Origin: Candidatus Obscuribacteraceae bacterium
Lineage (GTDB): Bacteria; Cyanobacteriota; Vampirovibrionia; Obscuribacterales; Obscuribacteraceae
Direction of reading: 5' to 3'
Assembly (NCBI GenBank): GCA_044229845.1
Contig: JBGASG010000011.1
Span: 79,480 to 143,479, forward strand
Length of the DNA: 64,000 nucleotides
Positions 1-64,000 of the stretch are shown piece by piece (positions within the stretch are counted from its first letter, which is position 1; every line of letters begins with the position of its first letter). Both the position numbers and the translations under genes were made by a program. A model generated the notes under the pieces. That model saw only the letters and a program-made list of their open reading frames with translations, did no database searches and was not told where the DNA came from.

Positions 1-262
1 GAATAAATGTGGTGATCCAGCCAAAGAGCTGTGCATGCCCATGAGCTTCTACCCAGGCAGCCGAAGCTGCTGAGCTCGACTGACTGTGACTGATGCCCAG
101 AAGGTTCCATACTCCGACCAGGGTTCCTGGAACCAGCATAAAGAAGAGCCCGGTGCCAACATACGACATGAGCAACAAAATCAAATGTTTTTCGCGCAAC
201 AGGAACTCCGGCGCGGAGTTGAGGTGCGATCGGCATTTCTTTGCAGGCAAGCTATGTTGCAT
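1..262 (-). CDS. NnrS-family membrane protein (NO stress), 5' part; runs off the window start
   Basis: Not in the ORF track. Manual translation from ATG 262 gives MQHSLPAKKCRSHLNSAPEFLLREKHLILLLMSYVGTGLFFMLVPGTLVGVWNLLGISHSQSSSAASAAWVEAHGHAQLFGWITTFI. The AHGHAQLFGW motif is typical of NnrS-like proteins. Confidence 0.7.
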   Translation of the reverse strand, partial: MQHSLPAKKCRSHLNSAPEFLLREKHLILLLMSYVGTGLFFMLVPGTLVGVWNLLGISHSQSSSAASAAWVEAHGHAQLFGWITTFI

Positions 263-324
263 TCTAGCGCCATCCGTAAGATATCGAGACACTTTAAAAT
301 ATCCCACGTTATTGCCTTATTTGT

Positions 325-342
325 GTCCATCCTGCGATGGAT
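325..342. promoter_or_regulatory. 7-4-7 palindromic box GTCCATC-CTGC-GATGGAT
   Basis: Member of the recurring box family. Minus-strand TATTTT (301-296) starts 32.5 bp from the box centre, ahead of the nnrS-like gene. Confidence 0.6.
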
Positions 343-366
343 CGACGTCTGCCGCAGGCGGTTTCG

Positions 367-384
367 CTCATCCTAAAGGATGAG
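367..384. promoter_or_regulatory. 7-4-7 palindromic box CTCATCC-TAAA-GGATGAG
   Basis: Perfect palindrome (extends to 9-bp arms) upstream of the nnrS-like gene. Confidence 0.7.
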
Positions 385-427
385 CGGATCTGACAGACAG
401 GCGAGCACCGCCCCACAACAGCGCGCC

Positions 428-1165
428 TTAGCGATTTCGTCTGACATCACACAGTGTATCTGTCATGGCTTGCCTCACGTGTTCGCGAAGCACGCGGAAG
501 TCTCCTCCATAACTTTCGGGATGAACAGGCGGCAAAACCTTTACGGTGATTTTCTGACGGAAGTTGATGCGTTTCGACTGTTTCGAAAAGATCTCATACG
601 TACCATCTACAACTATTGGTACGACTGCGACGTTGCAATCAACTGCAAGCTTGAACGGGCCATCACGAAAGCTACCCAGCTCACTGGTCTCAGATCGCGT
701 CCCTTCAGGAAAAATCAAGATAGAGGCGCCCCGTCGCAGCCACTGCCGGCAGGACTCCATCATCTGCTTGATACTTTTCAGGTCTCCGCGCGCTATTCGA
801 ACATATTGATTGAGCAACATGTTCCATCCGATAAACGGAATGCGCATCACCGATTCTTTCGAAACCCACTTGAAAGGTTTGAAAATACCGTAAAGAACAA
901 AGATATCCCAGAGAGATTGATGATTGGCGACCAGTATGTAAGGGCTCTTGCGCGTATCGATATTGTCCACGCCCTCGAAGGTGCACCGCCAAAAAGGATT
1001 GATCCAGATGTAGTGATGTCCCCACAAGCTGGCCCACATATGAAGGAGTTTGCGATTGCGATCAAACCAGCAAGTGAGCACGCAGATGATTGCTGCGCCC
1101 ACCACAAAGAATGCCGATGACAGGAAAAAGTAGACGGCATAGATATAACTGAGCAATTTGTCCAT
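428..1165 (-). CDS. 1-acyl-sn-glycerol-3-phosphate acyltransferase (LPLAT family)
   Basis: NHQSxxD and FPEGTRS motifs; N-terminal TM helix; start placed at ATG 1165. Confidence 0.88.
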   Translation of the reverse strand: MDKLLSYIYAVYFFLSSAFFVVGAAIICVLTCWFDRNRKLLHMWASLWGHHYIWINPFWRCTFEGVDNIDTRKSPYILVANHQSLWDIFVLYGIFKPFKWVSKESVMRIPFIGWNMLLNQYVRIARGDLKSIKQMMESCRQWLRRGASILIFPEGTRSETSELGSFRDGPFKLAVDCNVAVVPIVVDGTYEIFSKQSKRINFRQKITVKVLPPVHPESYGGDFRVLREHVRQAMTDTLCDVRRNR

Positions 1166-1338
1166 TGCGTAAGCCTTTTGTATGTATCGATCGGTTGCGA
1201 CGATTGGTTGGACGCAGCCCAACGAAAATGTAAGCACTTTTTGTTGCGCAGTTTCTAGTCACCTTTCGGTAACCATTTGTGCGCATGGGGAAAAGCAGGT
1301 TACTATGCTGGCGCAAACAGCGAGGGATAGGTAAAAGA

Positions 1339-2829
1339 ATGCAAGACAATTCGCAGCATCCTGTAGTTATCCAGGGCGGTATGGGAGTTGCAGTTTCAAA
1401 CTGGCGTCTGGCGAAGGCCGTTTCGGAATGCGGACAGCTGGGAGTGGTATCAGGAACGTTTTTAGACAATGTGATGGCGAGACGGTTGCAGGATGGCGAC
1501 CCAGATGGAGCGGTGCGTCGTGCTCTGGAGCACTTCCCGGTCCAAGCAGTGGCAAATAGGATTCTGGAACTCTATTTCATAGATGGTGGCAAGGCGGAGT
1601 CGACACAGTACAAACGTGTTCCGATGCATGGCATGAACGCGCCACAAAACCTGATCGATCTCACTGTGGCGGCCAATTTTGTAGAAGTGTTTCTGGCTAA
1701 AGAAGGACACGACGGACTGGTGGGCATTAACTATCTGACCAAGATCGACTTGCCCACTTTGCCCTCCCTTTACGGTGCCATGCTGGCGGGCGTGGATTAT
1801 GTCTTGATGGGAGCCGGCATACCGAAGGCGATTCCGGCAATTCTCGATCGGCTGAGTGTGCACGAGGCAGTTACTCTAAAGGTAGATGTCGAGGGTGCTG
1901 CCGCCGGTGACATGCACGAATTGTCTTTCGAGCCATCTGCCTACTGTGTGGATCGCTCTCGGCATTTGCGGCGCCCGACATTCCTGGCTATCGTTTCATC
2001 CTTTACGCTCGCCCTTTCGCTGACGAAAAAGGCCAGTGGCAAGGTAGATGGCTTTGTTATAGAACATCATTCAGCCGGCGGACACAATGCTCCACCTCGC
2101 GGCGGCATCACAGTCGACGAGCGCGGTGAGCCTGTTTATGGTCCTAAAGACGAAGTTGATCTGTCCGAATTCCGGAAGCTAGGTTTGCCGTTCTGGGCTG
2201 CCGGTTCATCCGCTTCTTATGAGCAACTGCAAGCGGCGCGAGAAGCCGGGGCACAGGGGGTGCAGGTAGGTACGGCATTTGCTTACTGTCGAGAATCAGG
2301 AATTACAGATAAGCTGAAAGCGCAGGTAATAGCCGACGTTCTTGAGGGCACTGCAGAAGTCTTCACAGACCCGCGTGCTTCATCGTCCGGCTATCCCTTC
2401 AAAATTGTTCAACTCGACGGCTCGTTGTCAGAGGACTCAGTGTACACAAACCGGCGCCGCATCTGCGATCTGGGATATCTGCGCACTGCCTACATAGCCG
2501 AGAACGGGACGGTCGGATTCCGTTGTCCCGGCGAACCCATCGACGATTTTTTGAGGAAGGGCGGACAGCTCAAAGACACCATCGGCAGAAAGTGCCTGTG
2601 CAATGGTTTGATGTCGACAGTCGGACTACCTCAGGTGCAAACGAATGCTTACGAGGAGCCTCCCCTGGTGACCGCCGGCGATACACTTGCTTCGATCAAG
2701 AGCTTCATACCCGCCGGTGCCACTACTTACTGCGCCCGCGATGTGCTGGAAAATCTCCTCGGTTCTTCAGAAGTCTCGGCACCGGTCCGAAGTGGACATC
2801 AGGCTGCTGTAAGCACCGCAGCCGGCTAA
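1339..2829 (+). CDS. Nitronate monooxygenase / FabK-FabX-like FMN enzyme
   Basis: IQGGMGVAVS, AGGHN and GVQVGTAF motifs; C-terminal Cys pattern (CDLG, CPGEP, CLC). Confidence 0.85.
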   Translation: MQDNSQHPVVIQGGMGVAVSNWRLAKAVSECGQLGVVSGTFLDNVMARRLQDGDPDGAVRRALEHFPVQAVANRILELYFIDGGKAESTQYKRVPMHGMNAPQNLIDLTVAANFVEVFLAKEGHDGLVGINYLTKIDLPTLPSLYGAMLAGVDYVLMGAGIPKAIPAILDRLSVHEAVTLKVDVEGAAAGDMHELSFEPSAYCVDRSRHLRRPTFLAIVSSFTLALSLTKKASGKVDGFVIEHHSAGGHNAPPRGGITVDERGEPVYGPKDEVDLSEFRKLGLPFWAAGSSASYEQLQAAREAGAQGVQVGTAFAYCRESGITDKLKAQVIADVLEGTAEVFTDPRASSSGYPFKIVQLDGSLSEDSVYTNRRRICDLGYLRTAYIAENGTVGFRCPGEPIDDFLRKGGQLKDTIGRKCLCNGLMSTVGLPQVQTNAYEEPPLVTAGDTLASIKSFIPAGATTYCARDVLENLLGSSEVSAPVRSGHQAAVSTAAG

Positions 2830-2864
2830 GCTCAGCTTTGTGGAAGGCATAAATACCTCCTTAG

Positions 2865-4334
2865 GTGGAGGCAAGGCGAGCTGAAAAACGCAAAAATGGA
2901 CATTACGCCGAAGAAGGCTTGATGTTTGTGAGCACCGTGTTGTTTCAGCAGATTACAATTGGGAAAAGTCCTGATGAGAGCGTGGACCGCTGGTCACCGC
3001 CTGTAGTTGTGGTTACAGCATTGCTGGTGGCCTTTGCCCTCTTCCTCTCGCTGGAAATCATTGAGCAGAGTTTGTTCGCTGAGCTCACGAGAAACCAGCT
3101 GCGAGCTTTTCACTTCCTGCGTGGATTTATAGCCACCGCCGGTGGCATGTTTTTCACATGGATGATAATGCGGAGAAAGGAAGCCCAGCTGGTTGCGCTG
3201 CGCAATAGTGTTGAACAGACGCTGTCGATCAGAACGGCGGAGCTGAATGAAGTCCTGCATTCGCAAGAGCAACAGCGCATGAAGCTGGATGCCATTCTGG
3301 CATCTATGGCAGAAGCGCTCATTGAAGTAAACAAAGAAGGACTGATCCAATCAGTCAACGACGAGTTCGAGCGCAAACTCGGAATTGAACGAAAGGATGT
3401 AATTGGTCGGACAGCGTCCGAGTTCTTTCTCCAATTCGCTGCGTCGCCAAGTGAGACATCTCTTGCGCAAGCATCGCTCGAATGGAACAAACCCCGCACG
3501 GGCACAGCGACCTATGAGCGTCACTACGGACAGCGTCTGGTATTTCACTGGGCGTGCTCTCCTATACGAATCAATGCGCAAACAGTGGGAGCAGTAGTCA
3601 CACTGGTCGATCTCACCGAGCGTTGCCGCCTGCAGGATGATTTGTCCTGCCAGAGAGAAGACTTTTTGGGCGTGATTAATCATCGGCTTCGTACACCCGT
3701 TTTGGCCAATATTCGTGCCAACGTATTGTTGCTGGAAGATGCCTTCGGAGCTCTCAGTGACCAACAACGCCAGCTTGTAGAGGCTATGCGCGATAACAGC
3801 GAAGATATCGATCGACTCCTGACCATGCTGGTAGATATCTATCGCTATAAGAATAATCACAAGCAGTTGCAGAAAGAAATACATTCGGCCAAGACTCTCA
3901 TAGAGAATTCGCTGCGCCGTATTCAAGCAAAGGTGCGGCAGCGGAACTTTACCCTTTCGGTAACTCTACCTGCGGATGACCTGCTAGTGGCAGTCGATGA
4001 GCAAGAGTTCCTGAAACTACTTGGACATTTAGCGGACAATGCAGCCAAACATGCTCGCTCCAAAATATCCATTTCGGCACACCTTGACGATGAGCAAGTG
4101 CACATCGTCGTTGAAGACGATGGGGCGGGCATATCTGCGGAGGATATTCCGAGGTTGTTTAACCGTTTCTATCAAGTCTCAGCCAGCGGCAGCCATTCAG
4201 CGGTGACAGGTACGGGCCTTTGTCTGTGTGCTGAGATTGCCCGCGCTCACAACGGCAGGCTCTCGTGCAGCAGCGAGCCGAACCTTGGCACCCGTTTTAC
4301 CGTGACGTTGAGAACAGCCGGCACAGGTGTCTGA
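2865..4334 (+). CDS. Membrane PAS sensor histidine kinase
   Basis: Two TM helices, PAS domain, H-box NHRLRTP, N box (DNAAKH), DDGAGI and GTGLCL boxes. Start uncertain (2865 or 2922). Confidence 0.85.
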   Translation: MEARRAEKRKNGHYAEEGLMFVSTVLFQQITIGKSPDESVDRWSPPVVVVTALLVAFALFLSLEIIEQSLFAELTRNQLRAFHFLRGFIATAGGMFFTWMIMRRKEAQLVALRNSVEQTLSIRTAELNEVLHSQEQQRMKLDAILASMAEALIEVNKEGLIQSVNDEFERKLGIERKDVIGRTASEFFLQFAASPSETSLAQASLEWNKPRTGTATYERHYGQRLVFHWACSPIRINAQTVGAVVTLVDLTERCRLQDDLSCQREDFLGVINHRLRTPVLANIRANVLLLEDAFGALSDQQRQLVEAMRDNSEDIDRLLTMLVDIYRYKNNHKQLQKEIHSAKTLIENSLRRIQAKVRQRNFTLSVTLPADDLLVAVDEQEFLKLLGHLADNAAKHARSKISISAHLDDEQVHIVVEDDGAGISAEDIPRLFNRFYQVSASGSHSAVTGTGLCLCAEIARAHNGRLSCSSEPNLGTRFTVTLRTAGTGV

Positions 4335-4335
4335 G

Positions 4336-4665
4336 CTACTTGGTCTCAGACTCTTTCAGCACGTCATCCACCCAGGACAGCGTGGCCATCATAGCTGGGA
4401 AGCCAATGGTAGTGACGGACAGCAATACGCAATGGCGAATTTCGGCGGGCGTAACACCGGCTTCCAGGGCGCGCCGACAATGAGAATGGACAGCCCCTTC
4501 CATACGAGCACCAGATGCGATACCAAGCTTAACGAGGGCGCTGTCGCGCGCAGTTAACGGACCAGCGGCGCGCACGGACTTACCGAGTGCATCGTAGGCT
4601 GAAAAAACTTCAGGGTAATCGCGTTGAAATTGGAGGTAACGCCCCGGCAGCTTCAGCCCGCTCAT
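4336..4665 (-). CDS. Carboxymuconolactone decarboxylase / AhpD-like protein
   Basis: AGPL...EGAVHSH..RALEAG...EI pattern; GGAGG SD before ATG 4665. Confidence 0.85.
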   Translation of the reverse strand: MSGLKLPGRYLQFQRDYPEVFSAYDALGKSVRAAGPLTARDSALVKLGIASGARMEGAVHSHCRRALEAGVTPAEIRHCVLLSVTTIGFPAMMATLSWVDDVLKESETK

Positions 4666-4683
4666 GTCAATTTCCTCCGTCAA

Positions 4684-4701
4684 TTCGTCCGTCCGGTGAA
4701 T
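4684..4701. promoter_or_regulatory. 7-4-7 box TTCGTCC-GTCC-GGTGAAT
   Basis: Degenerate match in the CMD/HxlR divergent spacer. Confidence 0.4.
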
Positions 4702-4802
4702 ATACCACGACGGGGCGAACACCGAGATCAGTCTCCGGACTGATGCCGAAAGACTGCCGATTGGCTACTGTTCTAATGTGAAAGCTAAGAGCTACAAATG
4801 TA

Positions 4803-5300
4803 ATGCAGCCATTGAAAACCATACCCTGTCCGATCACACTGGTTATCGACCACATAAGTGCAAAATGGACGGTGGAGATTTTACGCGAAATAGCATTGGG
4901 TCCGGTTCGTACGCGCCGATTCCTTGTTCATATTCCGGGCATCAGTATGAAGAGCCTGCGACAGAGGTTGCAGTCCATGGAAGATGCTGGACTGGTCAAG
5001 AGAACGCAGTATGAAGGTCGCCCTTTGAAAGTCGAGTACAGCATCACTGAAAGGGGTAAGCAACTGTTTGATATCTTCGCCGCCATGAAAAGGCTCGGCG
5101 ATCAGTGGACAGGGTCTACCTGCGTGTGCTCCTTCGAGACGTGCGGCGATGCTCAATGCGCATCACGTCTTTTGTGTCCCCACCGGCGCGAACGCACCAG
5201 GCAGCGTGGCCCGTGCTCTCTTTCCCAGCCGGACTATCCCGACCATCCGAACGAGTCATCAGACCTGGGCGAAGGTCCGGGTTGCTCAGGGTGCATCTGA
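4803..5300 (+). CDS. HxlR-family winged-helix regulator with Cys-rich tail
   Basis: CPI..I..KW, IPGIS.K.L..RL and P.KVEYS.TERG motifs. Confidence 0.85.
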   Translation: MQPLKTIPCPITLVIDHISAKWTVEILREIALGPVRTRRFLVHIPGISMKSLRQRLQSMEDAGLVKRTQYEGRPLKVEYSITERGKQLFDIFAAMKRLGDQWTGSTCVCSFETCGDAQCASRLLCPHRRERTRQRGPCSLSQPDYPDHPNESSDLGEGPGCSGCI

Positions 5301-5316
5301 GATTCTCAATGTAGCC

Positions 5317-6771
5317 TCAAATATCGAAATTGATCGGAGCAAACTCCTTGTCGGAGCATATAGTGGGCGTGCTCGCGCTCCGGTCATCAGTATTTTGTCT
5401 GAACTGAGCCTGGAAAAAGCGCAAGGTCTCCGGCTCGAAGGTCATTGAGAGTCCTGGAATTTGTTCCGCAGTTTCACAGCACCGTTCAACGGCATATGCG
5501 ACCAGATCCATATGGGATTGCGTATAGACGCGACGAGGAATCGCTAGACGCACCAGCTCCAGTTTAGGATAAATATGATCACCTGTGACTTTGCAACGTC
5601 CGGCTGAGACGACTCCACGCTCCATGCCTCGAATGCCCGAATCCACATAGAGAGCCGCGGCCAGGCTCTGAGCTGGAAATTCGCTTTGCGAAAGATGTGG
5701 CAGAATCTGTGCAGCATCGAGATAGACCGCGTGTCCACCGATCGGAAGCACGACGGGCACACCAGCCCTCTTGAGCTTCTCTCCCAGGTATTGAACCTGT
5801 CTTATGCGCGCGCCCAGATGTGCATCATCAACAGCTTCTTCAATGCCGCGCGCCATAGCTTCCATGTCGCGTCCCGACATGCCGCCGTACGTATGCAAGC
5901 CTTCATAGACCACCGCCATCGCGCAGGCTCTCTCGTACAAGCGTCCATCTCGCAGAGCCAAGAATCCGCCAATGTTGACGAGCAGGTCCTTCTTCCCGGA
6001 CATAGTACAAGCATCGGTCAAGGCGCATATCTGTCTCAGGATTTCCGCACAACTTACATTGTGATACCCCGGCTCTCGTTGTTGAATGAACCAGGCATTT
6101 TCCATCGCGCGTGTCGCATCGAGCACCACTCTGATGCCATGGTTTTCGCACACTCTGCGTACCGCCCGCAGATTCGACAGCGAGAATGGTTGGCCGCCGG
6201 CCATGTTGACGCAGGCTTGCACATTGATATACGGGATGCGTTCGGAACCGACGCGATCGATCAGCGCCTCGAGCTTATCGATGTCGATGTTTCCTTTGAA
6301 CAGATGCTCGCTGGTAGGGTCGTGGGCCTGATCGATGATTACGTCTTCGAAACTTCCCCCGGCGATTTCTTGATGAGCACGGGTGGTAGTGAAATACATG
6401 TTGCCGGGGATGACGTCGCCGGCTTTAATCAGGAGTTGCGAGAGAATGTGCTCAGCGCCGCGCCCCTGATGTGTGGGCAGCACAAATTCATAGCCGTAGT
6501 ATCTGCGCACGGCGCGTTCCAGATTGTAGAAATTGCGAGACCCCGCATACGCCTCGTCGCCGAGCATCATGCCGGACCACTGATAATCGCTCATTGCAGC
6601 AGTGCCACTGTCTGTCAATAAGTCGATGTAGACATCTTCCGAACGCAAGAGAAACGTGTTGTAATATGCAGCGGCAATAGCGGCTTCGCGAAACTCACGG
6701 GTGGTTTGCTTGAGCGGCTCCACCATTTTAATTTTGTAGGGCTCCGCATACGGTACTACATCTTGAGTCAT
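5317..6771 (-). CDS. tpl: Tyrosine phenol-lyase
   Basis: DLLTDSGT and SGKKD (PLP Lys); TPL-type signatures GNMYFTTT, ERGVVSAGR and LRFF. ATGA overlap with the upstream gene. Confidence 0.85.
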   Translation of the reverse strand: MTQDVVPYAEPYKIKMVEPLKQTTREFREAAIAAAYYNTFLLRSEDVYIDLLTDSGTAAMSDYQWSGMMLGDEAYAGSRNFYNLERAVRRYYGYEFVLPTHQGRGAEHILSQLLIKAGDVIPGNMYFTTTRAHQEIAGGSFEDVIIDQAHDPTSEHLFKGNIDIDKLEALIDRVGSERIPYINVQACVNMAGGQPFSLSNLRAVRRVCENHGIRVVLDATRAMENAWFIQQREPGYHNVSCAEILRQICALTDACTMSGKKDLLVNIGGFLALRDGRLYERACAMAVVYEGLHTYGGMSGRDMEAMARGIEEAVDDAHLGARIRQVQYLGEKLKRAGVPVVLPIGGHAVYLDAAQILPHLSQSEFPAQSLAAALYVDSGIRGMERGVVSAGRCKVTGDHIYPKLELVRLAIPRRVYTQSHMDLVAYAVERCCETAEQIPGLSMTFEPETLRFFQAQFRQNTDDRSASTPTICSDKEFAPINFDI

Positions 6772-8204
6772 TGATTCCGTCCCCTCGTTGTTCCTTGTGG
6801 TTTTCCTTTTACCGGCATGTGCACGCTGCGATCGCCCGCCTCCTTGCACTCAACTTTGCCTGCAGGTTCAAAATCAGCTGTGAAATGACGCAGCGGCCCG
6901 CTCTCGTTATTGGCGATTGAGAATCCGCGAATCTGGTCTCGTCGGTGAAAGACATTGATAATGGCCTCTGCCACATAGTCATAGTGTGACTCGCTGTATA
7001 CACGCCTTGGCAGCGCCAGGCGCACCAGCTCCTGACGAGGTGAGGTTTCTCCGCCCAGCATAACCGTACCGATTTCGCAGGCACGGACACCGGCCTCCAG
7101 ATACAGCTCGCATACCAGCGCCTGTCCAGGTAGTTGGGCGCGCTCTAAATGAGGTAAAAACTCCAGGGCGTCAAGATATACGGCATGCATCGCTGGTGGT
7201 GTCAGAGTCGGGACATCGTTGGCAACCAGTTGCTCCGCCAGGTGCTTTGCTGTTTCCCACCTGTGAGACAGGTATTCCAGATCTGTCACTTCGTCGAAGC
7301 CGACTGCAATTGTTTCCAGATCGCGGCCGCTCAACCCGCCATAGGTTGGAAATCCTTCTGAAACAATCAGGCTTTGCTTGAGAGCTTCCGTCAGCTGTGC
7401 ATCGCGTAGAGCGATCAGTCCACCCGTGTTGGCTATACCGTCTTTTTTTGCGGACATGAGACAACCGGCGGCTGGTTTCATCAGTGCGCCAACAATTTCC
7501 TTTATAGTGTGATGGCGAAATGCCGGATCTCTGAGAAACACCAGATAGGCATTTTCGACGCAGCGCGCCGCGTCTATATACAGCTCTTTGCCGAATGAAT
7601 TCAGCAGTTTCGCGGTCGCCAGTACATTGTCGTACGATACAGGTTGTCCGGCACAAGCATTGTTAGTCAAAGTCAACATGCCGAAGGGTACTCGCTCCGG
7701 CTGATCTCTTAAGAGTTGTCTGAGCCTCTCCAGGTCGATGTTGCCGCGAAACAGCAAAGAATCAGCTTCAGCATTTTCAACCGGCAGGTCGCAAGGTATA
7801 CCTGATAACCGCTGGATGTTCGCCCTAGTGGTATCAAAGTGAGTATTGCTGGGAATGATGTCTCCGCAGCGGACTTTCGCACCGAAGAAGAGACGCTCGG
7901 CCGCCCGCCCCTGATGGACCGGCAGGATATGCGGAAAGCCCAGAAGGTCTTGTGCGGCCCGCTCGAACTTGAAGAAGCTGGTGGCGCCGGCGTACGACTC
8001 GTCAGCCGACATAAGCGCCGACCACTGTGCAGCCGACATTGCCGACGTACCGCTGTCGGTGAGCAGGTCGACGATCACGTCTTCTGCTCGGAGCTTAAAC
8101 AGGTTGTATCCAGCAGTCCTTAGCAGTCTCGCCCGCTCCTCCTTGCTGGTAAATTTAATCGGCTCAGTAACTTTGACCCGGTAAGGTTCAATCACCGTCT
8201 TCAC
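6768..8204 (-). CDS. tnaA: Tryptophanase
   Basis: DLLTDSGT and SAKKD; tryptophanase-type NTHFDTT, EIG and LRHFTA. Start placed at GTG 8204 with GAGG SD. Confidence 0.82.
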   Translation of the reverse strand: MKTVIEPYRVKVTEPIKFTSKEERARLLRTAGYNLFKLRAEDVIVDLLTDSGTSAMSAAQWSALMSADESYAGATSFFKFERAAQDLLGFPHILPVHQGRAAERLFFGAKVRCGDIIPSNTHFDTTRANIQRLSGIPCDLPVENAEADSLLFRGNIDLERLRQLLRDQPERVPFGMLTLTNNACAGQPVSYDNVLATAKLLNSFGKELYIDAARCVENAYLVFLRDPAFRHHTIKEIVGALMKPAAGCLMSAKKDGIANTGGLIALRDAQLTEALKQSLIVSEGFPTYGGLSGRDLETIAVGFDEVTDLEYLSHRWETAKHLAEQLVANDVPTLTPPAMHAVYLDALEFLPHLERAQLPGQALVCELYLEAGVRACEIGTVMLGGETSPRQELVRLALPRRVYSESHYDYVAEAIINVFHRRDQIRGFSIANNESGPLRHFTADFEPAGKVECKEAGDRSVHMPVKGKPQGTTRGRNQ

Positions 8205-8259
8205 AAGAAACCTCAAGATATCCTGTGAGGAATTTTCGCGCAATAAGCCATTTGTGGCG

Positions 8260-8277
8260 ATCATCTGAAAGGTGGAT
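8260..8277. promoter_or_regulatory. 7-4-7 box ATCATCT-GAAA-GGTGGAT
   Basis: Located in the tnaA/TPR divergent spacer. Confidence 0.65.
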
Positions 8278-8357
8278 TCCTCCAGGTAACCATCCTCGGA
8301 CATACAGAATGAGGTTGATGTTGAGTCGCCGGCGGGTTGGAGATACTTGGAATAAGT

Positions 8358-9368
8358 ATGCTCCCGCTTACGGTGATCAACATGGCAACGGATAGAAACT
8401 TGAGTCATATCTGGAGTGCTTACGTAGCCTCCGGCAAGAAAGCCTATGAACGAGGTGAACTCGATGAGGCAGAACAAGAACTGGTGGAAAATCTCGAGCA
8501 GCTTGAGCACATAGTGCACGATCGGCAGGTGGTCATCTCGGAGGTCCTTTTCCAGCTTGCCAATGTTTGCCGCGACAAGGAGAAATTCGGATCGGCAGAG
8601 AGGCATTATGAACGGGCGCTGCGCGTCAGGAAGGAAGAGTCCGGCGAACTGGGAACTCTGCCCATACTCGAGCAGCTGAGCCTGTGTTTCAATGTGCAGT
8701 GCGAATATGAAAAGGCTTATCAAACCGAAAAGTGCATCTTTAAACTCGAAGCCCTTCACGGCGTCCAAGATGCCAGAGATGGACATTGTCTCCTTCGTAT
8801 AGGCATACTGTGCTTGCTGCGCAACCAGACAGACGAAGCGGCAGACAATTTCAGGCGCTATGTGCGCTCGATGGAAAAGACGCAGCCGGCAACAGATGCG
8901 ACATTGCTGACGGCTCGGGAATTACTTGCACAATGCCTGTACCAGGCTGGCGACTCCGCTGAATCAGAAAAACAATATCGGCAACTATTGCAAGCAAAGC
9001 AGTCCGGACCGGGGTCCGATGACGATCAGACACGAAGGGTGCTGAACGGGTTAGGGCTTGCTTTGTGCGCGCAGGGGAAACATACTGATGGACAGCCTCT
9101 TTGCCAGCGCGCTTTGCAAATTGGGGAGAAAACAGGCGGTGACTGCGGGTTGAATGAACTAGCGGATGTGTTTTGTGAGCAGGGCCAATTCGCAGAAGCC
9201 AGACCGCTTTGCGAAGCTGCCCATGATGCCGCCTGTGGTTCTTACAAACAATCGCCCGTTCAGGCGCTTGAGAGGCACGCAACTATGCTCGAGTCGGTCG
9301 GTATGACCGCCCATGCTGAGAAGTTAAGGAAGAGAGCGGCTTCTCTGACCAGCGCTCTGGTCGTGTAA
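8358..9368 (+). CDS. Tetratricopeptide repeat protein
   Basis: Repeated TPR-like helices (AERHYERAL, LCQRALQI). Start uncertain (8358 or 8382). Confidence 0.75.
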   Translation: MLPLTVINMATDRNLSHIWSAYVASGKKAYERGELDEAEQELVENLEQLEHIVHDRQVVISEVLFQLANVCRDKEKFGSAERHYERALRVRKEESGELGTLPILEQLSLCFNVQCEYEKAYQTEKCIFKLEALHGVQDARDGHCLLRIGILCLLRNQTDEAADNFRRYVRSMEKTQPATDATLLTARELLAQCLYQAGDSAESEKQYRQLLQAKQSGPGSDDDQTRRVLNGLGLALCAQGKHTDGQPLCQRALQIGEKTGGDCGLNELADVFCEQGQFAEARPLCEAAHDAACGSYKQSPVQALERHATMLESVGMTAHAEKLRKRAASLTSALVV

Positions 9369-9444
9369 GATTCGCGACACCCGATTAAAGCAGCGCCACC
9401 TGTCTTATCCAACAGAATGCGCTGCTGAGATTGGGAGCTGAAGG

Positions 9445-9470
9445 CGAGCCCGAGCAAATGTTCGGGCTCG
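9445..9470. terminator. Hairpin between convergent genes
   Basis: CGAGCCCGAGC-AAAT-GTTCGGGCTCG. Confidence 0.5.
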
Positions 9471-9504
9471 TCGCTTTGCTCGTGCGTTTTGCGGACGAAA
9501 GGGC

Positions 9505-9948
9505 TTAAGTGCATCCCTTTCGTGGTGTCATCGGCACACTGCTGCACAGAGGACTCTTTGACTCTTCGACCAAGTCATCAAGACTGACTTTGGCAAAGGC
9601 CGACTCCACCGCCAGCGTTGCTTCGGATAGTTGCCGATGAAGCGGACAGAGATTGAATCCGTGAGACTCGATTCCCAGTGGGCAGGACCTGATCCGTTCA
9701 ATCGGATCGACAGCATTGACGACATCGAGAATGGAGATTTTCTTCGCGGACTTGCTTAACGAGAAACCGCCTCCCAGCCCGCGTTGAGAATTGACCAACT
9801 TTGCTCTGCCCAGTTGCTGCATTATCTTATTCAGGTAACCAAAAGGCACTTTGGTTACCTCGGCAATATCTTGTCCTCGGCAAGAAGCGTCCTCCATGGC
9901 CAGATAGACCATAGCCCGCAGGGCGTACTCAGCAGTTTGAGAGAGCAT
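9505..9948 (-). CDS. Rrf2-family regulator (paralog 1)
   Basis: SQTAEYALRA, SQRGLGGGF and CPLG..H...LCPLH motifs. Confidence 0.92.
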   Translation of the reverse strand: MLSQTAEYALRAMVYLAMEDASCRGQDIAEVTKVPFGYLNKIMQQLGRAKLVNSQRGLGGGFSLSKSAKKISILDVVNAVDPIERIRSCPLGIESHGFNLCPLHRQLSEATLAVESAFAKVSLDDLVEESKSPLCSSVPMTPRKGCT

Positions 9949-10037
9949 TAGCGACCTGTATATATGTAGACCTTGTTATACAGATTACCATGAACACTAA
10001 TGTGCAGCATGGTGTAGTTCAGAATCAAACCCGCAGA

Positions 10038-10055
10038 ATCATCCTTTTGAATGAG
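10038..10055. promoter_or_regulatory. 7-4-7 box ATCATCC-TTTT-GAATGAG
   Basis: TAAAAT (10076-10081) starts 29.5 bp from the box centre, ahead of rubredoxin. Confidence 0.65.
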
Positions 10056-10077
10056 GCATCTTCTCTGTTGAATTGTA

Positions 10078-10099
10078 AAATGGATATTGAGGTCCAGAT
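10078..10099. promoter_or_regulatory. Candidate Rrf2 operator AAATGGAT-N6-GTCCAGAT
   Basis: Palindrome overlapping the rubredoxin -10/TSS; related sites at 9964-9985 and 29764-29785. Confidence 0.5.
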
Positions 10100-10119
10100 A
10101 TCAATAAAGGAAATAAATC

Positions 10120-10353
10120 ATGGCAAGCGGTAAGACAATTTGTACTGTATGCAACTACATTTTTGATGACACATTAGGTGAGCCCAGACAGCAGATCGAA
10201 CCCGGTGTTTCTTTCGAAACACTGCCGGCTGATTGGCTCTGCCCAGAGTGCAATTCACGCAAGGAGATGTTCCAGCCATGCTCCTGTGTCAGCCTGCACA
10301 TATACGAAATGTCGTGTGTAGAGTTCAGAACTAACACAGGCGTCCAGCCCTGA
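10120..10353 (+). CDS. Rubredoxin
   Basis: CTVCNYIFD...LPADWLCPEC; AAGGA SD. Confidence 0.9.
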   Translation: MASGKTICTVCNYIFDDTLGEPRQQIEPGVSFETLPADWLCPECNSRKEMFQPCSCVSLHIYEMSCVEFRTNTGVQP

Positions 10354-10384
10354 TTGAGCAACGGGAGCTTCGCGAGATCTGAGA

Positions 10385-10987
10385 CTAAGCGACGTCTTCA
10401 ATGCCGCTTAGTCTGTCCAGAATATTACTTCGCTCGGCGGCGGAAGTCACAGGACTCACCCGTGTGTGTGGTATTAACGGTAGCAACTTCTCCAGCTCTG
10501 TGGTGCGTATGGAAGGGGTGCTCAAGACATGGATCACAGTTTCGTCGCCGCAACGTTCCACTATCACCACCTGGCAGGAAGTATTCAACGCAAGTTCTTC
10601 TGCTAGTTTGACATTGAAGAGGCTCATTCCGAGAACGATCACATTGTCTGCACTGGCTTTCTCCGCGAAAAATTGCGCCGGTCTGGCAAGCTGAATTTCA
10701 TCATCGAGCATGACGCCGCATCCTGCAGCCCTTGCCTCCAGTGATTGCATCAATGCACGGCAAATGTCGCACACGATTTCTACAATTCTCTCGCAGCCCT
10801 GCAGATAGATTCCGCTTCCGCATAATCCAGCGTTCCCAGAAAAACCTGTGGCGTCAAGGATGCTGTTTTGATCGACGAATGCGTAGGCTTTCAGTCCATT
10901 ACCGAGTTCTTTAGAAAGCGCAATGGCAATTCGAGCGGCGTCCAAGATCTCCGGGCTACCATCGACAACCAGGCTTATGGTAAACAT
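10385..10987 (-). CDS. Universal stress protein-like (divergent)
   Basis: N-terminal ISLVVDGSP...A..IA USP-like pattern. Confidence 0.55.
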   Translation of the reverse strand: MFTISLVVDGSPEILDAARIAIALSKELGNGLKAYAFVDQNSILDATGFSGNAGLCGSGIYLQGCERIVEIVCDICRALMQSLEARAAGCGVMLDDEIQLARPAQFFAEKASADNVIVLGMSLFNVKLAEELALNTSCQVVIVERCGDETVIHVLSTPSIRTTELEKLLPLIPHTRVSPVTSAAERSNILDRLSGIEDVA

Positions 10988-11068
10988 ACCCCGAACCTCC
11001 GCGGTGGACAATATTCCGCAATGCAAGCAGGCATTAACGTAACTCTAATATTTCCGGTCCGACCCGGC

Positions 11069-11086
11069 ATCCATCAGAGGGACGAG
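11069..11086. promoter_or_regulatory. 7-4-7 box ATCCATC-AGAG-GGACGAG
   Basis: Minus-strand TAGAGT (11047-11042) starts 30.5 bp from the box centre. Confidence 0.6.
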
Positions 11087-11140
11087 ATTTCAGCAAGATT
11101 TCAATCGCCGATACCTACATTGGGCGATTGTCTGGGAGAG

Positions 11141-12316
11141 TTAGCACGATTCAATTTCTTTGCTGAAGCTCTCCTGCAAGATTCGTTGCTGTGCCATGGC
11201 CTGCTCGTCGCACTCGTCGTAAAGGCAAAGCGGATCCTGGGCGAGGTAATCGTCATAGCCAGCGAAGGCACGGGCTCTAGATCCTCCACAGATTACTTTG
11301 AATTTGCATCTTCCACACTTGCCCTGCAAAAGCGATGGATCTCTCAGTGCGACAAACAACGGATGGTCCCGGTATATTTCCACTACGGACTGCTTGCGCA
11401 CGTTAGCGCTGCTCACAGGCAAGAATCCGCTGGGATGAACATCGCCGTTGTGCGAAATGAACAGCACGCCACGGCCATCATTAACCGACCGGTAAGCACG
11501 CAGCGCACCCAGTCTCATAGTCGGCGATAAAGTGGCGATGTCCTCTGGAACAGGAGACTCCCTGGAGACATATTCGATCAACACGCGGCGGAAAAATGGA
11601 CCCGCCGTCGCTTTAACATCAAAGGGAGCCACGCAGGCCAACTTGGCCATCTTGATCATAATCTCTTCCGCTTCGACGGGTTCGATTTGCATATCTTCCG
11701 TTGCCCGACCTGTGGGGACCAGGAAGAAAATGCTCCACAGGACGGCTCCCAATCTCTGCACCAAACCGCTCATCTCATCGAATCGATCAACGTTTCCTTT
11801 CCATACCGTAGTGTTGATCTGTATGGGCAAATCGGCCTCTCTGGCAAACCCGATTATCTGCATCGACAGCTCGAAAGAGCCGCTCACTCCTCGCATGCCG
11901 TCATGACAAAGCTGGTCAGGTCCATCCAGGCTGATCGCCATGCGTTCCACTCCCGCATCCTTGATACGTTGCACCACATCCCTGCTGGTCGAAGGCGTGG
12001 CACTGGGGGTGATCGCTACCGGAAAATCTCTGTCTCGAGCAGCTTTGATGATCTCGAACAAATCGTTTCGCTGCACCGGATCGCCACCGGTGAAAACAAT
12101 TAACGGGCGCCCGAATTCCTTCATCTCATCCAGAAGAGAAGTGCATTCGGCAAGCGATAGCTCTGCAGGATCGTGCGCACGAATGGCTTTGGCGCGGCAA
12201 TGCCGACAGGCCAGATTACAGGCGCGGGTAAGTTCCCAGAGCACCAGAAATGGTGCCTTTTCAAAATCGACTCTGTTTTTGGGTGGTCCGGCATTTGATG
12301 CTGCAAGTCTAAGCAT
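11141..12316 (-). CDS. Radical SAM/SPASM protein, TIGR04053 (AhbD/NirJ-related)-like
   Basis: WELTRACNLACRHCRA, PSGFLP and CGRCKFKVICGGSRARA motifs; start 12316 overlaps the narK stop. Confidence 0.8.
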   Translation of the reverse strand: MLRLAASNAGPPKNRVDFEKAPFLVLWELTRACNLACRHCRAKAIRAHDPAELSLAECTSLLDEMKEFGRPLIVFTGGDPVQRNDLFEIIKAARDRDFPVAITPSATPSTSRDVVQRIKDAGVERMAISLDGPDQLCHDGMRGVSGSFELSMQIIGFAREADLPIQINTTVWKGNVDRFDEMSGLVQRLGAVLWSIFFLVPTGRATEDMQIEPVEAEEIMIKMAKLACVAPFDVKATAGPFFRRVLIEYVSRESPVPEDIATLSPTMRLGALRAYRSVNDGRGVLFISHNGDVHPSGFLPVSSANVRKQSVVEIYRDHPLFVALRDPSLLQGKCGRCKFKVICGGSRARAFAGYDDYLAQDPLCLYDECDEQAMAQQRILQESFSKEIESC

Positions 12317-14021
12317 TGCGAAATTCCTTTGTACGCAAGTAGAAGAACCAATTAAGTAGCACGCAGACCAGATAGAATGCTGTGAAGCCGTACAATGCCA
12401 CTTCAGGCGAGCCCAGCTTGATCTGCTCGCCGAATTCCATCGGAATGATGAAGGCACCATATGCTGCTACGGCGGAAGACCAACCTAAGACCGGACCGGC
12501 TTGCTCTTTACTGAACACCACTGCAACTGTTCTGAATGTCGACCCGTTACCGATTCCCGAGGCAAAAAACAGCACCAGGAAAAGAAGGAAGAAAGGCAGA
12601 AAATATTGCTCCGGCGTTGCGGACTGATAGGCCAACTTCATGAAGTAAGCCACACCCAGACCTGCCGCTACCATGAGCACTGAAACAGCCTGTGTTACCT
12701 TGGCGCCGCCGAACTTGTCAGCCAACCATCCACCAATCGGTCTGATCAGAGCACCTATAAAAGGCCCAATCCACGCAAACATAAGGGCGCTAGGGGCATT
12801 CGGGTTAGCGATGTGCGTCCAAGCTCCGTCTGCCCCGGGCAGATGGGAAAAGCCAAAGATCAGTTTGATTGATAAGGGCAACGCTGCCGAGAATCCAATG
12901 AATGATCCGAAGGTCATGGTGTAAATGATGGTCATCACCCATGTGTGATGATTGCCAAAAATCTTGTACTGCCTGTTGAGGTTGTCTTTCAATCCAGGAA
13001 GCATTTTGAGCAAGAATACCGTGGCAAAAATCTCGGCCGGCAAAATTATCCACTTGCTGAGATTGAATCCGGCACCCGATGCAGTGGCTGGAAGCATCAA
13101 CCAGAGCGCCACTGCCGATGTAATGAACCCGATGCTCAACATGAGCGATATTCGAGCAAATGCTGCAGCCGGGCTTCCGAGGCCGGGCGACACCTGCTCG
13201 TCCTTGATATTGTTCATGCCAAACCAGGAAAATATCGCCAACGGTATCAATAAGGCGAGCCATATAAATGAGCCATTAGCTATGAAACTCTCCGCGCCAG
13301 GCGGAATTTTGCCAAACAAAGTACCACTAGCAGACTTGAGGATAAGCGGTGCCTGCCAGGCAAAACCAAAAGTCATCGCCAACGGTACCAACACTTGCAT
13401 GGTCGTTACACCAAAGTTTCCCAGTCCCGCATTCAGACCAAGAGAAAGCCCCTGCATCTTTTTCGGAAAGTAGAAACTGATGTTGGACATTGAGGAAGCA
13501 AAGTTACCGCCGCCAATTCCAGATAGCAATGCCATTGCCTGGAAGACCCATAGTGGAGTAGCGGTGCTCTGCAACGCAATACCTGTCCCAATAACGGGAA
13601 TCGTCAATAGCGCGGTCGTAAACCAGATTGTGTTCCTGCCTCCCGCCAGACGAATAAAAAACGTGCTGGGAATGCGCAGAGTCGCACCAGCCAGCCCGGC
13701 GATTGAAGTTAACGTGAAAAGCTGGTCTTGAGTAAAGGGAAAACCCAGATTGAGCATCTGGACAGTAAGCACCCCCCACGCCATCCATACCGCGAAAGCA
13801 CACAATAAACTCGGGATTGAAAACCAGAGATTGCGAAATGCTATTGCCTTGTCGTGGGCTTGCCACTGAGTGTCGTCCTCTGGGTTCCAATTAGTCAAAT
13901 TGCCCGAGTCGATGCGCGGCGCGCCGGCCTTCCCGGAGTTGTCCAGGCTGAATTCTCTTTGCTCACCACCTGCTTGATCTAGGCTTTCTTGACTCCGATG
14001 TGAGGCTACCATGAGCTTCAT
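12309..14021 (-). CDS. narK: Nitrate/nitrite transporter, NarK2-type
   Basis: W.PED, GATLRIP, GIGGGNFASSM and GIGNGSTF nitrate signatures. Confidence 0.92.
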   Translation of the reverse strand: MKLMVASHRSQESLDQAGGEQREFSLDNSGKAGAPRIDSGNLTNWNPEDDTQWQAHDKAIAFRNLWFSIPSLLCAFAVWMAWGVLTVQMLNLGFPFTQDQLFTLTSIAGLAGATLRIPSTFFIRLAGGRNTIWFTTALLTIPVIGTGIALQSTATPLWVFQAMALLSGIGGGNFASSMSNISFYFPKKMQGLSLGLNAGLGNFGVTTMQVLVPLAMTFGFAWQAPLILKSASGTLFGKIPPGAESFIANGSFIWLALLIPLAIFSWFGMNNIKDEQVSPGLGSPAAAFARISLMLSIGFITSAVALWLMLPATASGAGFNLSKWIILPAEIFATVFLLKMLPGLKDNLNRQYKIFGNHHTWVMTIIYTMTFGSFIGFSAALPLSIKLIFGFSHLPGADGAWTHIANPNAPSALMFAWIGPFIGALIRPIGGWLADKFGGAKVTQAVSVLMVAAGLGVAYFMKLAYQSATPEQYFLPFFLLFLVLFFASGIGNGSTFRTVAVVFSKEQAGPVLGWSSAVAAYGAFIIPMEFGEQIKLGSPEVALYGFTAFYLVCVLLNWFFYLRTKEFRNA

Positions 14022-14130
14022 CCTCTAATTTGGGCGCCAAAATTTGGCAACAATCCAATTGTCCACGTGGTGGCTCAGGCAGGCATTAGGACTGCGGTTG
14101 ATTTTCTGTAATCGCAAGGGTGAGAGTTCG

Positions 14131-14148
14131 CTCAATCCAAAGGTGGAT
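14131..14148. promoter_or_regulatory. 7-4-7 box CTCAATC-CAAA-GGTGGAT
   Basis: Degenerate match upstream of narK2. Confidence 0.5.
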
Positions 14149-14197
14149 ACCAGACAGTGCCCAACGTCTCCGGAAATAGGGCGACATTCTGAGCGCT

Positions 14198-15946
14198 CTA
14201 AGGAGAAAGTTGCCTGACAGACTCACCAAGTTCGAGCAGCTTCGCTTCTCGGTTCTTCAACTTTTGATGGGGTAAAGCTGACTGTGAGCCCAGGCTGTAC
14301 ACATCCAGCTCGCCCCGCAGGCGCGCCTGCAAAGTATCCAGAATCCACACGCCCGTGCCAGGAATATACGACGTTGATCCCTGCGCAACTCGCTTAGCAA
14401 ACAACTGGGCGGCCGTCTTCGGTCGCTTGACCGGCAAGCGGGATGATGACGCAGATGGGCCCGCAGCTGCTCGCGGCGCAGGCGGTGTCGGGGCAGGTTG
14501 CTTGAAACCATAGCCGGCATTGGTCAACTGGATGCCCCACGCCATCTTGGTGCCGCCAATCGATGCATTAAACAGGCAGCGTTCCAAAAACTCCTTATCC
14601 GCTTTTTTCTTTTCAGCGGCGTTCATCTGGGATTGTTGCTTGAATACCAGATCCGCAGTCTCATAAGCAGAAACACGGGCTGCCAATCGTTCGTCGTGGG
14701 CGGTAAGCATGCCCTTCAGCACGCTTATGTGCTCACTCAATTGAACCGGTCCGATTTTGCCGCATTCGCGATCGAGCCGTGTTTTCGCACGTTTGGCGGC
14801 ATAGTTACCGGCAATGCGGCCAATAATGGGACCCGTAACGATATTGGCACCAGATATGGTGAAGCCAATGCCGGCCGGTCCAGCCAGTCTTGGGTTACGA
14901 TCTGCAACCGCTAACAAACCGCAAAGCGAACCCATATAGCCACCTGTAGTGGCGGCGGACAACTGGTTGAGATATGAGACGTTGCGTGCTCCCAGGCGGC
15001 GCTTAGCCCGTACATGAAACTGGATATACTCAGCCAAAGCCATGTTGCGAAAATCTTTCAGAACGACTCCTTCCGCCGCCAGCATCTGTCGCTCCGACTC
15101 AGGCAAAGAGCTCGTACGCGCGAGTAATTGCTCACGTTCGGCCAGTGTGCGGTCGATGGCTACACACAACTCCATCGCTCGTTTTTGGGTGGCTTTGGCG
15201 TCGAGCCCTCGTTTTCGCAGCTTACAGTCGTTGACGGCATCGAGTAAGGCTTCGATGAGAACGCCTCCGGTCATGATTGAATGACTAGTCAAAAGCAAAA
15301 TTGGACCAGCCTTAAGTGCTCCTCGATTGGCTGTTGCAGGTCGTTGCCACGTGCGCCATCTTTCAGCTGCAATTGTGGTGATACCGGCTGTAGCGACTCC
15401 GGAGCCGGCCAGGTTGTACACGAACACACGCCATGGCTTAATTCGACTCTTATCAGTCGTGGACATGCGGAAGCGGGTATTTAGTATCAACAGCTCCACT
15501 TCATCTTGCAAAGCTTGATTGGCCAAACTATCAATGCGTGCTGTCACTACTGGCAGGTCGCTTTCATCAGCAGACTTACTCTCCGCCCAGTTGTTCACAG
15601 CAATCAGTTTTTTGGGGGCACCTTTCGCCATTGGCTCGGCCGTTGCCGTATCGTCTTGCGCCAACCCTGCTTCGTGTGCTGAATCGGTTGCGTATGCTGA
15701 ATCGGTTGTCGCCGTTGCCTCGTCCGTCACCGCTCCGTCCGCAACATCGATGCTGGTCATTGTTCCGAAAACTTTCGCAGCGCTCCCTGATTCCGAATCT
15801 GAAGAAGCCGCAGTAGCACTTGCACCTGAACAGTGCAACTTCTGCGAAGGTAGCGCCGAAAAATCTTGCGCTCTAGCATAGTTGGTGCTGCCAGTAACCA
15901 GACAGCAGACACTCAGAGCAACATGAAAGGCTGGGCGGATATTCAT
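14198..15946 (-). CDS. Hypothetical exported/membrane protein
   Basis: Long ORF with signal-like N-terminus (..ARA-QD), low-complexity linker and Gly-rich hydrophobic helices. Start uncertain. Confidence 0.7.
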   Translation of the reverse strand: MNIRPAFHVALSVCCLVTGSTNYARAQDFSALPSQKLHCSGASATAASSDSESGSAAKVFGTMTSIDVADGAVTDEATATTDSAYATDSAHEAGLAQDDTATAEPMAKGAPKKLIAVNNWAESKSADESDLPVVTARIDSLANQALQDEVELLILNTRFRMSTTDKSRIKPWRVFVYNLAGSGVATAGITTIAAERWRTWQRPATANRGALKAGPILLLTSHSIMTGGVLIEALLDAVNDCKLRKRGLDAKATQKRAMELCVAIDRTLAEREQLLARTSSLPESERQMLAAEGVVLKDFRNMALAEYIQFHVRAKRRLGARNVSYLNQLSAATTGGYMGSLCGLLAVADRNPRLAGPAGIGFTISGANIVTGPIIGRIAGNYAAKRAKTRLDRECGKIGPVQLSEHISVLKGMLTAHDERLAARVSAYETADLVFKQQSQMNAAEKKKADKEFLERCLFNASIGGTKMAWGIQLTNAGYGFKQPAPTPPAPRAAAGPSASSSRLPVKRPKTAAQLFAKRVAQGSTSYIPGTGVWILDTLQARLRGELDVYSLGSQSALPHQKLKNREAKLLELGESVRQLSP

Positions 15947-16044
15947 GACAGGGTCTCGGTGGAGATGCAGCAATGGTTAGAGTGGCACAAACAAAGGCCT
16001 TATGGCACACCCTGTAGAACGAACTGACATCGTCCCGAGGATGC

Positions 16045-16095
16045 AAATAAACAGATCGAAAGTGCCGAAGTAATACCTCCGGCACTTTCGATCTG
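16045..16095 (-). terminator. Intrinsic terminator with 16-bp perfect stem
   Basis: CAGATCGAAAGTGCCG (16052-67) / CGGCACTTTCGATCTG (16080-95), followed by UUUAUUU on the minus strand. Confidence 0.8.
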
Positions 16096-16142
16096 GTACA
16101 AAGCTGAATTTTGCGCGATGGGTAAAGCGATACCTGTTTCTG
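16045..16142 (-). ncRNA. Candidate ~100-nt small RNA
   Basis: Perfect box at 16176-16193, -10 TATCGT at 16153-16148, a terminator, and no ATG inside. Confidence 0.45.
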
Positions 16143-16175
16143 CTTTTACGATAGTCATCGAATGCAAAACAGCGC

Positions 16176-16193
16176 ATCATCCTTTCGGATGAT
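16176..16193. promoter_or_regulatory. Perfect 7-4-7 box ATCATCC-TTTC-GGATGAT
   Basis: Exact palindromic arms. Confidence 0.7.
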
Positions 16194-16227
16194 TCCCTCT
16201 AATATAGTCGAGAAGCGCTCAATCTAA

Positions 16228-16848
16228 TCACTGCTCGGACGTGCCGCTGTGACTCTGGTCACCTTTGATCTTGCTCTTGCGATAACTCAAGCCCATGCCT
16301 TTCAAGAGATGCACGAAGCCGTAGTCAAGCAATACAATGGCAAGAAATGCCAGACCAACGTGCGGCGCATATTTTTGCAAGTTCTGAAGAAACAATGACC
16401 AGGGGTCGCCGTGATGCGGATTCAAAGCGTCAGTCCCCTGCGCAAACTCCTTGCCATCAGCAATACCGTCCTCGTCCAAATCACTTTGACCAAGTGCGTC
16501 CGCCAGCTTCGCCGGGTCGCTGCGCATTTCGAGAAACTTCTTCCGTCCAACTACTTTGAGTATCTCGTTGCCGAACTTATTGAGAATCGGGCTGTCAACC
16601 TCCGTGCCCGGCTCCATAGCCTTGCGGGCGGCAAGAAGCTTCTTCATCTGCTCAGGTGTTAGGCCGCCCACTTGTCCGGACTCTGTTCCCACCGGTCCAT
16701 TACCGTGGGTGTGGCACATTGCGCAATTAACATTGCGTCCGGACTGCTTCTCAGCATAGCTCTGGAATTCCGGATATGCCACCGCCCCCGGTGCCAGGCA
16801 GAACAGGCACGTGATCGTCAACAGTGTCAGAGACACATTCGTAGCCAC
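16228..16848 (-). CDS. Membrane-anchored monoheme cytochrome c
   Basis: Signal peptide AVA-YP, CAMCH, DLDEDGIADGKE Ca-binding-like motif, C-terminal TM helix. Confidence 0.8.
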   Translation of the reverse strand: MATNVSLTLLTITCLFCLAPGAVAYPEFQSYAEKQSGRNVNCAMCHTHGNGPVGTESGQVGGLTPEQMKKLLAARKAMEPGTEVDSPILNKFGNEILKVVGRKKFLEMRSDPAKLADALGQSDLDEDGIADGKEFAQGTDALNPHHGDPWSLFLQNLQKYAPHVGLAFLAIVLLDYGFVHLLKGMGLSYRKSKIKGDQSHSGTSEQ

Positions 16849-16852
16849 TTGA

Positions 16853-17953
16853 TTATCCCCCTTTCACAAGGTGATAGATCTGCTCGCCCCAAATGGTCAT
16901 TACAACCAAATAGACTGTCGCGGCCCAAGTCAATAATTGCAGCGTTCGCCGGCTGGTGCCCTTGAATATCCAGGGAGCCAGAAGCAGAACTGCCACCACC
17001 AGACCCGAGCCGACCAGAATTACCCAGAACGGCAGCATCTCCAGTGGGTAATAGACAAAATAGAAATACCATTCCGGCTTGATGCCGGGCGGGGTTGAGC
17101 CAAGCGCGTTGTACGGTTCCAGAAGCGGGAAGGGCAAAAGGGAATCGAATGGAATGCAGAGACCCAACACAAAGAGGACGAAGAAGATCATGCTCCACAG
17201 CGTAAGATCTTTGAAAAAGAAAATGGGGAAGAACCGCTCAGATTTCTGCAAAGGTCTATCCACTCCCTGACTCATCCCGTGCAGCTGCACTTGCATCAAA
17301 TGAATACCCAGCAAAGCAAACGTCGCCAGAGGCAATAGAACCACGTGCAATGCGTAAAACCTGCCCAGGGTGGATTGGCCGACGGCAGACTCGCCCTGAA
17401 ATGTTTCCCTCAGTATGCGAGGCAACTCGGCCAGTGCCCCAGGCAAATAGGGACCTACTTCTTCGACTGATTGAAGTCCGACCTTAGTGGCATTGACCGC
17501 AATCTGATTCCAGGGCAGTAGATATCCCGTGAAGGCAAAGCCGAATGTCAGAAATAGAAGCAACACACCCATGATCCATGTGATCTCGCGTGGCTTCTCG
17601 AAGGCTTTCATGGCAAATGCAGTGAGCAGGTGCACCACAGCAAAGAAGACCATGCATGATGCAGACCAGGCATGCATGTTGCGAATTAGTGCACCGGCAC
17701 TTACGTGATTTGTAATGAACTCTACAGACAAGTGCGCATCGCTTACCGTGGGCTGGTAATAGAAAAGAAGAAACAGTCCGGTGACGCATTGAATCAGGAA
17801 GAAGAACAGGGTCAGCCCCCCCGTGTAGTAGCCCCAACTCATTTTGTGAACCGGCACTTCCTTCTTCTCGACCATCGAGTGGAAATTCATTTTCTCCACA
17901 GGGAATCTGTCGCCGATGAATTGCACTAATTGCGTCATCACGGTGGCTTTCAC
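16853..17953 (-). CDS. Cytochrome b of a Rieske/cytb complex (b6 + subunit IV-like in one chain)
   Basis: H-x13-H and H-x14-H heme ligands; GYLLPW and PEWY motifs. GTGA overlap with narI and GGAGG SD. Confidence 0.92.
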   Translation of the reverse strand: MKATVMTQLVQFIGDRFPVEKMNFHSMVEKKEVPVHKMSWGYYTGGLTLFFFLIQCVTGLFLLFYYQPTVSDAHLSVEFITNHVSAGALIRNMHAWSASCMVFFAVVHLLTAFAMKAFEKPREITWIMGVLLLFLTFGFAFTGYLLPWNQIAVNATKVGLQSVEEVGPYLPGALAELPRILRETFQGESAVGQSTLGRFYALHVVLLPLATFALLGIHLMQVQLHGMSQGVDRPLQKSERFFPIFFFKDLTLWSMIFFVLFVLGLCIPFDSLLPFPLLEPYNALGSTPPGIKPEWYFYFVYYPLEMLPFWVILVGSGLVVAVLLLAPWIFKGTSRRTLQLLTWAATVYLVVMTIWGEQIYHLVKGG

Positions 17954-19269
17954 GAGACTGCCTCCGCATGCGCTTTTGCAATGTACACGTTGGCCTCGGA
18001 CAGAGCGCTTGCATCCCGTTGTCCGGTTATTTTGCCGGCGCGATTGCGTTCCATCAGCACCGTCCCTTTTGTATCCATGAGTACCCACCCCAACAAGGGC
18101 AGAGGTAGTTTTGCCGGCGCTCCTTCGTTTGGTTTGCCAGTTTCAATGTCGAAAAACGAAACGTGGCACGGGCAGAGAATCTGTCCCTTGGCATTAACAT
18201 CATTGCCTACGGTGCATCCCAAATGCGTGCACTTCGCGGAAAGCAAGATGGGCAAACCGTCTTTGTCCTTGAATGCCATTGCCGGTCGCATACTGTAATC
18301 GGTGAAATACTTTCCTTTTGTGCCGTTCAATTCCGACAACTTAGCAATCAGTATGTAATTGGATTGCTGCCGCTCCAGTTCTAGCTTGCGTTGCTCGGCG
18401 GTTGCCTGGAGCCTCTTCAATCGCAACTCCATCATCTCGGCTTCTTCCTCTTTGGAGAGGCGAGGGCCAAAGAAGAACCTCCAGGTCTTATCCAGGGCTC
18501 CCACTGCCAGCAACGCGCCACCGGCAGCGATACCGATGCCGGCGCGCAAAAAGTGTCGTCTGGACTCCTCCTCGACATAGTGCTCGCGAGCAGCCTCGGC
18601 TCGACGTTCATTCGTCCAGACCACCTTTTGCGGCGGACGGAACAGATACTCTATTGGCACAGCGAACATGTGTATGAGCCGGGAAAATGGAATCGTCAAA
18701 ATTATCAGCCAGGCTCCGACTATGTGAGCCCGAACCAGTATTGGCATGTCTTGTATTACGCTGATGTTGGGGTTGAAGGTGAACAGGCTCCAGATATATG
18801 GTGTCATGCTGCCGGGCGCCCAGGCGGCACCCCATCTGTAATGCAGCGCCATACCCAGCCCGGTAGCCACTTGCGCAAGCAAGAGAAACAGCACCACAAA
18901 GTCCATTGTGGTAGAAACGGCTTGCAGGCGCGAACTCATTATTCGTCGAACGATAAGCACCAGTAGCCCAACGATGCACCCGACTGCCAGCGCGATGCCG
19001 GATATCTCGACTGCGTGCAGGATGGGTTGCACGGACATAGCCGCCTTCCAGGGACCGGGTGCAACAAGCACCACGATATGGACGAGCAAAATCAGGATGA
19101 TGCCGATATGCCAGGGCACCGACCCCCACACCAGTGCTTTGCTCTCCAGAAACTGCGAGGACAAGGCGGTGTAAGTCAGACCTTGCTTGCGAATGCGGTA
19201 GATCGATCCAAATATGCAGGCCGTCAGCGCTATATAGGGCAGAACGACAAACAACAGGATGTCCAACAT
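17950..19269 (-). CDS. narI: NarI (gamma subunit) fused to a Tat-motif TM helix and Rieske 2Fe-2S domain
   Basis: SSQFLE, H-x9-H and H-x17-H (PFSRLIH), then SRRHFL + TM helix, CTHLGC and CPCH. Confidence 0.9.
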   Translation of the reverse strand: MLDILLFVVLPYIALTACIFGSIYRIRKQGLTYTALSSQFLESKALVWGSVPWHIGIILILLVHIVVLVAPGPWKAAMSVQPILHAVEISGIALAVGCIVGLLVLIVRRIMSSRLQAVSTTMDFVVLFLLLAQVATGLGMALHYRWGAAWAPGSMTPYIWSLFTFNPNISVIQDMPILVRAHIVGAWLIILTIPFSRLIHMFAVPIEYLFRPPQKVVWTNERRAEAAREHYVEEESRRHFLRAGIGIAAGGALLAVGALDKTWRFFFGPRLSKEEEAEMMELRLKRLQATAEQRKLELERQQSNYILIAKLSELNGTKGKYFTDYSMRPAMAFKDKDGLPILLSAKCTHLGCTVGNDVNAKGQILCPCHVSFFDIETGKPNEGAPAKLPLPLLGWVLMDTKGTVLMERNRAGKITGQRDASALSEANVYIAKAHAEAVS

Positions 19270-19279
19270 AACAAACTCC

Positions 19280-19813
19280 TCAGCTACCGGCACTCATAAC
19301 TTCCAAAAGACTGGCAAAGAGCTTGCCATACGGGTTGTTGGTTGCATTTTTCAGATTGTCTGCCATTTCGGCCACTGGTTTTTGCAGACAGAACTCAACC
19401 AGCTCGTCGACTTCTTCAGTCGTGGCATATGTCATGTATCGCAACATCACAGCCAGATGGTCCGGCATTTCATTGCCGCGGTCGAAGCCGGTTTCATCGT
19501 ATCTTTGGATCAGCCCGGCCATTAAGTTGCCGCGCTCGTAGTTTTCATCACCATAAATGTGTGCGCTTATGTATGGGCTGCAAATTGGTGCCATATCGAA
19601 GGTGCGGGTGAATACCTCTTCGAGCTCGCTGAGAGGCATTGCATCGATGCGCTCGCAGAACTCAGCCAGATAGCGCCCCGCTCTGGAATAGTCCGCACTT
19701 ATGGAAACTTGCCTCTGGCGGGCCAGTTGCGAGTAACCTTCATTCGGATACTCGAGCAAGGCTGCGTATTCAGAAAGGGCCGGCGCTTTAGGTTTTTTCA
19801 ACGGAATGATCAT
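19280..19813 (-). CDS. narJ: Nitrate reductase molybdenum cofactor assembly chaperone
   Basis: LLEYP, FTRTFD and EMPDHL motifs; lies between narH and narI. Confidence 0.88.
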   Translation of the reverse strand: MIIPLKKPKAPALSEYAALLEYPNEGYSQLARQRQVSISADYSRAGRYLAEFCERIDAMPLSELEEVFTRTFDMAPICSPYISAHIYGDENYERGNLMAGLIQRYDETGFDRGNEMPDHLAVMLRYMTYATTEEVDELVEFCLQKPVAEMADNLKNATNNPYGKLFASLLEVMSAGS

Positions 19814-19814
19814 A

Positions 19815-21338
19815 TTATGGACCTCTCTCCGGTGGCTGGTTGAATCCAAGCCCGCATGAGCCTTTACATAACTCGGGACTGCACGAAGGTTGCCCGGCCA
19901 TCGCTTGACCGGTCATCGCTTCTTCTCGCTGAATTGGCGCCAGTACAAAGCGATCGTAAATCGTTGGTAGAGCAGTAAGCGAATAAATCTCCTCAGCTTC
20001 TGAAGGAGTGACATTACCTTCGCGCATGAACTTGCTCATGGATACGAGATCAAGATCTCCTATCTCCTGCGTCCGTTTGTAATAACGCACCGCCATCAGT
20101 TTCTTCATTACGTATTCGATGTGCTCTACATTGCCGGCGCTAAAGAGTTTCGCCAGGTATTTGATCGGCAATCGCGACTTTTCCAGGCTGCTGAAAAACT
20201 GATCGACCGGATTCTCGTAATGCCCGTTGTCGAATTTACCCATCACAGGCAAAAGTGGTGGCACATAGAAAAGCATCGGCATGGTCCGATACTCTACGTG
20301 TAAAGGCAGTGCAAGTTTCCATTCCTTGACGTACTTATATATAGGCGACTTTTGAGCGGCATCGATAAATTCGTCGCTGATCCCGTTTTTGCGAGCCTCC
20401 TGCATGATCTTGGGATCGAAGGGGTCGCAGATGACACTGCGCTGCGCCTCGACGAGGGCATGATCCGGTACGCTCATGGCTTCAGCCACACGCTCCGCGT
20501 CATACAGCAGAACCCCCAGATAACGGATGCGGCCCACACATGACTGGAAGCAGTTGGGAATCTGTCCTGTCTCCAGCTTTGGATAGCAAAGAATGCACTT
20601 CTCCGATTTGCCCGTTTTCCAGTTGTAATAAATTTTCTTATACGGGCAAGCGGAGATGCACGCTCTCCAGCCCTTGCACATGTCCTGATTGATCAGGACA
20701 ATTCCGTCTTCGCCGCGCTTATAAAGAGCCCCAGACGGGCAGGATGCGACACAGCTGGGATTTGCGCAATGATTGCAAATGCGGGGCAAATACATAAATG
20801 AGATACGCTCTACCTCGAAGAGTTGCTCGCGCTCTTCGTCACTGAGACCTTCGAGATTGATATCGTTTTCGGCGTAGACAGGGGAGCCAGAAAGATCATC
20901 ATCCCAGTTCGGACCAGCTTCGATGTCCATTGGCTCACCGGTGATTTGCGACACGGCAATTGCTGTGGGCTGATCATCACCTTCTGGTGCATCGAACAAG
21001 TCCTGGTATTTGTACGTCCAGGGCTCATAATAATCCTCGAGCCCCGGTTGGTTCGGGTTGTAGAACAGTTTGAGAAACGCATCCAGCTTGCCTTGTGAGC
21101 GCAGCTCAAGGCTTCGCTTGCCGTTCTTGCCGTTGACTTTCCAGCCGCCTTTGTAGTGCTCCTGATCTTCCCACAAAGTGGGATAGCCGGTGCCGGGTTT
21201 GGTTTCGACATTGTTCCACCACATATACTCAGCGCCCGGTCTATCCGTCCAGACGTTTTTGCAAGCCACGCTGCACGTATGGCAGCCGATACATTTGTCG
21301 AGGTGAAACACCATTGAGACTTGTGCGCGAATATCCAT
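19815..21338 (-). CDS. narH: Nitrate reductase / nitrite oxidoreductase beta subunit
   Basis: LDKCIGCHTCSVACK, PRICNHC.NPSCVASCP, CKGWRACISACPY and KCILCYP motifs. Confidence 0.95.
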   Translation of the reverse strand: MDIRAQVSMVFHLDKCIGCHTCSVACKNVWTDRPGAEYMWWNNVETKPGTGYPTLWEDQEHYKGGWKVNGKNGKRSLELRSQGKLDAFLKLFYNPNQPGLEDYYEPWTYKYQDLFDAPEGDDQPTAIAVSQITGEPMDIEAGPNWDDDLSGSPVYAENDINLEGLSDEEREQLFEVERISFMYLPRICNHCANPSCVASCPSGALYKRGEDGIVLINQDMCKGWRACISACPYKKIYYNWKTGKSEKCILCYPKLETGQIPNCFQSCVGRIRYLGVLLYDAERVAEAMSVPDHALVEAQRSVICDPFDPKIMQEARKNGISDEFIDAAQKSPIYKYVKEWKLALPLHVEYRTMPMLFYVPPLLPVMGKFDNGHYENPVDQFFSSLEKSRLPIKYLAKLFSAGNVEHIEYVMKKLMAVRYYKRTQEIGDLDLVSMSKFMREGNVTPSEAEEIYSLTALPTIYDRFVLAPIQREEAMTGQAMAGQPSCSPELCKGSCGLGFNQPPERGP

Positions 21339-21346
21339 ATCGACTC

Positions 21347-24300
21347 CTAGAAGTTCGGCTTGTCGAGTTTTTTCACAACGACGAAAGTGTCACGATTTAC
21401 GCCAGTAGGTCCCCAGTAGTTGAACCCATAGCTGAATTGCGCATAGCCGCCGATCATGAATAGCGGCTTCAGTCGTGCCCGCGTAAGACTGTTGTGTCCG
21501 CCGGCTCGCCTGTTTTTTCGTTCCGGAGATTTCGGTACTGTCAACGTGCGCTCGGGCGAGTGATAAATGAAAGCGGTGCCGCGCGGGATACGAGCACTGA
21601 CGATAGCGCGGGTGCAGACCACGCCATGATCGTTGAAAATTTCTACCCAGTCGTTATCTTCGACACCAACGAGATCGGCATCCTTGTCGTTCAACCAGAC
21701 CGGATAAATTCCTCTGCTCAGAGTTTTCATCCGTAAGGTGTCGCCGAAGGTTGAGTGAATATGCCACTTGCCGTGTGGTGTCAGGTAATTGAGCACCAAC
21801 GAGCCACCTTTCACCTCAGTTTTCTGCAGGTCACGCGTGACACTCAAGTCGGCACGTGGTTTGTATGTCGGCAGATGCTCGCCGTAAGCGATGTAGACTT
21901 CATGATCCAGATACAGATGCTGCCGGCCGGTAAGCGTGCGCCAGGGAATCAATTCTTCGACGTTCTGGCAATAAGCGGAGTAGGTTCTGTTTTCAGTCGT
22001 TATGCCAGTCCAGTAGGGTGATGTCAGCACACGACGCGGCTGCGCCCTCAAATCAGCGAATGTATAGCGGGTAGCGCGCGTGTCTCTGGCCAGATGGCTA
22101 TGATCGATACCTGTCTTATGACTTTCAGATTCATATGCGCGAAAAGCAAGTTCGCCGTTTGTCTCCGCTGCGAAGTTCAAAATCACCTCGCAAACATTGA
22201 GACCTTCCTTTAGTGACGGATAGCTTTTGCCTGACCATGTTTGCGACGGTTGAGTCTCGATGTATTTGTCATACTCATCTTCGATATCATAGTGAGTTCC
22301 GTGTACCGCCAATCCATTGTTGCGGGCGACCGGCCCGAATGAGATGAACTTGTTATAGAGATTGACGTAATCGCGCTCCACTACTTTCATATTGGGCATG
22401 GTCTTGCCCGGAATTGCTTCGCATTCACCCTTGAGCCAGTCTTTCACAGTCGGTTGCGCGATCTCGCCGGGAGTGTCATGAAGCAAAGGCGACACCACCA
22501 GGTCTTTGACCGGTTCGTTCAAATAGCGTTTTGCCAACTCAGAGGTAGATTTCGCAATTCCTTTGAATATATCCCAATCAGTCTTGCTTTCCCAACATGG
22601 TGGCACCGCCGGTTGCAGAGGATGAATAAAGGAATGCATGTCCGTGGTGTTCAGGTCATGCTTTTCATAGTGGGTAGCTGCAGGCAAGACCAGGTCTGAA
22701 TAGAGAGCAGATGAATCCATGCGGAAGTTAAGGTCTACCACCAGATCCATCTTGCCCAACTCGATCTTGTCGTGCCAGGTAATCTCTTTGACCTCATCAC
22801 CGGCCACTTCCTCGGCTATGGTGTTATTGTGCGTTCCCAAGTAATGTTTGAGAAAATACTCGTGTCCCTTTGCTGATGAGAGCAGCGCATTTCCCCGCCA
22901 TATGTACCAGACGCGGGGCCACGACTCCGGCACGTCAGGATCTTCCATGGAGAATTTCAATGAGCGATCTTTTAAAGACTTAACTGCATACTCAATGATT
23001 TGCGAGTCGGTTTTTGCTCCACTGGCTACTGCTTCTTCGACCACTTTGAGATTGCTTCGGTTGAATTGTGGAAAGCACGGCAGCCAGCCATTTCGTACAG
23101 CCAACACTTGTTTGTCAGCTGTATGTCCTGAACTCATTGGATGCTTGTCGTCCGCTACCGCGCACATCTCATTAAATGAATTGTCATAGCGCCACTGATC
23201 CGAATGTATGTAATGGAAAGACGGCGTATTTTGCAGACGCGGCGGCCCGTACCAATCTGTGCCGAAAGCAATGGGTGCCCACGAGGCCTGTGGCACCAGC
23301 TTTTCTTGTCCAACGTAGTGGTTTAAGCCGCCACCACTTACCCCGACACTGCCGGTGAGGATGAGCGCATTGATTGCCGCTCTGTAAATGAGGTTGTTGT
23401 GATACCAGTGGTTGGCACCGGCACCAATAATTATCGAGCACTTGCCTTTACTCGCTTCTGCGGTGCGCCCCCACTCGCGAGCGAAGTTGATCACATTTAC
23501 TGCTTTGATGCCAGTAAACTTCTCCTGCCACGCGGGGGTATAAGGAAGCTCTTCGTCTTCGTAAGTCTCCGGATATGCGCCTCCCATGCCGCGGTCAACA
23601 CCATATTGAGCAAGCAGAAGCTCCATGACGGTCGTCACAAGCACTTCCCCGGTGGCGGTTGTGACGCGGCGAACTGCCACACCACGATTGAAAAGTTTGT
23701 CGGCAGTGCCTTCCGAGAAGTCGTTTAACTTCACACTCACCACGCCATCATGACGCCCGACGAGGGTGAGGAGTGGATCTACCTTGGCGTTGGTCAAAGC
23801 ATTCTCCAACTTCAGATTCCATTCGCCTTTTTTGGATTGCCAGCGATGCCCAATCGTTCCTCTGAGCATTGCCGGCTGATCGGTGAGCGCGTCCCAAACG
23901 AACATTTTCCACTCGGCGTTCTCTTCCTTCGCTGTGCTTTCGACATCACTGGCCCTCAGCAAACGCCCGGCGCTGTATGTGCCATCGGCATTTTTGTCGA
24001 GACAGACAAGAAACGGAGCATCGCTGTATTGCTTGGCATAATTGACGAAGTAAGGCACCTGCCGATCGAGGTAAAACTCTTTAAGCAGAACATGCGTAAC
24101 TGCCATCCAGAAAGCGCCGTCCTGTCCCTGATTGATTGGAACCCACTCGTCAGCAATTTTCGAAGCCATCGAGAAGTCTGGCGAGAAGACCACAACCTTG
24201 GCGCCACGGTGCCGTCCTTCAACTAAGAAGTGCGCGTCGGGTGTTCTTGTCATGAGCACGTTGGAGCCTACAACGGCAACAAATTTGGAGTGAAACCAAT

Positions 24301-24979
24301 CCGCACTTTCGCCGACATCAGTTTGCTCACCCCAGATCTCAGGCGACGCCGGCGGCAAGTCGCAGTACCAGTCATAAAAAGACATACTGACGCCACCTAG
24401 CAGTTGCAGGAAGCGTGAGCCTGCTGCGTAGCTCACCATCGACATGGCTGGAATCGGAGAAAAGCCGATAATGCGATCTGAACCGTGTCTCTTGATTGTC
24501 GAGATGTTGGCTGCTGCCATCATCTCATTAGCTTCGTCCCAGGCGACACGGCGGAAGCCGCCTTTGCCTCGCGCGCTCTGGTATCGTTTGCGCTTGTCAG
24601 GGTTCTGGACTATCGACTCCCATGCCGCAACCGGATCATTGGGAAACTGAGCTTTGGCTTCGCGCCAGAGATCGATCAAGGCGCCCCGAGCGTAAGGGTA
24701 CTTCACTCTCAGCGGGCTGTAGAGGTACCAGCTGCAGGAGATACCGCGCTGGCAGCCTCTGGGCTCGTGGGGAGGAATGTCTTTACTGATACTGGGATAA
24801 TCCAGCGCTTGCAGTTCCCATGTAACAATGCCACTTTTCACATAGACGTTCCAACTGCACGAGCCGGTGCAATTGACACCATGAGTGGAGCGTACGATGT
24901 TGTCGTATTGCCAGCGATTTCTATAGAAGTCTTCCCATTGCCGCTGTTTCGGTGCAAAAATGTCTTTGATCCAAGCCAT
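21347..24979 (-). CDS. narG: Nitrate reductase / nitrite oxidoreductase alpha subunit (no Tat signal)
   Basis: [20 protein letters not shown] and [10 protein letters not shown] motifs; 1210 aa. Confidence 0.95.
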
Positions 24980-24985
24980 GGTGCC

Positions 24986-25855
24986 TTATCTCCTGGTTAA
25001 CTTGTCGCGGGCCGGTTTCTTCCGTGTGCGGTAGCCCACTGCCACGGCCGCAATCAGAATTGCAGCCCCGATAAACCCCATCATTTCTACAGCTCCAGAA
25101 ACTGGTTTATTGGACCCAACTCCTTTAAGAGTCGACATGTATGCTGCCAGGTCAACGGCTTCGTCGTGAGTAACCGGGCTGTCTTTGTAAGCATTTTTCA
25201 TGACCCGGTAGGGTGTCTTTTCCGCTGCCACCACCAGCGCTACCATATTGAATTTCGTGGCGACGGCACCGAGGTCTGGACCCAACCCTCCCTTTGTCTC
25301 TCCCGTCACGCTGTGACACGAGACGCATGCCATGCCCTGGTTTTTCAATGAGCGCTTTCCGGAGAACAATTCTTCGCCTGCAACCACAGATCCCGGCTGT
25401 TCGGTTTTTACCGGCGGCTCAGTTTCGACGTGCTTGGTAGTACCGGCGGCAGTGCTTGAGGCATCCGAACTGGTGGCTGTGCCGGTTGCGGTAGTGTCAG
25501 ACGATGGTTTGGTCTCAGCAGACGTCGTGCTCGTCGTTGGGTTCAGTGCGGCTGCGTCCGATCCGCCGCCTTTGAGATATTTGACCAGTGTGGTAATCTC
25601 GGCCGCTGTCATAGGACCGGCCTGACTTTGCATCCGGGTCACATTACCTTCGATCTGAGATTCCGCCTGCAGTTTCGCGCCGCCCAGATCTGGACCGACG
25701 AGTGGACCTTTCCCTATCGTGTGGCAGCTGGCGCACTTTTCGGTAAACAACTGCGAACCATCCTGGGCAGCGGCGTTGATCGGTACCGCCAGCGATATCG
25801 CTACAAGCACCCGAGATGCGATCTTTGCTGTCGTCCTCAAGCGCATTCTTGTCAT
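24986..25855 (-). CDS. Membrane-anchored diheme cytochrome c (NarC-like)
   Basis: Signal peptide, CASCH and CVSCH separated by a Thr/Ser linker, C-terminal TM helix; immediately upstream of narG. Confidence 0.82.
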   Translation of the reverse strand: MTRMRLRTTAKIASRVLVAISLAVPINAAAQDGSQLFTEKCASCHTIGKGPLVGPDLGGAKLQAESQIEGNVTRMQSQAGPMTAAEITTLVKYLKGGGSDAAALNPTTSTTSAETKPSSDTTATGTATSSDASSTAAGTTKHVETEPPVKTEQPGSVVAGEELFSGKRSLKNQGMACVSCHSVTGETKGGLGPDLGAVATKFNMVALVVAAEKTPYRVMKNAYKDSPVTHDEAVDLAAYMSTLKGVGSNKPVSGAVEMMGFIGAAILIAAVAVGYRTRKKPARDKLTRR

Positions 25856-25905
25856 CCGGCTTCCTTCCGCGACCACCTTCAATAAAATCTGCGCTGCTCG
25901 AAGCT

Positions 25906-27387
25906 TTAGTCGCTGCATTGATTATGAAGTGAACGAATGGTCCCGATCCTTCGGCGGATGCGCAGTTTGTTCAAAACTGCATCGGCAGCTCGCCTGGCAG
26001 ATGCAAGACAATCAGGAATCCCGATGCCGCTGTATGCGTTACCAGCCAGGTACAAATCATCACAGCCGCCTAACTCTGCCTGCAAATCTTGCATGCGTTC
26101 CAGGTGCCCGACTTCGTACTGCGGCAGCGCATTGTCGTGCCTGGTCACCCAGACCTGGAGCGGCGGTCTTTCGACACCAACATAGTCTTCAAGGTCTTTC
26201 AGCAAGGCAGCAACGACGTCCTGGTTACTGGCGCCATCCAAAAGGCTCTGTCCTTCTCTGCTGAGAGACACGCGCAACAAGACTTTATCCTCCTCCGTCC
26301 TGCCACCGAATTTGATGCTTGTGAATGTACACGCACTCGTAAAGCGCCCCTCTTTTGGAGGAACAACGAACCCAAAGCCGTCCAGAGCATGTCGGATGTC
26401 TTTTCGGTAAAAAAGAAGATTGACGATAACAGTCGGTGCGTACGCGATCTGCCTGAGTTTGTGCCCGAGGGAAGCATTTATAGGGCAGAGGAGTTGTCCG
26501 GCTATGTTGGCTGGAGTTGCCACCACCACACTGTGAGCTCCTATTCGCTTACCGCTGCACAGGCAGATTTCATACCCGTACTCTGGCAGCGTGCTGTGTA
26601 CGATGTGATCTACGGGTGTATTGAGACAAACTGAACCGGCAGGCAGGTGGCGTAAGAGCCCATCGATCAATACTTGCATTCCACGGTCGAAACTTGCAAA
26701 TAGCCCATAGCGTGATCCTGCAACAGCTGAATTCCGACCATCCTTCTTTTGTAGTTTCTGCTTCCACAATCCGCGAATAATGCTTCCGCACTCAGCTTCG
26801 TACTGCACCATTTGCGGTACCGTACATTTGGAACTCAAAAGACGAGCGTCCCCACCATAAATTCCTGCGATCATCGGCTCGGCTAGCTGCGTGAAAGCCT
26901 CCTGCCCGAGACGTCGCTGCACAAAATCGGCTAAACTCTCGTCCACTGCATCGCCTTTGCGAGGAATAACGAGATCCATAGCCATGCGAATTTTACAGGG
27001 CACACTGACCACACCGGTAGTGAGCCAGGGCCGGAACTTCGTAGGAGCAAACAAGACGAATCCATCCGGCATGGGATGCAGTTTGCTCCGGCGAGCTATA
27101 AAGGTGCGTCGATGCTTTTCGTTGGTGGATATTACACTGTGCGTCAGTCCCAACTCCCGCACCAGATCGACAACCTGGGGCTTCGCCGTTAGAAATGCTT
27201 CGGGTCCTTTATCTATCACGGCACCGGCAGCGACCTCGGTCGCTATCACGCCTCCAGCGCGACCACTGCCTTCCAGGACGATAACCTCCACCTGTGCGCA
27301 ATCGCTGCCGCGATGAATGAAATATGCTGCCGCAAGGCCAGATATCCCCGCTCCGATCACGACAATTCGAGTGCGACTCTCAACCAT
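25906..27387 (-). CDS. hemG: Proto-/coproporphyrinogen oxidase (HemY-type FAD enzyme)
   Basis: GAGISGL, DESLADFVQRRLG, PQYEVGH and GIGIPDC motifs. Confidence 0.9.
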   Translation of the reverse strand: MVESRTRIVVIGAGISGLAAAYFIHRGSDCAQVEVIVLEGSGRAGGVIATEVAAGAVIDKGPEAFLTAKPQVVDLVRELGLTHSVISTNEKHRRTFIARRSKLHPMPDGFVLFAPTKFRPWLTTGVVSVPCKIRMAMDLVIPRKGDAVDESLADFVQRRLGQEAFTQLAEPMIAGIYGGDARLLSSKCTVPQMVQYEAECGSIIRGLWKQKLQKKDGRNSAVAGSRYGLFASFDRGMQVLIDGLLRHLPAGSVCLNTPVDHIVHSTLPEYGYEICLCSGKRIGAHSVVVATPANIAGQLLCPINASLGHKLRQIAYAPTVIVNLLFYRKDIRHALDGFGFVVPPKEGRFTSACTFTSIKFGGRTEEDKVLLRVSLSREGQSLLDGASNQDVVAALLKDLEDYVGVERPPLQVWVTRHDNALPQYEVGHLERMQDLQAELGGCDDLYLAGNAYSGIGIPDCLASARRAADAVLNKLRIRRRIGTIRSLHNQCSD

Positions 27388-27455
27388 AACTTGAGCTGTT
27401 CACAGCAAGGTTCCCATCAACCAACCCAAAGATACGTCAAGCCAGCACCTTGGAC

Positions 27456-27473
27456 GTCAACCGAAAGGACGAT
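27456..27473. promoter_or_regulatory. 7-4-7 box GTCAACC-GAAA-GGACGAT
   Basis: Minus-strand TATCTT (27434-27429) starts 30.5 bp from the box centre, ahead of the nar operon. Confidence 0.65.
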
Positions 27474-27596
27474 TCACTTCCGAATCAATCTCGCCACTGT
27501 CCGATCGATGGATAAAAGATCAATGGACTATCAATAAACTGTGCAGCCGGCAGCGCAAGCAATGACTAAGGAGGATGTTGAACGTGAAGGTGACCA

Positions 27597-29138
27597 ATGA
27601 ATAAATCCAGCGACTCACAGCCGCCATCCGTCCTGGCAAACAACAACACCAGAGCTGTGCAAGTCCTGGCGGCCAATACGGCTTCCTTTGCTGTTTGCTT
27701 CGCCTGCTGGATGCTGTATGGCGTTTTGATCACTTTTCTAGTCGACAACAACGTCTTCAAATGGAACCCATCGCAGATGGGATGGTTGATCGGCATTCCC
27801 GTGTTAACGGGCTCCATCATGCGCTTGCCGGTCGGAGTACTCACCGACAGATATGGCGGTAGAGCGGTCTATGCCGTCTTGATGCTAATTTCGGCCGCGT
27901 CCATGTTCATGGTCGGGTTCTGCAATTCCTTTGTTGAATTTCTTGTTGCCGGACTTTGCTTCGGACTGAGCGGAGCGGCCTTCGCCGTAGGAGTTGCGTA
28001 CACGTCGATCTGGTTCCCTAAAGAAAGACAGGGCTTTGCTTTGGGCATATTTGGAGCAGGCAACGCCGGCGCCGCTATCACCAGCTTCGGTGCACCACAG
28101 CTTTTGTCTTGGCTAACGCACAACATGCAGAACATAGAAGGGTGGCGACACTTACCTCGATTGTACGCCGCTGCATTAGTCGTAATGACAGTCATATTCT
28201 GGTTGCTGACTTCGACGAAGAAAGTGCAAGGTAAAGAAGGCATGACCATCATGCAACAGCTTGCACCATTGAAAAACGTACGGGTTTGGAGATTCGGACT
28301 CTACTACTTCCTTGTCTTCGGCGGATTCGTTGCTCTCTCACAATGGTTGATTCCGTATTACTTGAACGTCTACGGCATGAGTTTGGCTCTGGCCGGTTTC
28401 ATGGCTGCGCTTTTTAGTTTGCCCTCGGGAGTGATTCGCGCTCTCGGCGGCTGGATGTCCGACAAGTGGGGAGCGCGCAACGTAATGTATGTGGTACTGG
28501 TATCGTGTTTGGTTGCCTGCGCACTTTTGTGTGTACCGCGCATGGACATTCAGTCACCAGGTCCAGGAGTGATGGCCATGCAAAAAGGTATAGTGACTGC
28601 AATCACCGCCGATTGCGTCCAAGTTGACGACAAACGATATGCAATCAAACCCAGGCATCCAGAAAATGTTGTCACCATCGCCGATAAGAACGACAGTATG
28701 CTGATTTGGCCAACCCTGGTGTCATGGCAAGAACCGATGGTGAAGGTCGGTGATACAGTTCAGCGCAAGCAGGTTTTGGCTCGTGGAGTGACGCACATCT
28801 TTTTCCAGGCAAATGTCTGGATATTCACCGTCCTTGTATTTATCATCGGTGTCATGACCGGCATTGGCAAAGCCGCGGTTTACAGGCACATTCCCGACTA
28901 CTTCCCGCACGATGTCGGGGTCGTGGGCGGTATCGTCGGAGTCATCGGTGGGCTGGGAGGCTTCGTCGGACCGATACTCTTTGGTTATTTCTTGGACGTC
29001 AGTGGAATCTGGACCACCTGTTGGGTGTTTTTCGCCATCCTCAGCGCGGTCTGCCTGACCTGGATGCATTGGACTATTTCACACATGATGAATGAGCACG
29101 CACCGGAACTGGCTCGCCAGATGGCAACGCGAATCTGA
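27597..29138 (+). CDS. narK: Nitrate/nitrite transporter, NarK1-type, with an inserted soluble domain
   Basis: GIPVLTGSIMRLP, GIFGAGNAG and GIGKAAVY motifs. Confidence 0.9.
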   Translation: MNKSSDSQPPSVLANNNTRAVQVLAANTASFAVCFACWMLYGVLITFLVDNNVFKWNPSQMGWLIGIPVLTGSIMRLPVGVLTDRYGGRAVYAVLMLISAASMFMVGFCNSFVEFLVAGLCFGLSGAAFAVGVAYTSIWFPKERQGFALGIFGAGNAGAAITSFGAPQLLSWLTHNMQNIEGWRHLPRLYAAALVVMTVIFWLLTSTKKVQGKEGMTIMQQLAPLKNVRVWRFGLYYFLVFGGFVALSQWLIPYYLNVYGMSLALAGFMAALFSLPSGVIRALGGWMSDKWGARNVMYVVLVSCLVACALLCVPRMDIQSPGPGVMAMQKGIVTAITADCVQVDDKRYAIKPRHPENVVTIADKNDSMLIWPTLVSWQEPMVKVGDTVQRKQVLARGVTHIFFQANVWIFTVLVFIIGVMTGIGKAAVYRHIPDYFPHDVGVVGGIVGVIGGLGGFVGPILFGYFLDVSGIWTTCWVFFAILSAVCLTWMHWTISHMMNEHAPELARQMATRI

Positions 29139-29243
29139 TCATTCAACTACTCCTCAAGGCAGGCAAGCCGCGCCCAGCTACGATCAATACAGACGCCAAT
29201 CGTCCAGACCGCAAGAAAGGCATCAACGCCAACGCGTCGAACT

Positions 29244-29681
29244 TTATTGCAGTTTCAAGTTTGGAAAGAGACAAAGTCGCGCATTTGCGGGAGTTTGTAG
29301 CAGCTCGCTTATTTTTGTCTGTGCAAAGGCTTCCTCGATTAGCCCAACAGCGTCATCCAGTCTCTTATGAAGCGGACAGAGGTTGCTTGCGTGCTCTTCT
29401 AAACCGAGCGGGCAGACTTCGATTCGCTGAATCGGGTCGACGGCGTTGATGACTTCCAAGATTGAAATTTCCTCTGGCTCTCTATCAAGTGAGAAGCCAC
29501 CTCCTAATCCTCTTTGTGATTGAACTAGCCTGGCCTTGATAAGTGGCTGTAGAACCTTGGAGAGGTAAGCTGCCGGCACTTGGGTGGCTTTCGCGATCTG
29601 ATCAGCTGTATACGCCGTATCGCTATGATTTGCCAAAAATACGACCGCGCGCAGAGCGTATTCGGCAGTTTGCGAAATCAT
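29244..29681 (-). CDS. Rrf2-family regulator (paralog 2)
   Basis: SQTAEYALRA, SQRGLGGGF and CPLG..H..NLCPLH; divergent from qNOR. Confidence 0.92.
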   Translation of the reverse strand: MISQTAEYALRAVVFLANHSDTAYTADQIAKATQVPAAYLSKVLQPLIKARLVQSQRGLGGGFSLDREPEEISILEVINAVDPIQRIEVCPLGLEEHASNLCPLHKRLDDAVGLIEEAFAQTKISELLQTPANARLCLFPNLKLQ

Positions 29682-29763
29682 CGACAAGGCTCACTTCCTC
29701 CGTGGACTCCATTGACAGCCACTATGAGATTACATGACCGTAGTACCTATGGCTTAGTCAGAT

Positions 29764-29785
29764 ATCCAGATATTGATATCGGTTT
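29764..29785. promoter_or_regulatory. Candidate Rrf2 operator
   Basis: ATCCAGAT-ATTGAT-ATCGGTTT; its reverse complement matches 10078-10099 at 14/22 positions. Confidence 0.45.
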
Positions 29786-29839
29786 TCTCGTCTGCTAGCA
29801 TGCGTGTCACCCTGGAGTGTGCAACCGATGGAGGTTTCG

Positions 29840-32086
29840 ATGTCCTGGAGATGGAAGCTAGCAGTGCTGTTTGTGTTAATAGCGGGTTTTTCGACCTTAA
29901 TTTTTATGGGACATGAAACCAGTAATCAAGCACCACCAATTCCAGATCAGGTCGTCACTACCGAAGGAAAGGTCATTTTTACCGGCAAAGACATCCTTGA
30001 GGGACAGGGAGTCTTTCAAAAGTATGGGCTCATGGACGTGGGCTCCTTTTTTGGTCACGGTGCGTATAACGGTCCTGACTTCTCCGCTGATTACCTCCAC
30101 CGTGAAGCCGTGATCTCGTTAGATCGAGTCGCTCAGAGCCGGTTCGGCAAACCATTTGCACAACTGGAGGCTGGCGCCCAAGGTGATCTGACCAACAGCC
30201 TCAAACACGAGTTCAAAGAAAACAGATACGATCCGAAATCGAAAACGCTTACCTGGACGGATAACCAGGTGGAAGCATACCGGCAACTCCAACAGTACTA
30301 TGATACCGACTTTGGTGCTGGTCGCAAGTTACCATTGCCCGTCGACTACATCAAAGACTCCCAAGAGCGCCTACAACTCAGCCGTTTTTTCTCCTGGGGG
30401 TCCTGGGTGTGTTCAACAAATCGCCCGGGCAAGGACTACACCTACACAAATAACTGGCCTCCGGAACAACTTGTCGGCAACGGACCGAACTGGCATATCT
30501 TCTTCTGGAGCGCTATGAGTCTTGTGATGCTCATTGGTGGTATCGGTCTGACTCAGTTCTTGCTGAGCGCATTTCCGGGATTGGGCTGGATGCCTGATGG
30601 CGGCGGCATGACTGACAATGTCAAAGAGTACAAACCATATCGTTCTCAGACCTCGCTATATCCCTATTTTGCTGTTGTCGTGCTGCTGTTTTTGTTTCAG
30701 ACTGCATTTGGTGTCGTAACAGCGCACTACATTGTGGAGCAAGGCTTTTACGGCTTCGATATCCGCAACATCTTCCCATACAGCATTACGAGAAGCTGGC
30801 ATTTGCAGCTTTCCATTTTTTGGATTGCTACGGCCTGGCTTGCGGCAGGTATGTTCATGGCGCCAATGCTTTCAAAGCACGAGCCTAAAGCGCAACACTG
30901 GCTAGTCAAAATTCTGTTTGTCGCCATTTTGATTGTTGCAGTCGGGAGCATCGGCGGCGAATGGCTTGGTGTCAAAAATATGCTTGGCAATCTTTGGTTC
31001 TGGTTCGGGCATCAAGGTTGGGAATATCTAGAGCTAGGACGCTTCTGGCAAGCCCTTCTGACCATAGGAATGGTGCTCTGGGCCGTCATTGTTTTTCGCA
31101 GCATTAACCCTTTGCTGAAAGGAAAGGATCTCGGAAGTCTCCCCTACATGCTGCTCTACGGCGTCATGGCAATTCCGTTGTTCTTTAGCTTCGGCATGAT
31201 GTACCATCCCGGCACGAATTTTGCAGTTGCCGATTTTTGGCGCTGGTGGGTCGTTCACTTGTGGGTGGAAGGCATCTTTGAACTGTATACAACAATCATT
31301 GTTGCTTATTTCTTCTGCAGTCTCGGCATGGTTTCGGAAAAATCCGCTCTATCTGTCATTTACGTTGACATCATTTTGTATCTGGGCAGCGGCATTGTTG
31401 GAATCGGTCACCACTACTACTGGACGGCACAGCCCGCAATCAACATGGCATTGGGTTCAATGATTTCAGCCTGGGAGGTGGTACCGCTGACGTTACTAAC
31501 GATGGAAGCGTGGAAATTTGTAGAACTAGCCAAAGTCAAAGGTTCGATAAAAAACTTCTCTCACTATTGGGCGATGATGTTCCTGATAGCAGTAGGATTT
31601 TGGAACTTTCTCGGGGCAGGTGTGTTCGGCTTCTTAGTCAACACGCCGATCGTCAGCTACTACGAGCACGCGACTTATCTGACCTCAAACCACGGACACG
31701 CGGCTCTCATGGGTGTGTACGGAATGCTCGCGGTAGCAGCCGTTTTATTTTGCACACGCTACCTGATGATTGAAGATGCTTGGAGCAACCGATTGGCAGC
31801 GCTTTCTTTCTGGGGCTTGAACATCGGACTCTTGCTCATGTTAGTGCTCAACATATTCCCGGCTGGCGTAATCCAAATGGTGGAAAGCTATCAAAACGGC
31901 TTCTGGTCTGCTCGCAGCCCAGAGTTCGTCCAGTCGCACCTGTTTCAGGTGTTTACCTGGCTACGTGTCGTTGGTGATTTAACTTTTGTCGTAGTGGGCG
32001 TATTCCCGCTAGTTTTCCTAGTTCTCAGAGGCATATTTCATTTGCGACCAGCGAGGCAGCCCGAAAGTCTTCCGCAAACTACCTAG
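29840..32086 (+). CDS. norB: Quinol-dependent nitric oxide reductase (qNOR)
   Basis: GHGAY.GPD, YTNNWP, RSWHLQ, WWVVHLWVEG.FE, GHHYYW, EVVPL and HGHAAL motifs; GGAGG SD. Confidence 0.95.
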   Translation: MSWRWKLAVLFVLIAGFSTLIFMGHETSNQAPPIPDQVVTTEGKVIFTGKDILEGQGVFQKYGLMDVGSFFGHGAYNGPDFSADYLHREAVISLDRVAQSRFGKPFAQLEAGAQGDLTNSLKHEFKENRYDPKSKTLTWTDNQVEAYRQLQQYYDTDFGAGRKLPLPVDYIKDSQERLQLSRFFSWGSWVCSTNRPGKDYTYTNNWPPEQLVGNGPNWHIFFWSAMSLVMLIGGIGLTQFLLSAFPGLGWMPDGGGMTDNVKEYKPYRSQTSLYPYFAVVVLLFLFQTAFGVVTAHYIVEQGFYGFDIRNIFPYSITRSWHLQLSIFWIATAWLAAGMFMAPMLSKHEPKAQHWLVKILFVAILIVAVGSIGGEWLGVKNMLGNLWFWFGHQGWEYLELGRFWQALLTIGMVLWAVIVFRSINPLLKGKDLGSLPYMLLYGVMAIPLFFSFGMMYHPGTNFAVADFWRWWVVHLWVEGIFELYTTIIVAYFFCSLGMVSEKSALSVIYVDIILYLGSGIVGIGHHYYWTAQPAINMALGSMISAWEVVPLTLLTMEAWKFVELAKVKGSIKNFSHYWAMMFLIAVGFWNFLGAGVFGFLVNTPIVSYYEHATYLTSNHGHAALMGVYGMLAVAAVLFCTRYLMIEDAWSNRLAALSFWGLNIGLLLMLVLNIFPAGVIQMVESYQNGFWSARSPEFVQSHLFQVFTWLRVVGDLTFVVVGVFPLVFLVLRGIFHLRPARQPESLPQTT

Positions 32087-32105
32087 ACTAAGCGCGTGGC
32101 ACACA

Positions 32106-33980
32106 ATTGAGCATAGGTAGGATCTCACGATCTTTCCCTGCCACACCACCGTGCGTACGGGTCCGTACACGGCGGTTCGGTGGCGCATTACGCGGCGAGC
32201 TGGATCAGCCCCAGCTCGCTGAAGTACTTGTTGGGAAATGCCAGAGTGAGCGCTGGACTGTTGCTGAGGCGCCAGGCACCGTGTGGGCTGCCAGCGGTCT
32301 GTGCAGCGAGGTTCGCGTTTACACCTCGTGCCCGCAGCTCCACATATCGCTTACGCCCTCGCTTCCACTGGAGCCAGATGCAACGTCGAAGTCGCCGCCG
32401 AATCCAGCTATCCAGTTTGGCAAGTACCGTAGGCGTTTCGCAGAAACCGAAGTAGCCGCGCCAGCCGGTCAGGTAGCGCGAAAGTTGCTCGACTATCTGT
32501 GGCAGGCTCATTCCTTTGGTCTTGCGTGTGGTCTCTCGGACTCGTTGCTTTAGCCGAGCTATCGCCACGGCGGCGATTCGCCGCCGCGGTTTATTCTCCG
32601 CCGTAAAACTAAATCCGAGAAACCGTCGGTGGTGGGGTCTGTCAACCGCACTCTTCGCTTTATTGACTTGGAGCTTCAGTTTACGTCCCAGAAACCTTGT
32701 GATGCTCTCCATCACGCGATTCCCGGCTCTCTGAGTCGTGACGTACACGTTGCAATCATCCGCGTAGCGGACGAATTTGTGCCCGCGCTTCTCCAGCTCC
32801 TTGTCCAGCACGTCGAGCATGACATTGCTCAATAGCGGTGAAAGTGGACCTCCTTGCGGTTGCCCTTCTACGGTCGGTTGAACCAGTCCGCCCTCAAGTA
32901 CACCGGCGTTGAGGAAGCGACGCACCATGCATAGTGCACGCTTGTCTTCAATTCGCTTCGCTAACAACCCCATTAGAACGTCATGGTTGACTCGGTCGAA
33001 GAACTTCTCCAAGTCAATGTCAACTACCCAACGCAGCCCGCTGCCTACAAGATTCTGCGCTTGCCGAACTGCCTGGTGTGCCGAACGTCCTGGACGGAAG
33101 CCGAAGCTCGATTGCGAAAACGTCTCGTCAAAATAACTCTGCAGAATCTGCTGCATCGTTTGCTGTACAAAACGGTCGAGCACAGTGGGAATGCCAAGCT
33201 TCCGCATTCCACCACCCGCCTTGGGTATCTCAACTCGTCTCAGCGGCTGCGCCGCATAGTTTCCTTCGAGCAGATCTTGCCGAATCTCTTGCCAGTGCGC
33301 TTTCAGGTATGCGGGTAGTTGTTCGACTGTCATCCCGTCAACTCCCGCTGCACCCTTATTCTGAAGCACTTTCTGCAGTGCTCGTTTCGCGTTTCCCTTT
33401 GCCACCACCATCTCCATTACTCGCGAAATGCGTGGGATTTCGGTTTCGGTCGACGGTGTTTGCAATTCGGTCCCTTTTCCGGCTTGCCTCATGGCTTCAC
33501 CATTTGGCGCCTCGGCGAAGGTCTCTTTGAGAATTTTCTGCCGCTTCTTGCTCATTAGTCTTCCGTTGTGTGGCGTCCTACTCTCCCTTCCTTTAAGCCC
33601 TTGCGGGCGCCGTTCGGACCTTCGGCATGCTTGCCTACTACGTCCTCTGCTGACTTCTACATTGCGGTCAGATCCCCTTGCGGCCTCAGTCCGATTGCGG
33701 ACACAATGCAGATCTCCCAGGGTAAGTTCGATCTCCTTCCTCACATCCTCGCCGGATCTACACCCCCAGCCCTTGATGACTATGCGCTTTGCGTCATCTG
33801 CCTGCTCGCGCGGCTGGGTATGCCTCAGTATCCGATTCCTGTTCGTCGAGTCGTGAGTTTGCACCACGCTTCCTTCAGACATTGCCTCGCGACTTTACCC
33901 TTGCGCGTTGCTAGCACTTCACCGTCATCAGGTTGTGTAAAGGACTTTCACCTCCTAGATATCGAACATGCCTGGCACAC
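32106..33980 (-). mobile_element. Group II intron, class C (IIC)
   Basis: 5' end GTGTGCCAGGCATG at 33980; domain V GAACCGCCGTGTACGGACCCGTACGCACGGTGGTG with CGC triad; 3' end ..CTATGCTCAAT at 32106. Inserted 5 nt after a terminator stem. Confidence 0.9.
32188..33555 (-). CDS. ltrA: Group II intron reverse transcriptase/maturase (no endonuclease)
   Basis: NKGAAGVDG, RKLGIPT, PQGGPLSPLL and RYADD motifs; domain X. Start approximate. Confidence 0.92.
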   Translation of the reverse strand: MSKKRQKILKETFAEAPNGEAMRQAGKGTELQTPSTETEIPRISRVMEMVVAKGNAKRALQKVLQNKGAAGVDGMTVEQLPAYLKAHWQEIRQDLLEGNYAAQPLRRVEIPKAGGGMRKLGIPTVLDRFVQQTMQQILQSYFDETFSQSSFGFRPGRSAHQAVRQAQNLVGSGLRWVVDIDLEKFFDRVNHDVLMGLLAKRIEDKRALCMVRRFLNAGVLEGGLVQPTVEGQPQGGPLSPLLSNVMLDVLDKELEKRGHKFVRYADDCNVYVTTQRAGNRVMESITRFLGRKLKLQVNKAKSAVDRPHHRRFLGFSFTAENKPRRRIAAVAIARLKQRVRETTRKTKGMSLPQIVEQLSRYLTGWRGYFGFCETPTVLAKLDSWIRRRLRRCIWLQWKRGRKRYVELRARGVNANLAAQTAGSPHGAWRLSNSPALTLAFPNKYFSELGLIQLAA

Positions 33981-33985
33981 AGAAA

Positions 33986-34010
33986 GAGAGAGGCATTCAA
34001 TGCCTCTCTC
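33986..34010 (-). terminator. Intrinsic terminator of the hsp20 operon (intron target)
   Basis: GAGAGAGGCA-TTGAA-TGCCTCTCTC followed by TTTCT on the minus strand. Confidence 0.85.
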
Positions 34011-34033
34011 CTGGTTTGCGTCTCGGTGTAAAC

Positions 34034-34543
34034 TTAGACCGATTTGACAGCGATGCTCTTCGTTTCCTTTCCGGCCGTCACAGCCTTTGGCATTTTGATT
34101 GTCAGCACGCCGTGCTTATACAGAGCCTCTGCCTTGTCGTCCTGAATTTCGTACGGCAGCATGAGCGAGCGGCTAAACGAGCCATATTGACGCTCCATTC
34201 TGTACCAACCTTTCTCGTTCTCTTCTTTTTCCTGTTTCTTTTCTCCCTTGATGGTCAGAAGACCATTGGCAATCGACACTTCAACATCTTTTTCAGTCAT
34301 TCCGGGCAACTCAACTTTTACAAGCAATTCTTTGTCCGTCTCGCTCACGTCAACACGTGGAGCAATTTCACCGAAACTTTGCTCGCCGCCAAATCCGCTC
34401 CGCTCCGGATATTGAAACCAATCTCCGGCTCCGAAAAAGTTATCAAACAGACTATTCATCTCGCGTTGCAACGTGTAAACGGGATGCTGCTCTTCATGCC
34501 GGATCGGCAAGCGTTTTGATTTCCATGGTGTCAGATTGAACAT
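34034..34543 (-). CDS. Hsp20 / alpha-crystallin protein
   Basis: PRVDVSET, ELPG, ERQYGSFSR and GVLTIKMPK motifs. Confidence 0.93.
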   Translation of the reverse strand: MFNLTPWKSKRLPIRHEEQHPVYTLQREMNSLFDNFFGAGDWFQYPERSGFGGEQSFGEIAPRVDVSETDKELLVKVELPGMTEKDVEVSIANGLLTIKGEKKQEKEENEKGWYRMERQYGSFSRSLMLPYEIQDDKAEALYKHGVLTIKMPKAVTAGKETKSIAVKSV

Positions 34544-34923
34544 ATTGAAATTCTCCTTTTGCTTGAAATTTGTACTTCACTTTTGGGAAGCATGAGCCTC
34601 AGCAGTCCATTTGAAAACTGCGCTTCAATCTTTTCCTCATTGACGCCATCGCCAATAGCAAGGCTGCGCTGGTAATCGCCGAGGGCAAACTCTGAATACT
34701 GCAGTTTTGCGCCCTCAGGCGGAAGCTCTACAGCCAGAGCCGCACTAATCATCAGGATTCCTTCTTGTACCTGCACCTGCAGGCTGCGCGGATCGGCCCC
34801 CGATAGTTCCACATAAATCCGATAGGCATCATCGGTCTCGTAAACAGAAATGAGTGCGCGGCAAGATGATTTCGCCGGCAATTTATCGACTGGCTTTGTT
34901 TTGTCCAATGCGGCTCCGTGCAT
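34531..34923 (-). CDS. Hsp20 family protein (short)
   Basis: VYETDD, G.Y.R and IEAQFSNGLLRL.LPK motifs. Confidence 0.85.
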   Translation of the reverse strand: MHGAALDKTKPVDKLPAKSSCRALISVYETDDAYRIYVELSGADPRSLQVQVQEGILMISAALAVELPPEGAKLQYSEFALGDYQRSLAIGDGVNEEKIEAQFSNGLLRLMLPKSEVQISSKRRISICSI

Positions 34924-35010
34924 AAACCATCCTCCTTCCTCTCAATAACTTTCCTGCATTCCCTGTGATCAGGAACGCTAAAAATGTATCGCGACATAGA
35001 GGGTGCGCGT

Positions 35011-35028
35011 ATCAGCCGATAGAATGAA
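35011..35028. promoter_or_regulatory. 7-4-7 box ATCAGCC-GATA-GAATGAA
   Basis: Minus-strand TACATT (34988-34983) starts 31.5 bp from the box centre. Confidence 0.55.
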
Positions 35029-35107
35029 ACTCGGGAGTAGTCTGTGAATCGGCCTTTGTAAGGATGTATCCGATACCGCCTCTATATGACCGACGGGTTC
35101 CAGGAGG

Positions 35108-36457
35108 TCATTGCAATTGTGCGCTTTCCCGTTGCTTCGCGTTCAGCGTCGCCAGGTATTTTGCAAGACACCGGGCTTCCTCATCGTTGACTGCCAGCGG
35201 AGGCATAATTCCTGAATAGCTGTTCTTTTTCGGGTCGGTTTCTCGCAAGATATTGAGAAAGCTGGCAATTGCATCCTCGTCACGGGCTCCCAATAACTTG
35301 CGCATGCTTCGATAACCACTTTCAGTGTGACAGGACATACATTGATAACGGAAGATTGGCTCACCGCGCTTCTCTTCGCTCTCCTGCCCCTGTGCCATCG
35401 CGCCAGCCCATTTGCCAGATTGGAGAAATCCTGCCTGGCTGATGGCAGTCACATCCGACTTGTGAATGCCGTTTGAATACAAATAGTTGTAAACCACGTA
35501 AGGTTTGCGCAGCATCTCGCGCATCCACTCGGTGGTGCCGGTGACAGCCAGTCCGCAGACCATGAAGAGCAATGCGATGCGAAAAGTGAAAGCCCGAGGA
35601 TTTAAATAAGGCCCGAAGAACGCGAACAAAAGAATGGTGCCCGATAGAACCAGGGAGAGATACAGCGCACGCGCCAGGACTGAAAAATTGCCGACACCGG
35701 AGGCTTGAATGCCGGTGAAGATGGTCTCGATCGACGCTTGCGGCACTTGAGTCAAGAACCAGATGGTCGCCAGCGGTCCCAGAATGAAGACAGGTAAGAG
35801 CCACTTGGCGCAATAGCGCACCATCACGGTGCGAAACTTAGTTTCTTTAATCAGCGATGAAGTGAGCAGCGCATACATCCCTGCAATTGCCAACATAATC
35901 AGCAGGCGAATGCACAGCGAGGGGAAGTAAGTCGGATTGAACACTCCATCGAACCAGTTGTGGCTGGTCAACCATTTCCCGGGCGTCAGCATAAAAGTCA
36001 GCACGCCGTTGATGATTACCAGCGTGAACACCGAGAATACAGCATAGAACCTGGCTAGCTGCAGATGCTTTTCGCGAGAGACTTTGTCCCAGGTATAGTA
36101 ATAAGCAAAAGCTGTTGCCAGCTCAGCCACGAAGAAAAGATATTCTTCGGCCCAGGCCAGTGTAAAACTCTGTATCAACGAGGCGATGCCGTCCGGGCTG
36201 ACCAGGCTAATTGAAAACCATATTCCCACTCCGGTCACCGCGCCTGCAACAGTCGTCAGCAACACAAAGAAGCGCGAATGCTGCTTCAAAAACGCGTACA
36301 TGCGATCGTCCTGGCGACGATAAGCCAGTTCTTCGGCAATCGCCAGATAAATACCGCCACCGACAGCAAAGTGCGAGATGAAGATGTGGATGATTGAGAT
36401 TATCCCAATTATCCATGTGCCGCCGAGGTAAGGCACCACCCATAGCGGATAGTTCAT
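35108..36457 (-). CDS. Cytochrome bd subunit I-like oxidase fused to a C-terminal cytochrome c
   Basis: IHIFISHFAVG, GAVTGVGIW, W..EY.FF..E and EWMREMLRKPY motifs; CMSCH; no Q-loop. Confidence 0.85.
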   Translation of the reverse strand: MNYPLWVVPYLGGTWIIGIISIIHIFISHFAVGGGIYLAIAEELAYRRQDDRMYAFLKQHSRFFVLLTTVAGAVTGVGIWFSISLVSPDGIASLIQSFTLAWAEEYLFFVAELATAFAYYYTWDKVSREKHLQLARFYAVFSVFTLVIINGVLTFMLTPGKWLTSHNWFDGVFNPTYFPSLCIRLLIMLAIAGMYALLTSSLIKETKFRTVMVRYCAKWLLPVFILGPLATIWFLTQVPQASIETIFTGIQASGVGNFSVLARALYLSLVLSGTILLFAFFGPYLNPRAFTFRIALLFMVCGLAVTGTTEWMREMLRKPYVVYNYLYSNGIHKSDVTAISQAGFLQSGKWAGAMAQGQESEEKRGEPIFRYQCMSCHTESGYRSMRKLLGARDEDAIASFLNILRETDPKKNSYSGIMPPLAVNDEEARCLAKYLATLNAKQRESAQLQ

Positions 36458-37551
36458 GACAGGGCTCCCCAGATAGTGAATGCCACAAGCGCGATCAAGA
36501 CTGCCACACCAAATATGGTGGCCGTCCTGGCGCGGGCTTTTGTTTTGCCATCGTCAATTATCGGCATGATCACAAAACCCAACGCCACAAGCATCATCAA
36601 AATAATTCCGAAGAGTTCCCCTTCAATCGGTCCGACCATGGGGGGAATCAGTTTCAAAAACTGGAACGGTGCCAGGAAGTACCACTCAGGCTTAATACCA
36701 ATGGGGGCGGCCGCAAACGGATCGGCTTCCGGTCCCAGTCCCCACGGATATAGCATCACCAGGGCGAAGAGAACGTTGAGAGCCAGAATCCAGACCAGTA
36801 TGTCCTTCAAGAAGAAATTCGGAAAGAACTTCTCATAAGTCTTCTCATTGGGAGGTTTCTTGCTGAATGCCTCAGGTTCTGAAATACCGTGCACCTGTAC
36901 TAGCATCAAGTGTGCGCCCAAAATTCCCAGGAGCAAAGCCGGCAGCACAGCGACATGGATCATGAAGAAACGGGAAATTGTCGCTTGCGATATCGCGTCG
37001 CCGCCGCGCAACATATATGCCACCAGATGACCTACCAGAGGCATTTTTTCGGCTATGTCCAGTCCAATTTTGGTGGCAAAAAACGAAACGTCGTCCCAGG
37101 GCAGCAGGTAGCCGGTAAAACCAAAAGCCAGACATAGAACCATGAGCACCAGTCCACTCCACCATGTAAGCTCCCGGGGCTTTCGGTATGCCTTCATGAA
37201 ATACGTGCTGAATAAGTGCACGAAGACGGCAGCGATCATCAGGTTGGCGCCCCAGCTATGCAATGAGCGGATGAACCAGCCGAAGTTTATTTTCGTGTTC
37301 AGCTTCAGAATGCTGGAGTGCGCCGAACTGAGTTCAGGCACGTAGTAAACCATAAGCAAAATGCCTGTGACGATTTGCACAGCCAGGAGCATGCCGGCAA
37401 TTCCGCCCAGGTAGTACCAGAGCGAATGCTTGTGCAACGGCACTTTTTTCTTCGCGGCTACCTGGCGCAGTTCTTCTAGTGGCAGTCGCTCGGTTAGAAA
37501 CGAGACGACACGCAGACCGGAGCCTTTGGATGATGCTGATTCGGATACCAT
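36454..37551 (-). CDS. Cytochrome b of a Rieske/cytb complex (paralog 2)
   Basis: H-x13-H, H-x14-H, GYLLPW and PEWY motifs. Confidence 0.92.
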   Translation of the reverse strand: MVSESASSKGSGLRVVSFLTERLPLEELRQVAAKKKVPLHKHSLWYYLGGIAGMLLAVQIVTGILLMVYYVPELSSAHSSILKLNTKINFGWFIRSLHSWGANLMIAAVFVHLFSTYFMKAYRKPRELTWWSGLVLMVLCLAFGFTGYLLPWDDVSFFATKIGLDIAEKMPLVGHLVAYMLRGGDAISQATISRFFMIHVAVLPALLLGILGAHLMLVQVHGISEPEAFSKKPPNEKTYEKFFPNFFLKDILVWILALNVLFALVMLYPWGLGPEADPFAAAPIGIKPEWYFLAPFQFLKLIPPMVGPIEGELFGIILMMLVALGFVIMPIIDDGKTKARARTATIFGVAVLIALVAFTIWGALS

Positions 37552-37554
37552 GAT

Positions 37555-38136
37555 TTACGCCTTCGATACAATTACTTTCCCTTCCACTACAGCCACTTTT
37601 AAAGGTGGCAGAGGTTTCGGCGGCGGACCCGCCACATTTTTTCCGGTCTCGGCGTCATACTCACCACCATGGCAGGCGCAATAAATGCACTGCTTGTCGG
37701 CTCTAAACTGGACCGTGCATCCCAGATGCGTGCATATGGCTTTGAAAGCGTGCAGCTCTCCGTCATCGGTGTGAATAACGAGGGCTGGCACGGATCCGAA
37801 CCGAAAGTTGCGTCCGGCCCCTTTCGGCAAGTCGGACAGCTTGCACACCTCGACACTGGTAATCGTGGAAGTTTCATTTTCTTCTCCTGCCGGTGGTATC
37901 AGATAAGCCACTACGGGTGCCAGCGCAACGCCGCCCCAAGCTAAGACCGTGCCCGCGAATGCAGTCCTGATGAAGCGGGAGCGGCTGACGCCCTCAACAT
38001 CGCTGTCGGCATCTTCTTCCTCAGGGTTTCCGTTCGGACAACCATGGCAACCGTGCTGTCCTGAGCACTTTCCTTCTTCACCAGGTTGCCGCTTCTCACC
38101 AGGTTGCGGTCCATTATTTTCGTGTTGCTCTTCCAT
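37555..38136 (-). CDS. Rieske 2Fe-2S protein
   Basis: TM helix, CTHLGC, CACHGG and GPPPKPL motifs. Confidence 0.92.
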   Translation of the reverse strand: MEEQHENNGPQPGEKRQPGEEGKCSGQHGCHGCPNGNPEEEDADSDVEGVSRSRFIRTAFAGTVLAWGGVALAPVVAYLIPPAGEENETSTITSVEVCKLSDLPKGAGRNFRFGSVPALVIHTDDGELHAFKAICTHLGCTVQFRADKQCIYCACHGGEYDAETGKNVAGPPPKPLPPLKVAVVEGKVIVSKA

Positions 38137-38145
38137 GGCAGCTCC

Positions 38146-39318
38146 TCACGCAGAACCAACGGTATTAACGGTGCTACCGGTTTGGGAAATGACCGGCGGA
38201 TGATATGCAGACCAAACAAGCCGGCAAAGCCAGACCAGATAGAAAATCAGGGCGACTGCCGAAACAAGAAAGATCGCCAGCAAATCCCATTGTGTTGATA
38301 CGGCAACCAGGTCTGGTTTTACATGCGGGTTTAGATAAAGTAACCGCAATTGATGCCGATTGATGATCATGGCTAGAATCAGCACGGCATTGGCGACCAG
38401 TCCGGCAATGAATGCAGCTTTATTGCCGCTTGTCGAAGATACGGTTGTCGCCAGCAACGCCACCAGCATCAGAACCATCGAGGTCATAAAGACGCCTGTA
38501 ATCAATGAATCTCCTCCCATGAACGCCGACATGAATTGGCGAGGGAGAGATTGCAGAAACCACAGGCCTACTGGAATCTGCAGCACCGTGGCGACCAGAA
38601 ATATCCGTGAGCCCAACTTGATCGACCACAACGAAAAATCCTGGTTACGCTTACGCAGGTACAATCCAAAACAACCAACAGTCATGCCGGTGACCGCGAT
38701 CGAAGCAATAAAGAAATGCAAGTAGCGCGGCAGAATCTGCCGCTCGGAAAGATTGAGGTTGAGCCCTTGCGGGCTGGACTGATACAGCGAGAACCATTTT
38801 TCCGGCGACTGCATAAGGGTGAGGTTGTTTGAAAACACATACCCGATGAGTCCAAACCCGATGCTCATAAACAGCATGCCGAGCGCTGCTTTCATCGCGG
38901 CTGCGCCTGACAGGTTGCCGTTGAGGACTTTGTATATCACCAGATAAGCTGCGTAATACGAAATTAGCAGTATGGCCAACACACCGATCCAGGGCACGGC
39001 CATGACTATTGATGAAGTGTAGAATGCAGGTCCGTACAGGAGCTGCAAGAACAGCAACGGCACAATTCCCTGTGTGATGGCAAAAGATATGAAAAGGGGG
39101 AGCGAGATTGCCAGTGCTCTGGCAGTCTTAAAACTGTAAGAGCTATGGTCACGCCTACCGAGCGTAAAGAGAACCGCAGCAATGACAGTTCCACCCCAAA
39201 CCACATTCATTGGCAGAACATGCAAATAAAAACCAAGCACCAGCAGAGTCTGCATGAGCCATACCGGCAGCGGAAACGGCAGCGGTTGATAAGCTGGTAT
39301 CAGTTGCGAGAATTCCAT
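38146..39318 (-). CDS. Polytopic membrane protein, second CydA-like subunit
   Basis: About 9 TM helices with LHVLPMN, GIVPLLFLQLLY and PRYLHF motifs; first gene of the bc-bd operon. Confidence 0.65.
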   Translation of the reverse strand: MEFSQLIPAYQPLPFPLPVWLMQTLLVLGFYLHVLPMNVVWGGTVIAAVLFTLGRRDHSSYSFKTARALAISLPLFISFAITQGIVPLLFLQLLYGPAFYTSSIVMAVPWIGVLAILLISYYAAYLVIYKVLNGNLSGAAAMKAALGMLFMSIGFGLIGYVFSNNLTLMQSPEKWFSLYQSSPQGLNLNLSERQILPRYLHFFIASIAVTGMTVGCFGLYLRKRNQDFSLWSIKLGSRIFLVATVLQIPVGLWFLQSLPRQFMSAFMGGDSLITGVFMTSMVLMLVALLATTVSSTSGNKAAFIAGLVANAVLILAMIINRHQLRLLYLNPHVKPDLVAVSTQWDLLAIFLVSAVALIFYLVWLCRLVWSAYHPPVISQTGSTVNTVGSA

Positions 39319-39476
39319 CGTCGATCCGTTGTCTCCAAACGCCTGCATCTCCAGCACAGGCATATGCAGACTAGCTTTCGGCGTCCTGGCTTTTCATCGG
39401 CCTTGCGGCTTTGCGCAAAGATGTGTCACACACGCAAATAGCCAAAAGAGCGCGTCTTTTTCGCGCTAGCGCAAAG

Positions 39477-39494
39477 ATCCTCCGAAAGGATGAT
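39477..39494. promoter_or_regulatory. 7-4-7 box ATCCTCC-GAAA-GGATGAT
   Basis: One mismatch from the perfect box; lies in the bc-bd/hcp divergent spacer. Confidence 0.7.
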
Positions 39495-39596
39495 TCCAGT
39501 CGCCAGAGCTGCTCAAATCAGCCGTTGGGACAATGTCGCCATCTGCTAAAACCAGCTAATCTGGACGATCTATTGAAGTTTGACGAGGGATTCATA

Positions 39597-40318
39597 ATGT
39601 CGATGTTCTGCTATCAGTGTGAGCAAACCGCTCAGGGCACCGGATGTAATACCATGGGTATCTGCGGCAAAGACCCAGACACCGCCGCACTGCAAGACCT
39701 GATTGTGAACATAGTAAAAGGCATTTCCTGCTATGCGGATGCAGCTCGTTCCCTCGGCGAGAGCAACAGCGAGGTCGACGACGTCACTTTGGAAGCACTC
39801 TTTATGACTTTGACGAACGTCAACTTTGATGAGAAAGAGCATGTCGTCTATATGAAGAAGCTTTCGGAAATTCGCGACAAAGCACGCTGGATCTATCTAG
39901 ATGCGGCTAAACAACGAGGGCAGCAGCCAATTAGTTTCACCGGTCCCGCCGTCATGCAAATTCCTCAAACAGAAAAGGAACTTCTGGAAGTTGCCGGCAC
40001 TGTCAGCATTCTCCTGGAAATTGCCCGAGATGGAGCTGATGTTGCTGGTCTGAAAGAAATGCTCATCTACGGTATCAAAGGATTGGCTGCCTACGCCCAC
40101 CATGCAGCCAAGTTCGGTTATCGCGATGACTCAGTATTCGCCTTTGTGCACCGAGCCCTCGCAACTCTGACGCGCAGCGGCGTTACCGCCGACGAGCTGC
40201 TGCAATTATGCCTGGAAACAGGCAAAGTCAACTTCGATGTGATCGCTATGCTTGACAGAGCTCATACAGAAGTCCTGGGACAACCGGTTCCTACACAGGC
40301 GAAAACTTCACACGTAGC
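39597..40318 (+). pseudogene. hcp: Hybrid cluster protein, 5' part (interrupted by IS66)
   Basis: MFCYQCEQTA...C.....CGK and YGIKGLAAYAHHA motifs; ends at target duplication CACGTAGC. Confidence 0.92.
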
Positions 40319-40442
40319 GTGTGCGTCCGGTAGTCCACGTCGTGGGAATTTGTGCAGGGGTGTGGTTTGCTAATTGCACATGCGGCGCGGCTAGTTCGAA
40401 GCTACGAAAAGCGCTTGCACACCGAGTCACTGAGGGCAAGTC

Positions 40443-40916
40443 GTGGCACGAGCAAGAAGAACAGATACAACGCACTACACCAACAGCGAACTTTTAACAC
40501 GGAATGAAGCTGCCCAGTATCTAGGCGTTTCTCCTAACACATTGGCGATCTGGAGTTGCACCGGGCGGTACGACTTACCCTTCGTGAAAGTTGGTCGGCT
40601 TGCAAAATACCAGAGGTCAACACTGGATCATTTCCTGCAGCGGCGCACGAAACACTGGGACGGAACGGAAACCGGGCGTGCAGACCGGCCTTGTGTAGCA
40701 CCAGCATACACACCGTCTAAAAAAGCGCCCGCCGTGCGGCCGCAAGAGGTCGAATTTCGGGAAGTGAGGCTGGTCGAGCCACGCAGAGAAGAGGACCTGC
40801 CTCCATCGAACGGTGTGCTGGAAATCGCTCTACCCAGTGGTATCACTCTTCGACTGCCGGCAGGTTGTTCTCCGGACTTTCTCGCCTCGGTAATCGCCAC
40901 ATTGGAGAAATCGTAG
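40443..40916 (+). CDS. IS66 TnpA-position protein with an excisionase-like HTH
   Basis: LLTRNEAAQYLGVS...LPFVKVGR N-terminus; LEIALPSGITLRLP TnpA-like C-terminus. Confidence 0.7.
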   Translation: MARARRTDTTHYTNSELLTRNEAAQYLGVSPNTLAIWSCTGRYDLPFVKVGRLAKYQRSTLDHFLQRRTKHWDGTETGRADRPCVAPAYTPSKKAPAVRPQEVEFREVRLVEPRREEDLPPSNGVLEIALPSGITLRLPAGCSPDFLASVIATLEKS

Positions 40917-41323
40917 TGTTTAACTTGTCACCATCGGTGCGCATTTTCGTTTGCACAAAGCCGGTCGACATGCGGCGTTCGTTCGACGGGCTGTTCGGGC
41001 TTGTTCAGACGCTGGTGCACCAAGACCCGTTTTCCGGATCGCTCTTTCTCTTCCGCAGTCGACGCGGCGACTTCATCAAAATTCTCTGGTGGGACCTCGA
41101 CGGCTTTGCCATTTTTGCAAAGCGTCTCGAAGTCGGAACATTCCGTTTTCCAGAGGTGCGGTTCGTGAACGGCCAGTATGAAGCACTGGAGATGGAACGA
41201 TCCGACCTTCTCCTGCTTCTGGAGGGCATCGACACCGATTCTGTGAAGAGACTGAAGCGCTACCGCCGGGAAAGCCCGGGATCAAGCCAAAAGGCCACCC
41301 CAAAAGTACCCGCCGTGAGGTGA
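40916..41323 (+). CDS. tnpB: IS66 accessory protein TnpB
   Basis: PVDMRRSFDGL, FLFRSRR and KILWWD..G...KRLE motifs. Confidence 0.92.
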   Translation: MFNLSPSVRIFVCTKPVDMRRSFDGLFGLVQTLVHQDPFSGSLFLFRSRRGDFIKILWWDLDGFAIFAKRLEVGTFRFPEVRFVNGQYEALEMERSDLLLLLEGIDTDSVKRLKRYRRESPGSSQKATPKVPAVR

Positions 41324-42811
41324 GCAAATATCCGATCGCCATCCGGTGGCACTTCCGAGAAACGCGGAGTAAAACATAATACCTCCTTTTCGGACGCTGG
41401 CAGGTAATGTCGCCACCACGTGTGGTGTAAGCTGGATCAGCTAGATCTAAGCTGTAATTTACCCACCGGAGTGGTACCGTATACGGTGTCACTCTGGTAT
41501 TTGCGTTGCCTAAATCACCTAGCGAAAACGAGCGCCTCAGAAAAGAAAATGCGCAGCTGCATACCATCATCGCCGAGCTGGGAAAGACCGTTTCGCAACT
41601 GCAGGAGCAGCTTAAGCAAGCCACCGAGGGCAATGCCGAGCTGCGCGCCCTCCTCGTTGAGGTGCAGTCCAAACTGGACAAATTGCTTCAACAGAAGAAG
41701 AAACGAGACCGTAATGACTTCGGTCCAAAGACGGAGCGGCATAACCCTCGCCCTGCTCGCACCAAATCTGAGCGCTCTTTCAACACCGACAAGGAAAAAC
41801 CTGGCGGCATAAAACATATTCTCGACAACGCCAGCAAACTTCCACACCAACCAGTCCAGCACACCGTCAAGCCGGAAGATTCGACCTGTCCCAACTGCGA
41901 AGTCGACACCGTTTTCGTTAGCCACGCGATTACGCATCAGCTCGAGATGGTAAGCGCTAGCTTGAAGATCCTCGCGCATAGCCAGGAGACGCGAGCCTGC
42001 CCAAAGTGCAGACAGTACGTCGTCACAGCAGACAAGCCCTGCGCACCAATCCCTGGCAGCTATGCCGGACCACGCCTCTTGGGGGAAATTATTGTCGGCA
42101 AACTCGACGACGGACTTCCCAACAATCGACAACAAAAAATCTTTGCGCGCAACAATGTATCGATTCCGCGCTCCACGCAATGCGACTGGATGCAAGCCAC
42201 CGCTAACACTCTCTCTCTGCTCTACGACTTGCAAAAGAGAGAGTTGTTCAGATCTGCCATCATCAAGACAGACGACTCGTCCATCAAAGTTCAAGATCGC
42301 TCGCAAAAGGGCAACATCCGCAAAGGCAAAATTACTGCCTACGTCGGTGACTCCAAGCGCAAGATCACAATGTTCGACTACTCGAAAAAGCTGTCCTTCG
42401 ACAGAAATCTTGAATTTCTCAAAGATTACCAGGGCATCGTTCAGGCTGACGCTGCCGGAGGTTTCGACGCTCTGTTCGAAGACGGTCAGCGAACTGAAGC
42501 TGGTTGTAGTGCCCATTCCAGGCGCAGATACTTTGACGCCCAATCCAATGACGAGGATATTCGCAACACCGTTCTCGACATTTATCGAGACCTGTATAAG
42601 ATCGAGAAGGACATCAAAGATCAACCGAAGGAGTTCCGGCTGGCGGTGCGGCGCAAAAAATCGAAGCCGCTCGTCAAACAGCTGCGCACCATAATTTCGT
42701 GCGCGAGGACCAAACTCAATCCGAGCCATGAACTCATGAAAGCGATCAACTACACATTGAATCACTGGCTCGCGCTCACCCGATTTCTCAAAAATCCCGA
42801 CATTGCGATTG

Positions 42812-44812
42812 GTAGAGTCAACGACCGGCGCGGTGGCTTTAGGTTTGGGGAGTGTCTGTTTCCGGCGGCTTTCGCTTGAAGTGCCGGTGTCTCAATCCAG
42901 TCCATCGCTCCGTTTCCGGTCGCTGCTCGTCAAACCGGACATGCACATTTCGCGCATCCGGCTTTCACCTGCATTATCAAGCCTTCGCTCTCGGCAGGTC
43001 GGCACGCGTTCGCGGCAGTTTGAAGAGACCGAGTTTCTCATAGAGATACTCGTCTGAATATTGGCGGTATCCAGTGCCTCTCTGCTTGCATCTGCGCATC
43101 AACCATCGCCTTATCCGCCGTTCGGTGTATTCCCTGATCAGTTTGTACGTCCTGGTCACAGGTCCTTGGTCGAAGTATCCTGCCCAGCCTCGCAGAAACA
43201 AGTTGATCGCGCCAACCCGTTCTTCTGGACTGGTGTAATTCCACCGGCTCGACGTCTCGTCGTGGACCTTCTTAAGCGCGCGCTTGATTGCTTTCTTGGA
43301 TGGTCGGGTGCCTATGTATGGCACACCGCCTTTCCCATAGAAGAGACCGATTTCGTATCCCAGGAACGCAATCGTGCCTTCTGGAATCTTCACCAGCCGC
43401 GTCTTCGTTTCGTTCACCGAGAGTCCTATCCTTTCCATCAACTGCCTCATTCCACGCATTGCTGCTACGCCGTTACCGGGTTTACAGCAGATGACGAGGT
43501 CATCGGCGTAGTTGACCACAAAGGCATTGTATCGGTCTCGGTACCCGTGCTGTTCCCATGCAAGTAGGAACCGGCGGAAATAAAGGTTCGCTAACAAGGG
43601 CGAAATTGGTGACCCTTGCCCTGTTCCTCTATTACCGTCGCGGGCTTCCGTCGTCCGCCTGCACCCGTTCTGTGTTTTCTCCACAACAGGTGCGGTCAGC
43701 CACGCCTTTATTACCGACAGAACAGTTCCGTCAACTACTCGGCGCGCGACACAGCGCATCAGCTTTCCATGCGGGATCGTGGAAAAGTAGTCGCTCAGAT
43801 CGGCGTCTACCACTTCCCTTCTTCCGTTTTCGCTAACGTGCCAGAACACTCGGCGTACAGCCATCTTCGCATCAACTTTCGGACGGAACCCGTACTGGTT
43901 AGGCAACAGGTCCTCCTCAAAGATGGGGTTTAGCACCATTAATGTTGCGGTTTCGACTACCCGATCACGGACCGTCGGTATCGACAACGGACGCTGTTCC
44001 CCATTGCGCTTAGGTATCCACACACGCAGAAGAGGTTGTGGTCGGTAATCTCCAGAACACAACTCTTCCCTCAGCTCTACCAGCCATGTCGCCAATCCTC
44101 GGGCTTCGATTGCTTCGAACGTTTCGCCGTCGACTCCCGGCGCGCCAGCGTTTCGCTCGCAGCGACGGTAAGCCTCCTGCAATATGTCCAATCGACAGAT
44201 CTTGTCCCAAAGACTGTAGAAGCGAAATGCCGGTTCAGCCTTCGCTTTCGCTTGCAGCGAGTTCTGTAACTTCTGAACTGTTTCTTTCGGCGTTGGTAGG
44301 CTTTCAGCCAATCCCCTAGCTCTTGTCACTTTCCTCACCTCATGCAGGTCAGGGACCCTTCCCTCCGCCGGCATTACCCGGCTTCATCGGTACTACGATC
44401 CCATCCGCCATCTGCACCAGCCGCCGCCATCCCTTACGGGTTCGTCGTTGATGGTTGGTTGCCAGCCACCACCACTGGTGCAGACTTCCCCTGTTGCGCA
44501 CAGGTTCTCTGCTATGCGTGCTGCCACCACTACCCCGGTGGAACCGATGGAGCTAGTCGCTCATTTCCCCATCAGCATCGACCTTCCTCGTTATTATGGC
44601 GAGTCGGCTTCCACGTTGGCACTTTTCGGAGCCTGCTCAGTGTTCGCTCGCGCTGCGGCCCGCATAGCCCGCTGCCTCACTTAAGAGGCTTTTCCCGGAG
44701 TGCTTCAGACCATTTGTCACCTCCTGATCCGCCCCGGGTGTTTCCGGCTGGAGCGATAGTTGCCGGGTGGGACTTGGTACCCACGGAACCCGTGCACCTT
44801 GGCAGGGCACAC
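42812..44812 (-). mobile_element. Group II intron (tentatively class E-like), antisense to tnpC
   Basis: 5' end GTGTGCCCTG at 44812; domain V AAAGCCGGATGCGCGAAATGTGCATGTCCGGTTT with AGC triad; 3' end ..ACTCTAC at 42812. Precise removal restores tnpC. Confidence 0.9.
42977..44374 (-). CDS. ltrA: Group II intron reverse transcriptase/maturase
   Basis: GAPGVDG, RPLSIPT, QGSPISPLL and NYADD motifs; no endonuclease domain. Start uncertain. Confidence 0.92.
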   Translation of the reverse strand: MPAEGRVPDLHEVRKVTRARGLAESLPTPKETVQKLQNSLQAKAKAEPAFRFYSLWDKICRLDILQEAYRRCERNAGAPGVDGETFEAIEARGLATWLVELREELCSGDYRPQPLLRVWIPKRNGEQRPLSIPTVRDRVVETATLMVLNPIFEEDLLPNQYGFRPKVDAKMAVRRVFWHVSENGRREVVDADLSDYFSTIPHGKLMRCVARRVVDGTVLSVIKAWLTAPVVEKTQNGCRRTTEARDGNRGTGQGSPISPLLANLYFRRFLLAWEQHGYRDRYNAFVVNYADDLVICCKPGNGVAAMRGMRQLMERIGLSVNETKTRLVKIPEGTIAFLGYEIGLFYGKGGVPYIGTRPSKKAIKRALKKVHDETSSRWNYTSPEERVGAINLFLRGWAGYFDQGPVTRTYKLIREYTERRIRRWLMRRCKQRGTGYRQYSDEYLYEKLGLFKLPRTRADLPRAKA

Positions 44813-45137
44813 ACAATAACGAATGTGAGCGCGCAATCAAATGCTGGGTGCTGGTGCGGAAAAACAGCCTCTTCGCCGGCTCCGACGAAGGCGCGAAAGC
44901 CACTGCCATCCATCTCTCCTTTATCGCTTCCGCCAAGCGCAACGGCATTAACCCGGTCGATTGGTATGCCGATGTCCTCTCGCGCATCAACAGCCTAAAA
45001 ACGAACCAACTTCAACAACTTCTTCCTCAGAATTGGTCTCCACCATAAGGCTCACGTCTTCAGTGGTAACCGTCTTAGGAAATCAGATTGACATTCGCTG
45101 CGCTACGACGTAGAGCAGCGGACGGACACCACGTAGC

Positions 45138-46065
45138 CGGCAAATGCATTCTCGTCTCCGGACACGATATGAAAGTATTGCTTGAGTTGCTCAAACAAAC
45201 TGAGGGCAAAGGCATAAACATATACACTCACGGCGAGATGCTGCCTGCCCACAGCTATCCGCAGCTCAAAAAGTTTCCGCATCTAATCGGCAACTATGGA
45301 ACAGCATGGCAAAACCAGGTCAGCGAATTTGCCGCTTTCCCCGGCGCCATATTGATGACCACCAATTGTTTGAAACCACCTGCGGAACCGTATGCCAATA
45401 GATTGTTCACCAATGATGTGGTGGGTTTTGCCGGACTGAAAAAGGCAATCGGGTTCGACTTCCGCGAACTGATCGACTGCGCCCTGCAGTGCGAAGGTTT
45501 TAAAGAAACCGAACCGGAACGTTTCACGACTATAGGATTCGGGCATAACGCGGTGCTTGGCGTCGCAGACAAGGTCGTCAGTGCCGTTAAAGGTGGAAAG
45601 ATCAAGCACTTCTTTTTGATCGGTGGTTGCGATGGCGCGGAGTTCTCACGCAATTACTTTACTGAAATCGCGGAACTGATTCCGAACGACTGCATGATCC
45701 TCACTCTCGGCTGCGGGAAGTATCGCCTCAATCACCTGGATCTGGGCGAAATTGACGGACTGCCTCGTTTGCTCGACATGGGTCAATGCAATGACTCCTA
45801 TTCGGCAATCATCGTAGCCAGTGCTCTGGCGCAAGCTTTTGACTGCACCATCAACGAACTGCCGCTTTCGCTGATCATCTCCTGGTTCGAACAAAAGGCT
45901 GTGGCGGTTTTGTTAACCTTGCTGTACCTGGGCGTTCGCAATATACGGCTCGGTCCCAATCTGCCGGCTTTTTTGACACCGCCGGTTCTGCAGCGGCTTG
46001 TTGACACATTTGATCTGAAACCGGTGACCAGACCGGCACATGACTTAGAGGCAATATTGTCCTAG
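45138..46065 (+). pseudogene. hcp: Hybrid cluster protein, 3' part
   Basis: [36 protein letters not shown] and SWFEQK motifs; in frame with the 5' part (549 aa reconstituted). Confidence 0.92.
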
Positions 46066-46075
46066 CCCGGCGCAG

Positions 46076-46660
46076 TTATTTCTTCGCTATCTCAATTTCA
46101 ATGTCGGGAGCTAGATCCTGAGGCTCCACGAACGAACCGTATCGAGTGACTCTCTGTCCGTCTCGGCTCACCAGAAACTTGGTGAAATTCCACGTGACCT
46201 TCTCTGTGTCGAGAGAATTTAGCGCTCTCTTTTTCAGAAACTTGTACAAAGGATGTGCCTTGTCACCATTGACGTCGATTTTCTGGAACATCTGAAACTT
46301 AATGCCATTGCCGTGATAAAACCGAGCAATCTCAGCATTCGTTCCGGGTTCCTTGCCGCCAAGTTGGTTGCAGGGAAAGCCCAGAACGACCAATCCCTTT
46401 GCAGCGAATCTCTCGTGGAGCTTCTCCAATTCAGCCATTTGAGCAGTCATGCCGCACTGGCTGGCAGTATTGACTACGAGAACGACTTTGCCTTTGTAGG
46501 AGGCAAAGTCAATGCTCTCTCCGTCAAGAGATTTGGCGCTCAATTGATAGAGTGAAGCACTATCGCCAGAAGAGTTTGGCTCACTCCAGATCGGCGTACC
46601 ACTCAAGAAATTGGCGCAAAGCAAAGCGCCGACTACATTCACAATGGTCTTTGAGTGCAT
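46076..46660 (-). CDS. Glutathione peroxidase family protein with signal-like N-terminus
   Basis: VNTASQCG, GFPCNQ and WNFTKFL motifs. Confidence 0.9.
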   Translation of the reverse strand: MHSKTIVNVVGALLCANFLSGTPIWSEPNSSGDSASLYQLSAKSLDGESIDFASYKGKVVLVVNTASQCGMTAQMAELEKLHERFAAKGLVVLGFPCNQLGGKEPGTNAEIARFYHGNGIKFQMFQKIDVNGDKAHPLYKFLKKRALNSLDTEKVTWNFTKFLVSRDGQRVTRYGSFVEPQDLAPDIEIEIAKK

Positions 46661-46779
46661 GACGAGTTGATCCGTTTTGGACTTCTAACCTGTGACTGAG
46701 TTTAGAACAAACGGGTGAACGTCCGGTGAAAACCGAACCGTGAATGCAGCGGATGAATGCACCGCGTTGGAATGTAGAC

Positions 46780-46810
46780 AAAAAATAGGCGGCAGTTCTA
46801 ACTGCCGCCT
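46780..46810 (-). terminator. Intrinsic terminator
   Basis: AGGCGGCAGT-N4-ACTGCCGCCT followed by a U-tract on the minus strand. Confidence 0.8.
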
Positions 46811-46925
46811 TCAGGCTCTGAGTTTCCTCTGGTGCCTGCTGCCCTTGGAGGTTTATCTCGACTGTTCTTCGAGTACTTGGTGCTCGATTGAATTGTCTTG
46901 AATGCCCCCCTTGGGTTTCTCTTGT
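46780..46925 (-). ncRNA. Candidate ~145-nt small RNA
   Basis: Box at 46959-46976, -10 TAGTAT at 46937-46932, a terminator, and no ATG/GTG/TTG start inside. Confidence 0.45.
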
Positions 46926-46946
46926 GCTTATATACTAACTCTCGTT

Positions 46947-47678
46947 CTACTCTTGCGCATCATTCTTTAGGCTGATCTCCTCCGACCTCGCTGGTGACTG
47001 CAACTGCTGCAAATGCTTGACGAACCAAGCAGCGGCCATCTCTCCCACAAATTCCAGTCCCTCGGAATCCGCCAGGATATCTGACATCCGATCAAATGTC
47101 CGCAAACCTTTCTCACAGGACAGAGAAGCTAGTACCTTTTCACTGGTTTCGCAGTTCGAATCATTTTGGCTTAGCAATAACAGGGTAGGAGCCTTGATGA
47201 ACGGCCACGTGGCCTCCGTCTCCTCTAAGCACCCGCTCCGCGCGACTACCGCCTTAACCACATCAGGCAGCCGTGCAGCCGCAACAAACGCAGCCGCCGC
47301 GCCCTTATCGTCTCCGAAAAGTCCCAGTGGTAGAGAACGCAAGTGGCGTTGCTCTTCCAGCCAGATGATTGCGCTCACCAGACGATCGCCCAGCATCACC
47401 GTGTCGCGGCGCAAGTCCCCTGTTTTCTCATCGTAGTCAGCCTCTTCGTCGGTCAATAAATCAAAAAGCAAAGTGCCGACTTTGTATTTGTTGAGCACAC
47501 TCGCCAGGTGAACATTGTCTTTTCCGCAAACTCCACTACCGTGAGCAAAGATGACGAGACACTTTGCACCTTGCGGGATAGAAAGCATTCCGCTCACTGT
47601 AACATTCCATGCCAGTTTGACGAGGACGGGCTCACCCGGTCCCAGAGTGGTTGGCTGCGGTAGTACTCTGCGCTCCAT
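46947..47678 (-). CDS. Dienelactone-hydrolase-like alpha/beta hydrolase (degenerate nucleophile)
   Basis: LVIFAHGSG, TLLFDLLT.EE and APTLLL motifs; GLFGDDKG in place of G.FGASTG. Confidence 0.75.
   Translation of the reverse strand: MERRVLPQPTTLGPGEPVLVKLAWNVTVSGMLSIPQGAKCLVIFAHGSGVCGKDNVHLASVLNKYKVGTLLFDLLTDEEADYDEKTGDLRRDTVMLGDRLVSAIIWLEEQRHLRSLPLGLFGDDKGAAAAFVAAARLPDVVKAVVARSGCLEETEATWPFIKAPTLLLLSQNDSNCETSEKVLASLSCEKGLRTFDRMSDILADSEGLEFVGEMAAAWFVKHLQQLQSPARSEEISLKNDAQE
46959..46976. promoter_or_regulatory. 7-4-7 box ATCATTC-TTTA-GGCTGAT inside a CDS 3' end
   Basis: Box centre lies 30.5 bp from TAGTAT. Confidence 0.6.
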
Positions 47679-47754
47679 ACGTCCGTCTCCTTGTGGCTTC
47701 ACTTTGCCAGTGCCGGACACGCCGTAAAGTAATCAGCGACACCGACATGCGCCT

Positions 47755-47799
47755 ATCGTACACATGGTTGACACGCGGTGCATGACCCTTTAGGACGAT
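47755..47799. promoter_or_regulatory. Tandem 7-4-7 boxes ATCGTAC-ACAT-GGTTGAC and ATGACCC-TTTA-GGACGAT
   Basis: Sites at 47755-72 and 47782-99; TACTTT (47731-26) starts 32.5 bp from the proximal centre. Confidence 0.6.
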
Positions 47800-48335
47800 T
47801 ACGGGGATGGTTCGTCGTCACCTGGAAGTTCTGCTCGAATGCCGAGATGAGAAAAATCGGACGCCTTAATGTTTTGAACAAAATCGCGAAAATCGGGAGG
47901 TGGTGTCATATCCAGTACCGGAAAACTTTCCTCCGTTTCAGCACCTTTAATCAAAAGGTCGTCGGCAACATAGATGGGAACCTCAGCAGCAAGTGCCAGC
48001 GCAAAAGCGTCCGAGGGACGAGCATCGAGTTCGATGGGCGCGCTGCGCGGGTCGCCCGCACTCAAGAAGACAGTGGCATAGTAGAGTCTGTTTTTTGAAT
48101 GCGTGACCGCTACTTTCTCCACTTTATAGTTCAATTGGTTGATGGCATCCAATAAAAGATCGTGAGACAGAGGTCTGCTCGCGCTTTTCTTCGAAAGCAA
48201 CCTGCTGATCAAGACTCCCTCTTGCATGCCTACCCAGATAGGCAGCGAAGCTTCCTCTTGCAGATTGCGCAAGATCACCACTGACAAACCGGAGTGAGTG
48301 TCGATGCCAACGTCGGTTAATTCCATCTGCAACAT
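47799..48335 (-). CDS. Bifunctional nuclease (DUF151) family protein
   Basis: LPIWVG..E, RPLSHDL and DARPSDA.ALA motifs. Confidence 0.9.
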   Translation of the reverse strand: MLQMELTDVGIDTHSGLSVVILRNLQEEASLPIWVGMQEGVLISRLLSKKSASRPLSHDLLLDAINQLNYKVEKVAVTHSKNRLYYATVFLSAGDPRSAPIELDARPSDAFALALAAEVPIYVADDLLIKGAETEESFPVLDMTPPPDFRDFVQNIKASDFSHLGIRAELPGDDEPSP

Positions 48336-48410
48336 GAGGTTAGGCCGCTGAGAGCGACTAGCAATAAAGATATTCAATGCTTTTGTAGCATAAACGCACA
48401 CAAAGCCGCA

Positions 48411-48438
48411 TATAAAAGCGGCAGCCGAAAGCTGCCGC
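48411..48438 (-). terminator. Intrinsic terminator
   Basis: GCGGCAGC-N5-GCTGCCGC followed by TTTTATA on the minus strand. Confidence 0.7.
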
Positions 48439-48495
48439 CGTACATACCCGAATTTCTTGCTGCATTATTCTACGCGTCTGAGGAACGCGGACGAA

Positions 48496-49446
48496 TCAGT
48501 CCAAAGACTGATTCTCAGGCGAATGTTGATGGGCGGCGCGGCTGACATCGTCTTTCGATGGCTTGCCCAACTTGAGGGAGAGCAAAATTGAATCCGCCCT
48601 GACACCGTATTTTTTGCGCACACCTTTTTCAAAGATTTGCCACGCGCGTACAGTGTCTTTGACAGCCAAGTCTTTGGCTAGCTGGTGATAGGTGAGCCGA
48701 TACCGCGTTGAGACAACACTGCCTTCCAGAGTTCTGGCGTTGTCTTTGTTGAGCTCTAGATAACAAAGCGAAACCCGAGCAACGGCATAGCTCAAAACAG
48801 TAGATTCCGGACAGTTGAACAGAGACCGCGTGCCAAACTCCTGTTCGGAATGAAACACGAGCGCCGGGTGCCGTCGAGACAATGACTGCACGACCTGCGG
48901 ACGCGTTTCAAGCGCTTCTTGCTGCAATAGTCCTTCGTAGTAATAGTAACAAGTACTCAGTCTTTCCGGTGGGTTAGACCAGTCAACTATCTCCAACGGT
49001 TTATCTTCAGACAATAACAGCTCCAGATAATTCGAGTGCGAATAAAAATCCTGCACAGCATGAAAGGTACGCCCCAAAGCCTGAAGCGTCTGTTTACAGG
49101 CCCCGCCTTTGCGATCGCATTCGTCGGCATCCCCAATAGCTTGCGAGAGATTTGATTGAATGAAGGAGAAAGTAGATTTAGCTTGATTATTCAAAGCATG
49201 ACATTCAGGACGCATAAAGTTCGGAGAACCAGGCTGGTCTTGTGCGTCTGATCCATTGCCAATTTGCTCTAAAGCCGGTGGTGCAAATCCAAATTGCCTT
49301 AACGCGTTCCCGTTTATTTCTCTGTGTACTCGCCCCCCGAGTAAACGAAACGTCGAGAAAGCCTCAGCAGGGCGCAAGAATGCATGCAGAGAGAACCACA
49401 GCACCAGAGAGCCAGTCAGAACGGAAACTATTGTTCGTTGTAGCAC
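48496..49446 (-). CDS. Secreted HET-C / zinc phospholipase C-like protein
   Basis: Signal peptide (AEA-F), H.EI and LGRTFHAVQDFYSHSNY motif. Confidence 0.7.
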   Translation of the reverse strand: MLQRTIVSVLTGSLVLWFSLHAFLRPAEAFSTFRLLGGRVHREINGNALRQFGFAPPALEQIGNGSDAQDQPGSPNFMRPECHALNNQAKSTFSFIQSNLSQAIGDADECDRKGGACKQTLQALGRTFHAVQDFYSHSNYLELLLSEDKPLEIVDWSNPPERLSTCYYYYEGLLQQEALETRPQVVQSLSRRHPALVFHSEQEFGTRSLFNCPESTVLSYAVARVSLCYLELNKDNARTLEGSVVSTRYRLTYHQLAKDLAVKDTVRAWQIFEKGVRKKYGVRADSILLSLKLGKPSKDDVSRAAHQHSPENQSLD

Positions 49447-49527
49447 TATACTGCTCCGTCAGATCTGGTCCGCTAGAGCGCACCGGCTTTTGCTGCCGAC
49501 AGTATTGCAAATCAGCGGCCAACGCGC

Positions 49528-49545
49528 ATTCATCGCCCGGATGAT
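49528..49545. promoter_or_regulatory. 7-4-7 box ATTCATC-GCCC-GGATGAT
   Basis: In a divergent spacer; one perfect half-site. Confidence 0.5.
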
Positions 49546-49665
49546 TGTTTCTGCCATCGAGAGGTCCTGCTGATCCTTCTTCCGGTGTTGCTGCTCTCAG
49601 CTTCTGGGCCGAGGTAAGAAGCATACATTCGTGTGATATTGCATGTAGTACCGTGAGAAAGAATT

Positions 49666-50370
49666 ATGAGTTTGTCAGCGTTAGTATTATCTGCAGGAGC
49701 GATAGGTCTCTTCGGGTTGCCCGCGACGGTGATCCCGGAAATTCCCGTCATCGTGCCTCGCCCTCTTGGTGAGGTACGTCAGGTCGATGCAGCCAAGACT
49801 TTCGACCTGGAAAGAAAAGGAGACGAGGCGTATGCACGAAACGATCTCGTTCGAGCCGAGAGTTATTACGCACAGGCGAAAGCTGCAGCTCAAATGTACG
49901 GTCAAGCCAGACAGGCTGCCAGTTCATCAGCGAAGCTGGCTGTGATACTGGCAGAAAGTGGAAAGCTTTGGGAATCCAGACGGATGAGCGTGGAAGCTTT
50001 GAGTTATTACCATAAAGCTCATATTCTGGACATCAACCATGCCGCGCTGCTGCAAAATCTTGGTTGGGTCTCGAATAAGCTAGGCATGAAAGATGAGTCA
50101 AAACATTGGTATCGACAAGCGATCAAATACTACTCGGCAATTGATACGCGAACCTCACACTTGCTGTCGGCAATGTGTGCCCGGCGCTTCGCAAGGTTAT
50201 GCATCGAGACAGGGGACGCCAGAACGGCCGTGCACTACTACAAACAATGCGTGCCTCTATACGAACAGTATTGTCCAGATCCTGATCTGGTCGTGCTGGT
50301 TAGAGTTGAGTACGCTGCCGCACGTCAACTGATGCGACAGCAAGGACGGCTTCACGAGAGGAACAGATAA
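49666..50370 (+). CDS. TPR protein with N-terminal hydrophobic segment
   Basis: TPR helices ([14 protein letters not shown]); TAATG coupling to the USP gene. Confidence 0.75.
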
Positions 50371-50822
50371 TGCCGATCAGCAGAATTGTCGTGGCAATCG
50401 AAGACAGATTATTTGCCGCCGAAATCAAAGAATTTCTATTGACGCTTTCTTTAAGTGATGGAGCGGAAATCAAAGTTGTTCACGCAATCGAGCCGACGCT
50501 TGCCGTAGAGACATGGCCCAGCCAACAGTACCTGCAGGACTCCAGCGATCTGGTCACCTGGATGTGCGATTCTTTAAAGTCTGCATTGCAAACTCACGGG
50601 CGCGCAGTGCGAATCGAATCGGTAGTAGTGGAGACATTTGCCAAAGACGCCATCATCGATACTGCTCAAGACTGGCGCGCCGACTTGATTGTCGTCGGTT
50701 CGCATGGACGGCGTGGTCTGAGCCGTTTCTTGCTGGGCAGCGTTTCGCAGGCGGTGGTGGCTCATGCACCATGCTCGGTGGCAGTTATTCGCCGCCTCCA
50801 TGCCGACAAGTTCTCCGCCTAG
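50370..50822 (+). CDS. Universal stress protein
   Basis: [13 protein letters not shown]...LLGSVS..V..HAPCSV motif. Confidence 0.93.
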
Positions 50823-52369
50823 AGCACCGTGGTCGGGTCCTTTTCGGAGGCTTGCTCTGCTGCGGAGTTAGCAGGGGTGCTATTGAATCTAGCCTGGACC
50901 AGTCCCCAATCGATGGTCAGGGTCCCGCCCTGACTCTTGTATTGCTCTTCCCATTTCATCAGCAAATCGAGCGAGGCATGGTCGATATAAGAGACACGAG
51001 AGAAATCAACGTGGAGCTCAGCGTCGGTGGGCAGGGACTCGAGTTCGTCGGCCAGTTTAGGCAAGCTCAAGAACGTGGCTGCACCGACAAGCTTGAGCGT
51101 TATCTTGCCGTCGACAATTGTCTTTTTAATATCCAGCTTGCCGAAGACATAGAGAAGCTTGATGGCGCTCATGGTCACGCCAATAACAACACCCGTAAAC
51201 AGGTCGGTGACAAGAATAGCTACGGCTGTGACAGCAAAGATAAGCAACTCAGACCGGCCGACTTCAGCTATTCGCCTTGCCGCTCGGAAATCGATCAGTC
51301 TGTAACCAGTGTAAACAAGAACCGCAGCCAGAGCGGCCGACGGTATTTGTCGAAGGACAAACGGAAAAAGGACGGTAAAGACTAGAAGCCAGGCACCATG
51401 CAGAACCGTCGAGGCTTTCGTTTTAGCACCAGCCTTTACGTTTACGGAGCTTCGAACGATGACGCCGGTCACCGGCAGCGCATTAACAATTCCGCAGATG
51501 GTGTTGCCAACGCCCTGGGCGATCAACTCCCGATCATAGTTGCTTCTATGATTCGGCAACATGCGATCTATTGCGTTAGCAGTGAGCAGGGTCTCGGCAC
51601 TTCCGACAAGAGCGATGGTGAGCGCCTGCTGAAGCGGTAACAGCCAGCCCGCTGTTGCAAACACCGAGAAGTCGGCGAAGGCAAACGCTGAAAGAAGGTT
51701 CTCTGGCAATTGAACCCGATTGACTTCAAGATGCATACAACAGGCAACGGCGGTGGAGATTATCACTGCCAGAAGTGTGGGTGGAATCGCCCCGCGCAGT
51801 TTTTCAATAGGACATTTTTCCCATACGACAACTATCAAAATAGTAAGAAGTCCGATCAGCGCTGCAGTTTCGTGAGAGCCATCGTCGAAAGTGATGACTT
51901 TCCATAGCAATTGCGGAATGCCGAGAAGATTCTCCAGTCCATTACCTTTGGGTTTGTCATCGAGCATCACATGGAACTGACTGACCAGAATAAGCAGTCC
52001 GATCCCTGAGAGCATTCCCTGGACGACTGCAGGAGAGAGCGCCCGAAATATGCGCCCCCAGCGCAAAGCACCAAATACGATCTGCAAAATGCCGGCCAGA
52101 AGTACAATCACCCCCAGCGCAGCTGGTCCGAATCTGTGTACGGTTTCAAAGACTAAAAGAGCGAGACTGACTGTGGGACCGCTGACTTGAAAGGGCGAGC
52201 CGGAGATGGCACCGACGACCAGTCCGCCAATAATTCCTGTCAGCAACCCGGAGGCGGGAGGCATGCCGGAGGCGATTGCCACACCCATACACAAGGGGAG
52301 CGCGACAAGAAACACCACAAGCGAAGCGACTAAGTCCTGACGCAGGTATTCCCGTTTCAAGTCAATCAT
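50819..52369 (-). CDS. SulP/SLC26 anion transporter with STAS-like domain
   Basis: [23 protein letters not shown] and [10 protein letters not shown]...LP.TGVIVRS motifs. Confidence 0.92.
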
Positions 52370-52653
52370 GGCTTATTCCTTGTGTAGTAAGAAACGCCAG
52401 GATCAAAATTCTGATGCTGTATCCCACCTGGCCTGAATGAATTAGTAATGCAGGACAGAGCAGGTTTCCATAACCTCAATCATTCGTTAATGGACGCTCA
52501 CGGCAAAGAAATTACGCAATGATTAAGAACCGGAAGTTTCGCTGTGTGCGCATTACATCTTCAGGTAGAAACAGGACCGACCTACTCGCAGAGAGAAAGT
52601 TTTCTTTGCACATTTAAGTTGGCACAGTTATTCAATTTGGTTTGGAGGATGTT

Positions 52654-53319
52654 ATGACCATTAGGCGGAAAGTCTTGGGAACAGCAGTCGCAGCTGCTCT
52701 TATGTCGAGCACCATTCAGTTACCAAGCCTTGCTGAAAACAGTTCGAACACCTGCTCGGAGAAAAAAACTGAAGTGAATACGGCGATGATGCGCGATCTG
52801 GAGCGCAAATACTGTGACTTGAAGAAACAAGTCGATAGGCTGATCGAACCTTCGGCTGGCTTGGCATTTCCATTCTTAGTGGAGCCTCTCGGTTGGGACA
52901 CTATGTTCGCCGGACTCGATGCTTTCAGCAAAAAGATGGATCAACTGGCGGGCCATTCATTGTTGCTCGATACGCACTGGGGAGGCTATCTGCCCCATAT
53001 GGAAACGAGCGAAACGGAGAAGCATCTGAAGATCACAGCTGAAGTTCCGGGTGTCGACGAGAACCATCTCGATGTTTCGGTAAGAGGAGACACGATCACG
53101 ATAAAGGGTCAAAAAAAAGAGTCAACCGAAGCCAGAGATCAAGACAAGCTTGCTGCGGAAAGCCGCTGTTGCACATTTGAACGCACCATGAAACTGTCTT
53201 ACCAGGTGGACAGCAAGAACGCCGAGGCGGTCTTGAAGAACGGCATCCTCACAATCACTGTTCCCAAATTACCGCAGCAGGAAGCCGAGGGCAAAAAGAT
53301 TGCCACACGGCGGGAGTAA
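52654..53319 (+). CDS. Hsp20 family protein with N-terminal signal peptide
   Basis: MTIRRKVLGTAVAAALMSSTIQLPSLA-E leader; AEVPGV and NGILTITVPK motifs; GGAGG SD. Confidence 0.85.
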   Translation: MTIRRKVLGTAVAAALMSSTIQLPSLAENSSNTCSEKKTEVNTAMMRDLERKYCDLKKQVDRLIEPSAGLAFPFLVEPLGWDTMFAGLDAFSKKMDQLAGHSLLLDTHWGGYLPHMETSETEKHLKITAEVPGVDENHLDVSVRGDTITIKGQKKESTEARDQDKLAAESRCCTFERTMKLSYQVDSKNAEAVLKNGILTITVPKLPQQEAEGKKIATRRE

Positions 53320-53321
53320 CA

Positions 53322-53696
53322 ATGGCTGCTAGGCTTATCCGCATGTGGTTTGAGAAGTTGTGCCAGTTCCAAACTGGCGCTATCTTACCCCTTGTTTTAT
53401 GCGGAGCAGTGCTGGGTGCAGCAATTGCTATGTGCGTACAGGAGCCGCCGGCGGCTGGCAGCCCGAACGTCCAGGTCTCCTCTGGACAGGTCCTTGCGGC
53501 TTGTCAGCCAGGTATACCGGCGGCTTCTACAGCACCATTGCCGGAGCAATCAGTGGAGCTTCTCGCTCAGTGCCCAAGTGCAGCCAGACGCAGTTTTCAG
53601 ACCGTTTTCGCAGAGAAAAATCCGAACGCGTATAAAATTCTGGAGCCAGATTGGGGTGGAACTACTTATCGTCTCAAGACCATCGTCAATCAGTGA
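53322..53696 (+). CDS. Hypothetical membrane-anchored protein
   Basis: Begins 2 nt after the hsp20 stop with a GGAG SD; one hydrophobic helix. Confidence 0.5.
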   Translation: MAARLIRMWFEKLCQFQTGAILPLVLCGAVLGAAIAMCVQEPPAAGSPNVQVSSGQVLAACQPGIPAASTAPLPEQSVELLAQCPSAARRSFQTVFAEKNPNAYKILEPDWGGTTYRLKTIVNQ

Positions 53697-53878
53697 AGAC
53701 TGATTCCCAGTGACATTCCTGAAGTTGAAAGTTTCATTAGCGCCGATGGAAAATCCGGTGCTTTTTTGGTAGAAAAATATAGGTTCTTCCGTTCGGGCTT
53801 TGAGGAATGGAAGACTTCGAGTAAACAATAAACGACCTCATTAACGTAGTTTGATTGTCAAAGTAGGAGGTGACTATC

Positions 53879-54811
53879 ATGCGCTACGCCGATGATATCG
53901 ATTTGGGAGGCGGAATCGGCCTCATTGACGAAGAAGTTATATTCCCGGAAACGGTGAAAGATGCAGGCAATGCAAATAATGCGGATAACGAAGCCATTGA
54001 TGCCTATCTGCGCCTTATAAGGAAGCACAAACTCCTCAGTAAAGATGAAGAGCTGAAGCTCGCTGGCGCTGCCAGGGATGGAGATAGCGCTGCCGTCTTG
54101 GAACTGGTGCGGCGCAACTTGAGACTGGTCGTAAGCATTGCCAAGCAATACAAAAATTACGGTCTTAGCCTGGAGGATCTGATTCAGGAAGGCAATCTGG
54201 GTCTGATGCGGGCAGCGCAAAAATTCGATCCGGAGAGAGGCTGCCGATTCTCTACTTATGCAACGTTCTGGATACGTCAGAGCGTCATCAAAGCAATTGG
54301 TGACAAGGTTCGCCTAATAAGAATGCCTGGTCACGTTGAGCAGGAATGGCGCAAGCTGCAAAAGGCGATGAACAATCTGCATGCCAGCCTCGAGCGCTCG
54401 CCGACGGACGAAGAGTTGAGCAATTGCTGCAACATGCCGTTGGAGAGGGTGGAATATGTATTGAACGCTTATAAGCAGTGCATCTCGCTCGATGCCCCGC
54501 TTGGCGATGAGATCGATGCTACTGTTGCAGATGGTGTTGCAGACGGTGGCAAGAGCGTCGACGAAGAAGTAGCAGAGCTCCTTCTGAGCGTTGATGTCGG
54601 AAAGCTTCTGAACCGTCTAAACTTACGAGAAAGAGAGGTGATAAAGCTGCGCTACGGGCTCGGCAATCACAACCGATGCTTGCCTATAGATGAGATCGCA
54701 AAATTATTGGGTATCTCAGCTGACCGAGTCAAGCATCTACAATCAAGAGCGTTGCGCAAAATGCGAAGGCTCGGTGAGGAGCTACAGCTCGACGAATATC
54801 TAGTGAGCTGA
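53879..54811 (+). CDS. Sigma-70 family factor (RpoD/RpoS-like, lacking region 1.1)
   Basis: NLRLVVSIAKQY, DLIQEGNLGL and FSTYATFWIRQ motifs; region 4 HTH; AGGAGG SD. Confidence 0.92.
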   Translation: MRYADDIDLGGGIGLIDEEVIFPETVKDAGNANNADNEAIDAYLRLIRKHKLLSKDEELKLAGAARDGDSAAVLELVRRNLRLVVSIAKQYKNYGLSLEDLIQEGNLGLMRAAQKFDPERGCRFSTYATFWIRQSVIKAIGDKVRLIRMPGHVEQEWRKLQKAMNNLHASLERSPTDEELSNCCNMPLERVEYVLNAYKQCISLDAPLGDEIDATVADGVADGGKSVDEEVAELLLSVDVGKLLNRLNLREREVIKLRYGLGNHNRCLPIDEIAKLLGISADRVKHLQSRALRKMRRLGEELQLDEYLVS

Positions 54812-54829
54812 GTGACATGTCCGAAGGAG

Positions 54830-54856
54830 AAGAGGCAGTCCTATCGCCTGCCTCTT
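54830..54856. terminator. Hairpin after the sigma gene
   Basis: AAGAGGCAG-N9-CTGCCTCTT. Confidence 0.5.
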
Positions 54857-54872
54857 AGTAGGTTGAACTAAA

Positions 54873-56193
54873 GGATCTGTCAATCGATTTGTGTCAAAGG
54901 TTGAGTCACGGCGCGATCCTTCCTGCGAACTCTATTGAAAATTGATTCATTGCTGCGCCCCAGTCCCGCAGCGGCATGGTCCATTTCTTCGCGATGTTCT
55001 GTGCGGCCAGGTACATGACTTTGAACACGGCTTCGTCCGTCGGGAAAATTCGGTGGTTGCGGCTCGCCTTGCGTAGCGTCATGTTCACTGACTCTACGGC
55101 GTTGGTAGTGTAGATGACCTTGCGGATGTCGTGCGGAAAAGCAAACATCGGAATTATCTTTGCCCAGTGTTCGCGCCAGGACTTGCTGACGGTCGGATAC
55201 TTGTGGTCCCATTTTGCCGCGACTGCATCGAGGTTCGTGGCAGCCTCCGTTTCCGTGGCTGCGCGGTAGATCGATTTGAGGTCTGCAGCCATTGCCTTGC
55301 GATCCTTCCAAGACACGTACTTCAGCGAATTGCGCACCATGTGGACGATGCACAACTGCACCCAGGTTTTCGGGAACGCCGTTTGAATTGCGTCATCCAA
55401 GCCGGTGAGCCCGTCTACGCAGGCGATTAGGATGTCTTGGACGCCGCGGTTCTTCAGTTCCGTCAGAATGCCGAGCCAGAACTTGGCTCCCTCATTCTGC
55501 GAGATCCAGATCCCGAGTAGCTCTTTCTGTCCGTTGGTGTCCACAGCTAGTGCCAGATAAACGGCCTTATTGATCACACGCTGGTTCTCGCGAACCTTGA
55601 CCACGAGCGCGTCGAAAAACACGATCGGGTAGAGATTATCCAGAGGACGGCTTTGCCATGCTCTCACCTCTTCGAGAACGCCGTCGGTGACGTTCGAAAT
55701 GAGGGTCGGCGAAACATCGGCGCCGTATATTTCCTTGAGTTGCGCCTGAATATCTCGGACTGTCATTCCGCGTGCATACATCGCTAGGATCTTGTCGTCG
55801 AATCCCTCCAGCCGTGTCTGCCGCTTTGACACCACCTGCGGTTCGAAGTCGGCATTACGATCGCGCGGAACACCAAGAGTAATGTCGCCCTGCTCGGTGG
55901 TCAGCGTCTTCTTGCTGTACCCGTTGCGGCGATTCTCGCCGCCTTTGCCGGCGCGCTCGCCTTTCTCGTAGCCGAGGTGATCCTCCATCTCACCTTCCAG
56001 GCACCGTTCAACGATAGCCTTGGTGAGTTGTTTGAGAAGACCGCCCTCCGCTAGCAGCTCCTTTGGATGCTTGCCCTGTGCCAGATGCTCCTTAATGAGT
56101 TCGTCCAGCATGTCGGTACTTTTAGTCATGGTCAGGCTCCTTTCTAGTGAGCGCCTGGGCTCTGACCTTTGACACAGATTATTTTACAGTCTC
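54873..56193 (-). mobile_element. IS256-family element
   Basis: 28-bp imperfect terminal inverted repeats ending TGTGTCAAAGG; 8-bp TSD GAACTAAA (54865-72, 56194-201). Confidence 0.95.
54906..56129 (-). CDS. IS256 transposase
   Basis: RNGY, VPRDR, DGLTG, QLCIVH and YTTNAVES motifs. Confidence 0.95.
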   Translation of the reverse strand: MTKSTDMLDELIKEHLAQGKHPKELLAEGGLLKQLTKAIVERCLEGEMEDHLGYEKGERAGKGGENRRNGYSKKTLTTEQGDITLGVPRDRNADFEPQVVSKRQTRLEGFDDKILAMYARGMTVRDIQAQLKEIYGADVSPTLISNVTDGVLEEVRAWQSRPLDNLYPIVFFDALVVKVRENQRVINKAVYLALAVDTNGQKELLGIWISQNEGAKFWLGILTELKNRGVQDILIACVDGLTGLDDAIQTAFPKTWVQLCIVHMVRNSLKYVSWKDRKAMAADLKSIYRAATETEAATNLDAVAAKWDHKYPTVSKSWREHWAKIIPMFAFPHDIRKVIYTTNAVESVNMTLRKASRNHRIFPTDEAVFKVMYLAAQNIAKKWTMPLRDWGAAMNQFSIEFAGRIAP

Positions 56194-56211
56194 GAACTAA
56201 ACTCTGCAAAG

Positions 56212-57423
56212 TCATTGTTTGCCTCCGGTGCTGACGGGATAGTCACCGATCTTCACTGTCACCGCGGTCAGACCACCATTGCGCATAACCAGCAAGTTAA
56301 GCGAGTCCCCTGGCTTGTGCTTGCGCACGAGCTCCTGCACCTGCTTGCTTGCCTCCACCGGTTTTCCTTCGATTTTTTCTATAACGTCACCCTGCATCAT
56401 TCCGGCTTTGTCTGCCGGACCATCAGCAGATACACGCGCAACCAGAACGCCCTTGGACTTTTCAGGGAGCCCCAGCGATTTTCTTATGGGTTCGTCGAGA
56501 TCCTGCATATAAATACCAAGGTAAGCACGAGCAATTTTCCCGCCGTTTAAAAGCTGCTCGGCGACCTCCTGTGCGACATCAATAGGGATAGCAAAGCCGA
56601 CATTTTGAGCGTCACCCCTTATGGCAGTGTTGAGGCCGATTACCTCCCCTTTGATGTTCAGTAAAGGTCCGCCCGAGTTCCCAGGATTGATTGCAGCATC
56701 AGTCTGTATAAGCTCTACGTTGGTGCCCACCTCATTAAGTGACCGTCCAAGAGCGCTGATAATGCCAAAGGTAACTGTATGATCGAGTCCAAGGGGGCTT
56801 CCGATGGCAATCGCCCAGTCACCGGGCCGCAATGTTTTGCTGGAGCCGAAGCGTGCTGCCGGCAAATTGGTAGCATCGATTTTTATCAGTGCCAGGTCAG
56901 TGAAACTATCGCGACCGACTATCTTCCCTTTAAAAGTGCGTTTGTCATCCAGGGTTACGTTGATTTCGTCAGCCTGGACCACGTGGTTGTTGGTGAGGAT
57001 GTAGCCGTCTGCTCGATAGATGACACCGGAGCCAGTGCCCCGGCTCTCAAAATTATGAGGCATTGCCTTGCCCTGGAACTGCTGCATGTCCGGTCCAAAA
57101 AAGAATTCAAACTCTTTAAAAGGCAAGTTGAAATGAAACGGTGAATCCGGCACGCTGATACTCTTTTTTGTGTCTATATTGACCACGCTTTTGCTTGCCT
57201 GCGAAGCAACGTCAGCCACAGTGTTGGTGCCCAGAGCCTGTGGGCTGAGAGCTGGAAGTGTGACGACCGGTGGTCCAGCAGGTGCGGCACTATCTGCGTG
57301 ACTGGAAGCGGGCCAGAATTGATGTCCTGCCCAGAAAAACGCCAGCGCACAAAGAGCACCAGAAGTAGCCACCATCAATTTCGTCGAAGTAGGCTTAAAG
57401 TCGAACTTAGCTGGATCGCTCAT
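56212..57423 (-). CDS. HtrA/DegP-family serine protease with one PDZ domain
   Basis: GSGVI, TNNHV, DLALIK and DAAINPGNSGGPL motifs. Confidence 0.93.
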   Translation of the reverse strand: MSDPAKFDFKPTSTKLMVATSGALCALAFFWAGHQFWPASSHADSAAPAGPPVVTLPALSPQALGTNTVADVASQASKSVVNIDTKKSISVPDSPFHFNLPFKEFEFFFGPDMQQFQGKAMPHNFESRGTGSGVIYRADGYILTNNHVVQADEINVTLDDKRTFKGKIVGRDSFTDLALIKIDATNLPAARFGSSKTLRPGDWAIAIGSPLGLDHTVTFGIISALGRSLNEVGTNVELIQTDAAINPGNSGGPLLNIKGEVIGLNTAIRGDAQNVGFAIPIDVAQEVAEQLLNGGKIARAYLGIYMQDLDEPIRKSLGLPEKSKGVLVARVSADGPADKAGMMQGDVIEKIEGKPVEASKQVQELVRKHKPGDSLNLLVMRNGGLTAVTVKIGDYPVSTGGKQ

Positions 57424-57545
57424 GGCTGGCTCCTTATGCTGCAGCTATTCTATTTTCGAATTGAAACGAAAAACAATCCGGCATGGACATTTTTCAAGAA
57501 AATTTTTAGAGTCGCCCACGCAGCACAACTGAAGCCGTGAGAAAT

Positions 57546-58316
57546 TCAGGTATGCGCTGGTATCGTGAAGAAAATAGTTGTACCGACATCCGGTTCTGAT
57601 TGAGCCCAGATTGTGCCGCCATGTCGCTCGACAATTCGCTTGCACAAAGCCAGTCCCAGTCCGGTTCCGGGGTATTGCGCGCTGGCGTGGAGTCGTTTAA
57701 AACGGTTGAAAAGTTGATCTACATATTTCATGTCGAAACCAACTCCATTATCCTCTACTGAAAATAGCCAGCCTGCCTGATCCTCAACGGCGGCAATGTT
57801 GATCACCGGGGATTGAGAAAATTTCAGAGCATTACTTATGAGGTTTTGAAAAAGCAGCATAAGCAAGGTCGGCTCAGCATTCAGCTGTGGCAGCTCCTCC
57901 ACTTCGATACGGGCATTTCGTTCCTTTATTACAGGCTGAAGATTTCTCAGTGCATTGTCCAGAGCAGCCCGGCAATCGGTAGGCTCGAATGCCAGATCTT
58001 GTGAGTCAACGCGGGAAAGCGTCAACAGAGCACGAACAACAGTCCGCATTCTGCCTGCGGCCCTCACAGTTTCATCAAGCCACAGATTAGCCTCATCAGG
58101 CATTTGCGGTCCATAGTTGCTTTGCAGCAAGGAGACGAAACCGTCTATTGTGACCAGGGGCGCTTGCAGCTCGTGAGCAGCCAGACACGCGAACTGATAA
58201 AGGTCGTCATTCGAGCGGGTAAGCCGCTCGATATGCTCGTTCAATCCCTGCTCGGCGTGTGGCATATTCTCATCCTGAATGAGAACAGGCACCACATGCA
58301 GTGGCGCCTGTCTCAA
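57546..58316 (-). CDS. Sensor-less histidine kinase (HisKA + HATPase)
   Basis: AHELQAPL, NLISNALKF, DNGVG, FKRLH and GTGLGLA motifs. Confidence 0.85.
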   Translation of the reverse strand: MRQAPLHVVPVLIQDENMPHAEQGLNEHIERLTRSNDDLYQFACLAAHELQAPLVTIDGFVSLLQSNYGPQMPDEANLWLDETVRAAGRMRTVVRALLTLSRVDSQDLAFEPTDCRAALDNALRNLQPVIKERNARIEVEELPQLNAEPTLLMLLFQNLISNALKFSQSPVINIAAVEDQAGWLFSVEDNGVGFDMKYVDQLFNRFKRLHASAQYPGTGLGLALCKRIVERHGGTIWAQSEPDVGTTIFFTIPAHT

Positions 58317-58542
58317 AATTCGCCTTCAGGCATGGCTTGTCTGAACTCAGTCTCCGCTCTAATTAAAAAGATGGATATCGGTCATCCCACAATTCTAATT
58401 TCCGACCTTGCCAGAGACCACGCCGTCAGCCGTAACTCCAGTATTCATGCGCTTTTTCTTGATTCTTCGAAACTCCTTTTTCATTATGATAAATCGATCG
58501 CCCACCTCTGAATTTGTTAACCAAACTTTCAAATTTTCGACC

Positions 58543-59013
58543 CTATGCGTACTTCAATTCCGGCTCATCAAAACCTTGTCCAGCTAGTTTTAGCAACACG
58601 TGTGCGATGCTCCTTGGCTTACCTTGTGATTGAACAATGTTGATCGTCTCAAGTGCTCGGCAGGCCACGTATGGATTCTCATCTTCTGCGAGTTTCTCCA
58701 GTAATTCGATCGGAGTGTCGATATCGTCAGCGAGGGCGAGCCTGACATCAGGGTCTTCATCTGATATCAGTCTAAAGCTTATAAAAGCGGGTGTTGAACG
58801 ATTGGTGCCCACTGCAATGCGTACGTCAGGACATCTGTCCGCTGCAAGAATCTCCAGTACATCGCTTGGAGTCTTCGGGTTTTCTGCCACTCTCAACCTT
58901 ATGCTGGCGATCTCACTGTGCGCCATTGCTTCCAGAACATCCGCGGAACAGCTCTGACTGCCAGCTTTTATATAAGAATCAAGAATATCTCCATACAACT
59001 TCGCATTGAACAT
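58543..59013 (-). CDS. LRV/HEAT-repeat protein
   Basis: Repeats of VR.AVA.N..TP...L..LA.D; GGAGG SD. Confidence 0.8.
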   Translation of the reverse strand: MFNAKLYGDILDSYIKAGSQSCSADVLEAMAHSEIASIRLRVAENPKTPSDVLEILAADRCPDVRIAVGTNRSTPAFISFRLISDEDPDVRLALADDIDTPIELLEKLAEDENPYVACRALETINIVQSQGKPRSIAHVLLKLAGQGFDEPELKYA

Positions 59014-59213
59014 AAGGCGGAACCTCCGTCAGTCTACTTAGCTAAAGCCGGCTGCAAAGCCGGTTGAAGGAAAAATAGCCATCGAAAGATCCGGTCAAAA
59101 TAACCGACGATCTCTGGGCATAATTGTTCAGCTCGGCAGCCCCAGACCTTCTGGAGCTGCCACTTTTAGCTGTATTCCAGCCAGCAGGCTGGTGTTCATC
59201 ATGCTCTGGAACT
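59014..59213 (-). ncRNA. Candidate structured 5' leader RNA
   Basis: Three-way junction at 59118-59204 plus two further hairpins; the wobble pairs work only on the minus strand. Confidence 0.45.
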
Positions 59214-59429
59214 ATTCACAATATACACTCGTTAAACTGCGCAAACCCTCCACAGTGCAAAGATTTGGGCTATCCGAACGAAGGTAATTTGAACCTTCCA
59301 CCCTGATTTATACAAAATGATTTAGCCTCCGTCAAGATGCAGGAGAGAAATTTTTTCGAGCCCGAAAACACTGATCTGGACGTTGTTTGGTGCAGAACCG
59401 CTAAACATCGTCTCCTATTACAAGCGAGA

Positions 59430-59451
59430 AGGCGGCAGTAAACTGCCGCCT
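59430..59451 (-). terminator. Hairpin after the BCAM0308-like gene
   Basis: AGGCGGCAGT-AA-ACTGCCGCCT. Confidence 0.6.
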
Positions 59452-59455
59452 CGAT

Positions 59456-59980
59456 TTACGGACGCTGCCATTTGACAAAGACGAATTTCTCATCTTCAGA
59501 CGGCGTTATCTTAAGTTTGCCTTTGAACGCTTTGTTGATAGCCTTTCCCAGGCGCTCCGAGAGCGTGCACGTCGTCGTAATAATTCGAATCGTGTCATCC
59601 TTCTCGTGAATAGCAGCTATTTGAGACAAGGGATTGTGCAAATAGCCTTTCGCTGCAGCATGATAGAGCGTTCCCCAGAACATCTCTCGTTGCTCTGACA
59701 ACAAAGGACTCTTCAGGACAACCTCGCCCTCGAAGTGCTGGTCTTCAACGCGCTGGCATCCCGGACAGACGACGAGCCTGGATAAAGGGTTATCTTTGAT
59801 CTGAGCAGCCAGCTCCGAGTTCACAAACCAATGCTTTTGCATGCTCACGGCGCCACATCTCTGGCAAACCATTTGGCCGGCTTGCGTTTTTCGCTTTTGC
59901 TTCATGTGGCGATCTTCGTAAAGACGCTCGGTGCTGTGCCCGATCTCGGGTCTGGCTTTGGCGCGATCCACAGTTTTCAT
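59456..59980 (-). CDS. BCAM0308-family (NMD3-like) protein
   Basis: CQRCGA....W, CPGCQR.ED...G, NPL..I, TT...L..RLG.A..KA..G and V.W.R motifs. Confidence 0.8.
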   Translation of the reverse strand: MKTVDRAKARPEIGHSTERLYEDRHMKQKRKTQAGQMVCQRCGAVSMQKHWFVNSELAAQIKDNPLSRLVVCPGCQRVEDQHFEGEVVLKSPLLSEQREMFWGTLYHAAAKGYLHNPLSQIAAIHEKDDTIRIITTTCTLSERLGKAINKAFKGKLKITPSEDEKFVFVKWQRP

Positions 59981-60002
59981 CGAAAGTTCCTCTTCAATGC
60001 CT

Positions 60003-60437
60003 TTAGATAATTCCGCAAAAGAGCGGGTGCGATGCCGGAGAGCGATCGCTACTGACCTCGCTCTTGCGAGGACCTGACTCGAAGGTATCCTGACCGATCC
60101 ACGTTGATTTCCAGATCAGCTCCTTGTTCTGATTGGCATCAACAATCATTTGCCAGCTGGCTACAAATCGTTTGTTAGCCGGGTCGACAATCTGTCCGAC
60201 CCAGGCTGTCATACAGCCGTACTTTGAGAAATCCACACAAAATGAAAAGACATCGTTCCGCGCAAAGCCCGTCAGCGGAAATGTTTCGGAGCGTCCCCCG
60301 CCTTTGCTGATACCGTTCACGAATGAGCCGACAATCTTGCCCGTTTCGTCAATTTCTAGATGCATTTCGGAATTGTGCTGGTTGTGCCAAACTCCCGCGA
60401 GAACCTTCACAGGGGATGTCAGCGTTGTCATGATCAC
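60003..60437 (-). CDS. Avidin/streptavidin family protein without signal peptide
   Basis: G.W.NQ..S, FPLTG, TAW.GQ and W.ST..G.DTF motifs. Confidence 0.8.
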   Translation of the reverse strand: MIMTTLTSPVKVLAGVWHNQHNSEMHLEIDETGKIVGSFVNGISKGGGRSETFPLTGFARNDVFSFCVDFSKYGCMTAWVGQIVDPANKRFVASWQMIVDANQNKELIWKSTWIGQDTFESGPRKSEVSSDRSPASHPLFCGII

Positions 60438-60519
60438 CTACTCCTATCGAACGGATAACGATTGCATTTGATCATCCCTCGGCGCACAAAAATGCGCATT
60501 GTCTGTAAGATTGAGTTGC

Positions 60520-60537
60520 CTCCTTCTGAAGGATGAA
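60520..60537. promoter_or_regulatory. 7-4-7 box CTCCTTC-TGAA-GGATGAA
   Basis: Upstream of the avidin-like gene. Confidence 0.5.
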
Positions 60538-60538
60538 T

Positions 60539-62437
60539 TTAAACGTGCTGGCACGCATTACGACCTGGCTGCAGCATCGATAGCAAATCATCTGTTGTTA
60601 GCGTCTCTGCGACCAAAAGGCGCTCGGCGACTTGATAGAGGTGATCTTTGTGCTCTAGCAAGATCGCGCCGGCGCGATCAGCGGCGTCCTCAATTAGTCC
60701 TTTTACGGCCCGGTCGATCTCATGGGCAGTGGACTCGCTGAACCGTTGGCGCTCCCACGGCATCGCCGCAACGCCTCCGTTACCTGACTGCAGAGGCTCG
60801 CCTTCATAGGCTACCGGACCAAGTTTTTCACTCATGCCATACCGCATAACCATAGCGCGAGCGATCTCAGTGGCTTTAGCGAGGTCGTCCGCCGCTCCAG
60901 TGCTGGTATCACCGAACACAGCTAATTCCGCAGCCCGCCCAGCTAGAAGTCCGGCCAACTTATTGTGCAGTTCACCGGCGGACACCAGAAAACGATCTTC
61001 AGTCGGTCTTTGCAAGGTATATCCGAGAGCACCGAGCCCGCGGGGGATAATCGAGACCTTCTGGAGGCGCTCCACGCCCGGCAACAAAACCGACAATAAC
61101 GCGTGACCAGACTCGTGGAATGCGACACGTTTGCGTTCCAACGCGTTGAGCAATCGATTTTTCTTCTCCAACCCCGCCACGATCCGTTCAAGGGCAGCCA
61201 AAAAATCAGCTGCGTAAACTTGCTCAACTTCGCGTCGAGCTGCGAGCAAAACCGCTTCGTTGACCAAGTTGGCCAAATCAGCGCCGGTAAAGCCTGGTGT
61301 CATAGTGGCTACTTCTTCAACGTCGACATCCGGAGCGCAAATAACGTTTTGCAAATGCACGTTCAATATGTCCACGCGTCCGGTTTTATCTGGTCGGTCC
61401 ACCAGCACGTGCCGATCAAAGCGCCCCGCGCGCAAAAGTGCCGGGTCGAGAATTTCCGGGCGATTGGTGGCGCCTAAGAGCACTACGCCTCGAGTGACAT
61501 CAAATCCGTCAATTTCCACCAGCAATTGATTGAGAGTTTGCTCTTTTTCATCGTGACCACCGGTAGCCGGGCTCAAGGCTCTCGCTTTGCCCAGCGCGTC
61601 CAATTCATCGATAAAGATGATACAGGGAGCGGCTTTCCTCGCCTCCGAGAAAAGATCACGCACCCGGGCTGCTCCAACTCCTACATAAAGTTCAACGAAT
61701 TCTGAGCCGCTTATAGAAAAAAACGGCACGCTTGCTTCCCCCGCCACTGCTCTAGCCAGCAAGGTTTTACCCGTGCCAGGCGGACCAACCAGGAGAATTC
61801 CTTTCGGCAACCGGCCACCAAGCTTGCTGTAGCGATCGGGCTTCTTGAGAAACTGGACGATTTCCTTTAATTCATCCTTCGCTTCGTCCACTCCAGCCAC
61901 ATCCGCAAAGGTAATCTCGATTCTTTCTTCTTTGAACACGCGTGCGCCGCTGCGCTCCATGGAGGAAAGCACACCGCCCGCTCCGCCGCGAGCCGCCGAT
62001 TTGCCGACGCTCAGCAGCGCAAAGAGCAGGAGGACGGGGAGCGCCGTCGAAAATATCATAGAAAGCCAATCATGCTCTTCTTTTCCTTCAAACTTAACTG
62101 GCAACTTCGCCAGTTCATCAGCTATTTGCGGATCGACTCGGACAGTTTCGAACGTGCGGCCCTTATTTTTGCCGTTTGTGATATCTCCTTCTATGCGTCG
62201 AGTGGTGACCTTGAGATTGGACACAGCACCCGCTCTAGCTCTTTCGAGAAATTCACTATATGTCAGACTCACTCTCGGCAGCGGCAACATAAGCGGAATC
62301 GCCATTGCAAACAACCAGAAGACCAGGATGATCACCAATGCGATGATTTCATTGGAGGACCAATTTTTTTCCTTCTTGCCGTCCGTCTCGGCTGAGGTTG
62401 GCTCGTGCTTGTTCGGCTTCGCTTTGGGCTTGCTCAT
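60539..62437 (-). CDS. ftsH: ATP-dependent zinc metalloprotease FtsH
   Basis: Two TM helices; [26 protein letters not shown] and HESGH motifs. Confidence 0.95.
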
Positions 62438-62493
62438 ATCTGGACCGTTCTCTACTAACTGCCGCCAGTCTAGTAATTTACCGACAGTCCGAC

Positions 62494-62561
62494 ATCAGTC
62501 TGCGGCATGTCATCCGTGCGGACGAGCCATAACAGTGGCAGCTTTCAGCAGCTAGATGGAG
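62494..62561. promoter_or_regulatory. Cluster of 7-4-7 boxes (best GTCATCC-GTGC-GGACGAG at 62509-26)
   Basis: Weaker sites at 62494-511 (30.5 bp from minus-strand TAGACT) and 62544-61, in the ftsH/USP spacer. Confidence 0.6.
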
Positions 62562-62620
62562 GTTGGAGAGCTGGGAAATTGTGATAGTAGGAGCACGCAA
62601 AGCCCACGAGGAGCAACTCG

Positions 62621-63124
62621 ATGAAAGTAATAATCGCCATAGATGACTCGCCGATGACAGAAACAGTGATCGCTAACGTGCTTTCACGACGCTGGCCGGA
62701 GGACACCCAATTCAAAATATTGACGGTGCTTGAACCGCTTTGTATTTCGTCTGAAGAAAGTGATTACTCAGACGCTCTCGTGCAGGTGTACGACAAGCGT
62801 AAAAGCAGCGCGGCAAAGTGGTGCGAAAAGCTCCGAGAACGTCTGGAATCTCACATAACAAGTGCGCACGTTCACTATGACATTCGGGAGGGACAGGCCC
62901 CCGGACAGATTATAGATGCGGCGGTTGAATGGTCCGCTGACAAAATACTGATTGGCGCCCATGGACAAAATGTCTGTCCGCATAACCTCGTAGGCAGCGT
63001 GTCACGCCGCGTGGCGAGCCATGCGCCCTGTTCGGTTGAGATCATCCGCTCCAAAGTACAAGCAGCCAAAGGCAACTCGAACTCCAAGCAATCGGCAGTC
63101 GCAAGCAAGAGCCGAAAGGGCTAA
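62621..63124 (+). CDS. Universal stress protein
   Basis: MKVIIAIDDS and ADKILIGAHG...GSVS..V..HAPCSV motifs. Confidence 0.92.
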   Translation: MKVIIAIDDSPMTETVIANVLSRRWPEDTQFKILTVLEPLCISSEESDYSDALVQVYDKRKSSAAKWCEKLRERLESHITSAHVHYDIREGQAPGQIIDAAVEWSADKILIGAHGQNVCPHNLVGSVSRRVASHAPCSVEIIRSKVQAAKGNSNSKQSAVASKSRKG

Positions 63125-63125
63125 G

Positions 63126-63827
63126 ATGAGTTTCTGGCTTTCGCTTACGTCGGTCTGTTTAGTCATGAACCTGCTCCTGCCTTCGGCTTTATTTCCAGGG
63201 CGAATCCAGCCGTCGGGCCCCGAAAACCGCCCGCTCACTGCGGAGGAGCAGAGAGGAGGACTCGGTGCAGCCGTCTTGCTGGAGTTACTGGCGGACGTGA
63301 CGATGTCCGCCGAAGACTTTCTCGATGCCGAGGTGCTTTACCGTCGGACCAGGGACCTCTACCGGGTGTGCGGTGATTGCAAATGCTTGGCCCGGTGCAG
63401 CACAAAATTAGCCATTGTACTAGCTGAAGAGAACAAATTTTCCGCGTCCAAAATTGAAAGCGAAGCAGCCCTCAAATACTACTCACAACTTTCCAGCCTG
63501 GAAAAAGACAAGGGAGCAGTCCTCCATAATCTGGGTTGGATTGCCGCTCAACAGGGTGATATTGACGAAGCATGCGCTCGCTATCTTGACGCGATCAGGC
63601 ACTACTCGCTATTCAAGAACGACAATCTTGCCGCAGTACTGGGAGCGCTATCGGAGCGATCCCTTGCTCGATTGTACTTTCAACAAAAGAAGTATGGCAT
63701 GGCGACCGAGTATTACAGGGAGTGTCTGACAACGCTCGAAAGAAAACTCAAGCGACACCACTCGATGACCGTCGAGGTTAGACGCGAGTATACGGAAGCG
63801 TTACTGCGAAGCAAGGATAGCCAGTAA
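63126..63827 (+). CDS. TPR protein with N-terminal hydrophobic segment
   Basis: TPR helices; similar to 49666-50370. Confidence 0.75.
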   Translation: MSFWLSLTSVCLVMNLLLPSALFPGRIQPSGPENRPLTAEEQRGGLGAAVLLELLADVTMSAEDFLDAEVLYRRTRDLYRVCGDCKCLARCSTKLAIVLAEENKFSASKIESEAALKYYSQLSSLEKDKGAVLHNLGWIAAQQGDIDEACARYLDAIRHYSLFKNDNLAAVLGALSERSLARLYFQQKKYGMATEYYRECLTTLERKLKRHHSMTVEVRREYTEALLRSKDSQ

Positions 63828-63860
63828 TGGTGGACTTCAAAGCGTCAAAGCCACCTGGCG

Positions 63861-64000
63861 GGATCTGTCAATCGATTTGTGTCAAAGGTTGAGTCACGGC
63901 GCGATCCTTCCTGCGAACTCTATTGAAAATTGATTCATTGCTGCGCCCCAGTCCCGCAGCGGCATGGTCCATTTCTTCGCGATGTTCTGTGCGGCCAGGT
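63861..64000 (-). mobile_element. Second IS256 copy (truncated by the window edge)
   Basis: 140 bp identical to 54873-55012, same orientation. Confidence 0.95.

Follow-up and report, generated by a model that had tools for sequence, protein, structure and literature searches.

What does a palindrome recurring through 64,000 nucleotides of DNA (the window) from an Obscuribacteraceae bacterium mean, and which protein, if any, reads it? The organism belongs to the Obscuribacterales, an order of non-photosynthetic relatives of cyanobacteria, and a preliminary description had listed 22 such palindromes as sites of one activator. The box was refined to (A)TCATCCT-WW-AGGATGA(T), and with a scoring matrix made from 124 distinct sites, all from other genomes, 12 of the 22 were supported at 13.9–26.9 bits, with at most 0.43 chance matches expected per 64 kb (367, 8260, 10038, 14131, 16176, 27456, 35011, 39477, 46959, 47782, 60520, and 62509). 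The other ten did not hold up as well, seven of them being weak or uncertain at 4.6–7.9 bits, with 6–22 chance matches per 64 kb (325, 2853, 4684, 11069, 47755, 49528, and 62544), while 1257, 52553, and 62494 have negative matrix scores and are not box matches. Against the 14 specified bases, the 22 coordinates show 0–3 mismatches at ten sites, 4 at three, 5 at five, and 7–8 at four (325, 1257, 2853, and 52553). Four further boxes, absent from the earlier list, were found at 4727, 35048, 39517, and 48495.

The background in coding DNA, which the preliminary description had left uncounted, was obtained with coding and intergenic labels from a purpose-built hexamer gene caller. Boxes with three mismatches or fewer favour intergenic DNA in the window (9 in 12.5 kb, versus 5 in 51.5 kb of coding DNA), where 60 permuted half-sites gave a mean of 0.55 and a maximum of 3; the rest of the genome has 30 in 733 kb of intergenic and 198 in 4287 kb of coding DNA. 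The held-out part of the same contig (C20:1-79479) contains 13 such boxes in 14.2 kb of intergenic DNA and four sites with 0–1 mismatch, against none in the other 5.02 Mb, and around the regulator–kinase gene pairs described below, 134 intergenic boxes occur in 219 kb, compared with a mean of 1.1 and a maximum of 4 for 30 permuted matrices. Less favourably, unbiased dyad enumeration put the box at the top of its ranking for each half of the contig, but only at p 1e-4.6 and 1e-5.9, with no correction for the about 21,000 tests made. The box is a real signal. It is hardly credible that these palindromes arose by chance or are dispersed repeats that regulate nothing. The ten weak or non-matching listed sites and an unrelated 15-copy palindromic repeat with borderline matrix scores elsewhere in the genome lend this reading something, but it is opposed by the held-out enrichment, the conservation confined to the box arms and not extending to the flanks, the fixed −10 spacing and the coherent targets, and for the 12 strong sites the held-out tests already refute it.

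In the CRP/FNR rule, a class II activator site is centred near −42. Here, the −10 hexamer starts 30.5–31.5 bp from the box centre: TAnnnT is found at +30.5/31.5 in 11 of the 31 contig sites of at least 12 bits, versus a background of 3.5% (p 4e-9), and at other offsets in 0–3 of the 31. Together with a conserved RNA 5′ end lying 41–45 nt downstream, this −10 peak bears out, by proxy, the class II geometry proposed before, and predicts promoters with the box centred about 41–43 nt upstream of the start. Six of the nine TAxxxT cases described earlier lie on supported boxes, the one at 11069 is borderline, and those at 325 and 62494 are unsupported. A regulator that represses, or that activates some promoters and represses others, would be in keeping with the 20 of 31 contig sites where the strict hexamer was not found at +30.5/31.5, and with some divergent promoters where the box could block one direction; we consider it very improbable, given that the centre near −42, the sharp −10 peak and the fixed distance to the conserved RNA 5′ end are those of an activator. 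A second box often lies 2–3 helical turns from the first.

The boxes of the window precede a characteristic set of genes. Those of nitrate and respiratory metabolism include the box at 367–384 (20.4 bits), upstream of a minus-strand ORF starting at 169, the putative nnrS of the preliminary description; that at 14131–14148 (14.2 bits), upstream of a NarK-like MFS transporter and a radical SAM gene on the minus strand; and that at 27456–27473 (20.2 bits), between a divergent NarK-like MFS gene at 27597 and the minus-strand nar operon (16228–27387; −10 TATCTT at 27429–27434), which encodes protoporphyrinogen oxidase, cytochrome c, narG, narH, narJ, a narI-Rieske fusion, cytochrome b, and a membrane protein. 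The pair 39477 and 39517 (39477–39534; 23.0 and 16.3 bits; −10 TAATCT at 39557–39562) separates hcp from the minus-strand bc-bd operon (35108–39363), composed of a membrane protein, Rieske, cytochrome b, and a bd-oxidase-subunit-I-like/cytochrome c fusion. Stress genes are represented by the pair 35011 and 35048 (35011–35065; 18.9 and 14.0 bits; −10 TACATT at 34983–34988), upstream of two Hsp20 genes, and by 62509–62526 (13.9 bits), between divergent ftsH and USP genes and identical at 18 of 18 bases in a related genome (G001), which also retains the box and −10 (TAGAAT, 48467–48472) of the newly found 48495–48512 (21.1 bits), upstream of a bifunctional-nuclease-domain gene. The weak but probable box at 11069–11086 (7.9 bits; −10 TAGAGT at 11042–11047, with the exact +30.5 spacing) precedes ORF 10385–11026, called a USP earlier, for which Pfam and NCBIfam gave no match.

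Other boxes lie at 10038–10055 (21.8 bits; −10 TAAAAT at 10076–10081), between divergent Rrf2 (9505–9948) and rubredoxin (10120–10353) genes; at 8260–8277 (14.7 bits), between a TPR gene and a minus-strand tryptophanase/tyrosine phenol-lyase pair, whose likely start is a GTG near 8207; at the newly found 4727–4744 (12.1 bits), where CMD and HxlR genes diverge and a −10 flanks the box in each direction (4699–4704 and 4766–4771); and at 60520–60537 (14.0 bits), upstream of one gene of the avidin family and one of the BCAM0308 (lxa) family. That at 47782–47799 (16.6 bits; −10 TACGAT at 47755–47760, which weak site 47755 overlaps) is upstream of ORF 46947–47678, the hydrolase of the preliminary description, for which no family match was found. 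Overall, the box targets comprise USPs, Hsp20, nar, NiFe hydrogenase, nrdD, the bc-bd oxidase, and the lxa-family gene, and also hcp, a ScdA/hemerythrin (ric-type) gene, and PEP synthase.

Two small RNA candidates had been proposed, and only one was sustained. The box at 46959–46976 (23.8 bits; −10 TAGTAT at 46932–46937), within the 3′ end of ORF 46947–47678, forms the promoter of a structured, ORF-free, stand-alone RNA on the minus strand (46780–46926), conserved across family genomes with a 5′ AGAGAAACCC, a variable hairpin, a GGGCAGCAGGCA...GAGCCTGAAG core, and an intrinsic terminator. This RNA is present in about half of the Obscuribacteraceae genomes, some copies lacking the box, and only in that family among the genomes searched; no Rfam family reached the gathering threshold, the terminator hairpin alone touching CsrC (15.7 versus 61 bits). 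The other candidate follows the perfect box at 16176–16193 (26.9 bits; −10 TATCGT at 16148–16153, minus strand), downstream of which come a strong hairpin at about 16045–16095 and ORF 14198–15946; neither a homologue nor conservation of the hairpin region was found in 77 family genomes.

The idea of an island-specific system was not borne out. Of 24 Obscuribacteraceae genomes sampled, 20 contain the box (82 matches versus 5 for the reversed control), and it recurs outside the window, so the regulon is lineage-wide and only clustered in this genome; in 16 genomes outside the family, there were 12 matches versus 14 for the control. In G022, the same bc-bd operon lies behind a 25.9-bit box among housekeeping genes.

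The preliminary description had seen no response regulator in the window; the best candidate lies 65 kb upstream on the same contig. RR-A (G000:C20:14580-15308) is a NarL/LiaR-type response regulator with PF00072 (receiver) and PF00196 (GerE helix-turn-helix) domains above cut-off, although below all the named equivalog cut-offs shown, and its best solved relatives are LiaR and VraR. Lys177 and Thr178 of LiaR are described as contacting the G and C of T-X4-C-X4-G-X4-A (PMC4482077), a skeleton present in 27 of the 31 contig sites; Lys214 and Thr215 of RR-A align with them, in a recognition helix, SL[AP]T[AT]KTHVRNILNKL, that is near-invariant among relatives, and thus fit the box. On the same contig, also outside the window, is GcHK (C20:30548-32284), a cytoplasmic protoglobin-PAS-HisKA-HATPase kinase (PF11563, E 6e-41). 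Its Tyr53 (in 66 of 67 cases) and conserved His106 align with Tyr45 and His99 of AfGcHK, His316, Asp317, and Thr320 are also conserved, and it retains the predicted haem-binding His and O2-binding Tyr. RR-A and GcHK genes stand head-to-head in 70 of 71 informative loci, and within 10 kb no other gene comes near to being universal, the two occurring at 71 and 69 of 75 loci and USPs next at 49; in this genome they are 15 kb apart and non-adjacent. The candidate itself, its recognition helix, and its pairing with GcHK all support the earlier proposal of a single NarL/LuxR-type regulator. The window has a PAS-HisKA-HATPase protein (2865–4334, plus strand) closely paralogous to the GcHK kinase core. 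In its H-box, HRLRTP (His at 3681), Arg replaces the acidic residue expected at H+1, so that it is likelier a phosphatase than an input, and probably phosphatase-only (PMC3510030).

It is improbable, in our estimate, that another regulator (the Rrf2 or HxlR of the window, RR-B, Crp/Fnr, Rex, or an unlinked protein) binds the box, RR-A and GcHK being merely cluster neighbours. The pair is near-universal in the order, with the globin domain in 72 of 80 genomes, and its co-occurrence with the box consequently says little about their link; boxes are clear in G001 (89% complete) and G022 (87%), where the pair was not detected, the G001 box cluster reaching a contig end. Conversely, family f2 has the pair, with a different helix (SLSTVKSH), but no box of at least 14 bits in 32 kb, and in genera g21, g19, and g3 the kinase accompanies genome-wide looser-pattern counts near control. 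In favour of RR-A and GcHK, G070 (93% complete) has neither pair nor strict boxes. A 19.3-bit box precedes the RR-B kinase gene, and the Rrf2 gene too is preceded by a box, as it is by strict boxes in G011, G018, and G024; however, RR-B (C20:56418-57053) occurs in 1 of 41 genomes, and no Rrf2 was found in G017 (98% complete), G010, or G009, despite their 5, 4, and 5 strict boxes. Rex (PF06971) was not found in this 88%-complete genome, the sole Crp/Fnr protein over cut-off is on another contig and lacks the N-terminal Cys cluster, the FNR (TTGAT-N4-ATCAA) and NsrR (gATGyAT-N5-ATrCATc) motifs are unlike the box, and in G064 and G065 the kinase core lies on tiny broken contigs. The genome has a second Lys-Thr regulator (C8:594735), the box before the RR-A gene is weak (10.6 bits), and the RR-A–GcHK spacer of relatives has none. 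Consensus sites need not be common to close NarL-family relatives, as the LiaR work notes (PMC4482077).

From the computed box, enrichment, geometry, target set, gene pairing, and residues, we infer, with a probability of roughly 0.64, that the box is the RR-A binding site under GcHK control, turned on by loss of O2. When O2 leaves the GcHK haem, kinase activity would be favoured; a phosphorylated RR-A dimer would then bind the palindrome near −42 and recruit a sigma70-type polymerase, turning on nitrate respiration, the bc-bd oxidase, NiFe hydrogenase, fermentation enzymes, anaerobic ribonucleotide reductase, USPs, Hsp20 and FtsH, NO-stress genes, and the structured small RNA. The fuller version, in which a deoxy-on protoglobin-PAS kinase directly phosphorylates the LiaR-like RR-A and governs an order-wide regulon through class II boxes, including a new small RNA family, is tentative, at slightly under even odds, and the direct path needs a GcHK polarity opposite to that of the O2-on AfGcHK and NmpU. 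AfGcHK shows activity in its Fe(II)-O2, Fe(II)-CO, and Fe(III) forms and none as deoxy Fe(II), and the O2-on NmpU of Myxococcus silences a second kinase; the same box and RR-A might hence be wired indirectly or inversely, with an O2-on GcHK and switching by phosphatase control, by another kinase, or by an activator that is not phosphorylated. Alternatively, the haem might sense NO, CO, or redox state instead of O2. Such readings we find unlikely: two H-R-L-x-T kinases of the genome are paralogues, one of them encoded divergently from RR-A, and the targets include hcp, the ric-type gene, and nnrS, but there is no conserved second kinase near RR-A and GcHK in 75 loci, the HRLxTP paralogue is confined to 1 of these, and most targets (hydrogenase, nrdD, PEP synthase, and USPs) suggest anoxia over NO.

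Among known systems, NmpRSTU and AfGcHK come close in that their His kinase likewise has a protoglobin domain with identical proximal His and distal Tyr residues (PMC11841059, PMC8697598), and the Nmp regulon too is one of low-O2 genes, a USP, a P-type ATPase, and a high-affinity oxidase among them (PMC11841059). In Nmp, however, the O2-on kinase is described as working with a second, hybrid kinase and with a regulator of the NtrC/sigma54 type that acts on GCGCA-N5-TGCGC (PMC11841059), whereas GcHK carries an inserted PAS domain, the spacing is of sigma70-type class II, and the census of 75 neighbourhoods found only the NarL-type partner conserved. LiaR, VraR, and CesR, the nearest solved regulators, have in common with our system the T-X4-C-X4-G-X4-A skeleton, a near-identical 16-bp consensus, and secondary sites 2–3 turns away, the lactococcal CesR box TCAGHCTnnAGDCTGA (PMC4447274) differing at one position per arm; yet LiaR Lys174 is Ala in RR-A, and the LiaR system has a membrane LiaS with LiaF and envelope-stress targets instead of a cytoplasmic globin HisKA kinase and anaerobic/stress targets. 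The lxa locus of Burkholderia cenocepacia is, as here, a clustered low-O2 set with several USPs (PMC12071387). A BCAM0308-family gene lies under the box, and lxa and FNR/Anr/FixK share the class II geometry, but these use CRP/FNR-family proteins on TTGAT-N4-ATCAA-like sites, and motif and regulator-gene searches did not place our system in the FNR/DNR/FixK, NsrR/Rrf2, or Rex regulons. FnrS of enterics and DrrS of M. tuberculosis are anaerobic small RNAs under a low-O2 master regulator, as RNA 46780–46926 would be, which differs in lacking an Rfam match and in its restriction to Obscuribacteraceae. We found no precedent for a protoglobin-PAS kinase/LiaR-like regulator switch in the literature searched.

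The comparison with DosR or FNR made at the outset is supported by the sensor–regulator type and the target set. The mycobacterial DosS/DosT-DosR system likewise combines a haem sensor kinase with a NarL-family regulator, while its sensor is GAF-haem and not protoglobin-PAS-HisKA, its phylum is different, its helix has Lys182-Asn183 where RR-A has the Lys-Thr of LiaR, and its GGGAC-type box is unlike ours. The DosR regulon overlaps ours in USPs and heat-shock proteins (PMC10034137, PMC12071387). The palindromic signal thus probably marks a low-oxygen programme of the Obscuribacterales, including an uncatalogued small RNA; if true, the sensor, regulator, site, targets, and RNA of that programme would all be specified, and a non-photosynthetic sister lineage of cyanobacteria would have independently assembled its own equivalent of DosR.

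The palindrome holds up as a real site of regulation, for which (A)TCATCCT-WW-AGGATGA(T) is the better consensus, and the reading we favour, with a probability of roughly 0.64, is that this box marks a low-oxygen regulon of RR-A, a NarL/LiaR-type response regulator, acting under GcHK, a globin-coupled sensor kinase. Twelve of the 22 sites listed in the preliminary description are supported by a matrix built from 124 sites of other genomes, while seven are weak and three were rejected; ten of the 22 carry 0–3 mismatches and four carry 7–8, and the same matrix adds boxes at window positions 4727, 35048, 39517 and 48495. The claimed preference for promoters over coding DNA was confirmed, given that sites with up to three mismatches number 72 per 100 kb in the intergenic DNA of the window, 9.7 in its coding DNA, and 4.1–4.6 elsewhere, with coding and intergenic labels taken from our own gene calls. 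Sixty permuted consensuses gave at most three sites in the intergenic DNA of the window vs. nine observed. The held-out half of the contig C20, outside the window, contains 13 such sites across 14.2 kb of intergenic sequence, four sites with 0–1 mismatch vs. none in the remaining 5.02 Mb, and, by a matrix made from 11 window sites (≥14 bits), 10 intergenic sites vs. five in 733 kb elsewhere. The box also ranks first in dyad enumeration, a rank that alone is not significant after multiple testing. Secondary sites cluster at 20–28 and 33–35 bp around 169 strong sites, and therefore, weak sites near strong ones may be used. Three strong boxes lie off C20, at C9:24521-27232, beside genes named by eye as rhodanese/ArsR-like, TPR, and transporter-like, one box being identical in the same-genus genome G001. 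An unrelated dispersed palindromic repeat (15 copies, core ATCAACA-N4-TGTTGAT within longer inverted repeats) was seen on contigs C1, C6, C8, C12, C13, C19, and C22.

The regulon had been taken for an island feature, and this part of the earlier view falls, because the strict pattern is present in 20 of 24 genomes of the family Obscuribacteraceae, which are kin and not independent samples. Across these 24 genomes the strict pattern gives 82 matches where its reversed control gives five; for 16 genomes beyond the family, the counts are 12 and 14, respectively, which is control level. The box is the probable mark of a low-oxygen regulon of the Obscuribacterales, clustered on C20 in our genome. 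G001 retains the boxes 46959, 47782, 48495, 60520, and 62509 in about 85%-identical intergenic DNA, and the same bc-bd operon, set among housekeeping genes in G022, has a 25.9-bit box in front of it there; the Rrf2 gene is preceded by strict boxes in three other genomes. In the genera g21, g19, and g3 the looser pattern is near control, yet boxes are present close to the regulator. Comparing kinase and box by presence or absence is a weak test, with the kinase nearly universal and a looser-pattern background of about four per genome; G070 has neither the RR-A/GcHK pair nor strict boxes, and G007, where the pair is absent and counts are near control, keeps one 25-bit site. A narK-ric-nnrS block is duplicated in G001 (C39:278500-283600 and 345000-350000), with boxes at matching places.

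The window (C20:79480-143479) is the last 64 kb of the 143-kb contig C20, within an assembly of 5.16 Mb that is 88% complete. Lateral additions to C20 are likely, given its GC of 53.2% vs. about 55.5% and the outlying tetranucleotide composition of two of its three 40-kb segments, which rank 3 and 6 of 119. An island or mis-binned origin of the regulon itself was considered and rejected, since the regulator-bearing part of C20 is compositionally typical and the regulon is family-wide. For respiration and nitric oxide, the window encodes narGHJI, two NarK-like transporters, an NO reductase, a bc/bd-like oxidase operon, and a split hcp, besides a tryptophanase/tyrosine phenol-lyase pair, Hsp20s, USPs, FtsH, and a BCAM0308-family gene; the upstream 79 kb of C20 hold NiFe hydrogenase and maturation genes, PEP synthase, acetyl-CoA hydrolase, nrdD, hemA, a ric-type gene, nnrS, and further USPs, together with a phosphoketolase and a P-type ATPase, both named by eye. 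The hcp gene (window 39597-46065) is interrupted: it contains an IS66 element together with a group II intron reverse transcriptase gene encoded on the other strand. Two group II introns, with RT-maturase ORFs and Rfam D1–D4 matches, lie at window 32188-33896 and 42977-44786. Contigs from RNA runs break off at 21748 and 25947-25948 in ends that resemble introns; these have no match in the assembly and are perhaps strain-level insertions. Two domain fusions were also seen, namely NarI-Rieske, adjoining cytochrome b (17950-19293), and a bd-oxidase-subunit-I-like/cytochrome c fusion within the bc operon (35108-39363). A second Rrf2 gene (29244-29687, reverse strand) diverges from the NO reductase gene with no box between them, and norB is thus probably under separate NO-responsive control. 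Parts of window 14000-22000 occur in 20 sludge or wastewater RNA libraries, and contigs from four such libraries cover parts of 9400-29300, mostly at ≥99% identity; as these contigs give neither start, strand, nor level, they were excluded from the evidence for the regulon.

The notion of a single NarL/LuxR-type regulator gains a candidate binder in RR-A; the remark that the window itself has no response regulator stands, the candidate lying upstream on C20 (14580-15308). There are nine GerE matches in the genome, two of them on C20. Of the 24 family genomes, 18 have an RR-A orthologue, arranged head-to-head with the gene of a protoglobin-PAS-HisKA-HATPase protein. The two genes lie side by side in all but one of 71 informative loci (70 of 71). 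The surroundings of the pair contain 134 intergenic boxes in 219 kb, vs. at most four for permuted matrices, and no other recognisable DNA-binding protein of comparable conservation was found within 10 kb. The recognition helix is near-invariant, and among solved structures RR-A is closest to LiaR and VraR. In the LiaR-DNA structure (PMC4482077), Lys177 is the residue that reads the guanines of T-X4-C-X4-G-X4-A, with Thr178 in contact with the second base; Lys214 and Thr215 of RR-A occupy these positions, and the bases so read are the most conserved in the box logo, their skeleton being present in 27 of 31 sites. The CesR consensus TCAGHCTnnAGDCTGA, as given in PMC4447274, differs from the box at one position per arm. 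Very probably, then, RR-A is the protein that binds the box. That another regulator does so is much less probable. Against RR-A, the same Lys-Thr is found in the regulator at C8:594735, the RR-A and GcHK genes are 15 kb apart in our genome, and G001 and G022 have boxes with the pair not found in their incomplete assemblies; G064 and G065 were apparent exceptions too, yet their kinase core is present on contigs of 2.1 and 1.6 kb. RR-B, the second C20 regulator (56418-57053), was rejected as binder because it is present in one of 41 genomes, and Rrf2, Rex, and Crp/Fnr were each tested and rejected. Two small proteins recur near the pair, a 144-aa one without Pfam match (L094:2712-3143; 25 of 75 loci) and a resolvase-N-only one (L101:7903-8418; 24 loci).

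The class II activator placement rule comes from CRP/FNR, and the proposed class II geometry was borne out by both the -10 spacing and the conserved 5' end of a small RNA, so that, judged from sequence, the box spacing reads as activator placement of this class. In 86 one-directional promoters of relatives, a TAnnnT starts at +30.5 in 19 and at +31.5 in seven, vs. about one per position elsewhere, and on the opposite side in nine and one, respectively; the promoters bearing it are distributed over 24 of 91 target clusters. On C20, TAnnnT stands at the expected spacing in 11 of 31 sites vs. a 3.5% background. With the small-RNA 5' end as an independent marker, the box centre lies 41–45 nt upstream in 15 of 41 further copies (those above 40 bits, one repeating a training copy); 18 have a box at 41–45 or 62–72 nt upstream and four have any box within 150 nt downstream.

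This conserved structured RNA (window 46780-46926, reverse strand; sometimes two or three copies per genome) is an ORF-free stretch after box 46959 and the -10 TAGTAT (46932-46937), with its terminator end at 46780. It is one of two sRNA candidates proposed earlier and proves to be an RNA family, whereas the other, at 16176, is not conserved. BLAST detected it in 31 of 103 family genomes and a covariance model from 20 copies in 53, 49 of them above 40 bits; the model found none in three genomes of the sister family and scored at best 35 bits outside the order. Matches outside the family at ≤35 bits were discarded as likely terminators, one having been inspected. No Rfam match was obtained. Double-sided changes affect 16 of 19 pairs, many within the terminator, in an alignment fitted to the model. 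Flanking genes differ in identity and direction, so the RNA is a stand-alone unit. Among the first 21 copies, retrieved with a promoter-containing query that bears on these counts, a box lies 45–48 nt before an AGA motif in 14, and there or at 68–71 nt in 19; many copies lack it, and thus the RNA is not exclusively a regulon member. Its likeliest role, to which we give about even odds, would be that of an RNA that acts in trans and binds protein, since the invariant core forms pairs or sits in internal loops and is no exposed seed.

The globin domain of GcHK (C20:30548-32284) is found in 72 of 80 genomes of the order that are at least 85% complete; 13 genomes sampled from other orders gave no match. 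Its architecture is common to the best 120 homologues listed, those named being mostly Obscuribacterales, and 76 loci related to it are mostly labelled Obscuribacterales or Melainabacteria; of the few labelled otherwise, several coincide with loci in genomes of the family. Tyr53 (66 of 67 orthologues) and His106 (at least 95%) align with AfGcHK Tyr45 and His99, which serve O2 recognition and haem ligation (PMC8697598). The His, Asp, and Thr of its H-box HDLKT are invariant, and by the rule given in PMC3510030 GcHK is thus a predicted bifunctional kinase/phosphatase. Its closest core paralogues in the genome, PAS kinases at window 2865-4334 and C20:13288-14577, have H-R-L-x-T H-boxes without an acidic residue at H+1, and should be without kinase activity because Arg follows His; the latter diverges from RR-A at the position held by the globin kinase in relatives. 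The GcHK C-terminus is a tandem seven-residue repeat, ESAEGAG (C20:32167-32284), replaced in homologue P0006 by a USP-domain fusion.

Near the pair in relatives, the genes with a box in front are mainly USPs, P-type ATPases, hydrogenase and maturation genes, PEP synthase, acetyl-CoA hydrolase, FtsH, Hsp20, rhodanese, cytochromes c, desaturase, hcp, and norB, as named by best match in our genome and by eye in loci sampled within 10 kb of the kinase. These targets overlap the DosR, Anr, and lxa gene sets (PMC10034137 and PMC12071387). Upstream of the lxa BCAM0308-family gene, an avidin-family gene (window 60003-60437, reverse strand) has a box in front of it, as it does in locus L124.

The site, enrichment, spacing, conservation, gene pairing, key residues, and RNA family are computed results. 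In the mechanism that we infer from them, the haem of GcHK would sense O2, GcHK would pass its phosphate directly to RR-A, and RR-A would bind the box and activate promoters, with the predicted start sites and induction. The simplest wiring would need a deoxy-on GcHK, given the activator geometry, the anaerobic targets, and the lack of a conserved second kinase, and this polarity is the least certain step. AfGcHK is O2-on (PMC8697598), and NmpU is proposed to be O2-on too, its signal passing to an NtrC regulator by way of a second kinase (PMC11841059). If true, GcHK would be a globin-coupled kinase of polarity opposite to both characterised ones, bearing on the coupling between haem state and kinase output.

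Our search, confined to the open-access literature, found no paper that describes the motif, the pair, or the RNA for this lineage. The little-studied Obscuribacterales hold a key place in the question of how cyanobacteria and related lineages came to handle oxygen. If true, our reading would give them a testable circuit of sensor, regulator, site, promoter geometry, and targets, each part assayable in vitro or in E. coli with no need to culture the organism; it adds a conserved RNA family, and many unknown genes would gain a low-oxygen role. The USP/Hsp20/nar/hydrogenase hypoxia set would have been taken over by yet another regulator family, and a LiaR-type recognition code would have been put to an oxygen response. 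The earlier comparison with DosR holds at the level of function, since the target set overlaps and the system would work like DosR with other parts, although a defining test of DosR sets it apart; likewise, its parts resemble AfGcHK and LiaR, while by a defining test of each the system is distinct from both.

Follow-up and report, generated by a model that had tools for sequence, protein, structure and literature searches.

A nitrate reductase operon with a NarI-Rieske fusion and a complex III module in an uncultured Obscuribacteraceae bacterium: a candidate for Q-cycle-fed nitrate reduction in the cytoplasm

In textbook cytoplasmic nitrate respiration, the nitrate reductase (Nar) bypasses complex III and two charges are conserved per nitrate. 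In Streptomyces coelicolor spores, Nar1 co-purifies with the bcc-aa3 supercomplex, and heme bD of NarGHI was proposed to be fed by the diheme cytochrome c of this Q-cycle complex, with translocation of four rather than two H+ (PMC7931247). Since the partners in that system are shared and bind only loosely, Q-cycle coupling is still a proposal there. In haloarchaea, Rieske/cytochrome b genes are clustered with narGH, and Q-cycle-fed nitrate reduction was proposed for this pNar system (PMC3509893). In DsrMKJOP, the quinol site of the NarI homologue DsrM is blocked; the protein serves as a transmembrane wire, to which a periplasmic cytochrome c brings electrons taken from a quinol oxidase elsewhere in the system (bioRxiv 2026.08.25.746951). 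A Melainabacteria locus in which petB and narK come after genes for a cytoplasmic Nar/NXR, apparently of the same kind as the one described here, was reported in 2019 (PMC6349859), a paper that also cites Soo et al. 2017 for the co-location of bc and NarG genes in Melainabacteria. The available sections of PMC6349859 describe the co-location only, and a NarI-Rieske fusion, NarC, the loss of the quinol site, the last cytochrome and an electron path were not found in them.

The operon described here lies in a window of 64,000 nucleotides (the whole stretch of DNA that was analysed). It reads narC-narG-narH-narJ-narI::Rieske-cytb-cytc on the minus strand, with seven ORFs spanning 9.6 kb, and its narGHJI genes are headed by a gene for a diheme membrane cytochrome c, as in the Thermus-type NarCGHJI. 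The features of the operon and its surroundings are as follows.

12309..14021, minus strand: narK-type nitrate/nitrite transporter (family match; the annotated ORF start is possibly too early)
16052..16095, minus strand: candidate intrinsic terminator 3' of cytc, a 19-pair hairpin with a T-rich tail
16228..16848, minus strand: monoheme membrane cytochrome c (cytc), with a signal ending AVA, mature start YPEF, CAMCH and a C-terminal anchor
16853..17953, minus strand: cytochrome b (cytb), unsplit, seven helices (PF00033), with H94/H108 and H203/H218 (b6-type spacing) and PEWY at 293
17950..19269, minus strand: narI::Rieske fusion, 439 aa, with PF02665 (4-218) and PF00355 (307-386) in one frame; TIGR00351 over cut-off
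18070..18360, minus strand: Rieske head, about residues 304-400, with CTHLGC and CPCHVSFF
18547..18561, minus strand: internal twin-arginine motif RRHFL, residues 237-241, before the last helix
18616..19269, minus strand: NarI domain, residues 1-218, with heme ligands H54, H64, H182 and H200 kept
19280..19813, minus strand: narJ chaperone (TIGR00684, over cut-off)
19815..21338, minus strand: narH, with four FeS cysteine groups (TIGR01660, 625 bits, over cut-off)
21347..24979, minus strand: narG, Mo-bis-PGD catalytic subunit (TIGR01580, 1548 bits, over cut-off)
24986..25855, minus strand: narC, diheme cytochrome c with an N-terminal signal, CASCH (41), CVSCH (177) and a C-terminal membrane anchor
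25906..27387, minus strand: hemG/hemY protoporphyrinogen oxidase, directly upstream of the operon
27597..29138, plus strand: second narK-type transporter (family match)
29804..32086, plus strand: qNor-type nitric oxide reductase (PF22085 and PF00115)

This gene set and order had been proposed in a sequence-only reading of the same DNA, and both were confirmed by ORF coordinates, Pfam/TIGR matches and motifs. Its statement that gaps and overlaps do not exceed 10 bp also held: in operon order the spacings are 6, 8, 1, 10, -4 and 4 bp with GTG 17953 as the cytb start, and the gap preceding cytb is 11 bp if ATG 17938 is used. Among 58 loci with a fused ORF, some of which represent one genome counted twice, the same partners are present wherever there is enough flanking DNA (cytb in 55/55, cytc in 49/49, narJ in 56/56, narC plus narG in 21/21). 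The hairpin 3' of cytc, a strong terminator candidate, likely closes the operon; a promoter scan returned six sites, with ten expected by chance. The hemG/hemY gene is also close to the operon in loci L005, L009, L011 and L012. The neighbourhood constitutes an anoxia/NO gene set, comprising the two NarK carriers, qNor, Rrf2 regulators, RIC, a hybrid cluster protein and an anaerobic ribonucleotide reductase. RNA-library contigs nearly identical to parts of the operon were found in four sludge studies, with depth in 24, 19, 19 and 23 of 30 bins, compared to 12, 14, 11 and 23 of 30 for a control stretch. These contigs were not counted as expression evidence, because the runs had been chosen for the presence of the operon and the contigs are uninformative on co-transcription.

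We propose, with a probability of roughly 60%, that this operon encodes a single complex III-Nar supercomplex performing Q-cycle-fed nitrate reduction in the cytoplasm, with four rather than two charges moved per two electrons. Sec would insert the five NarI helices, and Tat would export the folded Rieske head. Menaquinol would be oxidised at the PEWY Qo site, with one electron cycling via hemes bL and bH and the second passing from the Rieske center to the monoheme cytochrome c, diheme NarC, and NarI hemes bD and then bP. From heme bP, the electron would follow the FeS chain of NarH and NarG to Mo. Nitrite would be formed from nitrate on the cytoplasmic side, the NarK carriers would move both ions, and NarI would act as a transmembrane wire rather than as a quinol oxidase.

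The fusion protein consists of five NarI helices, a cytoplasmic linker, RRHFL with a sixth helix, a 30-residue helical stalk and the Rieske head. An assembly artefact or a chance fusion was ruled out by the presence of both Pfam domains in all of the best 120 of 564 fusion homologues and by the conserved gene order. The fusion was identified in 39 of 107 Obscuribacterales (Melainabacteria) genomes and in a few other phyla. Across 156 fused proteins, the four heme histidines of NarI are invariant, and the Rieske boxes are kept almost throughout (CTHLGC in 155, CPCHxSxF in all 156). An R/K-R-x-F motif lies 36-39 residues beyond the last heme histidine in 154 of them, and the other two have RRxL. 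TatC is encoded in the same genome, and the twin-arginine motif would place the Rieske head outside the membrane. At the two potential-setting positions (as given in PMC3509893) the head carries Ser and Phe, and is therefore of the SF type, with a predicted potential of +200 to +230 mV.

In E. coli NarI, the quinol site includes Gly65 and Lys86, with Lys86 as its base (K86A and inhibitor structures are listed for it). Here, G65 is replaced by V63 and K86 by I83. None of the 156 fused proteins has Lys or Arg at position 86, and nearly all have an aliphatic or aromatic residue there; Arg occupies this position in 102 of 120 short (unfused) NarI relatives and in all eight unfused NarI proteins of the same clade taken from loci, including that of Thermus. 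At position 65, 90 of the 156 fused proteins have Ala and 57 have Gly, compared to Gly in 107 of the 120 short ones. A quick NarI tree, built from 22 fused sequences and every fifth Arg-bearing short protein, places the disappearance of Arg86 on one branch only (SH-aLRT 100), and the 156/156 loss therefore represents one evolutionary event and not 156. Fifteen short sequences lacking Arg are nested inside the fused clade of this tree, and five further short NarI without Arg were counted by motif outside it.

These residues also bear on an account that we consider unlikely, in which two tethered enzymes work in parallel. NarI would then oxidise menaquinol itself, with two charges per two electrons, and the bc module would deliver electrons through cytochrome c and NarC to acceptors on the periplasmic side, such as cbb3; the fusion would serve only co-assembly and co-expression. 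Consistent with this, Gly65 is retained in the 57 fused proteins mentioned above, and Tyr replaces Lys86 in the Bacillus and Streptomyces NarI references. At L094, the sole locus of an unfused Arg-less NarI with readable downstream DNA, no Rieske/cytb genes were found in the next 1.5 kb, so an Arg-less NarI can exist without an adjacent bc module. Two loci for cbb3-type oxidases in the host genome could also accept electrons from cytochromes c, and the Thermus NarC was proposed as an electron output and not an input (PMC7694296). Against it stand the near-uniform aliphatic or aromatic residue at position 86 and the retention of the fusion across several phyla. Moreover, separate bc-cbb3 and bc-bd-like clusters are already present in the genome besides this operon. 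A nitrite-reducing sink for the output branch is not evident, since NirS and NrfA were not found in the 88%-complete genome and NirK appeared only below cut-off.

In the complex III module of the proposed supercomplex, Rieske boxes, a Tat-type anchor, two bis-His hemes and PEWY were all recognised, as expected for a Rieske/cytochrome b complex, and PEWY and both histidine pairs occur in 47 of 47 cytb sequences. The Rieske-cytb-cytc triplet also stands alone in nine loci of kin (L061-L069), and is therefore a genuine complex III module. The cytochrome b is about 361-366 aa long and differs from that of cytochrome b6f in not being split into b6 and subunit IV and in having YYTGG or similar without the heme ci Cys. 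Where bc1 has its Qi His, this cytochrome b has Gln; that His and the heme ci Cys belong to the Qi site. Both features would suit a complex in which an altered Qi site prevents a productive Q-cycle, so that bc feeds Nar as a roundabout quinol:nitrate oxidoreductase with two charges per two electrons. We give this only a slim chance, as both cytb hemes and PEWY are retained, as is the K/R-D motif that follows helix D (in 30 of 47 sequences by a strict pattern that leaves 16 unmatched), and a low-potential chain would be purposeless with no bifurcation.

The last gene of the operon encodes a monoheme cytochrome c with a DxDxDG Ca-type motif. It matched no Pfam family and no PDB sequence (best E 0.012, an EF-hand likeness), and a conserved Met or His as sixth ligand is absent. 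Y or F sits 17 residues ahead of CxxCH in all 30 locus sequences that keep CxxCH, one more sequence being broken, and 30 of 36 distant representatives start with [YF]Px[FYL]. The predicted structure (pLDDT 95) consists of helices, with zero strands of three or more residues, and gave no Foldseek match at E 0.001. These Pfam, PDB and Foldseek results gave no support for homology to cytochrome f or c1. A VIA-align search matched the long C-terminal helix only and so hardly probed the globular part; a new fold is a possibility rather than a demonstrated result. An Atlas search returned one unnamed cluster only. In cytochrome f, the N-terminal amino group serves as a heme ligand. The cytochrome here resembles it in having an AxA signal followed by Y-P-x-aromatic, a nearby single CxxCH, a C-terminal anchor and a Rieske/cytb operon, and in lacking Met as a sixth ligand. 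It differs in the position of CxxCH (18, not 21) and shows no significant sequence match (E 0.098). Moreover, the extrinsic domain of cytochrome f is a beta-sheet structure (PMC7908018), unlike the helical model obtained here. A fuller combination is tentative, and we lean slightly against it as a whole: NarI would be a wire only, four charges would move per two electrons, and the relay would include a cytochrome c that has a new fold and uses its own N-terminus as heme ligand, a parallel to cytochrome f of independent origin in the sister group of the oxygenic cyanobacteria.

For the nitrate reductase itself, alignment to E. coli NarG indicates that NarG keeps the FS0 motif HGVNCTGSC with PRGC and the Asp ligand motif YDWYCDLP. 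As the earlier reading had stated, NarG lacks a Tat signal (there is no RR in residues 1-60 and no hydrophobic segment), and it is predicted to be cytoplasmic. A periplasmic NXR or pNar was ruled out by this missing signal and by the weak match to Kuenenia NxrA. NarG shares 62% identity with Thermus NarG, compared to about 50% with proteobacterial NarG, and falls in a clade with NarC-type enzymes of Thermus, Chloroflexi and Bacteriovoracaceae (SH-aLRT 100); these comparisons bear only in part on the likeness to Geobacter Nar and Nitrobacter Nxr suggested by the earlier reading. NarC has a conserved Met after each of CASCH and CVSCH and is 37% identical to Thermus NarC across residues 155-240. 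Complex prediction scored NarC as a partner of NarI at 0.36 (best control 0.00; 0.00 with NarI replaced), with at least 76% contact agreement between runs and a partner pLDDT of at least 66. The mark applied is passed by 116 of 157 solved pairs and 2 of 215 mismatched pairs, and the passes scoring 0.60 or under comprise 18 of the 157 solved pairs and both mismatches. The model thus weakly supports docking of NarC on NarI. For cytc and NarC, no interface was obtained, and the prediction is uninformative on their binding.

Of the 107 genomes of the order, 105 carry genes of the MqnA/D family (futalosine menaquinone pathway), and none has a proteobacterial UbiA over cut-off. Calculated from literature potentials at a pmf of 150-200 mV, both halves of the menaquinone chain run downhill, with margins of 90-140 and 15-65 mV. 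The margin from Rieske to nitrate is thin. Heme bD of E. coli lies at about +20 mV; to reach a heme bD at that value from an SF-type Rieske center, an electron would have to climb about 200 mV. The route suggested by the sequence-only reading, from a Q-cycle via periplasmic cytochromes to the NarI hemes and NarGH, is supported by several observations: the Qo, heme and FeS motifs, the Tat motif, the loss of the NarI quinol-site base, the menaquinone pool and the weak NarC prediction agree with it, and from these we infer the electron path. The same reading's alternative, reverse operation as nitrite oxidation with reverse electron flow, fared worse and is unlikely. A Nitrobacter-type host would fix CO2 by the Calvin cycle, yet none of the 107 genomes has RuBisCO, which the search did recover in its positive controls. 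At the same pmf, the path back to menaquinone lacks 105-205 mV. A nitrite oxidoreductase would send nitrite electrons outward via NarI and NarC to an oxidase, or via bc to quinone by reverse flow. A NarI lacking its quinol site would suit this direction equally, Nitrobacter is described as having a cluster like that of Thermus (PMC7694296), and the Melainabacteria enzyme was labelled cytoplasmic NXR on the basis of a tree (PMC6349859). The anoxia/NO neighbourhood speaks against it, as does the supplement of the latter paper, which predicts nitrate/nitrite reduction, and we regard a nitrite oxidoreductase of either kind as highly improbable.

If the proposed Q-cycle-fed supercomplex is correct, common sludge and groundwater bacteria would gain up to twice the energy from the reduction of nitrate to nitrite, and survey labels of "NXR" on genes of this clade should be read as nitrate reductases. 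For these uncultured cyanobacterial relatives, the energy conserved in nitrate respiration is thus likely about double the normal amount. The full proposed chain is contained in 9.6 kb and has a covalent tether, which makes the coupling accessible to expression, inhibitor and cryo-EM studies.

Judged by its genes, the operon combines a NarCGHI of the Thermus type with a complex III of three genes. It shares with NarCGHJI(KT) of Thermus thermophilus (locus L031; PMC7694296) the narC-narG-narH-narJ-narI order, the diheme membrane NarC and the NarG clade. The Thermus NarI, however, is unfused and has Arg86 and Gly65, bc genes are absent from its operon, nitrate leads to repression of complex III, and NarC was proposed as an output. 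The E. coli-type quinol-oxidising NarGHI has in common with the operon described here a cytoplasmic NarG without Tat and the four NarI heme histidines, whereas the quinol-site residues Gly65 and Lys86 are absent here. As in the dual Sec/Tat membrane proteins of PMC5449189, the main text of which does not contain "NarI", an internal twin-arginine motif lies just ahead of the last helix, with the cofactor domain outside; unlike in those proteins, five N-out helices precede the motif. The fusion is thus a candidate new dual Sec/Tat substrate, and the last cytochrome appears to represent an uncharacterised cytochrome c family. In DsrMKJOP, the quinol oxidase is DsrP/O and not Rieske/cytb, the block is made by Arg and a loop, and the acceptor is DsrC-trisulfide. 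The haloarchaeal pNar differs in that NarG is Tat-exported and outside, NarI is missing, electrons stay outside, the Rieske protein is of the low-potential GF type, and there are no c-type cytochromes. Nar1 of Streptomyces is encoded in separate operons, draws on a shared aerobic supercomplex and is linked to it by co-purification only, whereas here a dedicated bc module is co-encoded and covalently joined.

Seven ORFs on the minus strand (25855 to 16228) make up the operon under study. Based on profile matches, they encode a diheme cytochrome c (NarC), NarG, NarH, NarJ, a two-domain NarI + Rieske protein, cytochrome b, and a monoheme cytochrome c without an assigned family. The gene order and tight spacing described in the sequence-only reading are borne out by these matches and by the ORF coordinates, with gaps of 6, 8, 1, 10, -4, and 4 bp. 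Its claim that NarG has no Tat signal also holds: neither a Tat motif nor a hydrophobic segment was found in NarG, which can be aligned with E. coli NarG from residue 12 on. The fusion operon is real and conserved, and is a new variant of known parts. Three further features lie 3' of the operon or recur near it:
16095-16052: 19-pair hairpin with a T-rich tail, 3' of the operon
14198-15973, minus strand: ORF of 591 aa that falls in no known family, seen close to the operon in several relatives; an Atlas search with it returned unnamed Melainabacteria clusters only
11141-12460, minus strand: TIGR04053 radical SAM/SPASM protein (AhbD/NirJ-like), recurring near the operon in relatives

By name, the nearest loci belong to Obscuribacterales and other Melainabacteria, plus single bins of Hydrogenedentota, Sumerlaeota, Chitinophagaceae, and 'Proteobacteria'. 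Within Obscuribacterales, 48 of 107 genomes contain matches; going by the listed places, the match covers both domains in one frame in 39 of them, while 8 have the Rieske part alone and 1 has a NarI fragment at a contig end. A phylum sample yielded matches in 8 of 401 genomes, three of them fused, including the host genome. The protein search retrieved 564 matches out of 7998 scored candidates, with both Pfam domains in the best 120 of the 564. In the 58 fetched loci that have the fused ORF, which are not independent samples, cytb lies 3' of it (55/55), cytc follows cytb (49/49), narJ lies 5' (56/56), and narC and narG also lie 5' (21/21) wherever the DNA reaches.

NarG shares 62% identity with Thermus NarG, versus about 50% with proteobacterial NarG. 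In a NarG tree of 31 rows, the 19 NarGs from fused operons group as a single clade (SH-aLRT 100), nested in a NarC-type group with Thermus, Chloroflexi, and Bacteriovoracaceae. In nine fetched loci of relatives (L061-L069), the Rieske-cytb-cytc triplet stands by itself and has an N-terminal RRxF of its own; no nar genes were found in the stretches fetched for these nine. We infer, as the simplest history, a narCGHJI operon in which a free three-gene complex III became attached 3' of narI. No terminal reductase is seen near the operons of this family in which Rieske, cytb, and monoheme cytc stand alone (L061-L069, L072, L075, and L076), and another locus (L071) has Rieske and cytc without cytb in between. 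Two fusion-bearing genomes (L073 and L074; G493 and G458) also have a second narGHJI, canonical and of proteobacterial type, or just its narH-narI part; Lys86 is present in these.

The four heme His of NarI are invariant in the fused sequences (n = 156). Gly65 and Lys86 of E. coli NarI shape the quinol site. At the E. coli Lys86 position, K/R occurs in 0 of the 156 (V 72, I 32, L 23, A 16, F 9, other 4), and Arg occupies it in 102 of 120 short NarI relatives. The Gly65 position is Ala in 90, Gly in 57, and another residue in 9, and is Val in the window's protein. PDB titles among the fold-search matches include one for NarI-K86A and one for the inhibitor complex. Because all 22 fused rows share one branch with 15 short Arg-less rows in a quick tree of 79 rows, the Arg86 loss in the fused clade is counted on this phylogeny as a single event, not a repeated one. 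No bc genes lie within 1.5 kb downstream of one unfused Arg-less narI (L094). By the same motif count, Arg is also absent from five other short NarI, and the Bacillus and Streptomyces references have Tyr. The available part of a DsrM preprint (bioRxiv 2026.08.25.746951) places the quinol site near the periplasmic heme. We favor, at a probability of roughly 60%, cytoplasmic nitrate reduction fed by a Q-cycle, in which menaquinol would be oxidized in the bc module and electrons would return through NarI to NarGH. Less probably, the nitrate reductase and the bc module are tethered enzymes working in parallel.

The fusion model (pLDDT 85; pTM 0.49, at which domain arrangement is uncertain) comprises the NarI helices and a sixth, long one, together with a helical stalk of 30 residues and a Rieske head, and Foldseek matched it to E. 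coli NarI and b6f/bc1 Rieske proteins. NarI has an N-out, C-in topology, with which the Arg/Lys-rich loops 1, 3, and 5 of the NarI part agree. The Rieske head is predicted to lie outside because of this loop topology, an R/K-R-x-F motif 36-39 residues past the last heme His (154/156 fused sequences), and a TatC encoded in the host genome. The predicted insertion resembles that of the dual Sec/Tat-inserted membrane proteins in PMC5449189, the main text of which does not contain 'NarI'. Both Rieske boxes are intact, and Ser/Phe at two potential-setting positions (156/156) is linked to 200-230 mV in section 6 of PMC3509893.

In all 47 cytochrome b sequences, PEWY and the two His pairs are retained; the His spacing is of b6 type, and there are seven hydrophobic segments. 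Cytochrome b has Gln at the Qi His position and lacks the heme ci Cys, which would favor a bc module without a productive Q-cycle, a reading we consider improbable. NarC has two CxxCH motifs, each with a conserved Met downstream. In one complex prediction of the NarI domain and cytc with NarC as partner, NarC scored 0.36 versus 0.00 for the best control and 0.00 with NarI replaced (at least 76% of contacts agreed, and partner pLDDT was 66 or higher). This is weak support. Of 157 solved pairs, 116 reached the mark, as did 2 of 215 mismatched pairs, but only 18 of the 157 did so at 0.60 or below, along with both mismatches. The predicted NarC-NarI contact agrees with one from Thermus two-hybrid data (available text of PMC7694296).

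Besides CxxCH, no Met or His is conserved in the last cytochrome. In all 30 locus sequences that retain CxxCH, a Y/F comes after an AxA-like signal end and exactly 17 residues ahead of the motif, and 30 of 36 distant representatives start with [YF]Px[FYL]; a cyanobacterial cytochrome f used for comparison starts AAA-YPFW, with CxxCH at 21. In cytochrome f, the heme is ligated by the N-terminal amine, and the last cytochrome is likely ligated in the same way. Its confident structure model is helical and sequence and structure comparisons matched nothing, so this is a likeness to cytochrome f rather than membership.

The host genome (88% complete) encodes two MqnA/D-family genes and an MqnP-like prenyltransferase, with MenD matched below cut-off only. 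MqnA/D was found in 105 of the order's 107 genomes, and proteobacterial UbiA over the cut-off in none. With potentials of -75 mV for menaquinone and +430 mV for nitrate (available text of PMC7931247) and +215 mV for Rieske, two charges per electron are computed to leave 105-205 mV at a pmf of 200-150 mV, with both halves downhill. The neighbors include two NarK, qNor, Rrf2 regulators, hybrid cluster protein, RIC, anaerobic ribonucleotide reductase, and heme/cytochrome c maturation genes. Searches of the 88%-complete host genome gave no NirS or NrfA, and NirK matched below cut-off. Nitrite oxidation with reverse electron flow, the alternative in the sequence-only reading, is the least probable: flow from nitrite to menaquinone would fall 105-205 mV short at the same pmf, the neighbors are of an anoxia type, and RuBisCO was found in 0 of the order's 107 genomes. 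Nitrate respiration to nitrite under anoxic conditions fits best.

The surrounding DNA (window GC about 0.52 versus about 0.555 in most contigs) contains other features:
35108-39363, minus strand: second Rieske/cytb cluster (PEWY), flanked by two polytopic genes resembling bd-like oxidase subunits (by inspection; no NCBIfam match at 1e-8), one with a C-terminal CxxCH
39411-46065: hybrid cluster protein gene in two parts, split by an IS66-like element containing a group II intron reverse transcriptase-like ORF (genes by inspection)
32188-33882, minus strand: second such reverse transcriptase-like ORF (by inspection)
54906-56129, minus strand: IS256-like transposase (by inspection); an RNA-library contig linking 54864 to 56194 is the empty site of this element
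5317-8786, minus strand: two tandem tryptophanase/tyrosine phenol-lyase-like ORFs (by inspection)
Upstream, the fetched locus L087 (G000:C20:59500-79479) has a group of anoxia-related genes: a CcsB-type cytochrome c maturation gene, hemA, RIC, a hybrid-cluster-associated protein, and nrdD/nrdG. Elsewhere, L081 (G000:C22:353000-362000) and L082 contain cbb3-type oxidase genes, then a Rieske gene and a cytb-like pair of which one member has a ferredoxin domain; next to a SorA-like sulfite dehydrogenase there lies a second fused CcoNOP-like gene. The 35108-39363 cluster is probably the bc + bd-like operon reported for Melainabacteria in the PMC6349859 supplement.

Co-location of bc and NarG in Melainabacteria is already known, because the available text of PMC6349859 describes, in one genome, a cytoplasmic 'NXR' with petB and narK after it, predicts nitrate/nitrite reduction for this genome (supplement file 11), and refers to Soo et al. 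2017 for a bc + NarG arrangement of a similar kind. No description of the NarI-Rieske fusion was found in the literature searched, including the available text of PMC5600118 and PMC8235220, a coverage that excludes most subscription papers. The same mechanism was proposed earlier for Streptomyces Nar1 (Discussion of PMC7931247) and, with an outside-facing enzyme, for haloarchaea (available text of PMC3509893). DsrMKJOP, as described in the available part of bioRxiv 2026.08.25.746951, provides a structural precedent for a NarI-like wire.

Follow-up and report, generated by a model that had tools for sequence, protein, structure and literature searches.

A NarI-Rieske fusion gene with an internal twin-arginine motif in a conserved nitrate reductase cassette of uncultured bacteria

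Why should a single gene encode both the membrane-anchoring subunit of respiratory nitrate reductase and the Rieske iron-sulfur protein of a cytochrome bc-type complex? The narI::Rieske gene in the window analysed here, i.e. the whole stretch of 64,000 nt, is such a case (Table 1), and in characterised bacteria the electrons for the cytoplasmic enzyme do not pass through the Rieske/cytochrome b complex (Baymann 2012, PMC3509893). The first-pass annotation had described a NarI with all four haem histidines that runs in frame into SRRHFL, a helix, a spacer and a Rieske domain; this architecture was confirmed as a 439-residue stop-free frame, and the placing of the motif at 18564-18547 was exact. 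The Pfam model Nitrate_red_gam matches residues 4-218 with 204 bits (cut-off 22.9) and the Rieske model matches residues 307-386 with 32 bits (cut-off 20.3). In the alignment, His54, 64, 182 and 200 correspond to His56, 66, 187 and 205 of E. coli NarI. The Rieske domain also contains the disulfide pair Cys352/Cys368 and the signature Ser371-x-Phe373. The AlphaFold model (mean pLDDT 84.8, pTM 0.50) consists of the helices of NarI, followed by a long one (221-267), a further one (273-302) and a beta-rich head; chain C of NarGHI is its top fold match, and Rieske proteins come second. The charged spacer is also found in unfused Rieske proteins of the same family.

Table 1. Features of the narI::Rieske locus and its surroundings (positions in the window)
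Feature	Position	Strand	Evidence or remarks
NarK-like nitrate/nitrite transporter, flanking	12309..14021	(-)	position varies among loci
Monohaem c-type cytochrome, no Pfam family	16228..16848	(-)	signal peptide, one CxxCH, C-terminal helix
Cytochrome b, single chain	16853..17953	(-)	His94/108/203/218, PEWY 293-296
narI::Rieske fusion gene, 439 aa	17950..19269	(-)	single stop-free frame, Pfam, AlphaFold model
Rieske [2Fe-2S] domain	17974..18357	(-)	Pfam; ligands Cys347/His349/Cys366/His369
Rieske box CPCHVSFF	18174-18151	(-)	
Rieske box CTHLGC	18231-18214	(-)	
Charged helical spacer, residues 273-302	18364..18453	(-)	30 aa, 15 charged
Sixth helix, residues 241-259, predicted Tat-inserted anchor	18493..18549	(-)	Gly/Ala-rich, weakly hydrophobic
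SRRHFL, residues 236-241	18547..18564	(-)	internal twin-arginine motif
NarI domain, residues 4-218, five helices	18616..19260	(-)	haem ligands His54/64/182/200; Pfam, alignment
Ile83, E. coli Lys86 position	19021-19023	(-)	alignment
narJ, chaperone	19280..19849	(-)	TIGR00684 above cut-off; longest ORF, true start maybe later
narH	19815..21338	(-)	TIGR01660 above cut-off
narG, cytoplasm-facing type	21347..24979	(-)	TIGR01580 1548 bits; without N-terminal Tat signal
NarC-like dihaem cytochrome c	24986..25918	(-)	longest ORF; two invariant Met ligands, C-terminal anchor
Second NarK-like transporter, flanking	27597..29138	(+)	
qNor-type nitric oxide reductase, flanking	29804..32086	(+)	not conserved in cassette

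The fusion is part of a seven-gene operon that is conserved across many uncultured bacteria. It was found in all 120 listed protein clusters and in all 80 genome loci, which represent many phyla. The loci were retrieved by Rieske-box patterns, and therefore the conservation of the boxes was taken from the protein hits: the ligands and the disulfide cysteines, six residues in all, are present in 120/120 of those listed. The gene order is fixed, i.e. dihaem cytochrome c, narGHJ, narI::Rieske, cytochrome b with PEWY, and monohaem cytochrome c. In those of the 80 loci that are long enough, the fractions are 53/53 for the dihaem cytochrome c, 55/55 for narG, 65/65 for narH, 73/73 for narJ, 73/73 for cytochrome b, and 71/71 for the monohaem cytochrome c. 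All four nar gene products, NarG, NarH, NarJ and NarI, exceed the NCBIfam cut-offs. NarG is 62% identical to that of Thermus, the closest named NarG among plasmids, and the dihaem cytochrome is 28% identical to Thermus NarC over 218 columns. The cytochrome b gene overlaps the stop of the fusion by 4 bases; its product has PEWY in 75 of 77 loci, the four histidines wherever covered except in one locus, and no CxGG for haem ci. The CxxCH protein that follows it, a candidate c-type acceptor, belongs to no family. In a wide fold search with its model the C-terminal helix alone was matched, and an Atlas search led back to the cluster of the protein itself and, as weak leads, to temptin-like proteins.

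A literature search, with incomplete coverage of key papers, yielded no description of a NarI-Rieske fusion. Passages of PMC11327836 and PMC11052009 contain nothing on it, and the main texts of PMC5449189, PMC7317946 and PMC13673990 do not mention "NarI" at all. Two more NarI-Rieske families bear other Rieske types, pointing to a repeated origin of the fusion. Three class members have shorter NarI frames. In relatives, the Rieske-cytochrome b-cytochrome c module occurs without nar genes, and the query found no NarI there; the module can thus serve other acceptors. These unfused modules lie near the root of a cytochrome b tree that was calculated by a quick method with a long outgroup and eight unfused rows, all near relatives, and that supports no donor or order of events. 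The root of the NarI tree is unsure.

Lys86 of E. coli NarI, a quinol-site residue according to PDB titles, aligns with position 83 of the fusion in two alignments. This position is Ile here and a hydrophobic or small residue across the fused family; the six commonest residues, which account for 119 of the 120 listed rows, are all non-basic. In contrast, Arg is present in 100 of the 120 nearest shorter NarI hits and in Thermus NarI. In 80 metagenome loci, Arg83 was absent from 11 fused and one truncated fused NarI, whereas 64 of 68 stand-alone NarI, without a matching Rieske/cytochrome b alongside, have it. The loss of Arg83 is essentially one evolutionary event, and these counts are therefore not independent. 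Leu84 and Glu88 were rejected as the change corresponding to Lys86, because both are common to stand-alone NarI (119/120 and 120/120) and the register is position 83. The four haem histidines are found in all 120 listed protein hits, so that the transmembrane wire is unbroken.

Ser371 and Phe373 of the Rieske domain are each invariant in the 120 listed protein hits. The Phe at the usual Tyr position had been noted before and holds throughout the family. The lower-potential cluster that had been deduced from it has to be revised, because the Ser is invariant as well: Ser-x-Phe Rieske proteins form the "Mid+" class with about +260 mV, and Gly-x-Phe proteins form the low-potential class (Kao and Hunte). 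The signature thus predicts a middle, not a low, potential, and Ser371 places the fusion outside the low-potential Gly-x-Phe/Tyr class. For the use of menaquinone, the futalosine-pathway genes of the genome are the better support.

We slightly favour the reading that a Q-cycle Rieske/cytochrome b complex feeds the cytoplasm-facing nitrate reductase via cytochromes c. Sec would insert five helices, and Tat would then insert the sixth helix together with the folded Rieske head, and the fusion would tie the two enzymes together. The nitrate reductase would receive its electrons from the Rieske/cytochrome b complex, not from quinol directly. The PEWY site of cytochrome b would oxidise menaquinol; one electron would return to quinone via haems bL and bH, and the other would pass from the Rieske cluster to the monohaem cytochrome c, the NarC-like dihaem cytochrome c, and haems bD and bP of NarI, and from there via NarH and NarG to nitrate. 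Both branches would move charge across the membrane, resulting in four charges per nitrate, versus two. The covalent stapling of a whole Rieske/cytochrome b complex to nitrate reductase, as suggested in the first-pass annotation, is correct insofar as the Rieske subunit is fused to NarI and the cytochrome b and nar genes adjoin; only this subunit is tied to NarI, whereas cytochrome b and NarGH are polypeptides of their own.

Several points favour this Q-cycle reading, besides the complete cassette, the retained PEWY and histidine ligands, and the absence of a basic residue at position 83 described above. Two-hybrid tests with Thermus proteins showed that NarC binds NarI (PMC7694296), and such a coupling has been argued to be feasible, with 4 H+ instead of 2 (Falke 2021, PMC7931247). 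The genome encodes TatC, has the futalosine-pathway genes, and contains no other NarI. Other points speak against it. The haems of E. coli NarI have potentials of about +20 and +120 mV, far lower than that of the Rieske cluster, and thus would need retuning. The step from a Rieske cluster at about +260 mV to nitrate at +430 mV (Falke 2021, PMC7931247) leaves just about 170 mV, near the proton motive force. His64, the other quinol-site residue, is retained, and the monohaem cytochrome c has no conserved distal Met or His ligand. The occurrence of the Rieske module without nar genes and the outward role proposed for Thermus NarC count against the reading as well. The most far-reaching version would be a hard-wired "complex III-nitrate reductase" supercomplex, in which NarI no longer oxidises quinol but serves as a transmembrane wire fed by cytochrome c, cytoplasmic nitrate reduction being driven by a Q-cycle with four charges per nitrate, and the fusion having arisen at least three times via an internal Tat signal and the present version having reached about a dozen phyla. 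To all of this jointly we assign somewhat less than an even chance.

The closest functional analogue is the spore Nar1 of Streptomyces coelicolor, which depends on the bcc-aa3 supercomplex (Falke 2021, PMC7931247). There too, a cytoplasmic NarGHI is proposed to draw electrons from the bcc complex, with 4 H+ per nitrate; the proposal is based only on genetic dependence and co-purification of separately encoded complexes, whereas here one operon and one polypeptide are involved. The entire proposed chain is contained in seven genes and one covalent link, so that the idea is directly testable. In haloarchaea, Rieske and cytochrome b genes are likewise clustered with narGH, and a Q-cycle feeding nitrate reduction has been proposed (Baymann 2012, PMC3509893). 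In contrast to the present cassette, with a NarG lacking a Tat signal, a fused NarI, and genes for two c-type cytochromes, the haloarchaeal Nar faces outward, with a Tat-exported NarG and no NarI, the Rieske protein is of the low-potential Gly/Phe type, and the cluster has no cytochrome c. Thermus thermophilus NarCGHI (PMC7694296) shares the order narC-narG-narH-narJ-narI, with the dihaem NarC homologue ahead of narG, and a NarI of the same Leu84/Glu88 clade, but its NarI is unfused with Arg at the Lys86 position, its operon lacks Rieske and cytochrome b genes, and its NarC was proposed as a complex III replacement. Compared with E. coli NarGHI (PDB 1q16, 1y5i), the NarI fold and the four ligands are the same, whereas Ile83, the 220-residue C-terminal extension and the extra cytochromes are different. 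If the Q-cycle reading is true, the energy yield per nitrate would be about twice the usual value in organisms of sludge, groundwater and drinking-water samples, and their "narI" annotations would need a different reading.

The strongest alternative, which we nevertheless regard as unlikely, is that two quinol oxidases work side by side. NarI would still oxidise quinol, the fusion would merely fix stoichiometry and co-assembly, and electrons of the Rieske/cytochrome b branch would reach other acceptors in the periplasm via the cytochromes c. The retention of His64 and of all haems would fit this, as would the unfused Rieske-cytochrome b-cytochrome c operons mentioned above and the proposal that Thermus NarC branches electrons outward, away from NarI (PMC7694296). 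In addition, the loss of Arg83 is not strictly tied to the fusion, which also weakens the Q-cycle reading: loci L111 and L171 encode complete stand-alone NarI proteins without Arg and without Rieske/cytochrome b nearby, about a dozen further Arg-less stand-alone proteins exist, and the other fusion families mostly retain Arg83 (35/49 in the second family). However, the fused family as a whole lacks the basic residue. The cassette contains no periplasmic nitrite or N2O reductase, NirK, the one such enzyme searched for in the genome (88% complete), was below the cut-off, the neighbouring NO reductase is of the quinol-using type, and oxygen respiration is served by other Rieske/cytochrome b loci of the genome.

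The cassette could also encode a nitrite oxidoreductase that faces the cytoplasm. The electrons that it takes from nitrite would exit via NarI and NarC, in part to an oxidase and in part uphill through a reversed Rieske/cytochrome b complex to quinone. In Melainabacteria, a locus with petB and narK behind it has been labelled NXR (Matheus Carnevali 2019), a narC-like cluster has been described for Nitrobacter NXR (PMC7694296), and a lost quinol site together with a Rieske cluster of middle potential would suit this direction. We consider it improbable, because cytochrome b has PEWY and not APWY, the motif linked to reverse operation (Kao and Hunte), and no RuBisCO was found in the genome (88% complete). 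A citrate-lyase search gave no signal in any control genome and is therefore uninformative. Moreover, genes for NarK, qNor, Rrf2 regulators and haem synthesis lie nearby, the closest named NarG among plasmids is from a nitrate reductase, that of Thermus, and nitrate respiration is predicted for Obscuribacter.

How would the Rieske head of the fusion reach the periplasmic side? E. coli NarI has an N-out topology, and because the fused NarI has the same fold with five helices and is expected to be N-out as well, helix parity puts the arginine pair in the cytoplasm. Among the 120 listed protein hits, residue 237 is R in 117 and K in 3, R238 is invariant (120/120), and F240 is present in 119; RR is found in 79 of the 80 genome loci. 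The sixth helix has a mean Kyte-Doolittle value of 1.61 versus 1.93-2.56 for the others, and it is the least hydrophobic of the six in 58 of 78 rows and the second least in 19 on this scale. Residues 260-272 contain one to four K/R in 81/81 rows, acidic residues being common there as well. The loop before the helix has 33-37 residues, compared with at least 8 for dual Sec/Tat proteins, and a single helix separates the motif from the cofactor domain. Insertion by both Sec and Tat is therefore likely, and what stands of the dual-targeted family postulated earlier is that the fused family is conserved and bears the sequence features expected of dual Sec/Tat proteins. The accompanying statement that actinobacterial Rieske proteins have an odd number of Sec helices before the Tat helix was wrong: they have two, an even number in N-in proteins, and odd numbers suit N-out proteins, e.g. 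the four-helix YkuE family (Tooke 2017, PMC5449189).

Other cytoplasmic helix ends of NarI bear arginine pairs as well, among them the invariant R108-R109, and the pair in SRRHFL could be a mere topology signal, with a Rieske head that is cytoplasmic or exported without Tat. This is very improbable, because RRxF, the weakly hydrophobic helix and the basic residues after it are all retained, unfused family members have this stretch as their N-terminal signal, an RR pattern is matched by all but one of the 56 proteins in the other NarI-Rieske families, and the disulfide pair and the PEWY partner suit a periplasmic head. The known dual Sec/Tat class IV proteins, i.e. the actinobacterial Rieske protein Sco2149/QcrA, Sco3746, the polyferredoxin and long YkuE (PMC5449189, PMC7317946, PMC13673990), share the Sec-type helices, the internal twin arginine, a last helix of low hydrophobicity followed by basic residues, and a cofactor domain at the C-terminus. 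Two of them, Sco3746 and the polyferredoxin, likewise combine redox subunits that are normally separate. In contrast, the present fusion has five Sec helices, N-out and six helices in total, a whole NarI with its haems makes up the Sec part, and the united subunits belong to two different respiratory complexes. It would add to this short list a six-helix, N-out family of repeated independent origin.

An assembly or frameshift artefact, an idea prompted by the fact that all observed carriers are metagenome assemblies, has virtually no probability left, as it is refuted by the conservation of one frame across the junction in 80/80 genome loci from independent assemblies, at 44-62% identity and with an almost constant linker of 33-37 residues. 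In a read check of the junction, single contigs crossed it without differences in 4/4 DNA runs, which come from four studies and are all marked as potential sources of the present DNA, and in 2/4 RNA-library runs, which may hold DNA and had no silent control. An internal start ahead of the arginine pair is unlikely, with a Met between residues 205 and 236 in just 13 of the 80 loci. The exact fusion protein occurs on 29 contigs.

The narI::Rieske frame is stop-free over 439 residues. The haem ligands of E. coli NarI align with its His54, His64, His182 and His200, the spacer has 15 charged residues among 30, and both Rieske boxes are found; these features, named in the first-pass annotation together with the SRRHFL motif, were each recovered at the given position. 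The predicted structure (mean pLDDT 84.8, pTM 0.50) is confident inside the domains, not between them, and a structure search with it ranked NarGHI chain C first, followed by Rieske proteins. The architecture is real, widespread, apparently undescribed and assembled from known parts.

Positions of the fusion gene, its domains and further features of the window and genome
Feature	Position	Strand	Basis
narI::Rieske frame	19269-17950	(-)	
Nitrate_red_gam	residues 4-218 of fusion	(-)	Pfam, score exceeds cut-off
Rieske	residues 307-386 of fusion	(-)	Pfam, score exceeds cut-off
SRRHFL motif	18564-18547	(-)	translation of fusion frame
Monohaem cytochrome c	16228-16848	(-)	
Exported 591-aa protein	14198-15973	(-)	
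Second Rieske/cytb operon	35108-39363	(-)	
Hybrid-cluster protein gene (apparent), two pieces	39411-46065		read from translations
Another reverse-transcriptase frame	32188-33882		read from translations
Two tandem tryptophanase/tyrosine phenol-lyase-like frames	5317-8786	(-)	recognised by eye
Two more cytochrome b genes (L194, L195), elsewhere in genome	G000:C22:358488-361535		

The gene order in the window is dihaem cytochrome c, narG, narH, narJ, narI::Rieske, cytochrome b and monohaem cytochrome c, with intergenic gaps of a few bases each. At least 517 stretches of the genome collection encode a relative, and the best 80 were taken for analysis. Among these, all loci that were long enough contained the respective neighbour, i.e. 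the genes for the dihaem cytochrome c (53/53), narG (55/55), narH (65/65), narJ (73/73), cytochrome b (73/73) and the monohaem cytochrome c (71/71). The left half of the cassette corresponds to a Thermus-type narCGHJI operon; a Rieske-cytb-cytc operon makes up the right half, which is also found alone, with the same spacer and the same RR stretch serving as N-terminal signal. Six such operons without a fusion were seen (L096-L100 and L105); L096, L097, L099 and L100 encode an exported protein of ~430-500 aa and a dihaem cytochrome c close by.

The N-terminus of NarG lacks a Tat signal, and NarG is therefore of the kind that faces the cytoplasm. Thermus NarC is a homologue of the dihaem cytochrome, in which two Met are invariant. 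PEWY is present in the cytochrome b of 75 of 77 loci, with one truncated and one divergent exception; this subunit retains its four His, has no CxGG for haem ci, and among solved structures is nearest to cytochrome b6. For the monohaem cytochrome, neither a family match nor a conserved distal ligand was found; its DxDxD stretch (Asp123, 125, 127) is invariant and may bind calcium. The exported 591-aa protein has no Pfam match and adjoins narK genes in many Obscuribacterales loci.

On balance, we favour a path in which quinol oxidation by Rieske/cytb feeds nitrate reductase via cytochromes c and NarI. Quinol would be oxidized at cytochrome b, the electrons of the Rieske branch would reach haem bD of NarI via the two cytochromes c, and from there they would travel through the membrane to NarH and on to NarG. 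Falke 2021 (PMC7931247) argue that the menaquinol-nitrate gap of 505 mV is enough for 4 H+, not 2. The weak point of the mechanism is its last leg, as a Rieske near +260 mV leaves ~170 mV.

Phe373 occupies the usual Tyr position, as the first-pass annotation had noted, and both Phe373 and Ser371 are invariant in the best 120 of 553 protein hits. For an actinobacterial Rieske, a lower measured potential is reported. The suggestion of a low-potential cluster is nevertheless weak, since Ser371 is kept and Kao and Hunte (PMC4122944) class the S-F signature as Mid+, about +260 mV. In the genome (88% complete), two futalosine pathway matches exceed the cut-off, MenB and ubiquinone hydroxylases gave matches below it only, and menaquinone is the likely electron donor.

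Residue 83 of the fusion aligns without gaps with E. coli Lys86, which, from PDB titles, we take to be a quinol-site residue. Arg occupies this position in Thermus NarI and in 100 of the 120 nearest shorter NarI hits. The remaining 20 are a mix that includes truncated fusions and members of a sister group. The fused family has Val, Ile, Leu, Ala, Phe or Thr in 119 of 120 rows listed. Among 80 metagenome loci retrieved with NarI alone, Arg is absent from 11 fused loci and one truncated fused locus, and present in 64 of 68 stand-alone NarI (one ambiguous, one gap). The two stand-alone NarI without Arg (L111, L171) have no Rieske/cytb close by. The Arg loss is a single event and fits a loss of direct quinol oxidation by fused NarI, with exceptions. 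Two quinol oxidases working in parallel are a less likely alternative.

A nitrite oxidoreductase with reversed flow is improbable. The closest literature mention, in Matheus Carnevali 2019 (PMC6349859), is of a Melainabacteria locus labelled 'NXR' that precedes petB and narK, with no word of the fusion in the passages covered; this locus is probably an operon of the window's kind. A literature search over accessible papers, among them PMC5600118, PMC7694296, PMC10609526, PMC4040986, PMC3509893, PMC11327836, PMC11052009, PMC13673990 and PMC7317946, turned up no account of a NarI-Rieske fusion.

The fusion is very probably inserted by both Sec and Tat, as judged from its sequence. In the best 120 of 553 protein hits, chosen independently of the motif, Arg stands at position 237 in 117 and Lys in three, Arg at position 238 in all, and Phe at position 240 in 119, while the linker ahead varies freely. 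In 58 of 78 rows, helix 6 has the lowest hydrophobicity of the six helices, and in 19 the second lowest; it is followed by one to four basic residues, and the loop has 33-37 residues. Low hydrophobicity, basic residues after the helix and loop length are linked to Sec release in Tooke 2017 (PMC5449189). The rule given in the first-pass annotation, an odd number of Sec helices before a Tat helix, is wrong for the actinobacterial Rieske, which is N-in with two Sec helices; its logic nevertheless applies to an N-out NarI and likewise to long YkuE. The genome encodes TatC. That the Rieske head is located independently of Tat is highly unlikely.

An artefact at the junction can practically be dismissed: single contigs spanned it with zero differences in all four DNA runs, which come from four studies and are all marked as potential sources of the window DNA. 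RNA-library runs, which may include DNA, spanned it without difference in two of four. The identical protein occurs on 29 contigs, the best 120 of 553 protein matches are all full length with both domains, and a single frame crosses the junction in all of the best 80 of at least 517 genome loci. By record title, carriers include Obscuribacterales and other Melainabacteria, Verrucomicrobiota, Planctomycetota, Hydrogenedentota, Sumerlaeota, Acidobacteriota, Bacteroidota, Omnitrophota, Myxococcota, Nitrospirota and Gemmatimonadota, every record being a metagenome assembly. Of 41 related genomes, 12 contain a full-length match. A sample across the class gave a full NarI in 21 of 151 genomes, and for 18 of these it sits in a frame of 425-467 residues. 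In families f4 and f8, many of the class's small genomes have a weak NarI-like match (positions ~80-210) in ~690-aa frames.

NarI-Rieske fusions likely originated at least three times, as sequence comparisons suggest. Among the profile-search hits were NarI-Rieske proteins whose Rieske is of another type; when three of these served as queries, 55 full-length clusters were among the matches listed. Together with the protein hit P0257, 55 of 56 have an RR pattern. All printed linkers have RR ahead of a hydrophobic stretch. The Rieske domains of these other fusions match the window family with 22-40 bits. By contrast, scores of 136-163 bits were obtained for the window family and for the larger second family, against different free Rieske proteins. 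In a quick NarI tree of 62 chosen rows, with an unsure root, a starred branch (98) splits the window-family NarI from those of the other fusions. At least two more families, represented by protein hits P0302, P0271, P0257 and P0407-P0459, carry other Rieske types and a twin-arginine helix of their own; in P0302, both of the proximal haem His are lost. Additional fusions within the same parts set (P0254, P0268, P0278, P0349, P0277) join cytochrome c to a window-type Rieske or to NarI, or NarI to a multihaem cytochrome c or an MFS transporter.

In the second Rieske/cytb operon, a 405-aa membrane protein is encoded together with a Rieske of the Tat type (signature Gly-x-Tyr), a PEWY-bearing cytochrome b, and a cytochrome bd subunit I-like protein joined to a cytochrome c domain; the operon resembles the bd-like complex III/IV reported for this bacterial group. 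The two cytochrome b genes elsewhere in the genome lie near each other. Between the two pieces of the apparent hybrid-cluster protein gene lie transposase-like genes together with a frame for a reverse transcriptase.
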